Positions 1 to 63,709 are shown, counted from the first letter of the whole stretch. The stretch is DNA of 63,709 nucleotides, filler included, from an uncultured Methanosarcinales archaeon (GCA_964472345.1; 3 parts of 3 records of this genome joined end to end with filler, not necessarily neighbours in it), one strand, 5' to 3'. Translations and numbers: made by a program. Notes: generated from the letters alone by a model not told the origin.

Positions 1-145
1 TTGGGGTTTATCCAAGCTTATAAATGGTTGGCGAAATAATTTCCGGACACGACATAGTTTCAATCGTCATATCAATCTATTAAATTACTAAACGGGGGGG
101 GAGCCGTCGCGTCCCTTCGGGACAGATAGTCTGCTTTGCAGGGTA

Positions 146-1174
146 TTATTTTGGTTGGAGTGTCCTAAAAGCAATTGTTTCTAGAATATCTGTTGAACCT
201 AATAGAAAACCAACAAATCGTTCAAATCCTATACCAAATCCCCCTCTTAATGGTGCTTTTTCTTGTTCAAACAGTGAAAGATACGGCCCAAATGTTACAT
301 CTGGATTAATATTTTTTTCTTTGAGAAATTTTCCAATCTTAGAATCAAACAAGTATTGTTTTACTTTTTCTACATTTTCTTCCCTCAAAGCTCCACCAAC
401 TGATTCCCCCAGTTTTGGTAAAAGAAGATCTACACTCAATGCACGTTTTCCGTCATGTGTTCTTTTCATGTTAAAGAATTTTATATGAGCCGGAAAGTGT
501 GTTACAAATGTTGGAGTATTGTTGAAATGTTTCAAAATTTCTCTTTCCTCTTTAATTCCTAAATCTGTGTCAAACTCGTATTTTTTACCATCTTTTGAAA
601 GAATTTTTAATGCTTCATCATATGTGATTCTATTAAATTTTGCCTTTGTTACTCTTTTGAGGTATTCTAAATCCCCGCCCAAAAATTTAATATCCCTTGA
701 AGCATCTTTCAGAATGGTGTTTGTGCTATTTTTTATTATTCTTTCTATAAGTTCAATCAATTCATTTAGTGCATTTTCTGGTTCTTTGTTTTCAAAGGGA
801 CCTTCAGGTTCAATCAATGTAAATTCTGAAAGCATTCTTCCCTTCTTTTCTGGGTCTTCGTAATCTTCAGCCCTAAAACTACTATTTACCGCAAAAATCT
901 TTCTCTTTAATCTTATGACTAAAGATTCTAATTGAAGTTGTGCACTTTGAGAAAGATATGCTTGTTTGCCGTAAAAATTTAGGCTAAAAGAAGAATATGG
1001 GTCCTCGCACGAGCCAGCAATATTTACCATAGAAGAAACGGAAACCTCTGTATATCCCTCATTTTGCAAAGCATTGCGTATCGCTTGCAAAGATGCTGAC
1101 CTTACATTAATTAATGCGTTAAACTTCTCTTTGCTAAACTGACCAAATCCTGTTTGGATAATATCATTGTCCAT
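146..1174 (-). CDS. AsnRS/AspRS-like catalytic-domain-only protein (archaeal asparagine synthetase A / AsnRS2-like)
   Basis: Class II aaRS motif 2 (FRAE..R.LSEFT) and motif 3 (GFGIGFERFV); no N-terminal OB anticodon domain; visibly AT-rich. Confidence 0.75.
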   Translation of the reverse strand: MDNDIIQTGFGQFSKEKFNALINVRSASLQAIRNALQNEGYTEVSVSSMVNIAGSCEDPYSSFSLNFYGKQAYLSQSAQLQLESLVIRLKRKIFAVNSSFRAEDYEDPEKKGRMLSEFTLIEPEGPFENKEPENALNELIELIERIIKNSTNTILKDASRDIKFLGGDLEYLKRVTKAKFNRITYDEALKILSKDGKKYEFDTDLGIKEEREILKHFNNTPTFVTHFPAHIKFFNMKRTHDGKRALSVDLLLPKLGESVGGALREENVEKVKQYLFDSKIGKFLKEKNINPDVTFGPYLSLFEQEKAPLRGGFGIGFERFVGFLLGSTDILETIAFRTLQPK

Positions 1175-1240
1175 ATTCCAAGTTTAATAGTTGAAGTTTA
1201 TAAATTAGTTGGCTTTCAACGGCGGCAACCCGTAACGCTG

Positions 1241-1274
1241 CGGGTTGAGCGAAGCGAAGCCCGCAGTGGTTCAC
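1241..1274. repeat. Palindromic REP-like repeat, copy 1
   Basis: 31/34 identical to 28513-28546; CTGCGGG/CCCGCAG stem around GAGCGAAGCG. Confidence 0.7.
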
Positions 1275-1530
1275 GAATTTATAATCTTTAAGATAGTCCG
1301 AAAAACATCGCTTAATCGCATACGTTCTCCAGGGCCTTCCCCACCCATGCCGCGCTGGTGAGAAAATGGCGCAAAACTGCGGCGCGCCATCGTCCTGACC
1401 GCTGGTCTCCCGGTCGTTTTGGTTCGGCATGAGTGGTCATCTGCCACTTAAAAGTGATTATCTTATCGGTGCCTGGGCTTCGCAACATTAAAAAACCTTC
1501 CCCGCTTTGTCCCAGGAAAAGAGGTGACGG

Positions 1531-2763
1531 ATGACAGAGTACAGTACGCTCGTGCAGTTTTTCATCGCGATTGCGCTCGGCGGGTTAATCGGGCTTGAGC
1601 GTGAGCACGCACAGGTGCACAAGAAGCTGCGCGGCTACGGCGGCATCCGGACATTTCCGCTCATCGCGCTGCTCGGCGCGCTTGCCGCGTATTTTGCGGA
1701 GACGGTGTCGTTCTGGATCTTCGTTGCGGCGTTCGTGGCGCTCGCAGTGCTGATCACGATCTCGCATTATGCCTTTGCAACGCAGCATGGGCGCATTGGA
1801 TTGACGACCGAGATGGCGGGGCTGGCGACGTTTTTCATCGGGGCGCTGAGCGCCCACGGCTTCATTCTCGTCGCGGTGACGCTCGGGGTGCTGATAACCC
1901 TCTTGTTGTATGAAAGGACAGGCCTGCACCTGCTCGTGTCGCGGATCCGGAAGGAGGAGCTGTATTCGACAATCAAGTTTGCGATCATCGCCTTCGTCAT
2001 CCTGCCGGTTCTGCCGGACCGTGCGCTCGGGCCGTTCGGCTTCTTCAATCCCCGCACCATCTGGCTCATTGTCGTGCTCGTTTCCGCTATTTCCTTCGGC
2101 GGCTACATCCTCATCCGCCTGATCGGGGAGCGGGGCGCCGCCGTTGCCGGTTTTTTGGGCGGATTCGTGAGCAGCACGGCGACGATGCTGTCGCTGGCGC
2201 AGCAGAGCAGGAAATCGCCGGGGCTTGCGACGCCGCTGTTTGGGGCGGTCGCTGCAAACCTGGCGATGATGCTCAAGGTCCTTTTTCTCGTTTTCCTGCT
2301 TAACCGGGAGGTTTTTCTGCGCATGCTTGTTCCGGTGGGCGCGATGATCGGTGCAAGCGTGCTGCTGCTTGCGCTCCTGCTCGGGAGGGTGGTGCGGGGC
2401 AGGCACGCGATCACGCTTCGCTCGCCATTCACGCTGAAGCCGGCGCTCCAGTTCGCGCTGATCTTCGCTGCGGTGCTGCTGGTGGTGAAATCCGCAATCG
2501 TCTATATCGGGCAGCATGGCGCGTACATCGTCGCGTTCCTTTCCGGAATGTTCGACTCGGATTCAGTGGTGCTGAGTGTGCTCCAGCTTGCGCCGGAAGG
2601 GCTTGCGGTCGCGAGCACAGCGGCGGTTCTTGCGGTGATCGCCAACACGTTTGCGAAGAGCGGGTGGGCGTTTGTTTTCGGCGAGCGCGTCTTCGCGGAG
2701 CGAGTGAGCATTGCATTTGCCTCAATCGCGCTGCTCGGGGCTGCCGCACTGGTGTTTTTTTAA
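1531..2763 (+). CDS. MgtC/SapB family membrane protein with DUF4010 domain
   Basis: GGLIGLERE..GGIRTF, GLTTE, GGFVSSTA motifs; many TM helices; SD GAGGTG. Confidence 0.9.
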   Translation: MTEYSTLVQFFIAIALGGLIGLEREHAQVHKKLRGYGGIRTFPLIALLGALAAYFAETVSFWIFVAAFVALAVLITISHYAFATQHGRIGLTTEMAGLATFFIGALSAHGFILVAVTLGVLITLLLYERTGLHLLVSRIRKEELYSTIKFAIIAFVILPVLPDRALGPFGFFNPRTIWLIVVLVSAISFGGYILIRLIGERGAAVAGFLGGFVSSTATMLSLAQQSRKSPGLATPLFGAVAANLAMMLKVLFLVFLLNREVFLRMLVPVGAMIGASVLLLALLLGRVVRGRHAITLRSPFTLKPALQFALIFAAVLLVVKSAIVYIGQHGAYIVAFLSGMFDSDSVVLSVLQLAPEGLAVASTAAVLAVIANTFAKSGWAFVFGERVFAERVSIAFASIALLGAAALVFF

Positions 2764-2851
2764 CTCTAAGCAACCCGACTGGTACTAACACAGTAACTTC
2801 TATGGCCGCCTGTATGGCAAAGAACCTAAAAAAAAGTAAAAAAGGAAAGAA

Positions 2852-3220
2852 TTATTTCCTGTTCGCGACCGCCCAGATCGACTTCAGGCTCACGATCACC
2901 GCTGCCGGCGCCACGAAGACGACGATGTTGCTCAGGATCTCGCTGATGGTGAAGCCGATGAGCGGAATCGCCCGCAAGTTCACCACGCCTGCCAGCGTCA
3001 GCGCAATGGCGGCAACGAGAAACGGAGTCGTCTCCTCCACGGTGATGTTGAGCAGCCCGACAACCACTCCGATCAGGAACAATGTGGTAATCAGCACGGT
3101 GGTGTCAAACTGGAAGAATGCCGTCACAACTGCGATGAACGCACCGGCGAGAAACGCCCAGTGGCCGATGTTGGCCAGCGAACTGCCCGCCCCACCTGTT
3201 TTTCGTACCATACCTATCAC
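2852..3220 (-). CDS. Small conserved archaeal membrane protein
   Basis: About 4 hydrophobic helices, VGLLNIT..E...FL pattern; SD GAGGTG near the start. Confidence 0.75.
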   Translation of the reverse strand: MIGMVRKTGGAGSSLANIGHWAFLAGAFIAVVTAFFQFDTTVLITTLFLIGVVVGLLNITVEETTPFLVAAIALTLAGVVNLRAIPLIGFTISEILSNIVVFVAPAAVIVSLKSIWAVANRK

Positions 3221-3349
3221 CTCTTGAGCCTGTGATTTCCTTGGGGTATTTAAAGGTTTTTAAGGCGCGGGGGGTTGTGCGATGCGAAGAGACATGCATC
3301 CTGCCGGCTCTTTGCCTGCTCCGTACCGTTGCGGCATGATCCAAAACCC

Positions 3350-3610
3350 TCAATAGAACTCAATCACTCCGGGCGTTTTCCTGGTTTCCGGGGACGCTGC
3401 CGGCGAAGCGGCTGTCGCCTGCTGCGGCTGATTGAACATATTCATCAGGCTGGCAGTGTCGGCCTGCGGCTGGACATCGGCCGACGGGGAATCAAAGATG
3501 TTCGCTGGCGCATTGGCCTTGAGCGGTTCGCTGGTGAGGTGGGAAAGGAGGGTGATGACACGCTTGATGTCCTCGGGGGAGTCCTCTTTGGTGTCGATGG
3601 TGATTTTCAT
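3350..3610 (-). CDS. Hypothetical protein
   Basis: 86 aa ORF with TATA-like TTTAAATA about 25 nt upstream. Confidence 0.7.
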   Translation of the reverse strand: MKITIDTKEDSPEDIKRVITLLSHLTSEPLKANAPANIFDSPSADVQPQADTASLMNMFNQPQQATAASPAASPETRKTPGVIEFY

Positions 3611-3618
3611 AGGATGGG

Positions 3619-3792
3619 CTATCTTTCTTTTTTATTTAAAGGTTTGCCGGATGCTGCTTTTGGCATCGCGGGTGCCGCGCTCTCCGGCTTCATCTTCGCG
3701 TACTGGAACGCCATGCTGATGCGGCCGATGACGACGCCAATGAGGAAGATAGCAAGGTAAATGAAGTATTGTTGTGTGGTTGGCATACCCAT
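3619..3792 (-). CDS. Small single-TM protein (57 aa, below the ORF-track cutoff)
   Basis: MGMPTTQQYFIYLAIFLIGVVIGRISMAFQY...; fills the gap between co-oriented genes. Confidence 0.6.
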   Translation of the reverse strand: MGMPTTQQYFIYLAIFLIGVVIGRISMAFQYAKMKPESAAPAMPKAASGKPLNKKER

Positions 3793-3818
3793 TATTTGTT
3801 TTGGCTGCTTAATAAAGA

Positions 3819-4208
3819 TTATCCTCGTTCGGAGTGCTCTTCAAAATACTTTCTTATGTATGGCTCAGTTTTCAGCTTCAGAATCTCTTCTCTTGTCGCC
3901 CACCGATAGGCGGTATGCTCGCCGCTGAGCCTCACATCGCCAACGGATCCTTCTGTTTTGTAGAGGATAAACCGGTGAGGGATCCCTCGGAGCACCATGT
4001 CGTAGGTTCCTGCAATGGCCGTCGCCGTGACATGCAGCCCTGTCTCCTCGAGGACTTCCCGCTCAACGCCCGCTCTCGGGTCTTCACCCTGCTCGAGCTT
4101 ACCGCCGGGGAAATCCCAGTGGCTTGGGAAGAATGTTGCCTTTGGCGAGCGGCGAAGGATCAGGAACCGTTCGCCTTTCTTGATGATGGCTTTCTGGATG
4201 AGCTTCAT
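3819..4208 (-). CDS. NUDIX hydrolase
   Basis: Nudix box GGKLEQGEDPRAGVEREVLEETGL. Confidence 0.95.
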   Translation of the reverse strand: MKLIQKAIIKKGERFLILRRSPKATFFPSHWDFPGGKLEQGEDPRAGVEREVLEETGLHVTATAIAGTYDMVLRGIPHRFILYKTEGSVGDVRLSGEHTAYRWATREEILKLKTEPYIRKYFEEHSERG

Positions 4209-4235
4209 TTTACCTGTATGGCTGTTGTAGGGTTT

Positions 4236-5027
4236 TTATCCGAAGCCGAATACTTTTTTTGCATTCTTCCAAATCTGCTCCTCCACCTCGCTCGCGCCGA
4301 GCTTCTTAATCTCCGCAATCTTCTTTATCGATTCCGTGATGAACGCGGGCTCGTTGCGCTTCTCCTTGTCCGCCGCAAGCCACGGCGCATCAGTCTCCGT
4401 AAAAAGCTGCTCGAGGGGGGCCATCCCGACGAGCATCTGGAAGTGGCTGGAGCGCATGAGCAGCGTCGGGACGGAAAAGGAATAGCCAAGCTCGATCGCT
4501 TTCTGGATCAGCTTCCTGTTTCCTTCGAAGGTGTGCAGGATGACCTGCTTGATGGTGCTTGACTGCAGCAGCTCAAGGCAGTCGGCCTCCGCCTTCCTTG
4601 TGTGGACGATGATGGGCCTGCCGAGCTTTTCGGTGTGGCCGATGATCTTCCGGAAGTTTGCCTTCTGCTGCTCATCATGCTCTTTCGTGAACTTACGGTC
4701 CATCCCGACCTCGCCGATCGCCGTTATTTCGTCCCGGTGCTTCTTGAAGAACGCGAATTCCGTGTCAATGTCGATCATGCCGGGATGGTGCGGCAGGCCG
4801 GTGGTGTCCGGCGTCAGGCCGAGCGCATCGAGCGGATAGATGCCTAAGGAGGCTTTCAGGATGGGATCTTTTTTCACGAACCTGAGCACGTCGCGGTTGG
4901 TCGGCGGGTTGACGCCGGAGACGATGAGGGCGCCGAAACCCACTGCTTTCGCGCGTGCGATCACCTGATCAATATCCTTCTTGAACAGCTCGTGCGTCAG
5001 GTGGCAGTGGGTGTCGATGAGAGGCAT
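4236..5027 (-). CDS. tatD: TatD family DNase
   Basis: IDTHCH, AIGEVGMD, IVHTR, ETDAPW motifs. Confidence 0.93.
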   Translation of the reverse strand: MPLIDTHCHLTHELFKKDIDQVIARAKAVGFGALIVSGVNPPTNRDVLRFVKKDPILKASLGIYPLDALGLTPDTTGLPHHPGMIDIDTEFAFFKKHRDEITAIGEVGMDRKFTKEHDEQQKANFRKIIGHTEKLGRPIIVHTRKAEADCLELLQSSTIKQVILHTFEGNRKLIQKAIELGYSFSVPTLLMRSSHFQMLVGMAPLEQLFTETDAPWLAADKEKRNEPAFITESIKKIAEIKKLGASEVEEQIWKNAKKVFGFG

Positions 5028-5028
5028 G

Positions 5029-5577
5029 TTACGTCTTCCGTCTGTATTCTTGTGCTAGGATGCTATACAGGAGGATGTTATGCCATTGTCTATACCGGAA
5101 CTGGGCGTGCCGTAAAATTCCTTCACGCCGTAATCCTGCTTTTTCCAGAACGCGAGCCGACTTTTTATTTTCTTCAAACAGCTTTGCCCAGATACGATGG
5201 AGTTTAAGCTGGTGAAAGCCAAACTGCAGGACGAGTTTTGTTGCTTCTGCGGTTAAGCCTTTTCCCCAATAGTCCTTGCCTATCCAGTACCCAAGTTCCG
5301 CATCATTATTCTTCCGCTCAACGTTGTTCAGGCCGATGCCGCCAATGACCTCATCAGTTTCCCTGAGGGCAATGCCGAAATGATAGGCCTTTCCGGCTTT
5401 CCATTCACGATGGCTGCGGCGGATGAATGCTGCCGCGGCGTTCTTCGGGTAGGGGTGCGGAACGGTCGGCATCCATCGCGCAACGGCCTTGTGCCGTATC
5501 CCCTGGTAGATGGAAGGAGCGTCCGCCGGCTGCAGCTTCCGGATGCGGATGCGCAGGCTTTCGAGCATGGATTGCAT
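5029..5577 (-). CDS. GNAT N-acetyltransferase, RimJ/RimL-like
   Basis: ELGYWIGKDYWGKG, N..S.RVLEKAG..REG; start moved to ATG 5577 because a TATA box lies at about 5600. Confidence 0.9.
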   Translation of the reverse strand: MQSMLESLRIRIRKLQPADAPSIYQGIRHKAVARWMPTVPHPYPKNAAAAFIRRSHREWKAGKAYHFGIALRETDEVIGGIGLNNVERKNNDAELGYWIGKDYWGKGLTAEATKLVLQFGFHQLKLHRIWAKLFEENKKSARVLEKAGLRREGILRHAQFRYRQWHNILLYSILAQEYRRKT

Positions 5578-5630
5578 AGCGGTGCAAGCAGGAGAGCGTT
5601 TAAAAGGGTTTTGGCCGCTCTTCCCGATCG

Positions 5631-6764
5631 CTAGGGAGCCCCATTGCATGGAACGATGACACTGCGCACGCGCGCCTGAAGATTCTTGTTTGCGGGGGCA
5701 ACGTCGCCTCCTGTGATGAGGCTGTTGAATTCACGTTGGAGCGCGAGGAAAGCTTCATGTTCCGGTTCAAATTGATATGTTTTCCGTTCTACTGGGTCAT
5801 AAACAAGATCAATTGAGCGCAAGCCGGTGGCGGTGCCTGTGAGAAAGGCAGCGGCCAGCCCCGCAAGCCCGTCGAGGGGGATGTCCTCTTCCTGAACCGT
5901 AAAGCCGAGATTTCTTGCCAGTTCAATGGCTGTTGCGCGGGTGATGCCGGGGAGGACATATTGTTGCAGTGGCGGCGTCACCAGCGTCGTGCGATCGGCA
6001 AAAGCAAAGAAGTTTGCACCCGTTGCCTCCTCGATATGGCGTGCGGTACTCATATCAGTAAGGAGCGCATCGTCAAACCTGACTACTCCATTTGCGGTTT
6101 GAAATGCGGTAGCTTGATTTTTCGCGAGTGATCCAAGGGCGTAGTTTGCGCCGCTTTTTATGCGTCGGATCGGATCAGCAACACCATCGGGGTGGACCAC
6201 TAACCTGAGGCCATCGGGCAGGTAGTCGCCCCATTCCAATACTTGAATAGAGAGTATAATATCATGCTGGAGGGAGTACACCCCAAGCTTTCCATCAGGA
6301 TGCGCTGCGCGGTAACAGAGGGGGCGAATGTATACCTCTCCTTTTTCTGGAGTGATTGTGCCTTCCTCGGCGTTTCGCCGGATCGCACTGAAGACGAGCT
6401 CCTTCAGCGTTTCCGTCGTAAAATCAGGAGGAATAAAAACATCATTTGCTGGATCATAAGGCTTCAATCGTGATTGGACGCTGGGCGGGATGCTGCCTGG
6501 CTCCAGGTTACTCGGTTTTTTGAGCCGTAACTCCTCCATCGAATGCAGGAATCGCTGGGCATTCCGCTCGAAGTTGATAACCGCAAGCTCGAGCACCCCC
6601 TCATTGAGAAGCGGCTGGTTGGGCTTTGCACGTATGCCTTCGAACACCGTCGTGCCATAATGGAGGGCATGGATAGTATGGGTGGGTGGAGCTTGTGGGC
6701 CTGATCCGAAGTGCTTGTAGACAATATATACCACATTTAACCCCCACGTGCCCGTGACGGGCAT
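5631..6764 (-). CDS. Class IV PLP aminotransferase (IlvE/PabC-like)
   Basis: LHYG..VFEGIRA, YIRP, K.GANY, EE.TGANFF, LPGITR, FLTGTA. Confidence 0.9.
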   Translation of the reverse strand: MPVTGTWGLNVVYIVYKHFGSGPQAPPTHTIHALHYGTTVFEGIRAKPNQPLLNEGVLELAVINFERNAQRFLHSMEELRLKKPSNLEPGSIPPSVQSRLKPYDPANDVFIPPDFTTETLKELVFSAIRRNAEEGTITPEKGEVYIRPLCYRAAHPDGKLGVYSLQHDIILSIQVLEWGDYLPDGLRLVVHPDGVADPIRRIKSGANYALGSLAKNQATAFQTANGVVRFDDALLTDMSTARHIEEATGANFFAFADRTTLVTPPLQQYVLPGITRATAIELARNLGFTVQEEDIPLDGLAGLAAAFLTGTATGLRSIDLVYDPVERKTYQFEPEHEAFLALQREFNSLITGGDVAPANKNLQARVRSVIVPCNGAP

Positions 6765-6838
6765 CCCTATAAAACCTTTTTGCTGCTCGAGCAGCCATTC
6801 AACAAACTATTTAAAGAAGCGCGCGCGACTCCGCCGGC

Positions 6839-7756
6839 ATGGAACCCGTCAAGGACATGGGTATCGGCGGCTCAACGACGCTGCGGGAGCTTCTTGAGCA
6901 GTTCGGCGCCGGCGGCGGATTCGTGGCGAAGCACGTCGCGGAGGGCGCTGCGCTCTTCGGGCGGATGCTCAAGGACAGGCAGTGCGTGAAGTTCCTCTCT
7001 TTTCCCGCGGCGCTCATCGCGACGGGATGCAGGGGCGTCATCAAAGACCTGGTCAAAAAGAGGCTCGTCGATGTGATCATCACCACCTGCGGCACACTCG
7101 ACCACGACATCGCGCGCTGCTTCAGGGACTACTACCACGGCAGCTTCGCGCTTGATGACGCGCAGCTGCACCGCAAGGGAATCAACCGGCTCGGAAACGT
7201 GCTGGTGCCGAACGGGAGCTACGGCATCGTCCTCGAGAAGAAGCTGCTGCCGATGCTTGCGGAGATCTATCAGGGGAAGAAGACGCTCTCGACGCGCGAG
7301 CTGTGCGGGGAGATCGGCAGGCGGCTGGACAACGAAGAGAGCATCCTGCACTGGGCAGCAAAGAACAGGATTCCCGTGTTCGTGCCGGGCATCACCGACG
7401 GCGCTGTCGGCAGCCAGGTATGGATGTTCCGGCAGAAGCATCCGGATTTCACGATTGATGTCTTCAGGGACGAGGAAGAGCTTGCGCGCATTGTCTTTGA
7501 CGCGAAGAAGAGCGGTGCGCTGATGATCGGAGGCGGCATCTCAAAGCACCACGCCATCTGGTGGAACCAGTTCAGGGGCGGGCTTGATTATGCCATCGCC
7601 ATCACGACCGCAGTCGAGTATGATGGAAGCCTGAGCGGTGCCCGCATCCGGGAAGCGATCTCCTGGGGCAAGGTGAAGGAGGACGCGACGCACGTGACGA
7701 TTGAGGGCGACGCGACAGTGCTGCTGCCGCTGGTGGTCGCACCCTTTTTGGCCTGA
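6839..7756 (+). CDS. dys: Deoxyhypusine synthase
   Basis: GINRLGNV, GGGISKHH, DGSLSGA...EAISWGK, GDAT. Confidence 0.96.
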   Translation: MEPVKDMGIGGSTTLRELLEQFGAGGGFVAKHVAEGAALFGRMLKDRQCVKFLSFPAALIATGCRGVIKDLVKKRLVDVIITTCGTLDHDIARCFRDYYHGSFALDDAQLHRKGINRLGNVLVPNGSYGIVLEKKLLPMLAEIYQGKKTLSTRELCGEIGRRLDNEESILHWAAKNRIPVFVPGITDGAVGSQVWMFRQKHPDFTIDVFRDEEELARIVFDAKKSGALMIGGGISKHHAIWWNQFRGGLDYAIAITTAVEYDGSLSGARIREAISWGKVKEDATHVTIEGDATVLLPLVVAPFLA

Positions 7757-7825
7757 TGGCGCTCCGAAATCAGAAACCGAAGACTATATATACCAGGAGC
7801 TGCGCGTTTGCGCGAGGTGTGACGA

Positions 7826-8263
7826 ATGACCATTGTTGGCGTGCATCTGACGAAGATTGCCGCGGAGAAGAAGCCCGCAGCAAACATCAGCAAGGTGGGG
7901 ATCAACAACAACATTTCCATCGCTGACATTGCCGAGAAAGACTTCTCGCTGGGGCAGGCGAAGCAGCTGGGGCTGCGGTTTGTGTTTTCTTTCATCTGCG
8001 AGTACTCGCCGGAGCTTGGCTCCATCACCCTGGGGGGAGAGGTGCTGTTCCTCGAAAAGGAGGAGAAGGTAAAGCAGATCCTGAAGGAGTGGAAGGACGG
8101 CAAGAAGGTCGCGGGCGATGTGATGCAGGCGGTGCTCAACGCAGCATTGCACCTGTGCAACATTGAGGCGCTGAAGCTCAGCCAGGACATCAGCCTGCCG
8201 AGCCCCATTCCGCTGCCCAAGGTCGAGCGGAAGCCAGCGAAGCCCGCATCAACGGCGAAATAG
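7826..8263 (+). CDS. Conserved archaeal hypothetical protein upstream of cdc48
   Basis: 145 aa ORF, SD GAGGTG, beta-rich N-terminal part and C-terminal LPSPIPLP. Confidence 0.8.
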   Translation: MTIVGVHLTKIAAEKKPAANISKVGINNNISIADIAEKDFSLGQAKQLGLRFVFSFICEYSPELGSITLGGEVLFLEKEEKVKQILKEWKDGKKVAGDVMQAVLNAALHLCNIEALKLSQDISLPSPIPLPKVERKPAKPASTAK

Positions 8264-8282
8264 CTTCTTAGCTACTTTTTAG

Positions 8283-11156
<2,874 letters not shown>

Positions 11157-11159
11157 CGC

Positions 11160-12482
11160 ATGAGCAGCGCCAGCCTTATGAAGTGGGCGACGAGGCCAAG
11201 CGCAGTGGTGCGCGAGGCGCCGATTTTTCTCTATTTCATGAGCCGGGGGCTGAGAGAGGCTGCTGTGATCCCGCTCGACAGGGAAAAATCAGAGTATTAT
11301 GTCGATCAAACTTCTTATGGCGAGGTGCTGCAGCTTCTTCTCAAGGAGATGCGCCAGGATCCGGAACGGCACCTGCAGGGCTATAAGGAATGCCGCGGAA
11401 CGCTCATCAGGAAGGCACGGGCTGTCGAGCGGAACCTCTCCGCTGGCGGGGAAACGCTCTGGACGTCCTATGATGAGTACTATCAGTTCAAGATGGGGGT
11501 ATTCAGCCGCTACCTCATTGATTCTTTTGCCGTCGATGAAATTCTCCTTCCCCACCTACGCGCAACATTTCCGGGGTATGTCGACGCCATCACGCGCATT
11601 GGCACGCCCATCCAATACCAGCAGATGCTCCTCATGCTTGCGTCGCACGCTGCCGAAGATGTCCGGAAGAGGTATGGCTGGCTCAACGTCTACAACTACA
11701 AGGAGGATGACTATCCCCTCAACCACTTCACTGAGCTGAAGGATGAGGCAGGCGCCCATGCGCATCAGATGCTCAAGAACATTGAGAAGAATGAAAACGA
11801 GTTTCAGGAGTTCATCGCAACGGTCCATGATCCTGTGCTCAGGAGAGATTGCATCCTGGCACACACCTACGCCTTCATCAAGACGGATCGGGTGGACTGC
11901 TGGAAGGAAGCGATGTCCTATGTGCGTGGGCTTTTCAGGAAGCTTGCACAGAAAGGGGGATGGACGATTGAGGAAGCAATTAATCTCACGCAGCAGGAAA
12001 TCAGGAGAATACTCTTGGAAGGAGTCTACCCCACGCTCGACGAGGTGAAGAGGCGCTCATCGAAACAGTGCATCTTTCACTTCACTCCCCATGGTATGGA
12101 GATTGTGTACGATCCTGGGAGGATACAGCAGCTGCGTGGGAGAGTGCAGCATGTCTTCTCTTCTTCCGTCAAGGGGGTTGCAGTATCGCAAGGGATTGCT
12201 CGAGGACGGGTAACGCTCGTCACCGACAAAAGCCACTTGCCCAACGTCACGCAAGGGGATGTGCTTGTTGCCATCTATACTACTCCGGAGTACCTTCCTG
12301 CGATAATGAGGGCAGCAGCGATTGTGACTGATGAGGGAGGGATGACATCGCACGCAGCAGTATTATCACGCGAAATGGGCAAGCCCTGCATCGTCGGAAC
12401 GAACAACGCCACCCGTGTCCTGAAAGACGGCGATCTCGTCGAGGTGGACGCGGACAGCGGAACGGTGAGGAAGCTCCCATGA
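11160..12482 (+). CDS. PEP-utilising enzyme mobile (phosphohistidine) domain protein
   Basis: C-terminal TDEGGMTSHAAVLSREMGKPC. Confidence 0.9.
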   Translation: MSSASLMKWATRPSAVVREAPIFLYFMSRGLREAAVIPLDREKSEYYVDQTSYGEVLQLLLKEMRQDPERHLQGYKECRGTLIRKARAVERNLSAGGETLWTSYDEYYQFKMGVFSRYLIDSFAVDEILLPHLRATFPGYVDAITRIGTPIQYQQMLLMLASHAAEDVRKRYGWLNVYNYKEDDYPLNHFTELKDEAGAHAHQMLKNIEKNENEFQEFIATVHDPVLRRDCILAHTYAFIKTDRVDCWKEAMSYVRGLFRKLAQKGGWTIEEAINLTQQEIRRILLEGVYPTLDEVKRRSSKQCIFHFTPHGMEIVYDPGRIQQLRGRVQHVFSSSVKGVAVSQGIARGRVTLVTDKSHLPNVTQGDVLVAIYTTPEYLPAIMRAAAIVTDEGGMTSHAAVLSREMGKPCIVGTNNATRVLKDGDLVEVDADSGTVRKLP

Positions 12483-13774
12483 AGCCGGAAGAGGTCATCC
12501 GGAACGTGCGCTCCTTCCGCTGGAAGCCATGGCTGAACCGCCCCTTCGACTCTTTCATGCTATCCTTGTTTCAGGGGGGGATCGCGCCGCAGGCACGGGA
12601 GCGGACCGCGCTGCCAGCAGTTGAGTGTCCCGCGATAGTTTTTGATGGCTACGGGAACCAATGGTGCGAGAGCACGGAGATCTGGGACGCGATGGCCGCG
12701 CAGATCGCTGCGGCGATGAAAGGGAAGCCGATGGCTGAGGTGGCGGCAGCCTTCGACCATTTTTATCAGCGGGAAAAGGGGCAACTCCGGCAGCTGGCGC
12801 AGGAGGAAAGCGACGCCATGGGGCAGCTTCGGGAAGTGTACAGTATCTTATCAACCTCAACGGCGTACATCTGGCTCACGCATGGGCTCGAGCACTACTA
12901 CACAAAACTGCTCGATGAGCGCCTTTCGAAGCATTCCATCGAAAACCGGGAAGATTTCGTCGCAGCCGCGGGCTTCCCCAAGAAGAAGGTAGCCCATGCA
13001 AGAATGGAAGACGCGATACGCAATGGCGGGGATGCGGAAAAAATTGCTGAAGAATTCGGCTGGCTGCGCATCCGCGACGGTTTTTCGGAGCCATTCACAG
13101 TCAAGGACATCCTTGAGATGAGGCGTAACAGCAAGCTGCCTCAGGAGCACGCGCCGGTGGAAATTCCGGAGCCATTGCGGGGCCTCTTTGCGGACATCCG
13201 GGAGCTGGTCTATTTTCGCACCCACCGCACCGATGTATTTTATGAGCTCCTCTTCCTCGCGCGGCCGGCGCTGCAAAGGGCTGCGCGCCGCTGCGGGATG
13301 GAGTTTGCCGAATTATGTTACTACCCAATTCAGGGCATTCTCGAAGGGAAGCCGGAGCGCCGGGAAGGGCCGTTCACGTTCCTATGCTATCGTGGCGAGG
13401 GCGTCTTCCTGCGCGAGCAGATGTTCAACAGCAGCGAAAAAAGCGAAATGGGGCTCATCCGCGGCGTGACGGCGCATCGGGGCATCGTGCGCGGCCCCGT
13501 GAAAGTCGTTTGCCACGTCTCCGAGCTCCCCAAGGTCGCTCCGGGGGACGTGCTCGTCGCGCCCATGACATTCCCTTCGTTCATAGTCGCCATGCAGAAG
13601 GCAGCTGCGTTTGTCACTGATGAGGGCGGCATGACCTGCCACGCAGCAATCGTCGCGCGCGAGATGGGGAAGCCGTGCGTTGTGGGGACGGGCTGCGCGA
13701 CGAAGGTTTTGAAAGACGGCGACGTGGTAGAAGTTGATGCGGAGAAAGGGGTCGTACGGAGAGTAAAAAGCTAA
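12479..13774 (+). CDS. PEP-utilising enzyme mobile domain protein (paralogue)
   Basis: TDEGGMTCHAAIVAREMGKPC; ATGA overlap with the previous gene. Confidence 0.9.
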   Translation: MKPEEVIRNVRSFRWKPWLNRPFDSFMLSLFQGGIAPQARERTALPAVECPAIVFDGYGNQWCESTEIWDAMAAQIAAAMKGKPMAEVAAAFDHFYQREKGQLRQLAQEESDAMGQLREVYSILSTSTAYIWLTHGLEHYYTKLLDERLSKHSIENREDFVAAAGFPKKKVAHARMEDAIRNGGDAEKIAEEFGWLRIRDGFSEPFTVKDILEMRRNSKLPQEHAPVEIPEPLRGLFADIRELVYFRTHRTDVFYELLFLARPALQRAARRCGMEFAELCYYPIQGILEGKPERREGPFTFLCYRGEGVFLREQMFNSSEKSEMGLIRGVTAHRGIVRGPVKVVCHVSELPKVAPGDVLVAPMTFPSFIVAMQKAAAFVTDEGGMTCHAAIVAREMGKPCVVGTGCATKVLKDGDVVEVDAEKGVVRRVKS

Positions 13775-14142
13775 TAAGGCTTCTGCACTTTTAATTCCTT
13801 AATCTTATCAAAATCTTGTGTGTTGGAAGTGATGAGCGCAGAATCTGTTATGAGAGCTGAGGCAGCGATAATCGCATCCGGTACTGCGAGCCCGTAGCCT
13901 CTTTTTAAGTCGCCTGCAAGAGTGGCAACCTTGTTTTCAACGATGACTTTTCTAAACTCATTCAGGAAGTGGAGTGTTTTTTCCTTGTAGTCCGGGTCAT
14001 TACAGTGCTTTCCTGCGACAAGCTCAGTTTCGGTCATGGCTGAAAAGAGTACCTCATCATGCTTTATGCGGCCAAAGAAATCAACCGCGGGCTTGAAATT
14101 ACGGAACAGGTCAACAAAGACAGTGGTGTCAAGGAGAATCAT
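13771..14142 (-). CDS. vapC: VapC PIN-domain toxin
   Basis: ILLDTTVFVD, DAIIAASA, LITSN..DF. Confidence 0.92.
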   Translation of the reverse strand: MILLDTTVFVDLFRNFKPAVDFFGRIKHDEVLFSAMTETELVAGKHCNDPDYKEKTLHFLNEFRKVIVENKVATLAGDLKRGYGLAVPDAIIAASALITDSALITSNTQDFDKIKELKVQKPY

Positions 14143-14390
14143 AAGCCGAGCCTCTGCTCCCTCTTTTTCCATTCTCCCCTTATTTTTTTAACATACTCGG
14201 CGCCCGTTCCTTTGTTTTTCCAGATGCCTATGACCGACGTTAATGCCTCTTCTCTCTTTAGCTTTAAGAAATGAACCTTGTCCATTTCGATGGCAAACAA
14301 GACCGTGTCGCCTACCTCGATGTCTTGAATTCTTCTGATATCCTTCGGAATTGTCACCTGGTAATTCCTAGTAACTTTAGCTATGCCCAT
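14139..14390 (-). CDS. AbrB/MazE-type antitoxin
   Basis: KVTRNYQVTIPKDIR...I.VGD; overlaps the vapC start. Confidence 0.92.
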   Translation of the reverse strand: MGIAKVTRNYQVTIPKDIRRIQDIEVGDTVLFAIEMDKVHFLKLKREEALTSVIGIWKNKGTGAEYVKKIRGEWKKREQRLGL

Positions 14391-14509
14391 ACTAGTAATA
14401 AATAGTTAGAATTATTTAAGCCTTTCCCTTTTTTGTTTTTACTAAATAATGGTTAAAATAGAAACATTTATAAATGTCGGCTCTACGGGGCGCCGCAGGT
14501 GGTCAAGCC

Positions 14510-15343
14510 ATGAACAAAATTTATGTGGTTCTCGTACGGCATGAGAAAAAAGAAGCACGCATACCGAAGCCGGAACCCGGCGGGCTGGAAGACCGGACAC
14601 AGGTTCCATTAAGCGCGGATGGCAGAGTAGATGCATCAGCTTCAGGCAGGCGTGAGCTTTATGACAAAGGCGTCCGTGTTGCTCATATCGTCCATTCCGG
14701 CTTTCTGCGAACCGCGCAAACGGCCGAAGCATGGCTGCGTGGTGCAGGAATTACAGAGGATCCTTATGCCAACGCAGATCTTTTCCGCATCATAGCTGAC
14801 TCAGAGATTGGCCTTTCAGGAGCAAAGTGGGATTATCCATGCTTTCCACCGTTTGGGAATGACCAGGAAGTCCTTAATACTTATGTCCGGCATGCATTGG
14901 GCAGCCATTACCTCCGTTCGGATGAGCCTCCGCAGCATACGGGGGTAGTGCCGGTGATGGCGCGCAAGGCCGCTGCGGTTTTGGAACACGTTGTTTCAGG
15001 CGTGGAAGACGTCGCGCGTCGGCTACAAAGCGGAGAAAATGGGGCAGTGATTGTCGTGACGCACGGGCCGATCGTTGATGCCGCGACGATGACCCTCAAC
15101 GGCGGGCTTAAGGTTGTGCAGTTGCAGGATTATGTTAATCGCATCGAGCTGAAGCCGTTTGTCGCGCACCGCGAGGGCGAGTATGTTGTTGGTACTCTTG
15201 ACCTAGGTGGGGATCCAAACGAGGCGTGGCTCGCACTCAACATCAGGGGAACAGAGCATGCTCGCTCTATGGACTTCGTAAAGAGGCTTGCCGCGCAAAC
15301 AAATATGCTCGCCCACGGCAGCTTTCAGCACCACGAAAACTGA
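14510..15343 (+). CDS. Histidine phosphatase superfamily protein
   Basis: VLVRHE (RHG variant), LS.DG, S...RTAQTA, VVTHG. Confidence 0.75.
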   Translation: MNKIYVVLVRHEKKEARIPKPEPGGLEDRTQVPLSADGRVDASASGRRELYDKGVRVAHIVHSGFLRTAQTAEAWLRGAGITEDPYANADLFRIIADSEIGLSGAKWDYPCFPPFGNDQEVLNTYVRHALGSHYLRSDEPPQHTGVVPVMARKAAAVLEHVVSGVEDVARRLQSGENGAVIVVTHGPIVDAATMTLNGGLKVVQLQDYVNRIELKPFVAHREGEYVVGTLDLGGDPNEAWLALNIRGTEHARSMDFVKRLAAQTNMLAHGSFQHHEN

Positions 15344-15447
15344 CTCAGCCTGAATCGCCCTCTTGGCAACCGGAGCAGACGGCAGTTTTCTTTTCGTAGC
15401 AATATTGCAGAATCATCATCCCATCCCGCGCGCCAAGCCGCCGACGG

Positions 15448-15530
15448 GTTTCACCTGAAACTCACGCGGGGCTTCACCTGAAACCAAAAGGTTAAAAAAG
15501 GGGAAATCCCTCCCTGGTTGCAGATGAAAC
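15448..15530. promoter_or_regulatory. Three 14-bp palindromic boxes (GTTTCACCTGAAAC-like)
   Basis: 15448-15461 (6-bp inverted arms), 15471-15484, 15517-15530. Confidence 0.55.
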
Positions 15531-15553
15531 CACTCGGGAGGTTCGACTGAACC

Positions 15554-15952
15554 ATGAACATCGAAGCGCACCAGCAGCTCCTCGCCGAGAGCCTTCGGGC
15601 GATCGAGGAAAGCATCGAGAAGGGGATCGTCCAGCGGCAGCGGAGCATCGGATTCAACACGTCGGCTGCGGCGGTCGACATGCTCGAGATTCTCCTCCAT
15701 AAGGGGAGCCTCATCGATCCGGGCTTTGTCATCAAGCATGACTGGTTCACGTCAAAAAAGAGGCTCATGGAGAAGTTCCCGTTTGACTTCCCGAACAAAG
15801 AGAGGATCCTCCGGCTGATGGTCGAGATCGAGGAGAAAAGGAACATTCTCTGTTATGGCAAGCCGCAGGCGGCAGAGGTTCTCCGTGGCGTCATCAGCAG
15901 CTTCAATGCGCTCAGGGAACTCTTTGAGGAGGCAGGGATCCATGAGCATTGA
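15554..15952 (+). CDS. HEPN-like protein
   Basis: Helical protein with EEKRNILCYG (R-x4-Y variant); overlaps the downstream nucleotidyltransferase. Confidence 0.65.
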   Translation: MNIEAHQQLLAESLRAIEESIEKGIVQRQRSIGFNTSAAAVDMLEILLHKGSLIDPGFVIKHDWFTSKKRLMEKFPFDFPNKERILRLMVEIEEKRNILCYGKPQAAEVLRGVISSFNALRELFEEAGIHEH

Positions 15953-16559
15953 CCTGATTCCCTATGCGATGGATGCCGCATCATTCCTCGTCCAGAAGGC
16001 GAAGCGCCCGGAGGAGATCCGATCCATACTCCTCTTCGGCAGCGGAGCGAGAGGCGAGGCGGGGAAAAACAGCGATGTCGACCTCTTCATCGACGTTGTC
16101 CGTCAATCGAAAAACGCGGAGAAAGAATACCGGGGCATCGCCGATTCTTTCCTGGCCTCAGCAAAGTGCACCGGCTACTGGTCGCTCCTCGGCATCACCA
16201 ATGACCTGCGGCTCATCGTGGGGGAGCTGGAGCGGTGGAAGGGACTGAAACCGAGCATCATCGCAAACGGGATCGTCCTTTACGGAAAGTACAAGCCTGA
16301 GGTCAGGGGGGGGAGGCACCGGGCGTTCTTCGTGTGGGAAAATGTGCGGCCGAATGCCAAGCGCGTGCTCCTGAACAAGCAGCTCCTCGGATATCGGCGC
16401 GGCGGGAAGTTTTACCCCGGCCTGCTCCAGAACTATGGGGGGGAACGGCTGGGGAAGGGCTGCATCAGCGTCCCGCTCGACCACGCCGTGCTCATTCATG
16501 CACTGTTCCGGAAGCACCGGGTTTCCGTGAGGATCAAGAAGCTCGTTGAATATGCGTGA
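15942..16559 (+). CDS. Minimal nucleotidyltransferase (MNT) with C-terminal extra domain
   Basis: LFGSGARG..SDVDLFID. Confidence 0.85.
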   Translation: MSIDLIPYAMDAASFLVQKAKRPEEIRSILLFGSGARGEAGKNSDVDLFIDVVRQSKNAEKEYRGIADSFLASAKCTGYWSLLGITNDLRLIVGELERWKGLKPSIIANGIVLYGKYKPEVRGGRHRAFFVWENVRPNAKRVLLNKQLLGYRRGGKFYPGLLQNYGGERLGKGCISVPLDHAVLIHALFRKHRVSVRIKKLVEYA

Positions 16560-16674
16560 CGTCGCTCAGCCGCTTCTTCAAACACCCCGCGCGCGCACCG
16601 CAAAGCACCGCCCGCGAATAGCTGTCATGCCTGCGCTCGAAACATTTAAGAAGCGTTTTGCGTTCTCCGGCATC

Positions 16675-18024
16675 ATGCAGCCTGACATCGGCGACCGTGT
16701 TCTCGTCACGCGCGGGAAGGGGCGCTTTGAAGGGACCCTGCTGCAGAGCATGGATCCCGCAGTCATCCTGCTGAAGCTGGACAGCGGCTACAACATCGGC
16801 GTCAAGGCGCAGGGGGCGAAGCTCAAGCTCCTGAAGCGGTTTGCTGCGGTGAAGAAAGAGCGCAGGGGCGGGCGTGCCGCCGCCGGACGCACCGAAAGGG
16901 CTGCGGCTGTCGCGGGGAAACCAGCCTCTTCCCTGCCGCTCATCAGCATCCTGCACACCGGCGGCACGATTGCGAGCAAGGTCGACTACCGGACCGGCGG
17001 CGTCATCCCTACATTCACTCCATCAGACATGCTTGAGATGTTTCCTGAGCTGAAAGCCATGGCTACAATCTCATCACACCTTGTCCGGCAGATGTGGTCG
17101 GAAGACATGCGGTTCGCCCATTACAACCTCCTTGCGCGTGAGGTCGCTGCGGAAATCAAGCGGGGGGCAGACGCGGTTATCGTCACGCACGGCACCGATA
17201 CCCTTCACTACACGGCGGCAGCGCTCGCATTCATGCTTGGGCAGGTGCCGGTGCCCGTGCTCCTCGTGGGCTCGCAGCGGAGCTCTGACCGGGGCAGCTC
17301 AGACGCTGCGTGGAACCTGCTGGGTGCGGTCGTCTTCGCCACCAGGAGCGATTTCGCGGATGTCGCGATCTGCATGCACGAAAACATGAGCGACGAGAAC
17401 TGCGTGATCCTCCCGGCGACCAAGAGCAGGAAGATGCATTCCAGCAGGAGGGATGCGTTCAGGCCCATCAACACGACCCCTTGGGCGCGGGTGAACCCGA
17501 AGACAAACGTTATCGAGTTTCTGAGGGGCGGCTACCGAAAGAAAGGCGTGGAACGCATGGTCGCGCCGAAGCTGTTTAATGAAAAACTAAAGGTGGGAAT
17601 GCTGAAGGTGCATACGAACATGTACGCTGAACAGTATTTATCATATGAGGGCTGGGACGGTCTTGTGATCGAGGGGCTTGGCATTGCTGGCAACGTTCCA
17701 ATAAACGAGATCGACGAGCATACGAAAGAGCACACGAGGATCGCTGCTGCAATCAAAAAGCTCACCGCACAGGGAGTTGTTGTTGTCGCAGCGCTCCAGA
17801 CAATTTTTGGCCGCGTGAACCTGAACATCTACAGCACTGGAAGGAAGATGCAGGAGCTTGGCATCATCGGCAATTATTCCGACATGACGCCTGAAACAAC
17901 ATTCATCAAGCTCGCGTGGCTGCTGAGCAACTATCCGAAAGAGGAGGCGAAGAGGCTCATGGCGCAGAGCCTGCGCGGCGAGATCACCGGGCGCACCATT
18001 CCGGAAGACGATTTTCTTGCCTAA
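16675..18024 (+). CDS. gatD: Glu-tRNA(Gln) amidotransferase subunit D
   Basis: LKLDSGYNIG, TGGTIASKVDYRTG, HGTDT, SQRSSDRGSSD, RKMHSSRRDAF. Confidence 0.97.
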   Translation: MQPDIGDRVLVTRGKGRFEGTLLQSMDPAVILLKLDSGYNIGVKAQGAKLKLLKRFAAVKKERRGGRAAAGRTERAAAVAGKPASSLPLISILHTGGTIASKVDYRTGGVIPTFTPSDMLEMFPELKAMATISSHLVRQMWSEDMRFAHYNLLAREVAAEIKRGADAVIVTHGTDTLHYTAAALAFMLGQVPVPVLLVGSQRSSDRGSSDAAWNLLGAVVFATRSDFADVAICMHENMSDENCVILPATKSRKMHSSRRDAFRPINTTPWARVNPKTNVIEFLRGGYRKKGVERMVAPKLFNEKLKVGMLKVHTNMYAEQYLSYEGWDGLVIEGLGIAGNVPINEIDEHTKEHTRIAAAIKKLTAQGVVVVAALQTIFGRVNLNIYSTGRKMQELGIIGNYSDMTPETTFIKLAWLLSNYPKEEAKRLMAQSLRGEITGRTIPEDDFLA

Positions 18025-18025
18025 A

Positions 18026-18160
18026 TATATTTGTTTAGCACCTTCGAAATTCCCGAATGAGGCATCGATGGGGCTGCGTCCCCGTATGGGACAACCCCCC
18101 GCAACGCCCTCGATGGTTGGCATAGAAGGAATTTCGACCTTAGGGTGCTAAACAAATACA
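18026..18160. mobile_element. MITE-like hairpin element
   Basis: 17-bp TIR (TATATTTGTTTAGCACC, 1 mismatch), nested internal stems, CCTAAA duplicated on both flanks. Confidence 0.7.
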
Positions 18161-18161
18161 C

Positions 18162-19199
18162 CTAAATATGCTCTTCGGCGAAGACCTGTCCGAGGACGTT
18201 CCTGGCGCTGTCGATGAAGCGCTGCTCGTCGTCCTTGGCAACGGTGCCGCCGGCAGCGTAGGGGTTGCCGCCGACGTCGGCATCCAGCTTCTGCGTGGTG
18301 GCGCGGAGGAGCTCAGCGAGGTTGATGTCCTTGCGGTGGCCGGCGGTGCGGAGCGAGAAGCGCACGCGGCCGGTCGCAGTGTGGACGGTGACAAGGATGA
18401 AGGTATAGTCTTCGAGGGACGGGCTGTGCGCGAGATGGGCCGCAAGGGGCGCAGCGATGCTCGGGGCAGGATACTCGCCAAGCTGCACGATCACATAGCC
18501 GTGGCCCGCCAGGGAGCACTGGTGCTTGTTCTGCTCGTACCACCGGATGGCTTCTGCCAGGTCGTTTCGGAAGGCAGCCCACGTCTGGAGGCTTGACTCG
18601 CGGGCTGCCGCATCACCGAGCAGTGCGGCAATGGTGAGTGAGGCCTTGCCTGTCCGGGCCGCTGCGGTGAGGAGCTGCGCGAGCTCGGTAACCTTGCGCG
18701 GGAGCAGCCTGTCGGTTGACTGCAGGCTGAGGATGAAGTCTTCAGTGATCTCGATGAGCGGTTCGCTGCGCGGGAAGAGCAGCTGGTGCTGCTGCAATGC
18801 ATCCTCCAGGGGCCTGTCCGGGACATCAAGCGCGCATGCCTGCTCGTGATGGCGCGCGACCGCGCCTGCGACAATGAGCACGGCAGAGGAGCGTGCTTCT
18901 GGCGCATGGGCTGCAGCGGCATCATACGCCTGCGCAGCATCGAGGAAGAAGGCGTTTTTTGCTGCGAGCTTTTCCTTGAAGGCGGGGGTGTTGCATTCAA
19001 GGATGAGGAACGCGGGGTAGTCGTCGTGCAGCACCTCATCCGCGGCTGCAGCGGTGTAGTGCGGGATGGTGTGCACGGCCCAGCGCGCGTCGGTCGCAGT
19101 GAGCGCTCCCGCGAGTGCCGTTGCTGCGGCAATGCTCAGCGCATCGCTTTTCAGGACGATGCACACCGGTTGCGGAAGCTGGGCGAGGTTAGCCGACAT
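18162..19199 (-). CDS. Degenerate DHH/RecJ-like protein with DHHA1 domain
   Basis: FSLR and GGNPYAAGG DHHA1-like C-terminus; lies directly after rps15 as in many archaea; DHH motif absent. Confidence 0.7.
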   Translation of the reverse strand: MSANLAQLPQPVCIVLKSDALSIAAATALAGALTATDARWAVHTIPHYTAAAADEVLHDDYPAFLILECNTPAFKEKLAAKNAFFLDAAQAYDAAAAHAPEARSSAVLIVAGAVARHHEQACALDVPDRPLEDALQQHQLLFPRSEPLIEITEDFILSLQSTDRLLPRKVTELAQLLTAAARTGKASLTIAALLGDAAARESSLQTWAAFRNDLAEAIRWYEQNKHQCSLAGHGYVIVQLGEYPAPSIAAPLAAHLAHSPSLEDYTFILVTVHTATGRVRFSLRTAGHRKDINLAELLRATTQKLDADVGGNPYAAGGTVAKDDEQRFIDSARNVLGQVFAEEHI

Positions 19200-19644
19200 A
19201 GAGCTTGATGCGCTCCGGATCGAACTTCCAGTCAGCGGACAGGCGGCCGGTCTGCTGGTAGTATTTCACCAGGCGGTGGATTTTCGAAGTGGTGATTTCG
19301 AGGCCGCGCTTTGCCGTCATGTCTTTCTTGTTTTTTTCCATGTGCTTGCGGATCACGATGTTCCGCCGCAGGAGCGCCATGAGGTCGTCGGGGACCTCTT
19401 TCAGGAGCTTGTGCTCCCGCAGTGTCTCGGTGATGCGCTTGCCGGTGATCACGCGCGCCAGCGGAATGCCGTAGCTGTCGCGGAGCTCGAGGCCGATTTC
19501 AGCCGCAGTCTTCCCTGCTCGGGCGAACTTGATGATGAGCTTCTCGATCTCTGCCGGCTTGTAGCGCATCCAGCTTGGTACTTTCTTTTCCTTGGGCCTC
19601 TTCGAGCCTGACTTGCCGCGTGCCCGTGAATACATGCGTGCCAT
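19189..19644 (-). CDS. rps15: 30S ribosomal protein uS15 (S13e/S15p)
   Basis: MARMYSRARGKSGS, LRDSYGIP, SKIHRLVKYY. Confidence 0.98.
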   Translation of the reverse strand: MARMYSRARGKSGSKRPKEKKVPSWMRYKPAEIEKLIIKFARAGKTAAEIGLELRDSYGIPLARVITGKRITETLREHKLLKEVPDDLMALLRRNIVIRKHMEKNKKDMTAKRGLEITTSKIHRLVKYYQQTGRLSADWKFDPERIKLYVG

Positions 19645-19765
19645 TGCTGATTACCTCATGGAGACAGAACTCGTGCCTGTCGCCAGTCTACCCAAGCTTG
19701 CACCGGGGTAGCTCTTGAACGGGGGCTGGTTTCGGAAGGAGGTTTATAAAGATTGCGTGGAGTTT

Positions 19766-20102
19766 GGCTCTGTAGAAAAAGTGGCCGTAGCATTAAAAAT
19801 CCCAGCCACAGCAAGCTGTGGGGATTTTTAAGCCTCAAACTGAGTAACTATAAATCGCAGCAAGCTGCGGAGTATGTACTCAGTTTGAGCAATCAAAACG
19901 CCGCGGAGCGTTTTGGTGTGCCAAAAAATCCCGCAGATTTTTGAGCACCGTCAGCTTGAGCAGCAGCTTTGCCCAAAGCAAAGCTCTGCTCGACGGCTGA
20001 CACGGCTGGGGTTGGCTCCGGCTTGCAGGAGCTCACGAACGGAGCGCAGCGGAGTGACTCGACGCCCTACGGGCTGCCGCGTAGGCCACTTTCTACAGAG
20101 CC
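19766..20102. mobile_element. MITE, 337 bp
   Basis: TIR GGCTCTGTAGAAA(AA)GTGGCC; exact 9-bp TSD GTGGAGTTT at 19757-19765 and 20103-20111. Confidence 0.88.
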
Positions 20103-20147
20103 GTGGAGTTTTGCGAGTGTGTTATCCAGAAATGATGAAGGAGAGTA

Positions 20148-20540
20148 TCACACCCCGATCAATGCCTGCAAAGCGGCTCCTTTCTTCTTCGCCAGCTCTT
20201 TTGAGATTGCGATGGCGTTGCCGGTATCTTCCAGCTGCTCAGGCTTCAGGAAATACCACGGCTCGTTGATGAAGCGGATTGCAATCCACGGCTCTGCGCC
20301 GAACGTGCGTGCGAACGTGAGCAGCTGCTCGACTTCTTCCCGCTCGAGGTATCTCTTGCTGTCGCGCGTTGACTTGCACTCAATCGCAAGATAGCGCAGG
20401 GAATTGGCTGCGACAATGTCGGGAGATGGGTAGCGGTTGCTGCCGCTCCCCGCGACCCGTATCGCGCTCCATCCGGGAATCGTGTGGAACAGGTGCACGA
20501 GCTCGCGTTCTGCGTTCGTTCCTTTGCTTTTGCGGGACAT
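20148..20540 (-). CDS. hjc: Holliday junction resolvase Hjc
   Basis: KG..AEREL, R.AGSG, PDIVA, IECKS. Confidence 0.95.
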   Translation of the reverse strand: MSRKSKGTNAERELVHLFHTIPGWSAIRVAGSGSNRYPSPDIVAANSLRYLAIECKSTRDSKRYLEREEVEQLLTFARTFGAEPWIAIRFINEPWYFLKPEQLEDTGNAIAISKELAKKKGAALQALIGV

Positions 20541-20542
20541 GG

Positions 20543-21433
20543 TCAGAAGCGGATGCGCAGGAAATCCTCTGCGGCCTGCGTGTTGTTGAAGATGCCGCGG
20601 GCGTCTTCCTCGAGCTCATGCGCGCTCTTGTAGCGGTTGGAAAAGTGGGTGAGGATAAGTTTCTTGGCATTCGCGTCATTCGCAAGCGATGCGGCTTCCT
20701 GCGCCGTCAGGTGGAAGTACTCCTTTGCCTTCTCCGCAAGATCGGATGCGTAGGTCGCCTCGAGGATGAGCACATCGGCGTCGTTCGCGAGCTTGGGGAT
20801 GTTCGCGTTGGGGCGCGTGTCGGTGATGTAGCAGAATCTCTTGCCTTTGATGGGTGCGGTCACGTCCTCAGGCGCGACATTCTTGTTTTTGAGCGTGATC
20901 GTTTCACCGCGCTGCAGCTTGCCGAGCAGCGGGCCTTGCGGGATGCCGAGCTTCTTGGCTTTGCTGAGCAGCACCTTCCGGCGCTCCTTTTCCTGCAGCG
21001 CGTATCCCACGCAGGGTGTCCCATGCCTCATTTCTGCTGCGTGGAGGGTATACTCCTCTTCGTCGCAGACCATGCCGTTGGCAACTTCAGTGATCGTGAA
21101 ATCGATAAGCTCCTTGCTCGCAAAGGTCTCCTTCATCGAGGCGATGCGCCTTTTGGTGCCCGCGGGGCCGTAGACCGCGAGCGTCGCGTTGCCGGTTGAC
21201 GAGCTTATGGTCTGCAGCAGCCCGGGCAGGCCGAGCACGTGGTCGCCGTGCCAGTGGGAGATGCAGATCTTTCTGATGACCGTGGGCCTGATGCCAGCAA
21301 CCCGAAGCTGGCGCTGCGTTCCTTCGCCGCAGTCAAACAGGATGCCCTCGCCTTTGCGCAGCAGGAGCACGCCGGGATGGTTGCGCTGCTTGGTGGGCTG
21401 CATGCAGCTGGTGCCGAGGAAGATCAGTTCCAT
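20543..21433 (-). CDS. rnz: Ribonuclease Z
   Basis: FLGTS..PT..RN, DCGEGTQRQ, HWHGDH, THFSNRY, exosite GIPQGP. Confidence 0.96.
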   Translation of the reverse strand: MELIFLGTSCMQPTKQRNHPGVLLLRKGEGILFDCGEGTQRQLRVAGIRPTVIRKICISHWHGDHVLGLPGLLQTISSSTGNATLAVYGPAGTKRRIASMKETFASKELIDFTITEVANGMVCDEEEYTLHAAEMRHGTPCVGYALQEKERRKVLLSKAKKLGIPQGPLLGKLQRGETITLKNKNVAPEDVTAPIKGKRFCYITDTRPNANIPKLANDADVLILEATYASDLAEKAKEYFHLTAQEAASLANDANAKKLILTHFSNRYKSAHELEEDARGIFNNTQAAEDFLRIRF

Positions 21434-22059
21434 GTGAGGAGCTCCTTGAGGTCTTTGATCTTGTGGGGGAAGTCGCGCGTGTTGCGGCGGTCGATGAGGA
21501 TCGCCTCAACCTGGGCCTGCTCCGCTGCGGCGATATCGGAGTAGATGCTGTCGCCTACGGCAAGGCAGTCTTCCGGCGCGGCGCCGAAATGGGTGAGGAT
21601 GGTCTGGTAGCACGCCGGGTCGGTCTTCATGGCGCCGGATTCGTAGGAGAGGACCAGCAGGTCAAAGGAATTGCGCAGCCCAAACTTCTCGAGCACCTGG
21701 TTGACGGAGAAGCAGTCGGTGTTGGAAAGCAGCACGAGCTTGTGCTTTTCCTTCAGCGCCTGCAGCACGGCCATGGTCTCCGGGTACGGCTTTGCGAGCA
21801 GCCAGCTCGTGTTCCAGAGGCCGACGCATTTCCCGAGCAGCGCTTCGTCCGGCGGGACGCTGAATTCCTCGCAGACCGCAATGAACGCGTCACGGAGCTG
21901 CGGGAATGGCTTGGTCATCATGGCGCGCTCGAAGCGCTGGACGAATTCCGAGTAGGGGAGGCGCAGCAGCCCGAGGAAGCGCTGGATCTGCTTGATGTGC
22001 TGCGGGACGCCGGTCTCGACGAGGGTGCCCCAAAAATCCAGGATAATGACATTTTTCAT
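21424..22059 (-). CDS. HAD-superfamily hydrolase
   Basis: LDFWGTL, LLSN, K.DP, VGDS..SD. Confidence 0.9.
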   Translation of the reverse strand: MKNVIILDFWGTLVETGVPQHIKQIQRFLGLLRLPYSEFVQRFERAMMTKPFPQLRDAFIAVCEEFSVPPDEALLGKCVGLWNTSWLLAKPYPETMAVLQALKEKHKLVLLSNTDCFSVNQVLEKFGLRNSFDLLVLSYESGAMKTDPACYQTILTHFGAAPEDCLAVGDSIYSDIAAAEQAQVEAILIDRRNTRDFPHKIKDLKELLTWN

Positions 22060-22155
22060 GGCGTACGGCGGTGGCGGGGGCGGCTTTATTAATTCTTCTT
22101 TATTTCATTATAGAAAATAAATATGTTTTTAAGGTTGCTGCTGCTTGTCTCTTGG

Positions 22156-23178
22156 ATGGATGCTGCAAAGAGATTTGATCTCATCAAGCGCAACACGGCT
22201 GAGATTCTCACGGAGGAGGAGCTGCAAAAGCTGCTCGCGGCGAAGAAGAGGCCTGCGGTCTACCTTGGAACCGCGATCACGGGAAAGCCCCACGTCGGCT
22301 ACTTTGTCTGGGCGCTGAAGATGGCAGATTTTCTCAGGGCGGGATTCCGCGTCAGGCTGCTGCTTGCTGACCTGCATGGTGCGCTGGACAACTGCCCGTG
22401 GGACGTGCTCGAAAAGCGCTACGCGTATTACGCTGCGGTGATCCCGCTGCTGTTCGAGGCGCTCGGCGCGCCGCTGAAGGGCATTGAGCTGGTGAAAGGC
22501 TCAAGCTTCCAGCTGTCGAAGGAGTACATGCTCGACGTCCTGAAAGCGGGCAGCCTCACCACCGTGCACGATGCGACGAAAGCTGCTTCCGAGGTCGTCA
22601 AGCTCGGCGAGCATCCGAAGCTGGGCGGCATCCTTTATCCGGTGATGCAGGCGCTCGACGAGCAGTATCTTGACGCTGACGTGCAGTACGGCGGCATCGA
22701 CCAGCGGAAAATCCTCGTGTTCGCGCGTGAGCTGCTGCCCAGGCTCGGCTACCGGCCGCGCGTCGAGCTGATGACGCCGCTCATCCCTGGGCTGATCGGG
22801 AAGAAGATGTCCGCGTCTGATGAAAAGTCAAAGATTGACCTGCTCGATGATGAAGCCGCCGTAGAGAAGAAGCTCCAGGGCGCCTACTGCGAAGAAGGCA
22901 TGGTCGAGGACAACGGAGTGCTCGCATTCCTCAAGTATGTTGTTATGGTGCTCAAGCAGGACCACGGCGGGCAGCTGGTGATCGGGCGGCCGGAGAAGTT
23001 CGGCGGGACGGTGTCGTTCGCGTCGTACGATGCGCTTGAAGAGGAGTATGCCGCGAAGAAGATCCATCCGCTGGACCTGAAGAAAGCGCTCGCAAGAGAG
23101 GTGAATGCATTGCTCGCCCCGTTCCGGAAAAAGCGCGCGGAGCTGCTGGGGCTGGCGAAGGAAGGGTATCCGGGTTAG
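22156..23178 (+). CDS. tyrS: Tyrosyl-tRNA synthetase (archaeal type)
   Basis: HVGY, YPVMQALD, GGIDQRK, KMSAS, IHPLDLK. Confidence 0.96.
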   Translation: MDAAKRFDLIKRNTAEILTEEELQKLLAAKKRPAVYLGTAITGKPHVGYFVWALKMADFLRAGFRVRLLLADLHGALDNCPWDVLEKRYAYYAAVIPLLFEALGAPLKGIELVKGSSFQLSKEYMLDVLKAGSLTTVHDATKAASEVVKLGEHPKLGGILYPVMQALDEQYLDADVQYGGIDQRKILVFARELLPRLGYRPRVELMTPLIPGLIGKKMSASDEKSKIDLLDDEAAVEKKLQGAYCEEGMVEDNGVLAFLKYVVMVLKQDHGGQLVIGRPEKFGGTVSFASYDALEEEYAAKKIHPLDLKKALAREVNALLAPFRKKRAELLGLAKEGYPG

Positions 23179-24383
23179 CGTTTCCCCTCAATCACCACCA
23201 GGCAATAATTCTTTCCGAGATATCTCTTCGCAACGCGCCGGACATCCGCGAGGCTGACCGCGCTAATCTTCCGCATGTAGCCGTCCAGGAGCCGCACATC
23301 TCCGAGCTGCTCCCAGACGACGAGCTCATCGGCACGCTTCTGGGTATCCTCATGGCCAAGGTAAAAGTCGCCTTCGATGTAGGTTTTGGCTTCCGCAAGC
23401 TCATCCGCGGTGAGCTGCTGCAGGCGCTCGAGCTGGTTGAGGATCAGCCCTGCCGCTTTTTCCTTGTTCGTGCGGCTGACATTGGCGAACGTGGCAAAGT
23501 AACCATAGTCGCTCTCCGCGACATTCTGCGTGCCCACCTCATACGCAAGCCCGTGCTTGTTTCGGACCTCATTGAACATCCAGCCGCTCTGGCCGCGGCC
23601 AAGCACGGCGTCAATCACGTCAAGCACGGAGCTGTCGGGATGCAGGCGCGGCACCGTCAGGTGGCCCAGCACAAGGTAGGTGCTCTCGCTCGGCCGCTTC
23701 TCGCGTATCCTGCGCTGCGCCTTCGGGAACGGTTCGCGCGGAAAACGCGGCAGGTGCTTCTGTCCTGGCTTTTTGGCAAACTGCTGCTCGATCAGCTGCC
23801 GGAGGTTTGGGACCGTGCCGACAACGGTCATGACCATGTTGCGCGGGACATAGTACTGCTCGAAATAGGCGCGCATGTCCGCGGCGGTGGTGCGTGCCAC
23901 GCTCGCGCGCGTGCCGTGCGTGGGGTAGCGGCTCGGATGGCGCTTGAAGAGCGTCTGCTGGAACAGGACCCACTGGTGGAACCGCGGCTCGTCGGTGGTG
24001 AGATCGATCTCCTTGAGGACGACGTTCTTTTCCCGCGCCGCATCTGATTCGCGCAGCAGCGGATTCTGCACGATATCAGCAAGAACGGCGATTGCGATGG
24101 GCGCGTGTTTCCGCAGCACCTTGGCATGGAAGCAGGTGCGGTCATTCGTCGTGTAGGCATTCATCTCGCCGCCGAGGCGCTCGATCTCATTGGCAATGGT
24201 CTTCGCGTCTGGCCGTGAAGGGGTGCCTTCAAAGACAAGGTGCTCAAGAAAATGGGTGATGCCCCTCACCCGTGCGGGCTCGCTGTTGCTGCCCACGTTG
24301 ACCAGGATCTGGATGGCGACGGAGTCCGTCGGCCGGGGCTCGTAGAGCAGCGTCATCCCGCTTTTCAGCGTCCATTTCTGCAT
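23175..24383 (-). CDS. M16 family zinc peptidase
   Basis: Inverted HXXEH (HFLEH), NAYT, R...GLAY. Confidence 0.93.
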   Translation of the reverse strand: MQKWTLKSGMTLLYEPRPTDSVAIQILVNVGSNSEPARVRGITHFLEHLVFEGTPSRPDAKTIANEIERLGGEMNAYTTNDRTCFHAKVLRKHAPIAIAVLADIVQNPLLRESDAAREKNVVLKEIDLTTDEPRFHQWVLFQQTLFKRHPSRYPTHGTRASVARTTAADMRAYFEQYYVPRNMVMTVVGTVPNLRQLIEQQFAKKPGQKHLPRFPREPFPKAQRRIREKRPSESTYLVLGHLTVPRLHPDSSVLDVIDAVLGRGQSGWMFNEVRNKHGLAYEVGTQNVAESDYGYFATFANVSRTNKEKAAGLILNQLERLQQLTADELAEAKTYIEGDFYLGHEDTQKRADELVVWEQLGDVRLLDGYMRKISAVSLADVRRVAKRYLGKNYCLVVIEGKR

Positions 24384-24389
24384 GGGAAA

Positions 24390-24570
24390 GGCTCTGTAGA
24401 AAAGTGGCCGTAGCCGTCAGCTGGAGCAGCGCCGGAGCCGCATGGCGGAGGCCTGCTCGACGGCTGACGCGCCGGGGGATGCACCCGAGCGGAGCGAGCG
24501 GTGTACCAGCAATCTGCAATTGCCCAGTACCCCATCCGGGGTGGCGCGTAGGCCACTTTTCTACTAATCT
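24390..24570. mobile_element. Shorter copy of the 19766 MITE family, right end decayed
   Basis: Left TIR GGCTCTGTAGAAAAGTGGCCGTAGC; shared internal CCGTCAGC..GAGCAGC and CTGCTCGACGGCTGAC; right CGTAGGCCACTTTTCTAC. Confidence 0.8.
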
Positions 24571-24614
24571 ATGGAACAACAACATTTTAATACTATATAA
24601 ATGTTATAGATTCC

Positions 24615-25661
24615 ATGCGGGTACGGGAATTCCAGCACTGGTTGCATGAGCACAAGGTAGCGCTCGCCCTATTCATTGTCGAGGAGCAGCCTGAGCCGAA
24701 TGTGGTGTATTTCGCTGGGCTGCCGGACATCACGCACGCCGCACTTGCCATCCCTGCGCACGGCCAGCAAAAAGTGTTTGTTTCCGCCCTGGATTACGAA
24801 GGCGTGAAGCGTAGGGGGGTGGTGCTGGCGCGGGGGGCGCTGCTTGACGCAGTGAAGAAGCACGCCGCACAGCGTCGGATCGGGGTCGATTTCTCGCGGC
24901 TGCCGCTGCAGCTTGCTCACCGGCTGCAGGAATGGGGCTGTGAGCTGGTTGATGTCCGGGCAGCGGTCGGGAAGCTGCGGGCAGTCAAGACACGCCAGGA
25001 AGCGGCATTGTTGCGCAAGGCTGCGCGGATCGCCGATGAATCATTTTTATCCCTGATGGAGGATTTCCATTTCACGACGGAAGCGGAGGTGCGCGCTGCG
25101 CTCGAGCATGCAATGGCTGTGCGCGGCGCAGCGGCGGCATTCTCCACCATCGTGGCTTCCGGGAAAAACGCAGCCGTTCCCCATCACAGGACCAGCGATC
25201 AGAAGCTGCAGCGGGGCTTTTGCGTGATCGATTTTGGCGCGGTGTACCATGGCTACCGCTCGGACTGCACGCGGACGGTTTTCATCGGCAAGCCGGCGCC
25301 GCAGGAAAAGCAGCTGTATCAGCGCGTGCTGCGGGCGCAGGAGCGGGGGCTGCACGCGGTCCGCGCCGGCGCGCGATGCAGCGATGTTGATCGGTCCGCG
25401 CGGAAGGCGCTTGGCCCATATCAGCGGTATTTCACTCACAGCCTGGGCCATGGGATCGGCGTCGAGGTGCACGAGGCGCCGCATGTTGGAGCGAAAAGCA
25501 CGGAGACGCTGCAGAGAGGGATGGTGGTGACCGTCGAGCCGGGCATTTATCTGCCGGGCAGGCTCGGCATCCGTATCGAGGACACGGTGGCGGTCGGCAG
25601 GCGCGCGGAGCTGCTGACCTCGCTGCCAAAGGAGCTGATGGTTTTTCCGCTGCGCCGGTGA
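24615..25661 (+). CDS. pepP: Xaa-Pro aminopeptidase (M24B)
   Basis: PHH, IDFG, SDCTRT, HSLGHGIG..VHE, EPGIY, GIRIED. Confidence 0.93.
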   Translation: MRVREFQHWLHEHKVALALFIVEEQPEPNVVYFAGLPDITHAALAIPAHGQQKVFVSALDYEGVKRRGVVLARGALLDAVKKHAAQRRIGVDFSRLPLQLAHRLQEWGCELVDVRAAVGKLRAVKTRQEAALLRKAARIADESFLSLMEDFHFTTEAEVRAALEHAMAVRGAAAAFSTIVASGKNAAVPHHRTSDQKLQRGFCVIDFGAVYHGYRSDCTRTVFIGKPAPQEKQLYQRVLRAQERGLHAVRAGARCSDVDRSARKALGPYQRYFTHSLGHGIGVEVHEAPHVGAKSTETLQRGMVVTVEPGIYLPGRLGIRIEDTVAVGRRAELLTSLPKELMVFPLRR

Positions 25662-25666
25662 GAAGC
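25629..25666 (+). repeat. 38-bp direct repeat (pepP 3' end), copy 1
   Basis: Identical to 26885-26922. Confidence 0.97.
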
Positions 25667-25763
25667 GGCAATGGCAGACCCATTGATGACATCAGCCAGG
25701 ATTTCGAAGGTGCTCAACAGTACCGAAAGATTTATTAACTGATAGTTAACAGTTATTAACCAA

Positions 25764-26363
25764 ATGGTAAATAGAGATTTAACCGCTAAAAAGGTAATGC
25801 TCCATATACTTAGAGATTTTTCTGGTACACATACCATAACATCGTTAGCGAAAGAGTTAGATCTAAGCCGTGTTGGTATCTGGAAAATTCTTAAAAAGTT
25901 AGAGGATACTAACTATATTCTCCTAAAGGCGGTTGGAACGGGTAAAACAAGCGCTTCTCTAACAACGTTGAACTGGGAGAATCCGCTTGTTGAAAAATTG
26001 TTATCATTCTATCTAACTGAAGAAGCTCTAAAGCAGAAGCGGTGGCAGGCTAATTTTGTGGATTTAGAGAGGATAACTGATTTTGTAATTCTCTATGGCA
26101 GTATCCTGCATTCCCCCCAGGAGGCAAATGATATTGATATTTTAGGAATCGCTTCTAAGAAGAACCTGATCAAAATACAGGATGTTCTTGATACGGTCCA
26201 GAAAACACAATCAAAAAAAATTCATTCCATCAATTTTACCGCAGATGAATTTAAGGCGGAAATCAAAAAGCAAAATAAAGCTTTTAGAGATGCAGTTAAA
26301 AAAGGGGTTATCCTATTTGGGCAGGAGAAATTTGTTAAATTTATGAGAGGAATCGTAAAATGA
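25764..26363 (+). CDS. wHTH-nucleotidyltransferase (MNT antitoxin-like)
   Basis: N-terminal HTH (ITSLAKELDLSRVGIWKILKKLE); ILYGS..ANDIDIL; AT-rich. Confidence 0.85.
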   Translation: MVNRDLTAKKVMLHILRDFSGTHTITSLAKELDLSRVGIWKILKKLEDTNYILLKAVGTGKTSASLTTLNWENPLVEKLLSFYLTEEALKQKRWQANFVDLERITDFVILYGSILHSPQEANDIDILGIASKKNLIKIQDVLDTVQKTQSKKIHSINFTADEFKAEIKKQNKAFRDAVKKGVILFGQEKFVKFMRGIVK

Positions 26364-26917
26364 CAATCAAACCAAAAATCTTTGAGTGCTTTTCCAGCGC
26401 AAAGAAAGACGAAGAAAAAGGGAAGAAACACAAAGGCCTGCTTTTTGTCGGTAAAGACGATACAAAGGCCGAGGAATACATCCAGAAAGCAAAAGTAAAT
26501 TTACAGTTGTGTGAACTCTACAAAAAGGAACGTATGGATTATAAAATTCCAGAGGAATGGTTCTATTCTCAATACTATTGTGCTCTGGCTATTCTTGCAA
26601 AGTTTGGTGTTGAGAGCAGAAGCCAAAAATGTACTGCTCTGTTTTTGCGCTATGTCAAAGATAGAAGCTTGATTGAGTACGATGACGAATTTATCAATAG
26701 GATCATGGTGTACAGAGAAAAAGGGGAGGAAACCGATGTTGATGAGCGAGAGAAAGCACGCTATGGTTCTTCTGTTCAGAGTGTGGAGATCATGCAGAAG
26801 TACGGTGGGATGATGGACGTTTGCAGGCGATGTATCTCTGCTTGCGAAGAGATTGTGTTCTCGGAGAAGGAGCTTGAAGTACCGAAGGAGCTGATGGTTT
26901 TTCCGCTGCGCCGGTGA
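26360..26917 (+). CDS. HEPN domain protein
   Basis: KAK.NL, FYSQYY, REKARYG; ends in PKELMVFPLRR shared with PepP. Confidence 0.75.
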   Translation: MTIKPKIFECFSSAKKDEEKGKKHKGLLFVGKDDTKAEEYIQKAKVNLQLCELYKKERMDYKIPEEWFYSQYYCALAILAKFGVESRSQKCTALFLRYVKDRSLIEYDDEFINRIMVYREKGEETDVDEREKARYGSSVQSVEIMQKYGGMMDVCRRCISACEEIVFSEKELEVPKELMVFPLRR

Positions 26918-26922
26918 GAAGC
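26885..26922 (+). repeat. 38-bp direct repeat, copy 2
   Basis: Identical to 25629-25666. Confidence 0.97.
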
Positions 26923-27048
26923 AGGCCCCTCGTGACCAACACTCCCCGGTCATCTGCCCCTTTACATTCATAATATGTCAAAAACCGCCGGTCAGTAGAC
27001 CAGCGGCATGCCGTTTGCGGACGGCATGCGGAGTTTTTGAGCACACTG

Positions 27049-27097
27049 GTTTTCCACCGGTGAAAACACCGGTGGAAAACGCAGTGTTTATAAACAC
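27049..27097. promoter_or_regulatory. Palindromic operator-like site and TATA box of pan
   Basis: GTTTTCCACCGGTG-AAAA-CACCGGTGGAAAAC followed by GTGTTTATAAACAC. Confidence 0.55.
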
Positions 27098-27117
27098 CCC
27101 TTCTTTTTTGCATCGGC

Positions 27118-28260
27118 ATGAAAACCCAGGAGCAGCTCGACAAGGTCATCTACTCCTACAGCACGGAAACGACGCAGCTCGAGGAGGAGAACCGCGTGCT
27201 GCGCGAGACGGTGTCGCGGCTGGACGAGGAGCTGCAGCGCATCAAGGCCCCCGCGCTGATGGTGTGCGAGGTGCAGGCGCTGACCGGAAAGCAGCAGGCC
27301 ATCATCCGCATCCCGAACGGGAACCGTTTCCTGTGCCAGGTCGCGAGCGATTGCGGGGAATTGCACGCCGGCGATCAGGTGCTCGTGGAGCAGAAGAACC
27401 TCAACATCGTGAAGAAGATCCAGCTCTCCAAGAAGTTCAACGTCGAGAAGTTTGTGATCATCGAGAAGCCGACGGAGACATGGCAGGATGTCGGCGGCTT
27501 GCAGCACGTGGTGCAGGAAGTGAAGGAAGTGATTGAGCTGCCGCTGCTGAAGCCTGCGCTCTTCGAGAAGATCGGCATCAAGCCGCCCAAGGGCATTCTG
27601 CTCTATGGTGAGCCGGGCACCGGCAAGACGCTCGTGGCGAAGGCGGTCGCGAGCAGCACCAAGGCGACGTTCATCCATGTTTCCGGCAGTGAGCTCGTGC
27701 AGAAGTTCATCGGCGAGGGCGCGAAGCTCGTGAAGGAGATCTTCGATATGGCGCGGCAGAAGGCGCCTGCCATTGTGTTCATCGACGAGCTTGACGCACT
27801 GGCGGCGAAGCGCATTGAGATCGGCACGTCGGGGGAGCGGGAAGTGAACCGCACCTTCATGCAGCTGCTCGCCGAAATCGACGGCTTTAAGCCGCTGGAC
27901 AACGTCAAGGTCATCGGCGCGACCAACCGGAAGGACATCCTCGATTCCGCGGTGCTGCGCCCGGGCCGGCTTGACCGGCTGATCCATGTCGATGCGCCGG
28001 ACGCAGAGGGGCGGACGGAGATCCTGAAAATCCACCTGCGCGGGATGCGTGTGGCGAAGCAGCTTGATCTTGATGACCTCACCGAGCGCATGGACGGCTT
28101 CAGCGGCGCGGAGATACGGGCTGCGGTGACCGAGGCAGGCTACTTCGCCATCCGCGCCAACCGCTCTGCCGCCATCAAGCAGGACTTCTTCAGCGCGATC
28201 GAGAAGGTGCGCCGCAGCGAGGAAGAGGAAGGGGAAGATTATATCGGGATGTTTGGGTAG
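27118..28260 (+). CDS. pan: Proteasome-activating nucleotidase
   Basis: Coiled coil plus OB domain plus AAA (GEPGTGKT, KFIGEG, GEREVNRT), C-terminal MFG. Confidence 0.95.
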   Translation: MKTQEQLDKVIYSYSTETTQLEEENRVLRETVSRLDEELQRIKAPALMVCEVQALTGKQQAIIRIPNGNRFLCQVASDCGELHAGDQVLVEQKNLNIVKKIQLSKKFNVEKFVIIEKPTETWQDVGGLQHVVQEVKEVIELPLLKPALFEKIGIKPPKGILLYGEPGTGKTLVAKAVASSTKATFIHVSGSELVQKFIGEGAKLVKEIFDMARQKAPAIVFIDELDALAAKRIEIGTSGEREVNRTFMQLLAEIDGFKPLDNVKVIGATNRKDILDSAVLRPGRLDRLIHVDAPDAEGRTEILKIHLRGMRVAKQLDLDDLTERMDGFSGAEIRAAVTEAGYFAIRANRSAAIKQDFFSAIEKVRRSEEEEGEDYIGMFG

Positions 28261-28512
28261 CCCGTTTCTTTCCGCTTCTCCGCAGCTTGCGAGGCCTTGC
28301 CAGGCGCTTTTTTTCTTCAGCCTCTGGGGTTTTCTTTTACTCCAGTGGTTTGCCAGAAGGCAGGTATCCCCCGGCTGAACCGCCTGCCTCGTTTCTATTG
28401 CGTTAAACGGGTTGTTAAGTAAATTTTTGCGCTACTTTCTCAACGATAAAAGCGAGCCTCAACCTCTTTACGGGGTCGCCTTCGTTTAGTGCGCGGCTGC
28501 GCAAGAACCGTA

Positions 28513-28546
28513 CGGGCTGAGCGAAGCGAATCCCGCAGTAGTTCAC
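28513..28546. repeat. REP-like repeat, copy 2
   Basis: 31/34 identical to 1241-1274. Confidence 0.7.
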
Positions 28547-28640
28547 TTGACAGAATTGAAGTTTATGTTAGACGATAATCACCAAAATAGCCGATTATAA
28601 TCGATAATTTTATAAAGAAGCACAGATTATAATCGTTAAA

Positions 28641-29065
28641 ATGGAACCACAACTCCAAATTGCGCTTGAAAAACAAAACCATTGGTGGTTTAAGAAACCA
28701 TACGACACAGGTATTTCTCGACTTAATTATTATTCCCAGCTTCAGAAATATTTGAACACGCCGGAAATCCTTCTTTTACTTGGTGCCAGAAGAACAGGGA
28801 AATCCACTCTCCTCTATCAGTTAATATCTACATTAAAAGTAAGTCCTGAAGCCATATTATTTATTAATTTAGATGAGCCTTTGTTTCAAAGCAAAGCAGA
28901 TGATCCAGCATTTCTCAGTAATTTAATAGAAGAATATCTTTTACAGCATAAAGACATACAAAAATATTATATTTTTATAGACGAAGTTCAGAATTATAAA
29001 TATTGGGTGCAAACTATAAAGACCCTTCACGATGTTAATAAACAACTTAAGTTTATTTTAACCGG
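28641..29065 (+). CDS. AAA_14/DUF4143-type ATPase, truncated by gap
   Basis: GARRTGKST, FIDEVQ, ILTG; palindromes GATTATAATC flank its TATA box. Confidence 0.85.
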
Positions 29066-29164
29066 NNNNNNNNNNNNNNNNNNNNNNNNNNNNNNNNNNN
29101 NNNNNNNNNTTAATTAATTAANNNNNNNNNNNNNNNNNNNNNNNNNNNNNNNNNNNNNNNNNNN
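29066..29164. other. Artificial contig join
   Basis: N run containing TTAATTAATTAA (stops in all frames). Confidence 0.95.
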
Positions 29165-29244
29165 NTATCTTTGATGAGTGTAGCAAAACGATTAATTAAA
29201 TTAGCTTCGCCTTCATTGGTAATAAAAGAAAGATTATTATTCAC
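29165..29244 (-). CDS. 5' fragment of a probable PLD-SNF2 helicase (restriction-modification associated)
   Basis: MNNNLSFITNEGEANLINRFATLIKD resembles the N-terminus of that family; only 26 aa visible. Confidence 0.4.
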
Positions 29245-29390
29245 TTTTCCCGCCCCCTCTTCCTTAACTCCCCTTCTATAAATTTCTCAAACTGACGAGA
29301 AACAATCCATCCTTCTTCTTTACATAATGCTCTGTATCTACCATACAGCTTAGAAGTAACTTTTAGGGTTATATTCTTGCTTTCATCCAT
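29241..29390 (-). CDS. Small ribbon-helix-helix-like protein (49 aa)
   Basis: MDESKNITLKVTSKLYGRYRALCKEEGWIVSRQFEKFIE; GTGA overlap with the next gene. Confidence 0.65.
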   Translation of the reverse strand: MDESKNITLKVTSKLYGRYRALCKEEGWIVSRQFEKFIEGELRKRGREK

Positions 29391-29516
29391 TGAAATTCCC
29401 CCCTTCTTGATAAATAACCCTAAATAGTTATAAATATTGCTATTCTACCGCTTTCTCGTCCCTCACCACCTGAATTCACGGAATCCTCTCCAAGACCAAC
29501 CCTCTTTTTGTGAAGG

Positions 29517-30410
29517 TCAGCCCAGCGCAACCATCCCCGCCCCCACCACCCCTGCGTGCTCCCCGAGCTTCCCTTTGACGATGGTGATGCGCCTGCCCAC
29601 GGCGAGCCGCTTCGCGAGCCGGTTGAGCTGCGCGACGGGAACGGAGCTGCTCATGCCTCCGCCGAGGACAATCACATCAGGATCGAGGAGGTTCTGCAGG
29701 TTCGCGAGGCCGAGCGCGAGCTTCTCCATCGTCTGTCGCTTGATGCGCTGCGCGATGCGCTCCCGGGAATGGAAGATCTGTGCAGGATCGGGATTGAGCA
29801 TTCTCCCGCCAGCGCAACGGTAGTGCCGCGTGACGTTCGGGCCGGCGCACCAGCTTTCAAGATCCCCCTTGTTGCCGCAGGCGCAGCGGATGCCTGCCGG
29901 ATCTATGATCATGTGCCCGACCTCCATGGCAAAGCTGCCGCTCCCGTTGCCGAAGCCGCTGCCGTGGTACAGCTTTCCGTCGAGCACGAGCCCTCCGCCG
30001 ATGCCGGTGCCGAGCGTCACGCCGGCCATAGTTGTTGTGCCTTTTCCTGCGCCGAAGAGAAACTCGCCGAGCGCAAAGCAGTTCGCATCATTTTCGATGA
30101 CGAGCGGGCGATGCAGTGCGCGCTGGAGCAGCTTTTTGAGATGAACACCCTGCAGCCGCTGAATGTTGGGCATGAAGCGGACAATCCCGCCGGTAACGAC
30201 ACCGGGGACGCCGATGCCCACCCCGACAGGCACCAGCCCGGCCGTTTCCTGCTTGACTGCCTGAATGACGCTGATGATTCTCGCAACGATCTCCGGGGCA
30301 TGCTGCGCTGCTGTCGGGACGCTGGCGCGCACCAGAACCCGGCCCGAACTGCTCACTGCTCCGGCTCTGATGTTCGTCCCGCCAATGTCAACGCCGATGG
30401 CGCATTTCAT
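29517..30410 (-). CDS. ROK family sugar kinase
   Basis: GVDIGGT, ENDANC.ALGE, GTGIGGG, EVGH, CACG. Confidence 0.93.
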   Translation of the reverse strand: MKCAIGVDIGGTNIRAGAVSSSGRVLVRASVPTAAQHAPEIVARIISVIQAVKQETAGLVPVGVGIGVPGVVTGGIVRFMPNIQRLQGVHLKKLLQRALHRPLVIENDANCFALGEFLFGAGKGTTTMAGVTLGTGIGGGLVLDGKLYHGSGFGNGSGSFAMEVGHMIIDPAGIRCACGNKGDLESWCAGPNVTRHYRCAGGRMLNPDPAQIFHSRERIAQRIKRQTMEKLALGLANLQNLLDPDVIVLGGGMSSSVPVAQLNRLAKRLAVGRRITIVKGKLGEHAGVVGAGMVALG

Positions 30411-30465
30411 CTGATGTTCTTTCACCTCAGGCAGCTTTATAAGAATTGTGCTTCTGCCCATGCTC

Positions 30466-31585
30466 ATGTATCACATCAAGCAGCAGCCGGAAGACTTTGT
30501 CGTCACCGAGCTGACGTCCGTCACACCCCAGGCCGCTGGCGGGTACTGCTACTTCTGGCTCGGGAAGAGGGATCGTACGACGCTCGATGCGCTCCGCGCC
30601 GTTGCGGCTGCGCTCCGCATCCCTGCAAAATCGCTCGGCTACGCGGGCAACAAAGACCGGCGCGCGGTGACGAGGCAGCTGTGCTCCGCGTTTCATGTGA
30701 GCAGGGAGCGGCTTGAGCGCGTCACGCCCGACGGCATCAGGCTGGAGTTTTACGGCTATGGTGATGCGCCGGTTTCGCTCGGGGATCTTGCCGGCAACTC
30801 GTTCGTGGTCACGGTGCGGAATCTGGATGAGGCGATGGTGCGAAGTTTCGGCGATGTCGGGGCAGGGAAGCGTGCCGGCCCTGCGGAGACGCGGATGCCG
30901 GCTGGCGCTGTACAGGCCCGGGCCGGAGCGCTGCAGGTCATCAACTACTTCGACGAGCAGCGGTTTTCGGATTCGAACATCCGCGTGGGGAAGCTGCTGG
31001 TGCTGAAGCAGTTCAAGGAGGCTGTTGCGCTGCTGATGCAGCACGGGCAGGAAGGCGCGCTGCTGGAGAAGCATCTCCACGCCCATCCGCATGAGTATGT
31101 CGGGGCGCTGCGGCTGCTGCCGAGGAAGATCCTGCTGCTGCTCGTGCACAGCTACCAGAGCTGGCTGTTCAACGAGACCGCTGCGGCACTTGTCCGGCGC
31201 AGTGCACAAGCGACCATCGAAGTCCCCTACCGGTTCGGGACGTTCGTGTTCCCGCTCGAGCCGGTGCGGAGCGTCACGGTCCCCGTGCCCGGCTTCGGGA
31301 CGGAATTCGACGGCTCCGCTGCCGCAGGGATCGTGCAGGCGCTGCTGGTGAAGGAAGGGATCACGCTGCGCGACTTCATCATCCGGCAGCTTCCGGAAGC
31401 CGCTGCGGAAGGGAGCAGCCGTGCGCTTGCGGTTGATGTCGGGGATCTGCGTGCTGTGGCGGATGATGACGAGCTGAATGCCGGCAGGAAGAAGGCAACG
31501 CTCTCATTCACGCTGNNNNNNNNNNCTGCCGAAGGGGAGCTATGCGACGGTGGCGGTGAAAAGCTTGCTTAATGCTCGGCCTTGA
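30466..31585 (+). CDS. truD: tRNA pseudouridine(13) synthase TruD
   Basis: PEDFVVTE, YAGNKDRRAVTRQ, NYFDEQRF, SYQS.LFN; LPKGSYAT resumes after the 10-N gap. Confidence 0.93.
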
Positions 31586-31895
31586 CCAGAATCTTCTGCT
31601 CAATTTTGCCAAGCTGCTGGAGAAGCAAGCTGTCATAGAGTGCTATGATCTGCTTTGCGGTTGTATTTCCGCGATTTATCTTGTAGAGTGTTGCCCTGCC
31701 AATCTTCCGTGTTTTTACAATGATGCCAAGCTCCCACAGCTTTGGTATAAGCTGATTTAATGTCCCCCAGCTCACGCCTGCGTTGAGCAGATCGGTGAGT
31801 GTGTAGTCGAAGTCGCGCCCTTCAATGAGATGCTGGAGCACCCTCATTCGTGGCGAGTCACCTACATGTTCTAGGAAGATAGATTCTTCAGCCAT
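31569..31895 (-). CDS. wHTH protein (antitoxin/regulator-like)
   Basis: GDSP..RVL, VSWGTL, TRKIGRA.LY.IN. Confidence 0.8.
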   Translation of the reverse strand: MAEESIFLEHVGDSPRMRVLQHLIEGRDFDYTLTDLLNAGVSWGTLNQLIPKLWELGIIVKTRKIGRATLYKINRGNTTAKQIIALYDSLLLQQLGKIEQKILVKAEH

Positions 31896-31999
31896 ACCTC
31901 AATAAGTGATTTACTCATATTTAAATCTTTCGTAATTATATATCAATATACAAAGATAGAAGGAAAGCTTTATGACCTATTTTCGTTTCTTGGTCTGTT

Positions 32000-32287
32000 A
32001 TGGAAGATATTGCTGTAATCAAGAAGCTTATCTTGCAAAAACTAATCCGTTCTAATATTTGGGGCGGCAAACATACACCTTTGGATTTTGTTAAGAAAGG
32101 TGTTCCGGAACACTACCGCCTCACACACAAAGGGATGCGCATGTTCGAACAGGTCATAAAAGAGCTGCTTAATGATGGATAGATATTTGTTATACCTAAA
32201 AGAACCGGCAAAGGCTCCAACGAGCATGTTTCGCTTAACCCAAGAAAAGTAAGTGAAATAAAGCAATTTTTGGAGCAAAGTTTATAA
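32000..32287 (+). pseudogene. Conserved small protein with internal TAG
   Basis: Frame continues 34 codons past TAG 32180-32182 (IFVIPKRTGKGSNEHVSLNP...). Confidence 0.65.
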
Positions 32288-32322
32288 ATAAGCCCGACTA
32301 ATCTAGGCTTAGGTTAGCTACA

Positions 32323-32559
32323 ATGGTACAGGCGCTCGTTGAAATCGATGAAACGACCAACCGTGCCCTGAATGTGATACGGGCGAAACACGGGCTGAAA
32401 GACAAAGGCGAAGCCATCCAGTATGTCGTTTACGAGCACATTGAAATGGCAAGCGAGCCTGAGCTGAAGCCTGAATTTATCAAAAAGATCGATAGAATCA
32501 GCAGGCAAAGGAGCATCAAGGTCGATGACTTTGCGAAGAGGTATGGTGTAACGCAGTGA
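32323..32559 (+). CDS. DUF2683-like antitoxin
   Basis: MVQALVEIDE.TNRALNVIRAKHGLKDK, EPELKPEF. Confidence 0.8.
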   Translation: MVQALVEIDETTNRALNVIRAKHGLKDKGEAIQYVVYEHIEMASEPELKPEFIKKIDRISRQRSIKVDDFAKRYGVTQ

Positions 32560-32573
32560 AACCAGGAGCCTGA

Positions 32574-32852
32574 ATGTACGACCTCGAAATAAAAGAGGAA
32601 GCAGATAAGATATTCAGGAAACTGGCAAAAAAGAATCAAAAACAGTTATCCATCCTTGATAAAAAAATCCGCGAAATCAGGGAGCGACCGTTCGGCTACA
32701 AGTGGCTCAGAAAGCCGCTTCAGGGCTTTAACCGGGTCCACATCGACAGCAGTTTTGTCCTTATCTTCAGGATTGACCACGCGCGGAGAACGGTGACCAT
32801 CTATTATTATGACCATCATGACTCGGTGTATAAATGGGTTCCGAAAGAATAA
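32574..32852 (+). CDS. RelE/YafQ-family toxin
   Basis: K.LRKPLQG..RVHIDSSFVLIF, YYDHHD.VY. Confidence 0.85.
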   Translation: MYDLEIKEEADKIFRKLAKKNQKQLSILDKKIREIRERPFGYKWLRKPLQGFNRVHIDSSFVLIFRIDHARRTVTIYYYDHHDSVYKWVPKE

Positions 32853-32914
32853 ATTTATTTTTCTTTGTCGATATTTTCATAGATAGGTTCGATGATGCAT
32901 TCGGCTATTTTCGG

Positions 32915-33553
32915 CTATTTGCCGTGAAGAAAACGTAACGATCCCTCCAGCAGCCCCTTCACCTTCCCGTACACCTCCTCCGGCGTCCCGCTTGCGTCAA
33001 CGCGCTTCAGAATGCCGCGCTTCTCGTACAGCGCAATCAGCGGAGCGGTCTGCTCGCGGAAGACGCGGAAGCGCTTCCGGACAATCTCGGGCCTGTCATC
33101 GTCACGCGTCACCAGCTTCACGCCGTGCGTGTCGCAGATGCCCTCGCGCTTCGGGCGGATGGTCTTCACGTGGTAGATCCCGCCGTCAACGGGGCAGACA
33201 CGCCTGCCGCTCAGGCGCTCCACCAGTGCGTCCTCTGACATCTCAAAGAGAACGACGTCATCGACATTCGTGAATGAGTCGAGCGCTTCCGCCTGGTTGA
33301 GGGTGCGCGGGTATCCATCGAAGACTGTGTTGTCCGCGATGCGCCGCTTCACGAGCTTGTTGGTGATCTCGTCGGGGACGAGCGTGCCGGCGTCGATCAG
33401 CGCCTTAATCTGCTTTCCGAGCGTGGTGCCGTTCCTGGCCTCCTCGCGGAAAAGGTTGCCCGGCGCAATCGTCGTGAAGCTGTACCCGCGCGCGAGGCGC
33501 GCCGCAATCGTGCCCTTGCCGGTTCCTGGAGCCCCTAAAAAGACGATGTTCAT
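32915..33553 (-). CDS. adk: Adenylate kinase (bacterial type, with LID)
   Basis: GAPGTGKGT, LVPDE, DGYPRT, RDDD. Confidence 0.95.
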   Translation of the reverse strand: MNIVFLGAPGTGKGTIAARLARGYSFTTIAPGNLFREEARNGTTLGKQIKALIDAGTLVPDEITNKLVKRRIADNTVFDGYPRTLNQAEALDSFTNVDDVVLFEMSEDALVERLSGRRVCPVDGGIYHVKTIRPKREGICDTHGVKLVTRDDDRPEIVRKRFRVFREQTAPLIALYEKRGILKRVDASGTPEEVYGKVKGLLEGSLRFLHGK

Positions 33554-33605
33554 GCGTGCGTGAGAGCGGGAGGGGGTATTTATGCTTTTTTGTCGGGATA
33601 GGAAA

Positions 33606-33708
33606 AGCCTCCGGAGGGACTTTCACGCTCATCCCCGAGGATGGTGGGTGTTGAACCCTCGGCCTGCGCATTACAAGTGCGCCGCTCTGGCCACTGAGCT
33701 ACGGAGGC
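33606..33708 (-). tRNA. tRNA-Thr(TGT) with a 30-nt intron in the T loop
   Basis: Acceptor GCCTCCG/CGGAGGC, anticodon arm GCGCA-CTTGTAA-TGCGC, T stem GAGGG/CCCTC; removing 30 nt gives 73 nt; CCA not encoded. Confidence 0.92.
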
Positions 33709-33777
33709 GTGCATGCCCCAACAGCCGAGCGCTTCAAAAAGGTTTCGGTCATTCGGCTTTATTGAAAAGTTCTCGCT

Positions 33778-34416
33778 CTACGTCTCGGGAGCCTGGTGCG
33801 TCGAATAGGCAAGCGAGGGGAAGAAGAGCTCGACCTCCTCATAGGGCAGGTAGCGCTTGAGGCGGAACCACTGCTTGATGAAGTTCTGCACCACATACGC
33901 TTCGCGGTAGAGCTCGCGGCGGTGCTCCTCGTACAGGTCCTTCTGCCAGATGCGCTCCGGGAAGATCTTGTTGAAGTGCCTTATGATGGGGTGATGGGAC
34001 CATTGCCCTTGATAATCAAGCTCGATGAGTGCAGTGATCCAGACCTCGACCTCGCCCTTGTAGATATCTTTCTTGAACTTCTTCCCTTCGCGCACGACTT
34101 CCGTCGGGACGAGATAGAGGTAGTGGAAGTCAAGGTCAATATGGTATTTGTAGTATGAGTTACCTGTCGGAATCTTCTGCCAGCGCCAGCGGTTCCAGAG
34201 CTCCTTGTCGCCGAACAGGCCGACCTTTTCGAAGTAGAGGGTTTCGTAGTGGTCAAACTGGTCTTCCATGTCCTTCCAGTCGTATTCAAGCGACCACTCG
34301 TGCAGCGCCCGGTAGAACTCCTTGACGTTGAAGATGTCCTTCCACTTGACGCGGAAGCGTGCTGCCTGGATGCAGCGCTTGTAGGCTTCGTCGTGGTTTG
34401 AAGGGAAGACAGGCAT
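33778..34416 (-). CDS. Conserved hypothetical protein
   Basis: Aromatic-rich 212 aa ORF; TATA box at about 34440. Confidence 0.75.
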   Translation of the reverse strand: MPVFPSNHDEAYKRCIQAARFRVKWKDIFNVKEFYRALHEWSLEYDWKDMEDQFDHYETLYFEKVGLFGDKELWNRWRWQKIPTGNSYYKYHIDLDFHYLYLVPTEVVREGKKFKKDIYKGEVEVWITALIELDYQGQWSHHPIIRHFNKIFPERIWQKDLYEEHRRELYREAYVVQNFIKQWFRLKRYLPYEEVELFFPSLAYSTHQAPET

Positions 34417-34461
34417 CCTTCCGAAGAAAGAAAGCGTGTTTATAAGCGTTGCGAGAGCTGC

Positions 34462-34827
34462 GGCTACATCCCAAAATTCGGCGGGCGCGGCGTCCGGTGC
34501 CGCTGCGCCGACATGCACGAGCCGCGGCGAGTGCTGGCTTGCCACTGCCCCGCCGACGTGTCGGACGTGACCGTATTGTTGTCACGTACGATATTCGAAG
34601 GACACGCAGTTTTGTATGCTGAGACGTGTCCTTCGTTATGCTCCGCAGAAGGTTGCCGAGGCTTTGCCGAGCGCAACGAGCGAACGAAGCGCAGCGAAGT
34701 GAACGTGAAGCGAAGCGACCTGAGCCGAGCTGCACGCGAGGCGAAGCGGAGGGGTGGACCGCGGGGCTCCGCAGCGGCACGAAAAAGGATGCCGCGCCCG
34801 CTCGCCTGCTTTTTTTGGGATGTAACC
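34462..34827. mobile_element. MITE, 366 bp
   Basis: TIR GG(C/T)TACATCCCAAAA; exact 9-bp TSD GAGAGCTGC at 34453-34461 and 34828-34836; internal GCGAAGCG repeats. Confidence 0.88.
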
Positions 34828-35021
34828 GAGAGCTGCGCGCGACTGCAGCCAGGGTACGCACCCCTGCGGCAGGACAGGCCGCCTCCACTTCTGTGGACAG
34901 CTCCTTCCTCCACTACCCTCAGTCAACACCAGCAGATCTAGCGCCTCTCCCGGCTGGCAGAGGCGCCCGTTGGTGCTCCGTCAGGGCCTGCGGTGCCGGG
35001 AACGCCTGTTCGGATAGGCTC

Positions 35022-35222
35022 CTAGTGCGCCCGCTTTCCGTCCCATGGATCGCTGTACCTGCTGAAGTCAAGCCGGGGGATCCTCACGATGACTTTTGTG
35101 CCGTTCCGGCCGATGAAGGTGAGCACGCTCTCCCCTTCATCGAATGCCTTTTTGACACGTGCCATGATCTCCGTCTCCGTGATGTCGACATCATCCAGGC
35201 CAAAGAGCTCACGGAGCGCCAT
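35022..35222 (-). CDS. Small hypothetical protein
   Basis: 66 aa ORF divergent from the Lrp gene. Confidence 0.65.
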   Translation of the reverse strand: MALRELFGLDDVDITETEIMARVKKAFDEGESVLTFIGRNGTKVIVRIPRLDFSRYSDPWDGKRAH

Positions 35223-35356
35223 CGGTCTTTTGGGGGCTTGGTATCATATTAATCTTTCCCCCATTTTTCTGAATTTTATCTCTTTTTTTGAGTAAAATTT
35301 AAATATTTGTTTACCATTTTGCAAAAATATGAAGAAAGTGATGAGGTGCTCTCCCT

Positions 35357-35806
35357 TTGGAGCTTGACGCGGTTGACCTCGGCCTCATCCAGGCGCTGGG
35401 CGAGCGCAGCAGGCTCTCCTACCGCGAGCTCGCGAAGCAGGTGGGTGTTTCCGTCGCGACGGCGCTCAACCGGGTGCGGCGGCTCGAGCAGGAAGGCGTC
35501 ATCCGCGCCTCCACCATCAGGCTTGACTACGAGAAGCTCGGCTATGATGTCGGCGTCCTGGTCCAGGTGCGCGTTTCCAAGGGAAAGCTTTTCGCAGTAG
35601 AGAAGAAGATCGCCGCGGATCCGCATGTCACCGCGCTGTATGATATCACCGGATCGTTCGATGCGATGGTCGTCGCGCGCTTCAAGTCCCGCCGCTCCCT
35701 GGATGCGTTCCTCAAGAAGGTCCAAGGCTACGAATTCGTCGAGCGTACGGAGACGATGCTGATCCTCAACGAGATGGCCGAGAAGCACGTGCGGCTGGTG
35801 CCGTGA
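35357..35806 (+). CDS. Lrp/AsnC transcriptional regulator
   Basis: LD.VD..LI..L...SR.SYRELAK.VGVS; YDITGSFD. Confidence 0.95.
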   Translation: MELDAVDLGLIQALGERSRLSYRELAKQVGVSVATALNRVRRLEQEGVIRASTIRLDYEKLGYDVGVLVQVRVSKGKLFAVEKKIAADPHVTALYDITGSFDAMVVARFKSRRSLDAFLKKVQGYEFVERTETMLILNEMAEKHVRLVP

Positions 35807-35862
35807 GCCCTGCCGAATGGCAAGAAACACCGCCGGCGGCACACGCAGCACACCTTACAGTG

Positions 35863-36948
35863 TCACCCAAACGTGAACGTGTATGCCATCAATCCCGGCT
35901 GTTGGGTGCTGATGGTAAGGGAGTGCATGCCATATTCCTCCCCTGAGACGATCGGATAGAGGTCGAACGTTCCAATCGTGATGTCCTGCAGCTTCTTCCC
36001 GTCGGCCGTGACGGTGATTTCGACAGGCTGTGAAGCGCCGGCGACGATGTTCACCGTGCGCGCATAATAATCAAGGCGGATGGCTCCTGTGCCGCTGAGC
36101 AGCTCCATGTTGTCCGGGTTGTTCTTCCAAACCCCCTGCAGGTAAAACTTGTTGCGGGCGATGAGCGGCGGGAGGCGGTAGGCGACTGCCTTTTCCGGCT
36201 GCCAGCCCTCCGCGTTGCCGAGCTGCTCGCGCGAGAAGCCGTATCCGAAGTAAATCTCAGGCGTGCCGATCTGGCGGTAATCGAACGGCTCGTGGACATC
36301 GGGCTCGACAACGTCCGGCTCAAGCGCGGCTGTCTGCTGCAGCGCCTCGTTGCGCTCCTCGAGCAGCCCGCGGATCTGCTGCTCAGTCTCCATGTACGCG
36401 CCTTCGCCGATGTGGTCGTAGCGGATGTAGCCCTCGCGGTCAATGAGATACTTGTGCGGCCAGTAGCGGTTGCTGAAGGCGCGCCAGGTCGCGTAATCAT
36501 TGTCCTGCACGACGGGATAGGTGATGCCATATTTTTCGATGGCAGCGAGCACGTTCCCAGCATCCTTCTCAAACTCAAACTCAGGTGTGTGGACGCCGAG
36601 GATCACAAGGCCGTCGTCGCGGTAGCTCTTGTCCCAGGCAATGAGGTAGGGCAGGGTGCGGATGCAGTTGATGCAGGTGTAGGTCCAGAAATCGACCAGC
36701 ACAACCTTGCCGCGCAGATCGGTGAGCTTCAGCCCCTCTTCTGCGCCGTTCAGGTAGCCGGCGATGCCTGCAAGCTCAGGAGCCAGGGGATACTGCCCTT
36801 CTTTCAGCGAGGCTGATGAGGTCTGCCCGGGCTCCGCCCCTGCTGCCGGCGCGGCGCGCATCCGCTCAAGCAGCACGATTGCGGCGATGATGAGCAGCAC
36901 CACACCTGCAAGAGCTGCTATCCTCAGTGCCCTCTTCGCGGCGCTCAT
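35863..36948 (-). CDS. Membrane-anchored thioredoxin (DipZ C-terminal-like)
   Basis: VLVDFWTYTCINCIRT, GVHTPEF, YWP, TPE.Y.G, AYTFTFG. Confidence 0.92.
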   Translation of the reverse strand: MSAAKRALRIAALAGVVLLIIAAIVLLERMRAAPAAGAEPGQTSSASLKEGQYPLAPELAGIAGYLNGAEEGLKLTDLRGKVVLVDFWTYTCINCIRTLPYLIAWDKSYRDDGLVILGVHTPEFEFEKDAGNVLAAIEKYGITYPVVQDNDYATWRAFSNRYWPHKYLIDREGYIRYDHIGEGAYMETEQQIRGLLEERNEALQQTAALEPDVVEPDVHEPFDYRQIGTPEIYFGYGFSREQLGNAEGWQPEKAVAYRLPPLIARNKFYLQGVWKNNPDNMELLSGTGAIRLDYYARTVNIVAGASQPVEITVTADGKKLQDITIGTFDLYPIVSGEEYGMHSLTISTQQPGLMAYTFTFG

Positions 36949-37706
36949 GGCGTTTCATCACGCAGCTTCGTGCGCACCGCGGTCGAGGCGAGATACGCCA
37001 GGAATGCGGGGATCAGCGGCAGGACGCAGGGGCTTAAGAATGAAACAATCCCTGCGAGGAAAGCAACCCCGAGGTTCAGCGACGTCGCGAGCCCTGCGGT
37101 CCCTGCATCGAGCGCAAGCAGGATGTTCGCGGCAAACGCCAGGTTCGCGACCCGCGCAAGCTGGCTGGTGAACACGAGGATGCCGAGCACGATCAGCACA
37201 ACGCCAAACGCAACATTCAGCCACTGCAGCCAGCGGTGCGGCGCGCCCAGCCACCGCTGCGCTTCGTTGGCGAACAGCCCCACCGCAAGGAACGGGATGC
37301 CAAGGCCGAGCGCATAGCTCAGCAGCATGAGGAACCCCATGCCCGGCTGCGTGGCTGCAAGCGTGAGGACCGCTCCCAGGACAGCGCCGACGCACGGCGT
37401 CCAGCCGACAGCGAATGCTGCGCCGAAGACGAATGAGGTCACATGCGCGGAGCTGAACTTCTGCCTGACGCTCAGCTTGTACTCCCGCTCAAGGAACTTC
37501 GGCCGGATCAGGCCGACAAGATAGAGCCCAAAGAGGATGATGACCACTCCCCCCACCCTGCCGAGCCAGCGCTGCACGGCGAATGAGACACCTGACAGGA
37601 CGCCCTGCAGCAGCACGCCGACAATGGCGAAGACGCTCGCGAATCCCAGCACGAAAAAGACGCTTGCGAGGAATGTTTTCCAGCGGCGCGGTTGGTGCGT
37701 TGCCAC
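36945..37706 (-). CDS. ccdA: CcdA/DsbD-type membrane electron transporter, circularly permuted
   Basis: GWTPCVG and SFLSPCVLP motifs; GTG start inferred from the TATA box at about 37730. Confidence 0.85.
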   Translation of the reverse strand: MATHQPRRWKTFLASVFFVLGFASVFAIVGVLLQGVLSGVSFAVQRWLGRVGGVVIILFGLYLVGLIRPKFLEREYKLSVRQKFSSAHVTSFVFGAAFAVGWTPCVGAVLGAVLTLAATQPGMGFLMLLSYALGLGIPFLAVGLFANEAQRWLGAPHRWLQWLNVAFGVVLIVLGILVFTSQLARVANLAFAANILLALDAGTAGLATSLNLGVAFLAGIVSFLSPCVLPLIPAFLAYLASTAVRTKLRDETP

Positions 37707-37750
37707 ACACCGGAACAGGGTGAAGGCGTTTAAATAGGTTTGCCTTCTGC

Positions 37751-37777
37751 GGCTCTGGAGAAAAAGTGGCCGCAGCC
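37751..37777. mobile_element. Solo end of the 19766 MITE family
   Basis: GGCTCTGGAGAAAAAGTGGCCGCAGC; no partner end found. Confidence 0.65.
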
Positions 37778-37953
37778 TCTTCGTTTCGCACCAACCCCCC
37801 GTGTTGCGAAAAACGTAAATAGCGGCAGTGCTGCACATGCCCATGACGCGAAGCCCCGACCACCGCCGCCTCATGGCAGTGCTGAACACGATGGCTGCGC
37901 AGGAGTTCCTGGCGCGGTTTGACTTTGATGTAAGGGGGGAGATGGTGATGTGA

Positions 37954-38652
37954 TCAGAGAATGCTCCACAGCAGGTCGAAATCCTTCCTGTAGCCATCGC
38001 AGACTTCTTTATTTTCTATTTTTGTGATGAACGGTTTTCCTTTCAGCACTTGGATTATCACCTTGTTTTCGAGGATGAATGTTGTCGCATAGTTTTCATA
38101 TCTCTTGGGGAGAAACTTCACCTTCATCTTCCTGAACTGTGCCAGGGGGGTTCTCTTCATCGAAGGGTTTGCAATCAGCCGCGCGTGCCGCGCCTCGATA
38201 TCCTTGATGATGTGCTTTGCGCTGTAGCGCAGGTGCTCAAAAATAAGGCCGGTTGCGTTGAGCACACGCAGCCCCTTCACGTTTCGCAAGAGCTCGTGGA
38301 TGACTTTCAAACCTTCAACTCCTTCATATACTTCCACGCTTCTCGCTGCAAACGGCTCCGGTCGGACGGCTTTGAGTTCGCTGATAAGCTCCTGTGCAAT
38401 CCGTTCCTGCTGAGAGAGGTGGGCGAGCAATGCTTCCGGATTGGCGCACTGGTAGGCGCGCCTGCCGTTTTTTGTCACGTAGGTGACGAGCCCCTTCTCC
38501 ACGAGCTGCTGCAGCACGTTGTAGGTGACGGTCCGGTTCGTTGCGGTTTCTTTTGCGAGCGTGTTTGCGGTCGCTTCCCCCTTTTTGATGAGGGATTCGT
38601 AGAGCACGGCTTCTTTGGCGGTGAGCCCCAGCTGCCGGAGTTTCTCGCGCAT
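37954..38652 (-). CDS. TrmB family transcriptional regulator
   Basis: LGLT.KEA.LY, RTVTY.VL..L.EKGLV, VEVYEGVEG. Confidence 0.9.
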   Translation of the reverse strand: MREKLRQLGLTAKEAVLYESLIKKGEATANTLAKETATNRTVTYNVLQQLVEKGLVTYVTKNGRRAYQCANPEALLAHLSQQERIAQELISELKAVRPEPFAARSVEVYEGVEGLKVIHELLRNVKGLRVLNATGLIFEHLRYSAKHIIKDIEARHARLIANPSMKRTPLAQFRKMKVKFLPKRYENYATTFILENKVIIQVLKGKPFITKIENKEVCDGYRKDFDLLWSIL

Positions 38653-38683
38653 CCTCTTCCGGGAACTGCGCTTGCTTATAAAT

Positions 38684-38704
38684 GTTGTCATTAAATGTGA
38701 CAAC
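38684..38704. promoter_or_regulatory. Palindromic operator between divergent genes
   Basis: GTTGTCA-N7-TGACAAC. Confidence 0.6.
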
Positions 38705-38771
38705 GAACCTTTTTATCTAAGACTGATTAACCACTTATAAGTAAATATCATTTTATGTGCTTCGGACGAAA

Positions 38772-39509
38772 ATGGAACCTGAAAACAGCTTCCGGGAAGA
38801 GCTCTTGGCCCTCTGTCGGAGCATCCGGATGGTCCAGCATCCATGGTTCCAGGGGATTGTCAATCGGACATTTAACCAAAAGCAGATAATCCAAGGAGAG
38901 CTCCAACATTACCTTCGAGTTCGACGAAATGCCGAAATTTTTGGCGCCATTGTCTCTAATGCTTCTAGGGAGAATGATTATCCAGCATTGGAAGTTGCAC
39001 TCGCCAACTACAGGGACGAAGTTTTAGGAGCGAAAAAACATGATGATTTACTCTATCAGTTTCTTGAGGCGCAAGGCATCGACAGAGCACTCGCTGACTC
39101 TGTAGAACCAACACCGGGGACGATGGCAGCTATTTCGATGTTGCTCCATGGGACAAAAAACATGTCTGCATTAGAAGGTATTGCGCTCATGTCCCTGCCA
39201 GAATATCAGAACGGCGGAGACAATGGGGTTGCTGCACAAGTCCATAAAGCGCTCACAGAATGGTATAGGTTCTCAGAATATGCTGCTGAAACATTTTGTG
39301 TTCATGCCAAAGAAGATGTAAAACACGGCGAGAGGCAAATTTCATTTCTCATGGAGAGATGCAGCCGTGATGAGTCACTAAGAGAAAAAATTCTTCGAGC
39401 AGCACGTTTTGGCGTAGTTGCATTTAATTATGAATGGGATGGTCATTATCAAGCAGCTACAGGCCAACTCCATACCCATTGGCAAGGTGGGCTTGATGCT
39501 TCCGAGTAG
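38772..39509 (+). CDS. PqqC/CADD/TenA-like heme-oxygenase-fold redox protein
   Basis: HPWF, N..DE......H, EYQ, F.VH..EDV.H di-metal pattern. Confidence 0.75.
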   Translation: MEPENSFREELLALCRSIRMVQHPWFQGIVNRTFNQKQIIQGELQHYLRVRRNAEIFGAIVSNASRENDYPALEVALANYRDEVLGAKKHDDLLYQFLEAQGIDRALADSVEPTPGTMAAISMLLHGTKNMSALEGIALMSLPEYQNGGDNGVAAQVHKALTEWYRFSEYAAETFCVHAKEDVKHGERQISFLMERCSRDESLREKILRAARFGVVAFNYEWDGHYQAATGQLHTHWQGGLDASE

Positions 39510-40620
39510 TCAAGCAGCATTTCGTATTATGCTAGCGAGAGAGGAAGGAGTTCCTACATTTGCTTTTGGTCATCAACAGGTATATTACGTTGCTACTAGG
39601 TTTGTTGATCAACTTAGAATTGAGGACAAAGACTTTAATGGTAGGGAGGATACATGGCGTAAAGTAAGGAATTTCTTAGACCAACATAGGGGAAGAACAG
39701 TAATTGGGTATATTGGATATGAAACTGTTCATCAAAATAGGGATATTGATTATGGTTCTACTTTTCCAATCGCGCATTTACTAGTGCCAGTTGATGTGGA
39801 GCGATTTGATACTTCAACAACACGTGAAGAGATATTATTTCCACATATTGAGCTAAGCAAATATGATAATGATCCAGAAAATAAAGAAAACTATCTTCGT
39901 GCAGTGCAGAAAGTTCTTTGTTGGATTGGTGAGCATAAGAAAAGGAAGTTAACTATTGCCCGAAAAGTACCTTTACCCCCTATTGATCTCTGGAAATCAT
40001 TTCAACAAGATCCTACAGATGAATATAGGCATTTTTCGTTTTACTACGGTGTTGGTGATATGGAATTTGCCGGACGTAGCCCTGAAATGACACTGTATCG
40101 CTCTCCTAATTTGGACGTGCTTGTTTGTGAGAAAGCATCTGGAACTTTTCCTCAAGGTAACAGCGAGCAGTTTGAAAAAGACCCGAAGAATGTGCATGAA
40201 CACCAGCTGTCGATTGATTCGTTAACTGGAAAATTGCGCGACGTTGCCCGCATTGATGGTATTTCAAGAGAGATTCGTGATTTTCCCCACTTACAGCACT
40301 TTGTGACTTCGTTTAGGTTGAAACCAAAAAAAACCCCACTTGAGGTTATGGAGGTGCTATTCCCCAAAGGAGCAGAGCCAGTTGAAGGAATCGAACTTGT
40401 TAGAAAATTGGAAGGTTTTTCCAGAGGGCCTTATTATGGCTTATTTTTTGCTCAACTGAGTGATGGCGAACTGCAGGTTTATCATATTTTAAGAAGCTTG
40501 TTTCGTGAAGGGGACCATCACTACACTATTTGTGGGGCAGGTATCACCGGTAATTCTGATCCCAATGGCGAGTTGCAAGAAACTGAACTGAAGTTGTCAA
40601 GCATTATTGCTCGGAAATAG
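39496..40620 (+). CDS. Chorismate-binding (MST) enzyme
   Basis: GYIGYE, SPE, SGT, DPKN..EH, LQH, RGPYYG, LRSLF, GAGI. Confidence 0.85.
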   Translation: MLPSSQAAFRIMLAREEGVPTFAFGHQQVYYVATRFVDQLRIEDKDFNGREDTWRKVRNFLDQHRGRTVIGYIGYETVHQNRDIDYGSTFPIAHLLVPVDVERFDTSTTREEILFPHIELSKYDNDPENKENYLRAVQKVLCWIGEHKKRKLTIARKVPLPPIDLWKSFQQDPTDEYRHFSFYYGVGDMEFAGRSPEMTLYRSPNLDVLVCEKASGTFPQGNSEQFEKDPKNVHEHQLSIDSLTGKLRDVARIDGISREIRDFPHLQHFVTSFRLKPKKTPLEVMEVLFPKGAEPVEGIELVRKLEGFSRGPYYGLFFAQLSDGELQVYHILRSLFREGDHHYTICGAGITGNSDPNGELQETELKLSSIIARK

Positions 40621-40676
40621 CTTCGCACTCGTTCCGACCCTATCTTTCTGAGCGAGGTAGCCTTGTCGTCCTCCCT

Positions 40677-42134
40677 TTAATGATCAAAGTACAGCACAAA
40701 CTCCCACGGATGCGGCCTCAGGCGCACCTGGTCGCATTCCTGGCGCTTCAGCGCGACCCACGTCTCGATGAAATCCCCGCTGAAGACGCCGCCTTTGGTC
40801 AGGAACTCGTGGTCGGCTTCGAGCGCGTCGAGGGCCTGATCGAAGGATCTCGGGACGGATGCGATGGTCCTTGCCTTTTCCGGCGGCAGGTGGTAGGTGT
40901 CCTCGTCCAGCGGCTGGCCGGGATCCATCTTCTTCTGCACCCCGTCAAGTCCGGCCATGAGCATGGCGGCAAATGCAAGATAGGGGTTGCACATCGGGTC
41001 GGGGGAGCGGAACTCGACGCGCTTTGCCGCCGGCGCAGCAGAGTACATCGGGATGCGCGCGGCTGCGCTGCGGTTGCTTTTTGAGTACACCAGGTTGACC
41101 GGTGCCTCATACCCCGGCACGAGGCGCTTGTAGGAGTTTGTCGTCGGCGCGCAGATGGCCATCAGGGCAGCTGCATGCCTGAACAGGCCGCCGATGTAAT
41201 TCCGCGCGAGCGTGCTGAGCTGCGCGTAGCGGTCATTCTTGTCATGGAACAGGTTGGCGTCATTGCTCCAGACGCTCTGATGGGTATGCATGCCTGAGCC
41301 GTTGTCCTGGAAGATGGGCTTTGGCATGAAGGTGACCACCTTGCCTTGCCTGTGCGCGACGTTGGTCAGGATGTACTTGAGCTTCATGACATTGTCGGCC
41401 TGCTGCGTCAGCGTGCTGTAGCGGATGTCGATCTCAGCCTGCCCTGCGGTGGCAACCTCGTGGTGCTGGCGCTCGACGGTGATGCCTGCGGCCTGCAGCG
41501 CGCGGACCATCTCGTTGCGGATGTTCTGCTGCTTGTCGACCGGAGGCACGGGAAAGTAGCCTTCCTTGTGGCGCGGGCGGTAGGCCCGGTTGGTGGTGCC
41601 GTTCATCTCCTGCCCGCGGTTCCAGATGCCCTCGTCCGAGTCGATGAAGTAGAATCCGGACTGCGCATTCTGGTCATAGCGGACATGGTCGAGGATGAAG
41701 AACTCCACTTCAGGGCCCCAGAAGCTGTGCGTCCCGATGCCGCTTGCCCTGAGGTAGGCTTCGGCGCGCAGCGCAATCGTCCTCGGGTCGCGGTCATAGG
41801 GCTCGAGCGTGCCGGGATAGGCAACCGTGCAGATGAGGCTGAGGGTGCGCGGCTCGCTGAACTCGTCGATAAAGGCGCTTTTTACATCGGGTATGAGCAT
41901 CATGTCGCTCTTGTTGATTGACTGGAAGCCCCGGATGCTCGAGCCGTCGTAGCCGATGCCGCCGGTGAAGATGTCATCCGTGAACTCCTCCACCGGAATG
42001 CTGAAGTGCTGCCACTTGCCGAGCAGGTCAACAAACTTGAAGTCGACGACCGCAAAATCGCCGAAGCGCTGTTTCAATGCCGGAACCGCCGCATCGGGCT
42101 GAGAACGCAGCTGTACGGCTGTTGCTACGACCAT
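40677..42134 (-). CDS. glnA: Glutamine synthetase type I
   Basis: DGSSIRGF, GPEVEFF, HHEVA, FMPKP..DNGSGMH, YKRLVPGYEAP. Confidence 0.97.
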   Translation of the reverse strand: MVVATAVQLRSQPDAAVPALKQRFGDFAVVDFKFVDLLGKWQHFSIPVEEFTDDIFTGGIGYDGSSIRGFQSINKSDMMLIPDVKSAFIDEFSEPRTLSLICTVAYPGTLEPYDRDPRTIALRAEAYLRASGIGTHSFWGPEVEFFILDHVRYDQNAQSGFYFIDSDEGIWNRGQEMNGTTNRAYRPRHKEGYFPVPPVDKQQNIRNEMVRALQAAGITVERQHHEVATAGQAEIDIRYSTLTQQADNVMKLKYILTNVAHRQGKVVTFMPKPIFQDNGSGMHTHQSVWSNDANLFHDKNDRYAQLSTLARNYIGGLFRHAAALMAICAPTTNSYKRLVPGYEAPVNLVYSKSNRSAAARIPMYSAAPAAKRVEFRSPDPMCNPYLAFAAMLMAGLDGVQKKMDPGQPLDEDTYHLPPEKARTIASVPRSFDQALDALEADHEFLTKGGVFSGDFIETWVALKRQECDQVRLRPHPWEFVLYFDH

Positions 42135-42449
42135 CACGGACCACCTCACTGTTTTTGTTTTTTGCAACGTTGCTGATGTATTTATATTTATGCGTTTCTT
42201 TTTTGAACGATTGTTTCTCTAATGCCTGTTTTGGTGAGCATTTGTTTCATTCGTACCCGTTCCCTGCCGCTGTTTTAAACAGGCGTCATCTCCCGCCATC
42301 CCCTGCAACGGCTCAGCTTTCGGTAGCGTGCGGGCAGGCAGGACGGAAGACTGCCGGTTTGGAAGTGCCCATGACGCAGGAACGGGCACTGCGGCTTCAA
42401 CCGCTTTTCTCCCATAACGCTTAAAAATCCGACCGTTCCCGACGGACGG

Positions 42450-43487
42450 ATGGAGCATTCCCTGCAGCAGGCCGCGCTTCCCCGCAACGAGAAGCAGCAC
42501 CCCGTCGGCCGGAAGCATGCGGCCGTCGTCGGCCTCGGCGCGCTCGGCTCGGTTGCCGCTGAGCTGCTCGTGCGGCATGGCATCGGGAAGCTGACGCTGA
42601 TCGACCGGGACATTGTCGAAATGCATAATCTCGGGCGACAGCGGCTTTATGGTGAGCGTGATGTCGGCAAGCTGAAGGTGGTAGCAGCGGCAGAGAAGCT
42701 TGCTTGCGTGAACCGTGGCGTGGCGCTGGCGGCCCGCGCAATCCACCTTGAGCAGGGGACGATGCACGAGCTTGCGGAAGCGGACGTGGTGCTCGACTGC
42801 ACCGACAACCTCGAAACGCGGTTCGCGATCAATGCCTTCTGCCGGAAGATGCGGATCCCCTGGGTGCACGGCGCGGCTGCCGGTGCCATTGGCGTTGTGA
42901 TGCCGGTCGTTGATGGTGGGTATTGCTTTGCGTGTGTCTATGCCGGGCGCCGCGATGGGCTTGATTGTGACGATGCAGGCATCCTGCCCATGACGGCGCA
43001 GATGGCCGCAGCGCAGCAGGTGGCGGAGGCGCTGAAGATCCTGGCCGGAGAGGAAGCGACCAACGGCATGATCCGGCTTGACGGCAGGGACGGCTCGCGG
43101 CAGCGGTATATAATCAGAAGGAACCCTGCCTGCCCGGTGTGCGCGGGTGATCCTGCCCCCCGGACTGATGCTGCCCGCGCTGCCGGAGATCCTTCTGATG
43201 GAGGCGCGGTGCGCGTGAACGGCTTCTCCTTCAGCGTCGCGAAGTGCAGCACGCGGGCCGCTTATTCGGCGAGGCCATCGAAGCAGGTGAGGCTCGATCT
43301 GAGCGCCATCAGGAAGGATTTCGAAACGGTTGTGGAAACGCCCATCGTCGTCGTGATCCGTGAGCAGGGCGTCGAGGTCGTGGTGCACCAGTACGGCGAG
43401 CTGGTGTTCAAGCGGTGCGACGATGTGGAGAAGATGAAGGAGATTGCGGAGAAAATATACGCTGCTGGCCTGGCGGGAAGCTCATGA
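42450..43487 (+). CDS. ThiF/MoeB E1-like adenylyltransferase with C-terminal extra domain
   Basis: GLGALGS, IDRD.VE..NL.RQ, DCTDN, CFAC, CPVC. Confidence 0.9.
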   Translation: MEHSLQQAALPRNEKQHPVGRKHAAVVGLGALGSVAAELLVRHGIGKLTLIDRDIVEMHNLGRQRLYGERDVGKLKVVAAAEKLACVNRGVALAARAIHLEQGTMHELAEADVVLDCTDNLETRFAINAFCRKMRIPWVHGAAAGAIGVVMPVVDGGYCFACVYAGRRDGLDCDDAGILPMTAQMAAAQQVAEALKILAGEEATNGMIRLDGRDGSRQRYIIRRNPACPVCAGDPAPRTDAARAAGDPSDGGAVRVNGFSFSVAKCSTRAAYSARPSKQVRLDLSAIRKDFETVVETPIVVVIREQGVEVVVHQYGELVFKRCDDVEKMKEIAEKIYAAGLAGSS

Positions 43488-44116
43488 ACAAAGCGATACT
43501 GCTGCTTTCCGGCGGCATCGACTCCCCGGTTGCCGCGCATCTGATGCAGAAGCAGGGGCTTGGGCTGGCCGCGCTGCACTTCTACAACAGGCATCTCGGG
43601 GACATTGACACCGTTGCAAAATGCAGGGCTCTGTGCGAAAAGCTCGGCATCGCCAGGCTCTATCTCATTCCATTTGATGAGCAGCAGGCGGAGATCGTCC
43701 GGAAGTGCACGCACAGGTATTACTATATTCTCCAGCGGCGGCTGATGTGGCGGATTGCGGAGAAGCTTGCGGAGCGGGAAGGTGCAGCATTTTTAGTGAC
43801 GGGGGATAACCTCGCGCAGGTTGCAAGCCAGACGCTGAGCAACATGACCACCATCCAGCGCGCGGTGAAGATCCCCATCCTGCGGCCGCTGCTGTGCAAT
43901 GACAAGGTGGAAACGATCAAGCTCGCAAAGGAGATTGGGACGTATGACCTCTCCACGGGGCCTGAGGTGTGCTGCCTGCTGGGGCCGAAGCATCCGGCGA
44001 CGGGGAGCGATCCTGCGGTGATTGAAGCGGAGGAGCGGAAGGTCGATGTTGCGCAGCTTGTGAACGTCTCCCTTTCTTCTGCGGAGATCTTATCACTCCC
44101 ATTGTCACATTCTTGA
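43484..44116 (+). CDS. thiI: ThiI-like tRNA sulfurtransferase, PP-loop domain only
   Basis: LLSGGIDSPVA, TGDNLAQVASQTL.N, ILRPL, IGTY. Confidence 0.88.
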   Translation: MNKAILLLSGGIDSPVAAHLMQKQGLGLAALHFYNRHLGDIDTVAKCRALCEKLGIARLYLIPFDEQQAEIVRKCTHRYYYILQRRLMWRIAEKLAEREGAAFLVTGDNLAQVASQTLSNMTTIQRAVKIPILRPLLCNDKVETIKLAKEIGTYDLSTGPEVCCLLGPKHPATGSDPAVIEAEERKVDVAQLVNVSLSSAEILSLPLSHS

Positions 44117-44201
44117 GCTTAGTTGAGATCATTGCATGACCATCCTCATGGAGATTATAAAAAGCCATCGGCACCGTCGGCGGCAGCATCGTGCGCTCCA
44201 C

Positions 44202-44534
44202 CTAGTCCGTGTTCAAATGCTCATTGATGGAACTGATGATGCGTCCGTGAAATGCCCTTGTGACCGTGCACAGCTTTCTCTTGATGATCATTTTATGGAT
44301 AGTGAATAATCGGTGGGGCTTCACCCAGCTCTGGAAAGGCAGCTCCCCATGCTCAAAACAGCCTTTGTCCATGAGTACCCCATCACTCGCCGGATTGCTC
44401 GTAATCAAGCAACAAATCCTGTCCTCGCTCCTGTTGATATTCTTGTTTGAGATAATCAGCGCTGGCCGGTGTTTCGCGCCCGTCAAATCAGAGTAGGGAA
44501 ATGGAAGCAGAACGACATCCCGTTGGTTATACAC
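44202..44534 (-). CDS. PemK/MazF toxin
   Basis: DVVLLPFPYSD...K.RPALIIS, ITS. Confidence 0.92.
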   Translation of the reverse strand: MYNQRDVVLLPFPYSDLTGAKHRPALIISNKNINRSEDRICCLITSNPASDGVLMDKGCFEHGELPFQSWVKPHRLFTIHKMIIKRKLCTVTRAFHGRIISSINEHLNTD

Positions 44535-44581
44535 GAAAAAACCACCTCTTGGTTTTTTGTGTCTCAGAAATCTTTGATTTC

Positions 44582-44812
44582 TTAGACATTGTTCCATCGC
44601 TCGTCCGCTTCATTATTCCACTCTTTTTTCAGAACATCCTCTGAGGCAAGCATGGTCAGGATACTCTCTCGTTGTGGGTGTTTCTCGAGCTGGTCGAGTT
44701 CTTCCAAACGTTTCTTTATCATTTTGCGGACGTACTCGCTCCACTTCATCTCGGAGTGCTTCCGCATGTGCTTATACACCGTGTCCTCAATCGAGAGGGT
44801 GATATTTGTCAT
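44582..44812 (-). CDS. RHH antitoxin
   Basis: MTNITLSI...Y..MRKHSE.KWSE; ASEDVLKKEW..EADERW. Confidence 0.85.
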   Translation of the reverse strand: MTNITLSIEDTVYKHMRKHSEMKWSEYVRKMIKKRLEELDQLEKHPQRESILTMLASEDVLKKEWNNEADERWNNV

Positions 44813-44902
44813 AAGAAAAGATAAGTGAGCTCACTTATTTAAATGTTTCGGGAGCTGAAGCGCCCAACAACCTTAATAAACAATGTGGTGCATTTCTCCT
44901 TC

Positions 44903-46303
44903 ATGATCCGCGTCTTCAACACCCTCACGAAAAAAGCAGAGCCGCTGAAGCCGCGCAGCGGCAGGAAGCTCAGCCTCTTCGTCTGCGGGCCGACAGTCTA
45001 TGACCTCTCGCACATCGGCCACGCAAAGACCTACATCCAGTTTGATATGATGGTAAAATACCTGCGGCATCGCGGGCATGACATCTTTTACCTGCAGAAC
45101 ATCACCGACATCGATGACAAGATCCTGCAGCGTGCTGCGGAGCGCCATGAGCCGTGGAAGGCGCTTGCGGAGCGGTTCGAGCAGGCGTACCATGAGGATA
45201 TGCGCGCGCTGGGCGTTGATTCGGTCACGCAGCATGCGCGCGCGACCGAGCACATCCCGCAGATCGTCAGGCAGGTAACGGCATTGCTCGCAAAAGGAGT
45301 TGCATATGAGATTGATGATGGCATCTATTTTGATCTCTCAAAGTTTCCCCGCTACGGAAAGCTGTCGGGCCGGACGTCGCTCGGGGCGGAGGACGCGGTT
45401 TCACGCATTGATGAGAGCAAAGGCAAGCGCAACAAAGGCGATTTCTGCCTGTGGAAGCGCTCCAAGCAGGGAGAGCCGCACTGGGATTCGCCGTGGTTTC
45501 CCGGCAGGCCGGGATGGCACATCGAGGACACCGCCATCACGGAAACATTTTTTGGCCCGCAGTATGATATGCATGGCGGAGCGCGCGACCTGATCTTCCC
45601 GCACCATGAAGCGGAGATTGCGCAGATGGAGGCTGCTTCCGGAAAGAAGCCGCTGGTGAAGTACTGGCTGCACACGGGCTTCCTGACGGTCAACGGGCAG
45701 AAGATGTCCAAGTCGCTGGGAAATTTCATTACCATCCGTGATGCGGTTGAGAGGTGGGGTGCCCAGGCGCTGAGGTGGCTGTTTGCGAGCGCCCATTACC
45801 GGAGCGCGATGGACTTTTCCGGGGAAGCGGCTGCCTCGGCGCAGCACGCAGTGGAAAGCCTGCAGAACACGCTGATCGCGGTGAAGACAAAGCTGAGAAC
45901 CGCGGAGCAGGGCCGCGACGCAGCGTTTGAAAAGCGGCTCGCAGCGCTGCGGAAGCAGTTCTTTGGTGCGATGGACAGCGATTTCACCGCGCCAAAAGCG
46001 GCTGCGGCGCTGTTTGCGCTTGCGCATGGGCTGAACGCATACGAAGGCGGGAAGCAGGCGCTGGCGCGCGGCCTGGAGATGTTTGAGGAGCTTCTGGGGG
46101 TGTTCGGGCTTGCGTTCGACACCATTGTTGCAGTGCCTGCGGCGGTGCGCGGGCTTGTTGCGCGGCGGGAGCAGGCGCGGAAGGAAAAAGACTGGAAGAG
46201 AGCGGACGCATTGCGGGCAGCGGTTGAGAAGCTCGGCTTTGCCGTTGATGATACTGCTGCCGGGCCGGTTGTCAGGCGGAAGAAACCGGTAAAGAAAAAT
46301 TGA
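44903..46303 (+). CDS. cysS: Cysteinyl-tRNA synthetase
   Basis: CGPTVYD..HIGH, GRPGWHIE, FPHHE.E, KMSKSLGN. Confidence 0.97.
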   Translation: MIRVFNTLTKKAEPLKPRSGRKLSLFVCGPTVYDLSHIGHAKTYIQFDMMVKYLRHRGHDIFYLQNITDIDDKILQRAAERHEPWKALAERFEQAYHEDMRALGVDSVTQHARATEHIPQIVRQVTALLAKGVAYEIDDGIYFDLSKFPRYGKLSGRTSLGAEDAVSRIDESKGKRNKGDFCLWKRSKQGEPHWDSPWFPGRPGWHIEDTAITETFFGPQYDMHGGARDLIFPHHEAEIAQMEAASGKKPLVKYWLHTGFLTVNGQKMSKSLGNFITIRDAVERWGAQALRWLFASAHYRSAMDFSGEAAASAQHAVESLQNTLIAVKTKLRTAEQGRDAAFEKRLAALRKQFFGAMDSDFTAPKAAAALFALAHGLNAYEGGKQALARGLEMFEELLGVFGLAFDTIVAVPAAVRGLVARREQARKEKDWKRADALRAAVEKLGFAVDDTAAGPVVRRKKPVKKN

Positions 46304-46317
46304 AAAGAAAGAAGAAA

Positions 46318-46476
46318 TTACTTCTTGCTGGGAAGGATCTTAAACATTGAGGTGCCGCACTTGGTACACTTGCCTTTCATCGCCGGGCGCGAGCCGCCTT
46401 TCGCCTTCATCTTGACTTCCTTGGTGTCCGCCATCTCACGTTTTGCCTTGCACTTGACACAGTAGCCTTCAACCAT
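46318..46476 (-). CDS. DUF5679-like zinc-ribbon protein (52 aa)
   Basis: MVEGYCVKCKAKREM...GKCTKCGTSMFKIL; SD GAGGGG. Confidence 0.85.
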   Translation of the reverse strand: MVEGYCVKCKAKREMADTKEVKMKAKGGSRPAMKGKCTKCGTSMFKILPSKK

Positions 46477-46686
46477 GTTCTCAACCCCTCTTCCTGTTGA
46501 ACTGAGACTGATACCATCACTATCGCCTCAGGCAAGGAGGCACAATCTCCACTTATTTAAAAACGTTTGGGTTTTGTGAGCTTATTTCCTTCAGTGAGGC
46601 AGTGATGCATACCATAGGCGAAGCCTCTCCGTATCACACCGGCCCCTTCAGCAGCGCCTCTCCTGCACGACGTGCCCCCTGTTGGC

Positions 46687-49116
46687 TTATCCTTTAATCC
46701 CTATCTCAATCGGCAGGCTGTCGCAGGTCATCGTGACATCATCACCGAAGCAGAGCGCCTTCGCCTGCGTCACGGCCTTGAGGTCTGCTTCCATCTTAGT
46801 GACAATCTGCTGGAAATTCTCAAGCGTGCTGCGGAGGACGATTTCCGCAAGCTCCTGCTTGAGCGAGAGGCCGCGCTGCGACTTGTATTTCCTGACTGCG
46901 GCGATGATAGTGCTGGCGATGGCACCTGCGCGCTCCGCCTGCTCATCAAGCAGAGTCTTGTCCGATTCAGGCCACGATGAACCGTGGATGCTTTTCTGTT
47001 TCTCCTTTTGCGCAAAGTGCTGCTGGTAGAGCTCCTCAGTGATATGGGGCATGATGGGGGCCATGAGCTTCAGGATGACCAGAAGCGCATGCTCAAGCGT
47101 GTATTGGGCGCTGCGCTTCCCTTCCGGGCTGCGGGCAGCGTTATAGAGCCGGTCCTTGACCATCTCAAGATAGTCATCGCAGAATGTGTGCCAGAAGAAG
47201 GTGTCCGCCTCGAGCCTGAGCTTGCTGTAGTCATATGCCTCGAAGCTCTCCGTGGCGAGCATGGTGAGCCTGCTGAGCTTGCTGAGGAGCCATCGGTCGA
47301 ACGGCTCGAGCTTCTCCGGCTTTGCTCCATCATAGCCCTCAAGGTGCTGGAAGCAGAAGCGGGCAGCGTTCCAGAGCTTGTTGATCAGCTTCCTGCCGGT
47401 GACAAGCTCCTTCTCCTGGAATGCGCTGTCTTCGCCGAGTCTGGATCCTGCGGCGGCAAACCGGAGGGCGTCCGCGGCATACTTCTGCATGATCTCCTGG
47501 GGGGCGATCACATTCCCTTTCGACTTTGACATCTTCTTGCCATAGGGGTCGAGCACCCATCCTGAGATTGCAGCACTTTCCCATGGGTTCTTCCCGAAGT
47601 GCAGCCTGTTCTTGGCCATCGTGTAGAAAAGCCAGGTGCTGATGATGTCATGCCCCTGCGGCCGGAGGCTCATGGGGAGCAGCTTCCTGTACACGGGGTG
47701 CGCTTCAAATAGTCTTGCTGCGAGCAGCGGCGTGAGGCTCGAGGTCGCCCAGGTGTCGAGGACGTCCTTTTCCGGATCAAATGCGGTGCCGCGGCACTTT
47801 CCGCAGCTTCCATTGGGCTTGTCGGTGAGCGGGTCAACCGGCAACTGCCCCTCTTCCGCGGGCTTCGCCTCGCCGCATTTCCTGCAGTACCACACCGGGA
47901 ACGGGACACCGAAATGCCGCTGCCGCGAGATGCACCAGTCCCATTTCAGGCCGCGGACCCAGTTGTCGTAGCGCAGCTTCATGAACGGAGGGTACCATGT
48001 GAGCGTTCCTGCAGCCTTCAGGAAATCCTCTTTGAGATCAAGGTAGCGGATGAACCACTGCGTCGAGGTGAGGTACTCGACGACCGTGCCGCAGCGCTCG
48101 TGCGCATTGACGGTGTGCGTGATCTGCTCGCTCTTCTTCACCACGCCGAGCTTCTGCAGGTCTTCCACGATCTTTTTCCTTGCCTGGGCGACGGTGAGGC
48201 CGCGGTAGCTGCCCGCGTTCTCATTCATCGTCCCGTCAGGAGCGATGAGGTGGAGCTTCTTTGCGACGGGATGGCGTGTCTCCCATTCGAGGAACTGCGC
48301 GTCGCCGCTGCTGCAGAAATAGACGACGCCGGTGCCGAATGCGGGGTCGACCATCTCATCGGTGCTGAGCTCGATGCGCGCGCCGGTCAGCGGCATGACG
48401 ACCTTCCTGCCGACGAAGGGGCGGTATCTTGCGTCCGCAGGATGTACGGACATGCCGACGCAGGAGAGGTAGAGCTCCGGCCTCGTGGTGGCGAAGACCA
48501 GCGGCTCGCCGCCCTCCGTCTTCACCTCGATGGAAACGAGCTGCGTCTGCTTCTCCTTGTCCTGCATCTCCGCCTGCGCGATGGCCGTCCTGCACTCCGG
48601 GCACCAGATGGTGGGCGCCTCCTTGCGGTAGGCGCGGCCCTTCTTGTACAAATCAATGAAGCTCCACTGCGAGATGCGCCGGCAGTGCTCATTGATCGTT
48701 GAGTAGAGGACGGAGAAATCGCAGGAGATGCCGAGGCGCTTCCAGTCGCCGATGAATTCCGGGCGGAGCTCGTCGAGCGTTTTCAGGCACAGCGCGATGA
48801 AGGCGCTTCTTTCCATGTCGGCTGCCCTGATACCCTTGAGCTTCTCGACCATGCGCTCGGTCGGCAGGCCGTTGTCATCCGTGCCGAAGGGGAAGAACAG
48901 CTCGAAGCCGCGCATGCGCTTGTAGCGCGCGATGAAGTCCTGCTGGCTGTAGGAGAACGCATGGCCGATGTGCATCCGGCCTGACATGGTCGGCGGAGGC
49001 GTGTCAATCGAGAAAATGGGCTTTTTTGATTCCGGATCGAAGGCATAGACCTTGTTCTCTTCCCAGTAGCGCTGCCAGTGCGCTTCACGCTCCTGCGGGT
49101 CGTAGTGGTCGGCCAT
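46687..49116 (-). CDS. valS: Valyl-tRNA synthetase (archaeal type)
   Basis: DTPPPT.SG..HIGH, ATTRPE, WDWCISRQR, KMSKSKGN. Confidence 0.96.
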   Translation of the reverse strand: MADHYDPQEREAHWQRYWEENKVYAFDPESKKPIFSIDTPPPTMSGRMHIGHAFSYSQQDFIARYKRMRGFELFFPFGTDDNGLPTERMVEKLKGIRAADMERSAFIALCLKTLDELRPEFIGDWKRLGISCDFSVLYSTINEHCRRISQWSFIDLYKKGRAYRKEAPTIWCPECRTAIAQAEMQDKEKQTQLVSIEVKTEGGEPLVFATTRPELYLSCVGMSVHPADARYRPFVGRKVVMPLTGARIELSTDEMVDPAFGTGVVYFCSSGDAQFLEWETRHPVAKKLHLIAPDGTMNENAGSYRGLTVAQARKKIVEDLQKLGVVKKSEQITHTVNAHERCGTVVEYLTSTQWFIRYLDLKEDFLKAAGTLTWYPPFMKLRYDNWVRGLKWDWCISRQRHFGVPFPVWYCRKCGEAKPAEEGQLPVDPLTDKPNGSCGKCRGTAFDPEKDVLDTWATSSLTPLLAARLFEAHPVYRKLLPMSLRPQGHDIISTWLFYTMAKNRLHFGKNPWESAAISGWVLDPYGKKMSKSKGNVIAPQEIMQKYAADALRFAAAGSRLGEDSAFQEKELVTGRKLINKLWNAARFCFQHLEGYDGAKPEKLEPFDRWLLSKLSRLTMLATESFEAYDYSKLRLEADTFFWHTFCDDYLEMVKDRLYNAARSPEGKRSAQYTLEHALLVILKLMAPIMPHITEELYQQHFAQKEKQKSIHGSSWPESDKTLLDEQAERAGAIASTIIAAVRKYKSQRGLSLKQELAEIVLRSTLENFQQIVTKMEADLKAVTQAKALCFGDDVTMTCDSLPIEIGIKG

Positions 49117-49171
49117 TGGTGCAGGAGAAGAAGGGATGTTTAAAAAGGTGTGGGCGGTTTGTCCGTTTGCT

Positions 49172-49795
49172 TCAAGTCCGCCTGTCGCTGCCAGGTGCTT
49201 CTTCACCGCCGCACGTACAGAGCTTCATCGTGACGGTGCACTCAATCGTACTCTCGTATTGTGGTTCCCCCGCGATTGTTTTTCCATCGATACCCGCCCG
49301 CGCTTCCTTCATTGCATACTCTTCTGTCAGTCCTTCGGTGCAGCGTGACGACGTCTCGACGTTCCAATCGAGGACGATGCAGGAATCGTCTTGTTCCTTG
49401 CAGAATGCCGTGCACCGGGTAAGCACCCTGTCCCGTGCCTCCTGGCAAAGCCTTTGCTCGTTTTTCTTGTTCTGATCGCAGGCACCGGGCACGCTGGCCG
49501 TTTCGGTCTCATCGGGCCAGGCCTTGACCAGCAGTCTTTCTGTCGGTGATTCTCCCCGGTCAACTACAAAAGGGAAGCCATAAGATTTGCTGTCGCTTTG
49601 GAATACTTGGTGGTAGGTGGCAGCGCAGCTATCTTTCCCTTTGCCAACGACATCTGGTGCCTTTCCCACGACGCCTCCGCGGAGGTTCTGTACGGCGCTG
49701 GGAGTGATAAGAAGGACCACACCCACGACCACAACAATCGTGATGATTCCAAGAACCGCAATGCAGATTGGCGCCTTTTCGTTGCCTCTTTTCAT
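49172..49795 (-). CDS. Cys-rich membrane-anchored protein
   Basis: N-terminal TM GIITIVVVVGVVLL; many Cys. Confidence 0.75.
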   Translation of the reverse strand: MKRGNEKAPICIAVLGIITIVVVVGVVLLITPSAVQNLRGGVVGKAPDVVGKGKDSCAATYHQVFQSDSKSYGFPFVVDRGESPTERLLVKAWPDETETASVPGACDQNKKNEQRLCQEARDRVLTRCTAFCKEQDDSCIVLDWNVETSSRCTEGLTEEYAMKEARAGIDGKTIAGEPQYESTIECTVTMKLCTCGGEEAPGSDRRT

Positions 49796-49917
49796 CTGAA
49801 CCCTCTGCCACAATTATTATCCCAGTGTAGTTTATAACTCTTTGCCTGAGATGAGCGAACCGCAAGCTCTTATAAACGCGGCACCGCCCTCGGCTCTGAA
49901 AAAGAGTTCCGGCATCG

Positions 49918-50028
49918 GGAAGCGCGCCTTGCTGCTCTACGGGCCTCCGGGCTCCGGGAAGACGTGCAGCGTGTACGCGCTCGTCAGGGAGCTGCAGCAT
50001 GGGGTGCTTGAGATCAACGCGAGCGATT
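49918..50028 (+). pseudogene. Duplicated internal fragment of rfcL (Walker A region)
   Basis: 106/111 identical to 51044-51154. Confidence 0.92.
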
Positions 50029-50073
50029 CCATTCCAGCAGCGCCGGTGGCAGCCTTCGCTGCCCTGACCGACC

Positions 50074-50274
50074 CTAGACCAGCTCCTCTGCGGCCTTCGC
50101 CCCCGAGAGATAGTCATCTACATCCAGGCTGCTTTTGATGCCCAGCTGCGTCAGTGTCTCCATCATCTCCGAGAGCGTCACGCCTGCGAGCTCTGCAGCC
50201 TTGCCGATGGAGATCTTCCCTTCCCGGTAGTTCAGGAACGCGAAGGAGACTTTTCCCGGCCCTATCAGCTCTCG
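50074..50274 (-). pseudogene. 5'-truncated UPF0175-type antitoxin
   Basis: YREGKISIGKAAELAGVTLSEMM; no start codon. Confidence 0.7.
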
Positions 50275-50275
50275 T

Positions 50276-50581
50276 TCACGTCGGGATAATCCTCATCCCC
50301 TCCTTTTCTCCCACCAGCAGGCCATGCTTTCCAGGGGCAATCCTGTACTGCTCTACCATGCGCCGCGGGATCCGCACGGCAATGCTGTTCCCCCAGGTGG
50401 CGAAGGTGATTTCCCGCGCTTTGCGCAGCTGGCGGTACTTGTCCGCGAGGCCCTTCAGCTGCCGGGAGTTCATGAGCTCCTCGCCGCAGGCAGTGCACTT
50501 GTAGGTTTCAAACGCAATGCTGTCCCGCTTGATGAATCCTTCTGTTTGCTCCATTCGTCCCTTGCAGATTGGGCATTGCAT
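50276..50581 (-). CDS. YgiT-like zinc finger plus AbrB antitoxin
   Basis: CPIC..CTACGE; WGNSIAVRIP. Confidence 0.85.
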   Translation of the reverse strand: MQCPICKGRMEQTEGFIKRDSIAFETYKCTACGEELMNSRQLKGLADKYRQLRKAREITFATWGNSIAVRIPRRMVEQYRIAPGKHGLLVGEKEGMRIIPT

Positions 50582-50582
50582 C

Positions 50583-50834
50583 TCAGTTCCCCCGCTCAAT
50601 GGTTTTGATGACGATTGCGTGCCCGACATCTTCGCCGACGCAGATGATCGAGCCCTCCTTCGATCTCCTGATGATTTTGATCCCGTGCTTGCCAAAGCGC
50701 ACGACGCTTCCCGTCCTGAGGACGCTGTACACCTGGTCAGGGTAGGCTATCTCCCGCTCCCGGGCACGGACAACCGCGTGGGTTGACAGGAATACCGGCT
50801 TACCGTCAATGAGGATGTCTTCGCTGTCATCCAC
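50583..50834 (-). CDS. DUF4258-like toxin
   Basis: STHA..RA.ER.I, IVIKT; GTG start inferred from the TATA box. Confidence 0.65.
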   Translation of the reverse strand: MDDSEDILIDGKPVFLSTHAVVRAREREIAYPDQVYSVLRTGSVVRFGKHGIKIIRRSKEGSIICVGEDVGHAIVIKTIERGN

Positions 50835-50934
50835 CGCTGCTGTTTGGATATACATGTATATAAATGTTTCTTCGTTCGCATCCATTCACGTTGACACCGC
50901 AACATTTATTACCGCGCTCCACTCCGGCGGGCTC

Positions 50935-52140
50935 ATGCTCCCCTGGACACTCCAGTACGCGCCGAAGGCAACCGGCGATATCATAGGCCAGGACCATGCG
51001 GTTGCGTTCCTCAAGCGGTTCGTCGCGGACTTCAAAAAGCAGCGGAAGCGCGCCTTGCTGCTCTACGGGCCTCCGGGCTCGGGGAAGACATGCAGCGTGT
51101 ACGCGCTCGCCAGGGAGCTGCAGCATGAGGTGCTTGAGGTCAACGCGAGCGATTTCCGCGATGAGGCGAGGCTGAGCGCGAGCATCGGCCAGGCAAGCGT
51201 GCAGCGCTCCCTGTTTGCTGCGTCAAAAATCCTGCTGGTGGACGAAGTGGAGGGCGTCTTCGGCAGGGAAGACCAGGGCGCGGTGCCGACGCTGGTGAAG
51301 CTGATCAAGAAGACCGCGTTCCCCATCATCCTGACGGCAAACAACCCCTGGGACCGGAAGTTCTCGCCGCTGCGCTCCGCTGCCGAGCTGCTCGAGTTCA
51401 AGCGGCTTGACCACCAGACGGTTCTGGCATTGCTGCGCACGGTGGCCGCCGCGGAGAAGATTGAGTACGAGGAGAAGGCGCTTGCATCGCTGGCGAGAAG
51501 GGCAGGTGGAGACGTGCGCGGCGCGCTGATCGACCTGCAGACGCTGGTGGAAGGCAATAGCTTCACGATGGATCAGCTCAACCTGCTGAGCGAGCGGCAC
51601 CAGATGGACACGATCTTCAACGCGCTGCTGCGCGTCTTCAAGACGATGGACGCGTTCGTCGCGCGCATGGCGTTTGAGGATGTCGAGGAGGACCTGAACA
51701 CGGTGCAGTTGTGGATTGACGAGAACCTGCCGAAGGAGTACACGCGTGCAGCGGACCTGTTCCGGGCGTACGAGAAGCTGTCGCGTGCGGACGTCTTCCG
51801 CGGCAGAATCATGAGCCGGCAGCACTGGCACTTCCTCGCCATGATCAACGTGCTGCTGAGCGTCGGCATCGCATTAAGCAAGGAGCGCAAGTACGAGACG
51901 TTTGTGCGATACACGCAGACGCAGCGCCTGCTGAAGCTCTGGCGCGCGAAGATGAAGTACCAGCAGCGCGCTTCCATCGCGGAGAAGATCGCGGAGAAGA
52001 CGCACTGCAGCACGCGCGTCGCGCTGCAGAGCGCGGTGCCGTACCTGCGTCTTGCTTTCCGGAAGGACGCGAAGAGGATGAAGCAGGTGGCGCAGGAGCT
52101 GGACCTGAACAAGGAGGAGGTGGGGTGGATGGTGGGGTGA
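50935..52140 (+). CDS. rfcL: Replication factor C large subunit
   Basis: PW...[33 protein letters not shown]. Confidence 0.95.
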   Translation: MLPWTLQYAPKATGDIIGQDHAVAFLKRFVADFKKQRKRALLLYGPPGSGKTCSVYALARELQHEVLEVNASDFRDEARLSASIGQASVQRSLFAASKILLVDEVEGVFGREDQGAVPTLVKLIKKTAFPIILTANNPWDRKFSPLRSAAELLEFKRLDHQTVLALLRTVAAAEKIEYEEKALASLARRAGGDVRGALIDLQTLVEGNSFTMDQLNLLSERHQMDTIFNALLRVFKTMDAFVARMAFEDVEEDLNTVQLWIDENLPKEYTRAADLFRAYEKLSRADVFRGRIMSRQHWHFLAMINVLLSVGIALSKERKYETFVRYTQTQRLLKLWRAKMKYQQRASIAEKIAEKTHCSTRVALQSAVPYLRLAFRKDAKRMKQVAQELDLNKEEVGWMVG

Positions 52141-52149
52141 TGCCGAGCG

Positions 52150-52530
52150 CTATTTTCCCCTATAACCAAATTTTTTGTCGTATTCTTTATGATCGATGAC
52201 ATCAAGCACGAAATCAATGATCTCCACCTCGTTCGACTGAATTGTATAGATCAGCCGCCAATAGTTTGACAGTTCGATCCGCCAAAGGTTGGTGACGCCA
52301 TACTTTTGCAGGTAGTAATGCGGAATCTGCCCCTTTTTTACCTGATCCCCGGCAAAAGGGTTCTCTTTCAGCCATCTTTTCACCCGCTCTATCGACCTGA
52401 GGAGAGATTGATGGACGGATGACGTGACGCCCCGTTTCAGCTCATCGCCAACAATCCGGTTTAACCCACCATATTCTTCGGCGGCTTCCGCTGACAGAAC
52501 GACTCGTACCTCTTTTCCTTTGAATGTCAT
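52150..52530 (-). CDS. RelE-like toxin
   Basis: LKENPFAG, NLWRIEL..YWRLIYT, H.EYDK.FGY. Confidence 0.75.
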   Translation of the reverse strand: MTFKGKEVRVVLSAEAAEEYGGLNRIVGDELKRGVTSSVHQSLLRSIERVKRWLKENPFAGDQVKKGQIPHYYLQKYGVTNLWRIELSNYWRLIYTIQSNEVEIIDFVLDVIDHKEYDKKFGYRGK

Positions 52531-52784
52531 AGTTCGGTTCCCCGGCTGATCGCTTCTCTCAGTTTTGGATTGTCGTTCCGTGTCCAGAGGATCCCTTTAT
52601 GGCCATCGAGAATGAGTCCCCGCTGCTCCATGTATTCCAAGATGACATTTAATGTCTGATGCATGATTTGGGCGGGCAACCGCTTCTTGAGTTCTTCACG
52701 GGTCAGCGTCGTTTCTGCCTCCTTGAGCACTTTTTCTACCATCAGCATCGTTTTCAGGTTTGGGTAATGAATAATCTCTTGCAT
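52527..52784 (-). CDS. wHTH antitoxin-like protein
   Basis: HYPNLKT..MVE, LP...MHQTL..ILEY; ATGA overlap with the toxin. Confidence 0.75.
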   Translation of the reverse strand: MQEIIHYPNLKTMLMVEKVLKEAETTLTREELKKRLPAQIMHQTLNVILEYMEQRGLILDGHKGILWTRNDNPKLREAISRGTEL

Positions 52785-52851
52785 TGGTCCACGAATTATA
52801 TTAGCTTATACTAATAATTGTATAAACTTATATATAAAAGTTTCGTTGCGG

Positions 52852-53028
52852 GGCTCTGGTGAGAGCCATGCACTGCCCCCTGATGGCGAGCGAGTAGGTG
52901 TACCTCGTACGACGCGCCAGGAACCGTTTTCCATCAAAAAGAAGAATGGATCTACAGTGGAAAGAACCTCGGGAAAACGGCGAGCGAGCGGCAGTGCCGA
53001 GCGTTAGCGAGAGGCTTTCACCAGAGCC
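52852..53028. mobile_element. MITE, 177 bp
   Basis: 16-bp TIR GGCTCTGGTGA(G/A)AGCC; 8-bp TSD CGTTGCGG at 52844-52851 and 53029-53036. Confidence 0.85.
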
Positions 53029-53088
53029 CGTTGCGGTGGAGTTGGCGGCGGCAAGAATCACGCGAGAAGGGGCTTGTTCATTGAAGCT

Positions 53089-53127
53089 CTGGACCTGAAC
53101 AATGAAGAGGTGGGGTGGATGGTGGGG
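53089..53127 (+). repeat. Duplicate of the rfcL 3' end
   Basis: 37/39 identical to 52099-52137. Confidence 0.92.
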
Positions 53128-53131
53128 GGCA

Positions 53132-53689
53132 TTAACCAACTGGTTCACAGTCGCAGCGCATGAGAATGGTGCATTCTGCTATGATAGCATAATTAGTTAA
53201 AGTCCTACCAGCGTAGGTTCTATGGCTCTCTTCTATGTGGTACTTACTCCATGTGACTGTTTGCACTTCTCCCAGCCAGAATTGTTCCCATTCCTCCCGT
53301 TCCTCGGGACTGGACGCTCCCCAATAACTAGTTAATAAATCCTCAAAATTCGGCGGTACTAAGGGGGGATAGACCGTAGAACATCCCTGCGCTAAGCAAA
53401 TCTCCCCGCACTGCTGCGTTAATGTTAATGTCTTTTCAGTGAAAACGTCACCGCCGATAGTGACAGTAGGGGAATAGACAGTAGGGGTATAGAGAGCCCA
53501 CAACACACAGTCATCCGTTGGAGGAGGGGAGGACTTTGCTTCCGCGAGCATCTCTTTCGCTTCAGCAAATTTCGCGTCAGCAAATTCTTCCGTTTCCTCG
53601 CCTTCAAAATAACCAAACTCACCAGTAGAATCGAGTTTTATTCTGCGAGTCTCCTCTACAACCGTATCTTGGCATTCCCCCCCACCCCT
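53132..53689 (-). CDS. Cys-rich protein, 5' end lost in gap
   Basis: Frame open up to the N run; C-terminal ECT..M.C.C like 49172-49795. Confidence 0.7.
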   Translation of the reverse strand, partial: RGGGECQDTVVEETRRIKLDSTGEFGYFEGEETEEFADAKFAEAKEMLAEAKSSPPPTDDCVLWALYTPTVYSPTVTIGGDVFTEKTLTLTQQCGEICLAQGCSTVYPPLVPPNFEDLLTSYWGASSPEEREEWEQFWLGEVQTVTWSKYHIEESHRTYAGRTLTNYAIIAECTILMRCDCEPVG

Positions 53690-53789
53690 NNNNNNNNNNN
53701 NNNNNNNNNNNNNNNNNNNNNNNNNNNNNNNNNTTAATTAATTAANNNNNNNNNNNNNNNNNNNNNNNNNNNNNNNNNNNNNNNNNNNN
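53690..53789. other. Artificial contig join
   Basis: N run containing TTAATTAATTAA. Confidence 0.95.
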
Positions 53790-53924
53790 CTGATTTCATT
53801 GTTTATAAACACATAAGAATGTTACGCAATTACGATACTAAACACGCTGGCCGGGCTACCAAAAACTATTTAAAGCAGATGAGCTTCCTTGGCGGCAGTA
53901 ATTCCTTCAAAGAGGTGTCATCGC

Positions 53925-54929
53925 ATGGCAAAGCAAAGCAAGGATCCGGCGCACGTCGCCGTCGTTGGCATTGTTTCTCTGGTCGCAGTTGTCGGTTTGG
54001 TGCTGCTGTTCGTTTCGGTCGCGCCGTTCACGAATGTGGGGAAGGGGACGGAAGCGCTGAGGACGAAGACGAGCACCTATGAAGATACTACATTGGTGAA
54101 GTCAGGTGGGGAAGTTGTAAAAGGCGGTGAAGCCGTCGCGAAGGGATTAGCAGAAGCTACGGCATACAAACAGGCAGTGGTACGAGCGTTTACTGCGGTA
54201 AGCAGCAAGTCGCCGGCAGGGCTGGTGGAACTGCATGGAACACTCTATCCACAAGACAGCACGGGAGATGGTGTGGTTGGCTCGGAAAGTGCGATTGCAT
54301 TCCCGCACCTGAGCACGCTGCTTGAGCAGAACGCCATCGGGTTACAGTATGCGAAGGCGCTGCGGCTGCAGTTTTTCCCGCTGCTGAGAAGCGGCTGCGA
54401 GTCAGGCTTTACCCGCTATAATGGCGAGATGCGCTATGGTGTTGACAAGAACGGCAATGGCCAGGACGAGTGCAGAGATGTTGCTGGTACGCTCGCAGAG
54501 CCAGGCGCAGCGGGGCGCGAGCTGATGACCCTCGCCTGTAGAAGCTTCTGCGGAGAGCAGGATGAGTGCCAGTATGTTGGGCCTGATGTAAAGAAGGATG
54601 CCGATGCCGTGCCACTGTTCGTTCCAGGCACGATAACAAATGAGTGCACGCAGACCCTTCTGAGCGGAGAGCTTCCTCCGACGGTCAAGAGTGACCTTGT
54701 CGGCTATGGGACCGCCATATGCAAGCAGGAGGAGGAAAATGCAGCAGATGAAGGCACTGATGTTTCCGATGGCTGTGAGGCGTGCCTTGCTGGAAATGCC
54801 GATGCCTGTGTTGAGCGGGCAAAGAAGCACTTCACCAGCGATGCCAGCGAACGGGGAGAAGACCCCATCCTTGTGAAGAAGCACGAGGAAGGCAGGGTGT
54901 GGTGTGAGTGTGCGCCGAAGACTGCGTAA
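53925..54929 (+). CDS. Cys-rich membrane-anchored protein
   Basis: N-terminal TM GIVSLVAVVGLVLLF; SD GAGGTG; many Cys. Confidence 0.8.
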   Translation: MAKQSKDPAHVAVVGIVSLVAVVGLVLLFVSVAPFTNVGKGTEALRTKTSTYEDTTLVKSGGEVVKGGEAVAKGLAEATAYKQAVVRAFTAVSSKSPAGLVELHGTLYPQDSTGDGVVGSESAIAFPHLSTLLEQNAIGLQYAKALRLQFFPLLRSGCESGFTRYNGEMRYGVDKNGNGQDECRDVAGTLAEPGAAGRELMTLACRSFCGEQDECQYVGPDVKKDADAVPLFVPGTITNECTQTLLSGELPPTVKSDLVGYGTAICKQEEENAADEGTDVSDGCEACLAGNADACVERAKKHFTSDASERGEDPILVKKHEEGRVWCECAPKTA

Positions 54930-55141
54930 GAATTTTTTCTTTTTCTTTATTTTTTCATAGTGTGGTTTTTTTCATTGTGTGGTAGGAAACGAACTTCGCC
55001 ATGCTCCGCGAAGTGTCTCGGTTTGATGTTGTTCATATCGTCGTAGAAAGCGTTGCGAGAGATTGTATGCTGCCCAATTTACGACAAAAACCCCTAACGA
55101 TAAACAACACGAGGCTGGCTCAGTTCGCATGCTCCGCACCG

Positions 55142-55516
55142 CTACAGAATATCCACCTGCGGCAGGTCCCCGAAGTCTTTGTCTTTCGTTACGATCCTGA
55201 GATCATAGAGCTGCGCCGTCGCGAGGATGATGGAGTCAACCATCCCCCACTTCCAGATTTTCTTTTTTCTCGTCGCATTCAGCTCGCCGGCAAGAAAGGC
55301 GGTCTTCCCACTGAGTGGAAGGATCTCCGAGAGGTCAGCGACGTACCGGATCAGCTGTTTCCCGTCCCTGCCGTTTTTCATTGCCCATTGCGACAATTCC
55401 GCGATGGAGATGACGGCCGTGCAGCACGCCTGCGTTTCGAGGAGCTGTTTGACCCTTCGGCCCATTTCACTCTTCAAGAAGTACTCAACCCACGCAGAGG
55501 TGTCGAAAATCCACAT
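55142..55516 (-). CDS. vapC: VapC PIN toxin
   Basis: IFDTSAWVEY, DSIILATA, VTKD.DF. Confidence 0.92.
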   Translation of the reverse strand: MWIFDTSAWVEYFLKSEMGRRVKQLLETQACCTAVISIAELSQWAMKNGRDGKQLIRYVADLSEILPLSGKTAFLAGELNATRKKKIWKWGMVDSIILATAQLYDLRIVTKDKDFGDLPQVDIL

Positions 55517-55741
55517 TCACCAGCGCTCCGTCCTGTCCGTTCCTTTCTCCCTCGTGAACGGCGTTGCCCCTTTCGCGATCCCAAACGCCTCTTCTATCAG
55601 CCTGAGTTTTTTCTGTTTGAGGAGCTGGATCTCAACCTCCTCACCCGTCCTGAGCTGCGCATTTTTTGCCACGCGGCCCGGTATCAGCACGCCAAGCGAT
55701 GTTCCGACCTTCCGCACCTTCGCCTTGAAGAGCTCCTGCAT
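55517..55741 (-). CDS. AbrB-type antitoxin
   Basis: KVRKVGTSLGVLIP. Confidence 0.9.
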   Translation of the reverse strand: MQELFKAKVRKVGTSLGVLIPGRVAKNAQLRTGEEVEIQLLKQKKLRLIEEAFGIAKGATPFTREKGTDRTERW

Positions 55742-55959
55742 ATTATAATCTATTATAATCAGGTATATAAACTTTCCGCAGCCTAGCTTTCGCGTTTGAA
55801 GCGTATCCGAACGCTCCATGGACTAGGAGGATTTTCTATAATTGGGATATGGATAATGATAGTTATAATTGTGCATCTTCTGCAAGCAGGATTCACGGCG
55901 TTTGGCTCCCACGACAGGGCCACAGAATTCCCCTGGCCTGCTCTGCGCGTTTGCTTTCA

Positions 55960-56253
55960 TCAGCGCGGTGCGCCAGACTCGTACCCTTCCAGCCTCGGCC
56001 TCCACTCCGAATGCCCGAACTGGATGATCATGTCCACGCCGAGCTTTTCAAGGCCCACAGGAACGTCGCACGCGCCGAAGCACGATCCGGCCCAGAAGAT
56101 GATCTCCGCGCCGGTCTTTTCCTCAAGCTCGCGCTGGATGTCCGCTGCCTTCGGCTTCAGCCCGTCGGGCAACTGGATGCAGACACGCCTGGCGTTCTCA
56201 CGCGTGATGGCTTCAGTTGCACGTTCCAGTTCGAGGTTGAGATTGAGCATCAT
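55960..56253 (-). CDS. Dph2 N-terminal-domain-only protein
   Basis: IQLPDGLK, SCFGACD, QFGHS. Confidence 0.85.
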   Translation of the reverse strand: MMLNLNLELERATEAITRENARRVCIQLPDGLKPKAADIQRELEEKTGAEIIFWAGSCFGACDVPVGLEKLGVDMIIQFGHSEWRPRLEGYESGAPR

Positions 56254-56326
56254 GGAAGAGACGGCCTAAAGCAGGCAGCGTTTCGCGCAGCGCGCTGGAA
56301 TCAGCAACACTCTCAGCAAGAACTCC

Positions 56327-56536
56327 TTAATAACCCTTTGCGTATGCATACTGGGGCTGCTCGCCCTTCTGCGCATCGAGCTCTTCGACGCGCTTCTCAA
56401 GATCCTGGATGCGGAGCTGGAGCTTGCCGTATTCGTTGGTCAAGGAGAACAGGGCATTGCTGAGCCGCCTTCTCGTTTCAGTGATGTCCTGCCTGACGAG
56501 CGCAAATGCCCGCTTGAGCCTGAAGTGGAAGTCCAT
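56327..56536 (-). CDS. Small coiled-coil protein
   Basis: 69 aa, heptad pattern, TATA box at about 56560. Confidence 0.65.
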   Translation of the reverse strand: MDFHFRLKRAFALVRQDITETRRRLSNALFSLTNEYGKLQLRIQDLEKRVEELDAQKGEQPQYAYAKGY

Positions 56537-56680
56537 GCAGCCCGCAGAGCAGCGCTTGTATTTAAATGTTACTATCTAAAAGTGATGCCTTTTCCAAAGA
56601 ACTACCCCTATAACCCGGATAACACATAGCCCAAATGAACCAAAAACTTAAATAACCATCTTTCTTCCCTAGTAATCACC

Positions 56681-57091
56681 ATGAAAACACCCCTTTCCGC
56701 AGCAATCGCCGTCATAATGCTCCTCTTGCTGAGCGCATGCGGCGCACCCTACCAGGCCCCGCAGGCAGCACCGCAGGCGGCAGAGCCATCTTCCGGCGCG
56801 GAGCAAAATCCGGTCCAGCCGCCAACGCCGCCGACGGCACCCGCGGGAGCCGCACTGCCTTCACCGGCCGCAGCAGCGCAGCCATTCGAGGTCGTCACGC
56901 AGACGGAAACCGAGCTTGTGCTCCGCTGCCGCGGCGTTTCCGAGGAGGCGTGCAAAGAGGAATGCTTTGCTCGCTTCGGCGCAACATCTTCCGGCGACCC
57001 GTGCTACGCCATGGACAAGCTGATGAAGTACATCTACAAGGAGATCAGCATCGCCGGTGAAACGGCAGGCGAGTGCCGGGCGTATTGCTGA
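56681..57091 (+). CDS. Putative lipoprotein with Pro/Ala linker and Cys-rich C-terminus
   Basis: Lipobox-like LSAC. Confidence 0.75.
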   Translation: MKTPLSAAIAVIMLLLLSACGAPYQAPQAAPQAAEPSSGAEQNPVQPPTPPTAPAGAALPSPAAAAQPFEVVTQTETELVLRCRGVSEEACKEECFARFGATSSGDPCYAMDKLMKYIYKEISIAGETAGECRAYC

Positions 57092-57271
57092 AGGCCCTTA
57101 GTGGTGCCCTGCAAGCCCCGCTCCCAGCGCCTCGACGGCTAACTATGAGTTTTCCTTGTGCCACCCCGAACAGCAGCACGAGAATCCCGCACCTGCGCCT
57201 AGTATACTTATTAGGATATCTAGTATACATAATAGTAATATTTATATATTAGTATGCCTATTCTAGGTGCC

Positions 57272-57400
57272 ATGAGGCTGACGCCCAAGCTGTGGTATCT
57301 GCAGCAGGAATTTGTGCGGGAGAACCGCGCAGTCCAGCGGCAGTGGGTTGCAGACAGCATACGGCTGACCGCACAGCAGCAGGCGACGATCGCCTCCTGA
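57272..57400 (+). CDS. Small ORF (42 aa)
   Basis: MRLTPKLWYLQQEFVREN...; TTTATATA about 25 nt upstream. Confidence 0.5.
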   Translation: MRLTPKLWYLQQEFVRENRAVQRQWVADSIRLTAQQQATIAS

Positions 57401-57479
57401 CATTCAGGGGCTCCCGACAGAACCTTGTTTCTGACGATCCAACCACCCCTCACGATCCGGGGGCCCTTCCTCCTCACCA

Positions 57480-57778
57480 CTCACGCGCGGCTGATGGATG
57501 GTATCGGCCGCAGAAAGCACATGCATGGGGAACCAATCCTCAGCCGACCAAGGATCAGCGGAATCGGGTCCATGGTGGCCTACGAGGGACTTCCTTCCCT
57601 ATCATGATGAAATCAGGGAAAAAGAGGTAGCGGGGGCCGGTGAGCCTCCCAACAGGCGGACGGTGATCAGCTGTCCGAGGCTTGGGGCGTGAAGCCCTGA
57701 GCAGGAAAGGGCAAAAGCACCGCAACATGCGTTGTGCGACGGAGGTGGGCTCAGGCCGAGTTCCACCCCGGCTTTTTT
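57480..57778 (+). ncRNA. Candidate structured RNA
   Basis: Consecutive GC-rich stems ending in a stem plus T6; no credible protein. Confidence 0.4.
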
Positions 57779-57917
57779 CCATCAAAGGGCCGTATACCAA
57801 AAAAGTAGGCCGGCGGGGCAAACGACGCAGCAGCACCGGACGCCGCACCAGCCGGATTTTGAAACGCAACTCTTTCGAGGCATACTTTTATTAAATGAGA
57901 AAATCTTTTCCCCCATC

Positions 57918-59258
57918 ATGGAAAAGGGGTTTGTCATTGCGCTTCTGCTGCTCTTTATCACCTCCTGTGCTCCGCCATCGCCGGAATCCATCAGCCAGGG
58001 GGGTGGGGCAGGGGCTGCAGAAGGGAGTACTGCCAGCCCTTCGGAACCGGCAGAACAATCGGCTTCCGCAGAGCAACATGCCCCTGGGCGGCCGCAAACG
58101 GACGCGCATCGGCCCTCTGCAGGATACTGGTCTCCCCTCTTTACAAAACTCGAAGGCTGTGAAGAGAAAGACGTAACCTTCACCGCAGCGCCGCTTGAGC
58201 TTGAGGTGATCATCGCGGTGGAGCCTCAGGGGGAGCTGACGGACATCACCTCAGGGCACATCACCCCCGGCGACCATGTCGGTTTCCAGTACCCGAAAGA
58301 CGGAAGCTACAACGTCTACGCGATCGGCGACGGGGTGCTGAAGCGGGTTGAGCGGAACAGGAACTTCTTTGATGCAAGGGGAAGTGATGCAAAGAATTAT
58401 CATCTCTACTTTGAGTATTCCTGCTCGATTTTCGGCAGCTACGTGCACGTGACTGCGCTCGATCCTGCGCTGCTCGCTGCAGATGGAATGTTGCGCGCAC
58501 TTGACGCCCTTCCTGAGGCCGGCAATGAGCAGGACACGAACATCAATGTGAACATCCCCGTCGCGGCGGGACAGGTGCTCGGAAAAACCAAGGCCTATGG
58601 CCTGCTGGGGATGCTGACGGTGGACACGGGGGTCACATTGGCCGGGTTTGCGGTTCCCGAAACGTACCAGGGGGAGCCGTGGAAGATCCATGCGGTCCCG
58701 CCATTTGACTATTTTGCGGAGCCGGTGCGCAGCAGGCTCCTGGCAAAAAACCCCCGGACAAAAGAGCCCCGCGGCGGGAAGATCGATTTTGATGCTGATG
58801 GCAGGCTGGCGGGCAACTGGTTCCTGCAAGGCACCGGCTACCGCGGCACCGCCGAGCAGGCTTTTTGCGGCGACTACCTCTGCCCGTACTGGGATGGCCA
58901 TCTCGCGTTGGTGTACGACTTTGTCGATCCTGCCCAGATCCGCGTTTCCGTCGGCTACGATACGGGAATCGCTGCGCGCGGACCCTATGGCGTGAAAGGG
59001 AATGCACCTGATCCCGCGGCCGTCCGGGCTGAGGATGGCATCGTCCGATATGAGCTGGTTGCGCTGGACGATATCGGCAGCCAGTTTGGCTACGTCACTG
59101 CAGGAAAGCCGCTGTACACCCTCAGCAGCGGGCGGGCCGTCGGGACGCTGCTCGCTCAGCTGGTTGATGAGCGCACGCTGAAGGTGGAAGTGTTCCCCGG
59201 CAAGGCAGCTTCTTCCGTGAGCGGGTTCACGCGTGCGGCACGGGTGTATACGCGGTGA
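57918..59258 (+). CDS. Putative lipoprotein, M23-like fold
   Basis: ITSC lipobox-like site; HITPGDH, VYA..DG, IPV.AGQVLG. Confidence 0.7.
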   Translation: MEKGFVIALLLLFITSCAPPSPESISQGGGAGAAEGSTASPSEPAEQSASAEQHAPGRPQTDAHRPSAGYWSPLFTKLEGCEEKDVTFTAAPLELEVIIAVEPQGELTDITSGHITPGDHVGFQYPKDGSYNVYAIGDGVLKRVERNRNFFDARGSDAKNYHLYFEYSCSIFGSYVHVTALDPALLAADGMLRALDALPEAGNEQDTNINVNIPVAAGQVLGKTKAYGLLGMLTVDTGVTLAGFAVPETYQGEPWKIHAVPPFDYFAEPVRSRLLAKNPRTKEPRGGKIDFDADGRLAGNWFLQGTGYRGTAEQAFCGDYLCPYWDGHLALVYDFVDPAQIRVSVGYDTGIAARGPYGVKGNAPDPAAVRAEDGIVRYELVALDDIGSQFGYVTAGKPLYTLSSGRAVGTLLAQLVDERTLKVEVFPGKAASSVSGFTRAARVYTR

Positions 59259-59431
59259 TTTCCCCGGCCCTGACCGCTGAGCAGAACAAAAACATTTAAA
59301 AAGGGGCCTTTATTCTGCCCTCTTTCCGGAAGCAGTTTGACAACACGGTAACCAAACCCGGAGGATAGCTGTTGATCTGCTTCTGGGGAAATGCATACCA
59401 TACGCACGCGTTGCTGCGGAGGAAACACACC

Positions 59432-59623
59432 ATGAAAGGAAAAGTAAAGTTTTTCAACGAGAAGAAGGGATTTGGGTTCATCGCCGGTGATGATGGCAGT
59501 GAGTATTTCGTCCATCAGACCGGGCTGCAAGGGGGCGTGACGCTCCAGGAGAATGACGCAGTCACATTCGAGGTTGAACAGGGGGATCGCGGCCCGAAAG
59601 CCGTCCGTGTCAGCAAGGAGTGA
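59432..59623 (+). CDS. csp: Cold-shock protein
   Basis: KGKVKFFNEKKGFGFI, FVHQT, GDRGPKA. Confidence 0.96.
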   Translation: MKGKVKFFNEKKGFGFIAGDDGSEYFVHQTGLQGGVTLQENDAVTFEVEQGDRGPKAVRVSKE

Positions 59624-59650
59624 ATCCTTGTTCTTTTTTATTTCTTTATC

Positions 59651-60073
59651 TTAAATATCCACAATAACCCTCGCCACCCACTGCCCATTTTCCTGCTTCA
59701 CCTCAAACTGGTGCAGCGTGATGGCTTTCGCGTCCACCCTGAGCGTGTGCTTCTTCGGGTCGATCGTCTCGCCGGAACAGGCCGCGTCCAGCCGGTAGCT
59801 GCTGTTTCTGGTGATGGCGACGTCGAATGCTGAGAAGAGAAGCAGTTCCGCATCCTTGATGAAGATCAGCTCCTGCAGGAAATCAAACAGCAGCATCTCG
59901 ACGCCGTCGTTTTCAAGCGTCACGGTGCGCCTTTCCCTCGCCGCGACGGTCGCTGTCTCGACCTGAATCTCCTGCAGCGCCAGCGCGGCGTTCGCGAACA
60001 GCTCGCCGAGATCCTTGCCGTACGCCTCGAACCTGCTGTCAGCCGTATGCTCAAGGAAGCGGAATTTGCGCAT
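59651..60073 (-). CDS. Archease
   Basis: FLEHTAD, KAIT.H, C-terminal VDI. Confidence 0.95.
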   Translation of the reverse strand: MRKFRFLEHTADSRFEAYGKDLGELFANAALALQEIQVETATVAARERRTVTLENDGVEMLLFDFLQELIFIKDAELLLFSAFDVAITRNSSYRLDAACSGETIDPKKHTLRVDAKAITLHQFEVKQENGQWVARVIVDI

Positions 60074-60179
60074 GCAGCGGTGAAATACGGCCTGCTTATA
60101 AGAGTTCTGCCCGTTCCGGCTCAAGGCAAAGCCAAAGCATTAAATAATCGCCGCGATTCCCGTGCAACAAAGAGGTCCG

Positions 60180-60989
60180 ATGAACCCGCTCACGACAGCG
60201 CTCAAGCAGGTGCTCAGCAGCATCAGGAAGCGTCCCGCGCTGCTCATCGCGCTGTTCGTCATCCAACTTGTGTTTCTTGTCGCCATCGGCTTCATCAATG
60301 TGCGCTACCAGCTGGCCATCGCGGAAAACCTGCAGAACATCGTCACGCCGCTGCAGGACGCGAACTACGATGAGCAGGCCATCACCTCCGGATTGCCGTT
60401 CCTCAAGGATGCGGCAGCCATCTTCGGGAACTATGAGCAGTTGGTTGCCAACCTATGGAAGCTCGTGGCGTTTTCGCTGCTCGCATTCCTGCTCATCAAT
60501 CTCTGGGGCTGGGCGCTCACGCACGCGCTCTTCGAGAAGCCGCATGTCCCGAAGCTGATGCTCGCGCTGCTCGTCCGTGCGCTGGCGTTTGTCATTCCGC
60601 TGCTCATGATTAACTATGCTATTATCACTCTCGCGCTGCGGCGCGCTGCTGCCGATGCGCTGCCGTCGTTCGGGCTGGTGTACGCCGCGGGGGCCGTTAC
60701 CTTCTTTGGCGGGTACTTCCTGCTCGTGTCGCTCGCGCTGCCCGCTGCGCCGCTGGGGGAAAGCATCAAGCGGGCGTTTGCCCTTGGCTTCAGGAAAGCG
60801 CATCTCATTCTTCTGACGCTGCTCGTGAATGCAGCCATGATCGCAGCAGCTGCATACCTGCTCAGCCGCGCGACCGCCGGCTGGCCGTTCTGGGTGATGG
60901 TGTTATTTATCATTCTGTTGGTGAAGATGTTTGTGTTTGCGCGGGTGTGGTTTGTCGGGGTGGTGAGAGCCGCAGCTCCTCCGCTCTAG
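60180..60989 (+). CDS. Multi-pass membrane protein
   Basis: About 6 hydrophobic helices. Confidence 0.75.
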   Translation: MNPLTTALKQVLSSIRKRPALLIALFVIQLVFLVAIGFINVRYQLAIAENLQNIVTPLQDANYDEQAITSGLPFLKDAAAIFGNYEQLVANLWKLVAFSLLAFLLINLWGWALTHALFEKPHVPKLMLALLVRALAFVIPLLMINYAIITLALRRAAADALPSFGLVYAAGAVTFFGGYFLLVSLALPAAPLGESIKRAFALGFRKAHLILLTLLVNAAMIAAAAYLLSRATAGWPFWVMVLFIILLVKMFVFARVWFVGVVRAAAPPL

Positions 60990-61026
60990 CACGTTTACTT
61001 CAGTTTTGGTCAATAGATAAAGGCAA

Positions 61027-61602
61027 CTAAAAAGAAAAAAGGTCCTTCTGCCCAAACTCTTCCTTAATCATCTTAAAATCCTGCTCCGCCAGCGGCCGCA
61101 GCTCGCGGTTATAAATCAGCGCAGCCGGATGGAACGTCGGGAATATCTTGCGCGTCCTGCCGGCGATCTCCTTCGTGAAAACCTTGCCGCGCATGCTGCT
61201 GATGCCCTGCCTGCCGCTCACCCATTCGAGCGCGTGGTTGCCGAGCGTGACGATCAGCTCCGGATCGATCACCGCAATCTGCCGCTCAAGGTAACTTCGG
61301 CAGGCAGCAACTTCCTCGGGCAATGGAGCGCGGTTCCCCGGCGGCCGGTGCTTCACGACGTTCGTTATGAAAACATCTTCCCGCCTGATGTTTATGGAAG
61401 CGAGCATCCCCGTGAGCACCTTGCCGGACGTCCCGACAAACGGCTTGCCTTCAGCATCTTCCCGCGCTCCCGGCGCTTCTCCGATGAAGAGGATCTTTGC
61501 GTCGGGATTGCCGTGCCCCGGAACCGCGTTGGCCGTTCCCTTCCAGAGCGGGCATTGCCTGCAGGCAGCTATCTCCTGGGCGATCGCCGCAAGGGCCTCC
61601 AT
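61027..61602 (-). CDS. Uracil-DNA glycosylase family 4
   Basis: CRQCPL, GEAPG, PFVG.SG, NVVK.RPP.NR, HPAA. Confidence 0.94.
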   Translation of the reverse strand: MEALAAIAQEIAACRQCPLWKGTANAVPGHGNPDAKILFIGEAPGAREDAEGKPFVGTSGKVLTGMLASINIRREDVFITNVVKHRPPGNRAPLPEEVAACRSYLERQIAVIDPELIVTLGNHALEWVSGRQGISSMRGKVFTKEIAGRTRKIFPTFHPAALIYNRELRPLAEQDFKMIKEEFGQKDLFSF

Positions 61603-61700
61603 GCCAGAATGAACTGAGAAAGGGGTTAAATAGTTTTTGGCTCAACCGAAGAGCCGCAGCCGCGCTCAGCCTCCGCCGCTTCGCATCCTCTATGCTTCCC

Positions 61701-61919
61701 TCAGTCTGCGCTGTCGTTGTACACTATCAGCTTACTTTCAAGAAAGCGCTCAAAACGCTTCTCGAGGCTTTTCCCGATCTTGTCAAGGCCCTTCTCAATT
61801 CCCGCCAGATCCGCCGCGGCAAATAACCGGTCATCCGTTTCCCACTCTCCCTTGATGAAGTGGATCTGGAAAGAGTTACTGACCAAGCTGTACGTTTTTA
61901 TCTTTCCCATCGTAATCAC
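61701..61919 (-). CDS. Small hypothetical protein
   Basis: 72 aa ORF with GGGGTG SD-like site. Confidence 0.55.
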   Translation of the reverse strand: MITMGKIKTYSLVSNSFQIHFIKGEWETDDRLFAAADLAGIEKGLDKIGKSLEKRFERFLESKLIVYNDSAD

Positions 61920-62105
61920 CCCGCTCCGGCAATTGCCTCATGCTAACCGTTCCGATTCCTCCCCAATGCCCCTTATCTATTTAATTGTTTCGCCGCGATT
62001 TCCTTTCGGTGCGCGCAATACCCCCCAATGAAGCCCCAAAATCTTTATAAACCAGTATACAATTTCCTACCCTCATCAGTTATCCTGCAAAAAGAGGCTG
62101 AAACC

Positions 62106-62432
62106 ATGGGCTCCGGAAGCACCATCATCTGCAAGGAATGCCGCAGCACGGTCAGCATCAGCAACGTGCGCTACCACCGCAACGGACGCGACCTGGTCTG
62201 CATCCCCTGCTATGGGCGCCTCCCGAAGCACGAGCTGCCGCAGCCTGCCGTCGCTCGCGACAGGTTCATGTGCATGCGGTGCAACTACAAGTTCAGCCTC
62301 AAAAAAGACACGCGTGCCGCACGCCGGTGCCCGTACTGCGCCAGCGAGAACATCGAGCTGCACGAGACGGTGACGGCGCCGCGCATCCTCAAGGAAGTCT
62401 GTGACAACCCCCAGTTTGCGTACCCATTCTGA
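62106..62432 (+). CDS. Double zinc-ribbon protein
   Basis: CKEC, CIPC, CMRC, CPYC. Confidence 0.8.
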   Translation: MGSGSTIICKECRSTVSISNVRYHRNGRDLVCIPCYGRLPKHELPQPAVARDRFMCMRCNYKFSLKKDTRAARRCPYCASENIELHETVTAPRILKEVCDNPQFAYPF

Positions 62433-62434
62433 TC

Positions 62435-63022
62435 ATGGACCTCAAGCAGCTGAAGCATGAGACAGCCCAGCTGCCCGATATTGAAGCCCTTTCACGGGCG
62501 TTTGGGCGCGCATGGCTGCAGCCCATCAGGAAGAACACCAACCGCGCGCATCCGTTCCTGCAGAAGCTGCCCGAGCAGCACAGGAAGGAATTCAACCTGC
62601 AGCATGCGTCGTTAAGAAAATTTCTCAAGGAGATCCGGTATGGGCAGGTCGTGAATGAGAAGCTCGCATCGGCAGCGCACAACCTTGTCGAGCTGAAGGT
62701 CGCCGCACTGACCGGCGACGAGCGGAAAGCGAAAAGGCTGCTGCAGACATTCCTGCGCGATCCGCAGCTCAGCCTCAGGCAGCTGATCTTTGAGGTGCCG
62801 TATCTCGAGTCGCAGCTCAGCCTGTTCCGTCAGTCGTATCACGGGATGCTCGAGCAGCTCACCGCGGCGCTTCCGCTTGAGCAGCAGGTCGCGCTGCTGG
62901 ACGGCAAGCACCGTGAGGCGCTGCAGCGGCTTATGCGCGTCCCCGAGCAGCAGAAGCGGCATCTGAGCCAGATCGGGAAGCAGTTCATTGCGCTGACGAG
63001 GGAGATGAATAGGTGGAAGTAG
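62435..63022 (+). CDS. Helical hypothetical protein
   Basis: 195 aa, backbone-like codon usage. Confidence 0.7.
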   Translation: MDLKQLKHETAQLPDIEALSRAFGRAWLQPIRKNTNRAHPFLQKLPEQHRKEFNLQHASLRKFLKEIRYGQVVNEKLASAAHNLVELKVAALTGDERKAKRLLQTFLRDPQLSLRQLIFEVPYLESQLSLFRQSYHGMLEQLTAALPLEQQVALLDGKHREALQRLMRVPEQQKRHLSQIGKQFIALTREMNRWK

Positions 63023-63167
63023 TTCCTGGAGATGCTTCGGAAGCTGCCGTAAGGCTGCGTTCCGAGAGCAGTGGGCGCCATCGAGGTTCAGTTGTAACAA
63101 CTTGTCAGGCGCTACAATTTCTGAACAAGCGCAAGGTTTTTAAAGGAGAGACGGGGGCGGGTGTTTT

Positions 63168-63709
63168 ATGCAGCGGAAACAGACAATACGCCAGGCGTTA
63201 GAGGCCAGACTCGAAGAAGCAGGGCTCCAAACGCGAGAACATCGGGAAGCGATACTCAATGATCTCTCAGCGGGAAGGAATGCACAAACACTGGAAAAAG
63301 AGCGAAAAGCGATTGACGACCTTCTCGAAAGGGCCACCTCCTACTTGCATGAACTTCAGAACTTCCTTGGGGCAAGAGAGATTGCCGTGCTCGACGACGG
63401 CCAGCGCAGCGATAAGCATGACCGTGAGCGGGTTATCGGGCTTGCGCAGCAGGTGTACGAGCCGGCCGCTGTTGCAGCAGCGATGCGGCACGATGCCGAC
63501 GGGTTACTTGCTCACCTTCTCAGGCCGAGCTCTTCTGACGTTTATGTGCGGAACAGACGAAGATCCCTCTTGCAGCATGTCGAAGCCCACTTCATCCTTG
63601 CAGAGCTTTACACCATATTACAAATCCGGAAGGAAGCAGCAGTAGAAGAATACAAACTTGTCATTGAGAAAGGGGAAACGCTCTATCAAACGCTTGTCAG
63701 ACAGACGAA
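63168..63709 (+). CDS. Hypothetical protein running off the window end
   Basis: MQRKQTIRQALEARLEE... open to the end; TTTTAAA upstream. Confidence 0.65.
   Translation, partial: MQRKQTIRQALEARLEEAGLQTREHREAILNDLSAGRNAQTLEKERKAIDDLLERATSYLHELQNFLGAREIAVLDDGQRSDKHDRERVIGLAQQVYEPAAVAAAMRHDADGLLAHLLRPSSSDVYVRNRRRSLLQHVEAHFILAELYTILQIRKEAAVEEYKLVIEKGETLYQTLVRQT

Follow-up and report, generated by a model that had tools for sequence, protein, structure and literature searches.

Candidate toxin-antitoxin cassettes between duplicated core-gene pieces in a DPANN archaeon: a probable case of insertion with long target duplication

Introduction

By what route toxin-antitoxin (TA) and defence genes travel in the absence of a nearby transposase or integrase is an old open question, and it is raised again by a locus in the 1.26-Mb, 120-contig MAG of a tiny groundwater archaeon. 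The window, that is, the whole stretch of 63,709 nucleotides that was analysed, consists of three scaffolded contigs, the gaps lying at 29066-29165, 31516-31525 and 53690-53789, and the host of its islets is a DPANN archaeon. Three islets of TA-like genes, with inserts of 0.95-1.2 kb each, stand there between two copies of a piece of the neighbouring core gene. A sequence-only reading of the window had proposed that such cassettes travel with a short host homology arm and insert by single crossover, independently of an integrase.

CIMEs and islands that regenerate a gene 3' end carry a direct repeat of that end, leave the gene intact and have no internal integrase; they go back to a single integrase and its single att site. 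In the minimal mobile elements (MMEs) of Neisseria, different cassettes occupy the space between the same conserved gene pair and are moved by host recombination, through a double crossover in the flanks that leaves no duplication. Insertion with long target duplication, so far known chiefly from bacteria, is said to have been described by Nobusato et al. in 2000 (Gene 259:99) for restriction-modification (RM) gene units. Long target duplication of RM units was surveyed by Furuta, Abe & Kobayashi (2010; PMC2853133) with the criteria of repeats >30 bp, a one-copy site in a relative, an insert <20 kb with no mobility gene inside or next to it, and a repeat peculiar to its site; according to that paper, no archaeal RM case passed the screen.

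Results

Three direct repeats frame islets of candidate TA genes

The three direct repeats claimed by the sequence-only reading are all present (Table 1). Repeat 1 is 41 nt long (40/41 identical, spacing 1256), and the 38/38 match noticed at the pepP 3' end is its exact core (25629-25666). Repeat 2 measures 111 nt with 5 differences (95% identity, spacing 1126) and repeat 3 measures 39 nt (37/39 identical, spacing 990). The edges of the repeats are sharp, none of them crosses an N gap, and all exceed the 30-bp criterion of Furuta et al. (2010). The similar spacings were borne out by measurement and reflect simply how large a two-gene cassette is. When the study genome was searched with both islet regions, the extra matches were confined to MITE-like parts and a RelE paralogue, indicating that the repeats are site-unique and not a dispersed element. 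For islet 3, both joints are bridged by independent contigs (the displaced repeat 3 by X1 record 8), and for islet 2 independent contigs run from repeat to repeat. No flanking repeat of at least 13 nt was found around three other TA islets of the window.

Table 1. Features of the three bracketed islets, their neighbours and the unbracketed islets (positions in the window)
Feature	Position	Strand	Basis or remark
PIN/MazE islet, unbracketed	13771-14390		
pepP-like M24 peptidase, core gene	24615..25661	+	Pfam PF00557 5.5e-64, PF01321; orthologues adjoin PAN in G005, G002
Repeat 1, genic copy	25626..25666	+	last 36 nt of pepP including stop codon, plus 5 nt
wHTH-MNT nucleotidyltransferase gene, islet 1	25764..26363	+	PF08279 2.9e-6, PF18765 4.3e-4; GC 0.36
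HEPN-like (UPF0332-named) partner gene, islet 1	26360..26917	+	1012 relatives
Repeat 1, displaced copy	26882..26922	+	direct-repeat search
Dispersed short repeat (MITE-like), outside the bracket	26969..27094	.	separates islet 1 from PAN
PAN-type AAA ATPase, conserved gene to the right of pepP	27118..28260	+	PF00004 1.9e-41; synteny
ParE-like islet, unbracketed	32323-32852		
MazF islet, unbracketed	44202-44828		
Valyl-tRNA synthetase-like (ValRS) gene, ancestral left neighbour of rfcL	46687..49206	-	PF00133, PF08264; abuts rfcL in G003
Repeat 2, displaced copy: rfcL codons about 38-75 (Walker A region)	49918..50028	+	direct-repeat search
Truncated UPF0175 antitoxin gene, C-terminal part only, islet 2	50066..50275	-	alignment to L057:428-724
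Zn-finger/AbrB-type antitoxin-like gene, islet 2	50276..50695	-	PF04014 1.2e-4, under cut-off; weak YgiT/MqsA-finger matches
Small partner ORF, toxin candidate, islet 2	50583..50885	-	Atlas lead 0.85
rfcL-like AAA+ clamp-loader gene	50932..52140	+	PF00004, PF21960; orthologues in G003, G002, L057; start 50932 probable, listed ORF start 50809
Repeat 2, genic copy	51044..51154	+	direct-repeat search
Repeat 3, genic copy: final 13 sense codons of rfcL	52099..52137	+	stop codon outside repeat
RelE/ParE-like toxin gene, islet 3	52150..52530	-	Atlas 0.98 to RelE/ParE-named archaeal clusters
wHTH antitoxin-like gene, islet 3	52527..52784	-	gene order, 4-nt overlap with toxin start; weak PF09106
Dispersed 200-nt repeat (MITE-like), islet 3	52809..53029	.	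upstream of antitoxin promoter
Repeat 3, displaced copy	53089..53127	+	5 nt from stop of convergent gene 53132-53551

The islet cargo appears to consist mostly of candidate type II/VII TA modules, with family matches partly under cut-off; the gene pairs show 4-nt overlaps. The MNT label was upheld by PADLOC (PDC-M05A, 3.8e-9) beside the weak Pfam match. The HEPN, RelE and AbrB labels are backed in part: the HEPN-like gene has no HMM match and three of its relatives carry the source name UPF0332, the RelE/ParE-like gene has ESM-Atlas look-alikes only and no HMM match, and the AbrB/MazE match falls under cut-off. The name DUF4258 given to the small partner ORF stayed unconfirmed, nothing being matched in Pfam, NCBIfam or PADLOC and the weak Atlas lead pointing to a cluster of which 13% of the members carry PF14076. 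The full-length UPF0175 gene on the related contig (L057:428-724) matches PF03683 (4.4e-11). Both MITE-like repeats recur elsewhere: the one next to islet 1 has further copies on C29, C36, C64, C5 and C42, and the one in islet 3 has 8 more partial copies in the study genome at 73-89% identity.

Brackets recur across the genome

Twenty-four islet brackets were found in the 1.26 Mb, 22 of them without a scaffold gap. Over the whole genome, 20-mer-seeded repeats on the same contig comprise 50 direct and 3 inverted pairs, and 30 direct versus 0 inverted at spacings of 0.5-2 kb, an excess that excludes chance. Bracket repeats are 24-171 nt long and spaced by 443 to 5610 nt. The interior GC lies at least 0.05 under both flanks in 12/24 islets (0.39 against 0.62/0.60 for islet 1). 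One repeat copy sits at a gene 3' end in 13 of 24 brackets and at a start codon in 5-6; in 7/13 of the former, the edge of the repeat is no more than 5 nt away from the stop codon. The bracketed cargo is of TA type (MNT-HEPN, RelE, AbrB) or encodes ATPases. An enrichment of TA genes between repeats was seen for MNT cassettes (5/24 loci inside 2.8% of the genome) but not for PIN toxins (0/26); the majority of TA loci carry no bracket, and 48/70 relatives of the islet-1 cassette are also unbracketed. Leaving out the two scaffold-gap brackets, the repeat copies differ by 16 synonymous and 22 non-synonymous changes, which fits decay of one copy in place and not arms from diverged donor alleles.

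Each insertion site has its own repeat and its own end-points

Relatives of the MNT-HEPN cassette of islet 1 were found in 80 other loci. A tight direct-repeat bracket was present in 22/70 assessable loci, whereas a virtual cassette moved by 2-3 kb was bracketed in 0-1 of 45-62 (about 1%). The repeats are 21-192 nt long, each being a different local sequence, and the repeat overlaps the end of the flanking ORF in 13/23 bracketed relative loci. The start of the insert varies in its distance upstream of the MNT gene (the first repeat ends 623-792 nt ahead of the HEPN start), the end lies 0-196 nt beyond the HEPN stop, and the bracketed relatives have no conserved cassette termini. Brackets recur in genomes from different assemblers. 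Since every site has its own local repeat and its own end-point, the repeat is made at the target, and the cassette brings no arm with it.

That the islets are insertions is supported by gene order in relatives. In G005 the pepP-PAN spacer is 40 nt and holds no islet, and in G003 the ValRS and rfcL genes abut. These empty-site genomes belong to other genera and, at 67-72% identity, allow no base-by-base alignment of the repeats. An empty counterpart of islet 3 was not found, and L057 also has the RelE gene there. In G002 both the pepP-PAN and the ValRS-rfcL sites are filled with other cargo and lack repeats. No near-identical strain pair differing by an islet was found, so that the single-copy target is seen at the level of gene order only.

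One joint of islet 1 could be resolved. Members of the HEPN family end in VPKELL(E)*, and a PKELL-type end is found in 21/23 aligned relatives. The protein of islet 1 ends in VPKEL followed by MVFPLRR*, and these last 7 codons and the stop are the displaced pepP tail; pepP itself ends in LPKEL followed by the same tail. This junction therefore lies inside a patch of ~12 nt common to the HEPN and pepP ends, the one joint at which microhomology is demonstrated.

Repeat copies recombine after insertion

A displaced rfcL piece is also present in L057 (58 nt, same context), which comes from another metagenome. When the rfcL pieces of both were compared, displaced and genic copies sided with their own lineage at 3 sites and with their orthologues at 0, which indicates gene conversion between the copies. 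Arrays in which 3-4 copies of one repeat stand between different cassettes occur in G002:C71, L111 and L148, and inside islet 2 one cassette has taken the place of another. As the copies recombine after insertion, arm-based swapping within a species may occur. Among the contigs compared, neither excision nor circular forms were seen.

No recombinase or att-like site accounts for the islets

The absence of a recombinase or transposase from the window, as claimed earlier, held for the 79 window ORFs scanned, none of which matched such a family. Genome-wide searches with the profiles PF00589 and PF07282 gave no match for the latter and one tyrosine recombinase for the former, which is XerA (NF040815, 263.5 bits, cut-off 220) and lies under the integron-integrase cut-off (208.6 < 265). 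With 120 contigs, an unassembled mobile element bearing an integrase may exist. No inverted repeats were found at cassette ends or around islets, and 2 attC-type R''..R' spans were counted over the 42 kb of islets (background 1.5), each of them within the MNT coding region. The 24 repeats have no motif in common, the best 6-mer occurring in 5/24. With XerA alone, no attC and no motif, neither a cassette-borne nor a site-specific recombinase explains the islets, and the integrase-independence proposed by the sequence-only reading is supported.

Known classes of element were considered and rejected. For an integron cassette or CALIN there is no attC-like site and no IntI-type integrase in the 120-contig MAG; for an integrase island or CIME there is no att core common to the 24 repeats or to the 22 cassette-relative loci; for a DNA transposon or MITE there are no bracketing inverted repeats, the duplications are of 21-192 nt and the insert ends are not conserved.

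Discussion

The islets are best explained as insertion with long target duplication, independent of recombinases and here probably at work on TA cassettes in DPANN archaea. Self-contained cassettes, each with a promoter and two genes mostly of TA type, were inserted into the few nt between tightly packed core genes with duplication of 20-200 nt of the target; one copy would go on functioning as the end of the core gene and the other would be left as a dead fragment beyond the insert. No cassette-borne or site-specific recombinase would be involved; the joints would be illegitimate and aided by short patches of similarity, with an enzymology that may resemble replication template switching or a microhomology-mediated joining carried out by host enzymes. 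Where a genome is so compact, survival would be limited to insertions that leave both neighbours whole. The copies then keep recombining through host homologous recombination, with gene conversion, cassette arrays and cassette replacement, and an addictive cargo may resist pop-out loss between the repeats. Some observations count against parts of this scheme, among them that microhomology is demonstrated at one joint only and that most TA loci lack a bracket. Firstly, two 111-nt internal 5' pieces (rfcL and a DHH gene on C4) do not fit a simple target duplication; the first 58-112 nt of these genes and the promoter are not duplicated, so that a second event must be assumed. In addition, the 3-4-copy arrays would arise more easily by a site-directed process than by illegitimate joining, to which unequal homologous recombination must be added.

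A further reading, which we put forward tentatively and hold to be somewhat doubtful, is that the copied gene end acts as the portable, locus-specific site of a recombinase-free cassette system in DPANN archaea and perhaps other ultra-small microbes. TA and defence cassettes would come in at gene ends when a template switch during replication or repair duplicates part of the target, and homologous recombination through the copied end would excise, swap and stack them. Such a system would be a functional analogue of the integron built from host sequence, and it would have left its footprints in the arrays and in the gene conversion seen at rfcL.

The route of the sequence-only reading, in which a circular ~1-kb cassette with a host-gene arm integrates and excises by one homologous crossover, is unlikely as the primary one. 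A repeat-cassette-repeat order would be the product of such a Campbell insertion, the repeat copies do recombine, and arrays of one repeat between different cassettes would be natural products of circles; a similar life cycle for RM units is proposed by Kobayashi's group in their discussion (PMC2853133). As the main route it is not supported by the cassette relatives: with 22 sites, 22 local repeats and different end-points, each arm must first arise locally, and the relatives of the islet-1 HEPN gene keep their own tail and lack that of pepP. The internal rfcL and DHH pieces come without the duplicated 5' part expected from a single crossover and cannot be its product, and the 16 synonymous versus 22 non-synonymous differences fit decay in place.

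Action in trans of a site-specific recombinase (XerA, an integron-type enzyme, or an integrase of an unassembled element or of a host organism) on CIME- or CALIN-like, att-flanked islets seems rather improbable. Insertion at a gene 3' end that regenerates the end is a classic integrase signature, reuse of one site would yield arrays, and archaeal integrons and CALINs, often with TA cassettes, occur in this phylum according to the archaeal survey in Ghaly et al. (2022; PMC9668308). The 24 repeats are nevertheless unrelated, vary from 24 to 171 nt and have no common k-mer, the ends of cassettes differ by tens of nt and cut into genes (HEPN tail replaced, UPF0175 truncated), attC-like palindromes are absent, and the lone tyrosine recombinase is of XerA type, below the integron-integrase cut-off.

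We regard homology-facilitated illegitimate recombination as quite improbable. Linear donor DNA would be anchored in the core gene and joined illegitimately at its other end upstream of the recipient's gene end, which would be left behind as the displaced copy. This would account for insert-side repeat edges at stop or start codons, for microhomology at the other edge and for truncated cassette genes at the far joint, and Kirchberger et al. (2017; PMC5361080) invoke the same logic for orphan immunity arrays and for Rhs tips. It presupposes that the cassette is already present in a donor at the gene end in question and hence cannot be the first step; there is no donor-allele signal once scaffold-gap brackets are removed, and sampled relatives hold other cargo at the same sites. 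An assembly or scaffolding artefact from mixed strains, suggested by a 10-N scaffold gap in 2/24 brackets (PPase on C29, GT2 on C50) and by PPase repeat differences that are 13/14 synonymous, as between two strain alleles, is barely credible for the window, where the repeats lie in gap-free sequence, both joints of islet 3 and the whole of islet 2 are covered by independent contigs, a contig of another metagenome carries the displaced piece of rfcL in matching surroundings, and brackets recur under different assemblers.

Insertion with long target duplication, the preferred reading, has its closest parallel in the RM units as presented in the sections on target duplication of PMC2853133: a small, selfish, addictive unit without mobility gene, long, variable and site-unique direct repeats (tens to hundreds of bp) often overlapping the neighbour's 3' end, an empty site in a relative and an insert of differing GC. 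The islets studied here differ from those units in holding TA-type genes and ATPases in a DPANN archaeon, in their density (about 20 per 1.26 Mb) accompanied by gene conversion and cassette arrays, and in having empty sites at gene-order level only, in other genera. The Rhs/T6SS effector-immunity loci, as portrayed in parts of PMC5361080, are alike in that toxin/immunity-type modules are added beside a conserved gene end, older pieces are pushed downstream, arrays grow, no recombinase is involved and a microhomology joint is one-sided; there, the incoming module takes over a portion of the same gene family, whereas here the anchors are unrelated housekeeping genes that stay intact. These archaea are not known to be naturally competent. 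With the integron cassettes and CALINs of the relevant sections of PMC9668308 the islets share a size of about 1 kb, richness in TA genes, a promoter-poor or self-contained build, arrays split by a repeated site and presence in Nanoarchaeota, and differ from them in lacking attC hairpins and IntI, their "site" being a local, locus-specific host gene end. Unlike CIMEs, they lie at dozens of unrelated sites with imprecise ends and inserts of only 0.5-2 kb, and unlike Neisseria MMEs they carry a flanking duplication.

Annotators should be warned that in MAGs of this kind chimeric tails of ORFs and short fragments of gene ends would be insertion scars, and that some, beside scaffold gaps, are strain-mixing artefacts. 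A single cassette family provides a countable signature, in brackets far more frequent than in the shifted controls, and the resolved microhomology joint makes the question of their movement testable from sequence data alone. Long target duplication would thereby be extended from bacterial RM genes to archaeal TA cassettes, and the findings suggest that duplicative insertion lets foreign genes land between abutting essential genes in very compact genomes.

Direct repeats anchored in core genes bracket the three islets

The window consists of three scaffolded contigs from a 1.26-Mb genome in 120 contigs. The direct repeats that the sequence-only reading had described around three TA islets are all present, with sharp edges and in gap-free sequence (see table). 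In each pair a genic copy sits in a core gene, either pepP or the AAA+ clamp-loader-like gene rfcL, and a displaced copy lies beyond the insert. No flanking repeat was found at three other TA islets of the window. One study supplied four groundwater runs, among which may be the source sample itself; contigs assembled from them independently cross islet 3's two joints and span islet 2 from repeat to repeat. None of the joints listed for the contigs of these runs (15 of 29) falls at an islet boundary, and they have no bearing on excision or circles.

Positions of the bracketing repeats, their cargo and further features (window positions unless a contig or locus is named)
Feature	Position	Description
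Repeat 1	25626-25666 / 26882-26922	41 nt, 40/41 identical; last 36 nt of pepP-like M24 peptidase gene plus 5 nt
Islet 1		wHTH-MNT gene and 185-aa partner; GC 0.39 vs 0.62/0.60 in flanks
Repeat 2	49918-50028 / 51044-51154	111 nt, 5 differences; internal rfcL piece, ~codons 38-75
Islet 2		UPF0175 gene (truncated), Zn-finger/AbrB-like gene, small partner ORF
Repeat 3	52099-52137 / 53089-53127	39 nt, 37/39 identical; last 13 sense codons of rfcL
Islet 3		RelE/ParE-like gene, wHTH gene, dispersed 200-nt repeat
N gaps	29066-29165; 31516-31525; 53690-53789	
MITE-like short repeat	26969-27094	just upstream of PAN promoter region; several copies elsewhere in genome
MITE-like short repeat	52809-53029	adjoins islet-3 antitoxin promoter, just upstream; several copies elsewhere in genome
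Cys-rich small proteins	49172-49813; 53132-53551; 53889-54929	signal-anchored, no known family, beside rfcL islets
Similar Cys-rich protein, genome G002	L055:1332-1913	same hot spot
MazF islet	43802-44851	
CDC48-type double AAA ATPase	8343-11156	intein-splicing domain match (PF14890, residues 293-456)
Two tandem paralogous genes	11160-13774	each with terminal PEP-utilizers mobile domain
tRNA	33643-33702 (-)	Rfam, 41.5 bits, model positions 7-64; no ARAGORN call; may be truncated or intron-bearing
H+-pyrophosphatase 'repeat'	G000:C29:5821-7652	171-nt 3' end, 14 differences, 13 synonymous
AAA_14-DUF4143 ATPase ORF	G000:C43:7957-9354	runs through displaced enolase gene end to later stop
Array of wHTH-MNT/HEPN-like pairs	G002:C71 (L044 229-4059; L047)	

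The family names first given to the cargo were backed in part by HMM matches, with 'DUF4258' and 'HEPN' left unconfirmed. NCBIfam and PADLOC searches of the RelE-like, HEPN-like and DUF4258-like proteins returned no names, a PDB sequence search with the three unnamed cargo proteins gave nothing below E 0.3, and three relatives of the HEPN-like protein (the 185-aa partner of MNT) carry the source name UPF0332. An Rfam scan of the window returned one tRNA only; the GC-rich stretch of 250 nt in islet 3 had no match and turned out to be the dispersed repeat. Elsewhere, RtcB on contig C6 gave a weaker intein match than the CDC48-type ATPase, and the 147-nt, 73% repeat D1 is accounted for by the tandem paralogues.

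Relatives carry empty and alternative sites

That the islets are insertions was borne out by empty gene-order sites in relatives. In a genome of the same family (G005), 40 nt separate pepP from the PAN ATPase gene, and in G003 the valyl-tRNA synthetase-like gene (ValRS) adjoins rfcL directly. In G002 a different 309-aa ORF lies between pepP and PAN, and ~2 kb of other small ORFs lie between ValRS and rfcL, neither interval having repeats. A metagenome scan with rfcL yielded a sole close relative, L057; this contig of 2.85 kb belongs to a different metagenome, and its rfcL is 89% identical in protein and ~88% in DNA. The other 7 of 8 loci were distant AAA proteins. The order in L057 is that of the source genome: ValRS, a displaced rfcL piece (58 nt), UPF0175, rfcL and a RelE-like gene; islets 2 and 3 are therefore older than the split of the two lineages. 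Islet 2 of L057 holds a full UPF0175 gene and a PIN-like gene and that of the source genome a UPF0175 stump and the AbrB-like pair, with break-points within genes. The Cys-rich small-protein gene of L057 is reduced to its last 52 codons.

At the MazF islet, contigs of all four runs diverge at 43836 and rejoin at 44814 with unlike sequence between, and three runs have a short-sided joint, 44330>44821. At this place other sequence may be present in the population or in a near relative.

Brackets recur throughout the genome

Genome self-comparison gave 46 same-contig direct pairs of at least 24 nt, 36 of them spaced 200-6000 nt. Small islets are bracketed by 24 of these 36; the remaining 12 come from tandem paralogues or repeats within a protein, or are unclear. 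With exact 20-mer seeds on the same contig, 50 direct and 3 inverted repeats were found (30 vs 0 at spacings of 0.5-2 kb). TA- or defence-type Pfam matches or equivalents occur in 15 of the 24 islets and include MNT, HEPN, HepT, HicA, VapB-like, AbiEii, RelE-like nuclease, AAA_14-DUF4143, STAND and Fic families. In 13 brackets a flanking gene contributes its 3' end as one repeat copy; in 5-6 one copy begins at or just past a start codon; and in two, each with a 111-nt repeat, it is an internal 5' piece, of rfcL and of a DHH gene respectively. The AAA_14-DUF4143 ORF on contig C43 has a chimeric tail, the second of its kind after that of the HEPN-like gene.

The PPase bracket on C29 and the GT2 bracket on C50 were set aside because each contains a 10-N scaffold gap. 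The second copy of the H+-pyrophosphatase 'repeat' begins 9 nt past the gap, and the pair probably represents alleles of two strains that scaffolding has joined, a trap for repeat-based inference in MAGs.

The proposed enrichment of TA genes between repeats held for MNT (5 of 24 matches in the 2.8% of the genome inside brackets, p 5e-4; 4 of 24 without C29, p 0.003) but failed for PIN toxins (0 of 26). Bracketing is therefore one route for some cassette types and not a general TA state. In 181 kb examined of a genome of another genus (G004), repeat segments were 26 direct and 0 inverted, with about three islet-like brackets whose cargo lacks family names, which lends weak support to the generality of the pattern.

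Repeats are made at each target

For the 185-aa partner in islet 1, a search at E <= 1e-10 gave 1012 relatives, many 80-86% identical, from genomes of Woesearchaeota and Nanoarchaeia. In a 23-member alignment the family is 177-189 aa long, two 185-aa chimeric copies apart, and its members close with a PKELL-type tail plus 0-2 residues. The source copy and one 94%-identical protein end instead in VPKEL followed by MVFPLRR or IVVPLRR, and the tail of the source copy is identical to that of pepP, whose C-terminus is LPKELMVFPLRR. This places the right-hand joint of islet 1 inside a ~12-nt patch common by chance to the HEPN-like gene and pepP. HEPN-like relatives of 65-84% identity (P0021 and loci L080, L084 and L098) come from records labelled Buchananbacteria (CPR) bacterium, Gammaproteobacteria, Bacteroidetes and Methanosarcinales MAGs; either the cassette has been transferred widely or the records are wrongly binned or labelled.

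A scan of species-level genomes gave 80 loci with the islet-1 cassette, 70 of them with enough flank. A tight direct-repeat bracket surrounds the cassette at 22 of these 70, compared to 0-1 of 45-62 for a virtual cassette shifted 2-3 kb. The bracketing repeats are 21-192 nt long and every one is different; the end of the first repeat copy lies 623-792 nt before the HEPN start, upstream of the MNT gene, and the insert ends 0-196 nt past the HEPN stop. Conserved termini were sought among the bracketed relatives and none was found. The repeat overlaps a flanking ORF end in 13 of 23 bracketed loci (ten 3' ends, three 5' ends). Combined, the different repeats and variable cassette ends indicate that the duplication was made at each target. 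They speak against the proposal that a ~1-kb TA cassette carries a host homology arm between genomes and enters by single crossover without an integrase, at least as the main route, which we now consider unlikely. A synonymous excess that had seemed to mark donor-allele arms (32:27 vs 24% expected; PPase 13/14) was dropped, since scaffold gaps were found and, with the PPase and GT2 brackets excluded, the ratio of 16:22 (42%; p 0.011 vs random) fits the ~39% that constraint on the genic copy and decay of the other would give (p 0.41).

A recombinase acting in trans was also weighed. The absence of recombinase and transposase genes first reported for the window stands, no such family being matched among the 79 ORFs scanned. 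The source genome has one tyrosine recombinase, which scores as XerA by the archaeal model and falls short of the integron-integrase model. A genome-wide search found no TnpB-type gene, attC-like palindromes or sites at the islets did not exceed background, and the 24 repeats have no k-mer, motif or junction signal in common. We regard such an enzyme as quite unlikely.

Repeat copies interact after insertion

The genic and displaced rfcL pieces of the source genome and L057 were compared over the 62 nt that all four sequences contain. They group by lineage at three sites and by orthology at none amid orthologous surroundings, which indicates gene conversion. Strain variants bearing each other's letters in the two rfcL pieces were set aside; they lie near contig ends and may be misplaced.

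Three different wHTH-MNT/HEPN-like pairs on contig C71 of G002 are set apart by one 25-40-nt sequence that occurs four times, and a fourth pair is inverted. The sequence first occurs just past a gene of >568 aa that by eye looks coiled-coil-like. A left extension is common to copies 1 and 4, and a right extension to copies 2 and 3. Loci L111 and L148 hold similar arrays. The arrays are most simply explained by unequal homologous recombination or by re-integration at an existing copy.

Discussion

We read the islets as 'insertion with long target duplication', the category defined for bacterial restriction-modification units by long, variable, site-unique direct repeats without a mobility gene, by a relative that has the site empty and by repeats that often overlap a neighbour 3' end (Furuta et al. 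2010, PMC2853133), and restated by Mruk & Kobayashi (PMC3874152). The likely chemistry would be a host replication or repair event, in which a 3' end would depart the chromosome just beyond a gene end, copy or be joined to cassette DNA, and re-engage the chromosome at a short similarity patch upstream of the departure point, so that the stretch between the two points would be duplicated. In a genome with 40-nt spacers, the visible events would be limited to those leaving both neighbours whole, which would explain the closeness of repeat edges to stop and start codons. The internal 111-nt pieces of rfcL and the DHH gene need a second event; secondary deletions of this kind are seen in L057. Points that fit poorly with insertion by target duplication are that the arrays re-use one repeat and that no more than one microhomology joint has been documented. 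We consider it unlikely that related donors supplied the islets by homology-facilitated illegitimate recombination (cf. PMC5361080). We infer that the cargo is addictive and hence resists pop-out between repeats.

According to Furuta et al. (PMC2853133), their screen retained no archaeal case. Literature searches on TA cassettes and on DPANN gave no specific description of such insertions. The kind of insertion is already known; what is new is DPANN archaea as the domain and TA cassettes as the cargo, together with the density of ~20 per 1.26 Mb, the count of one cassette family across genomes, the gene conversion and the arrays.
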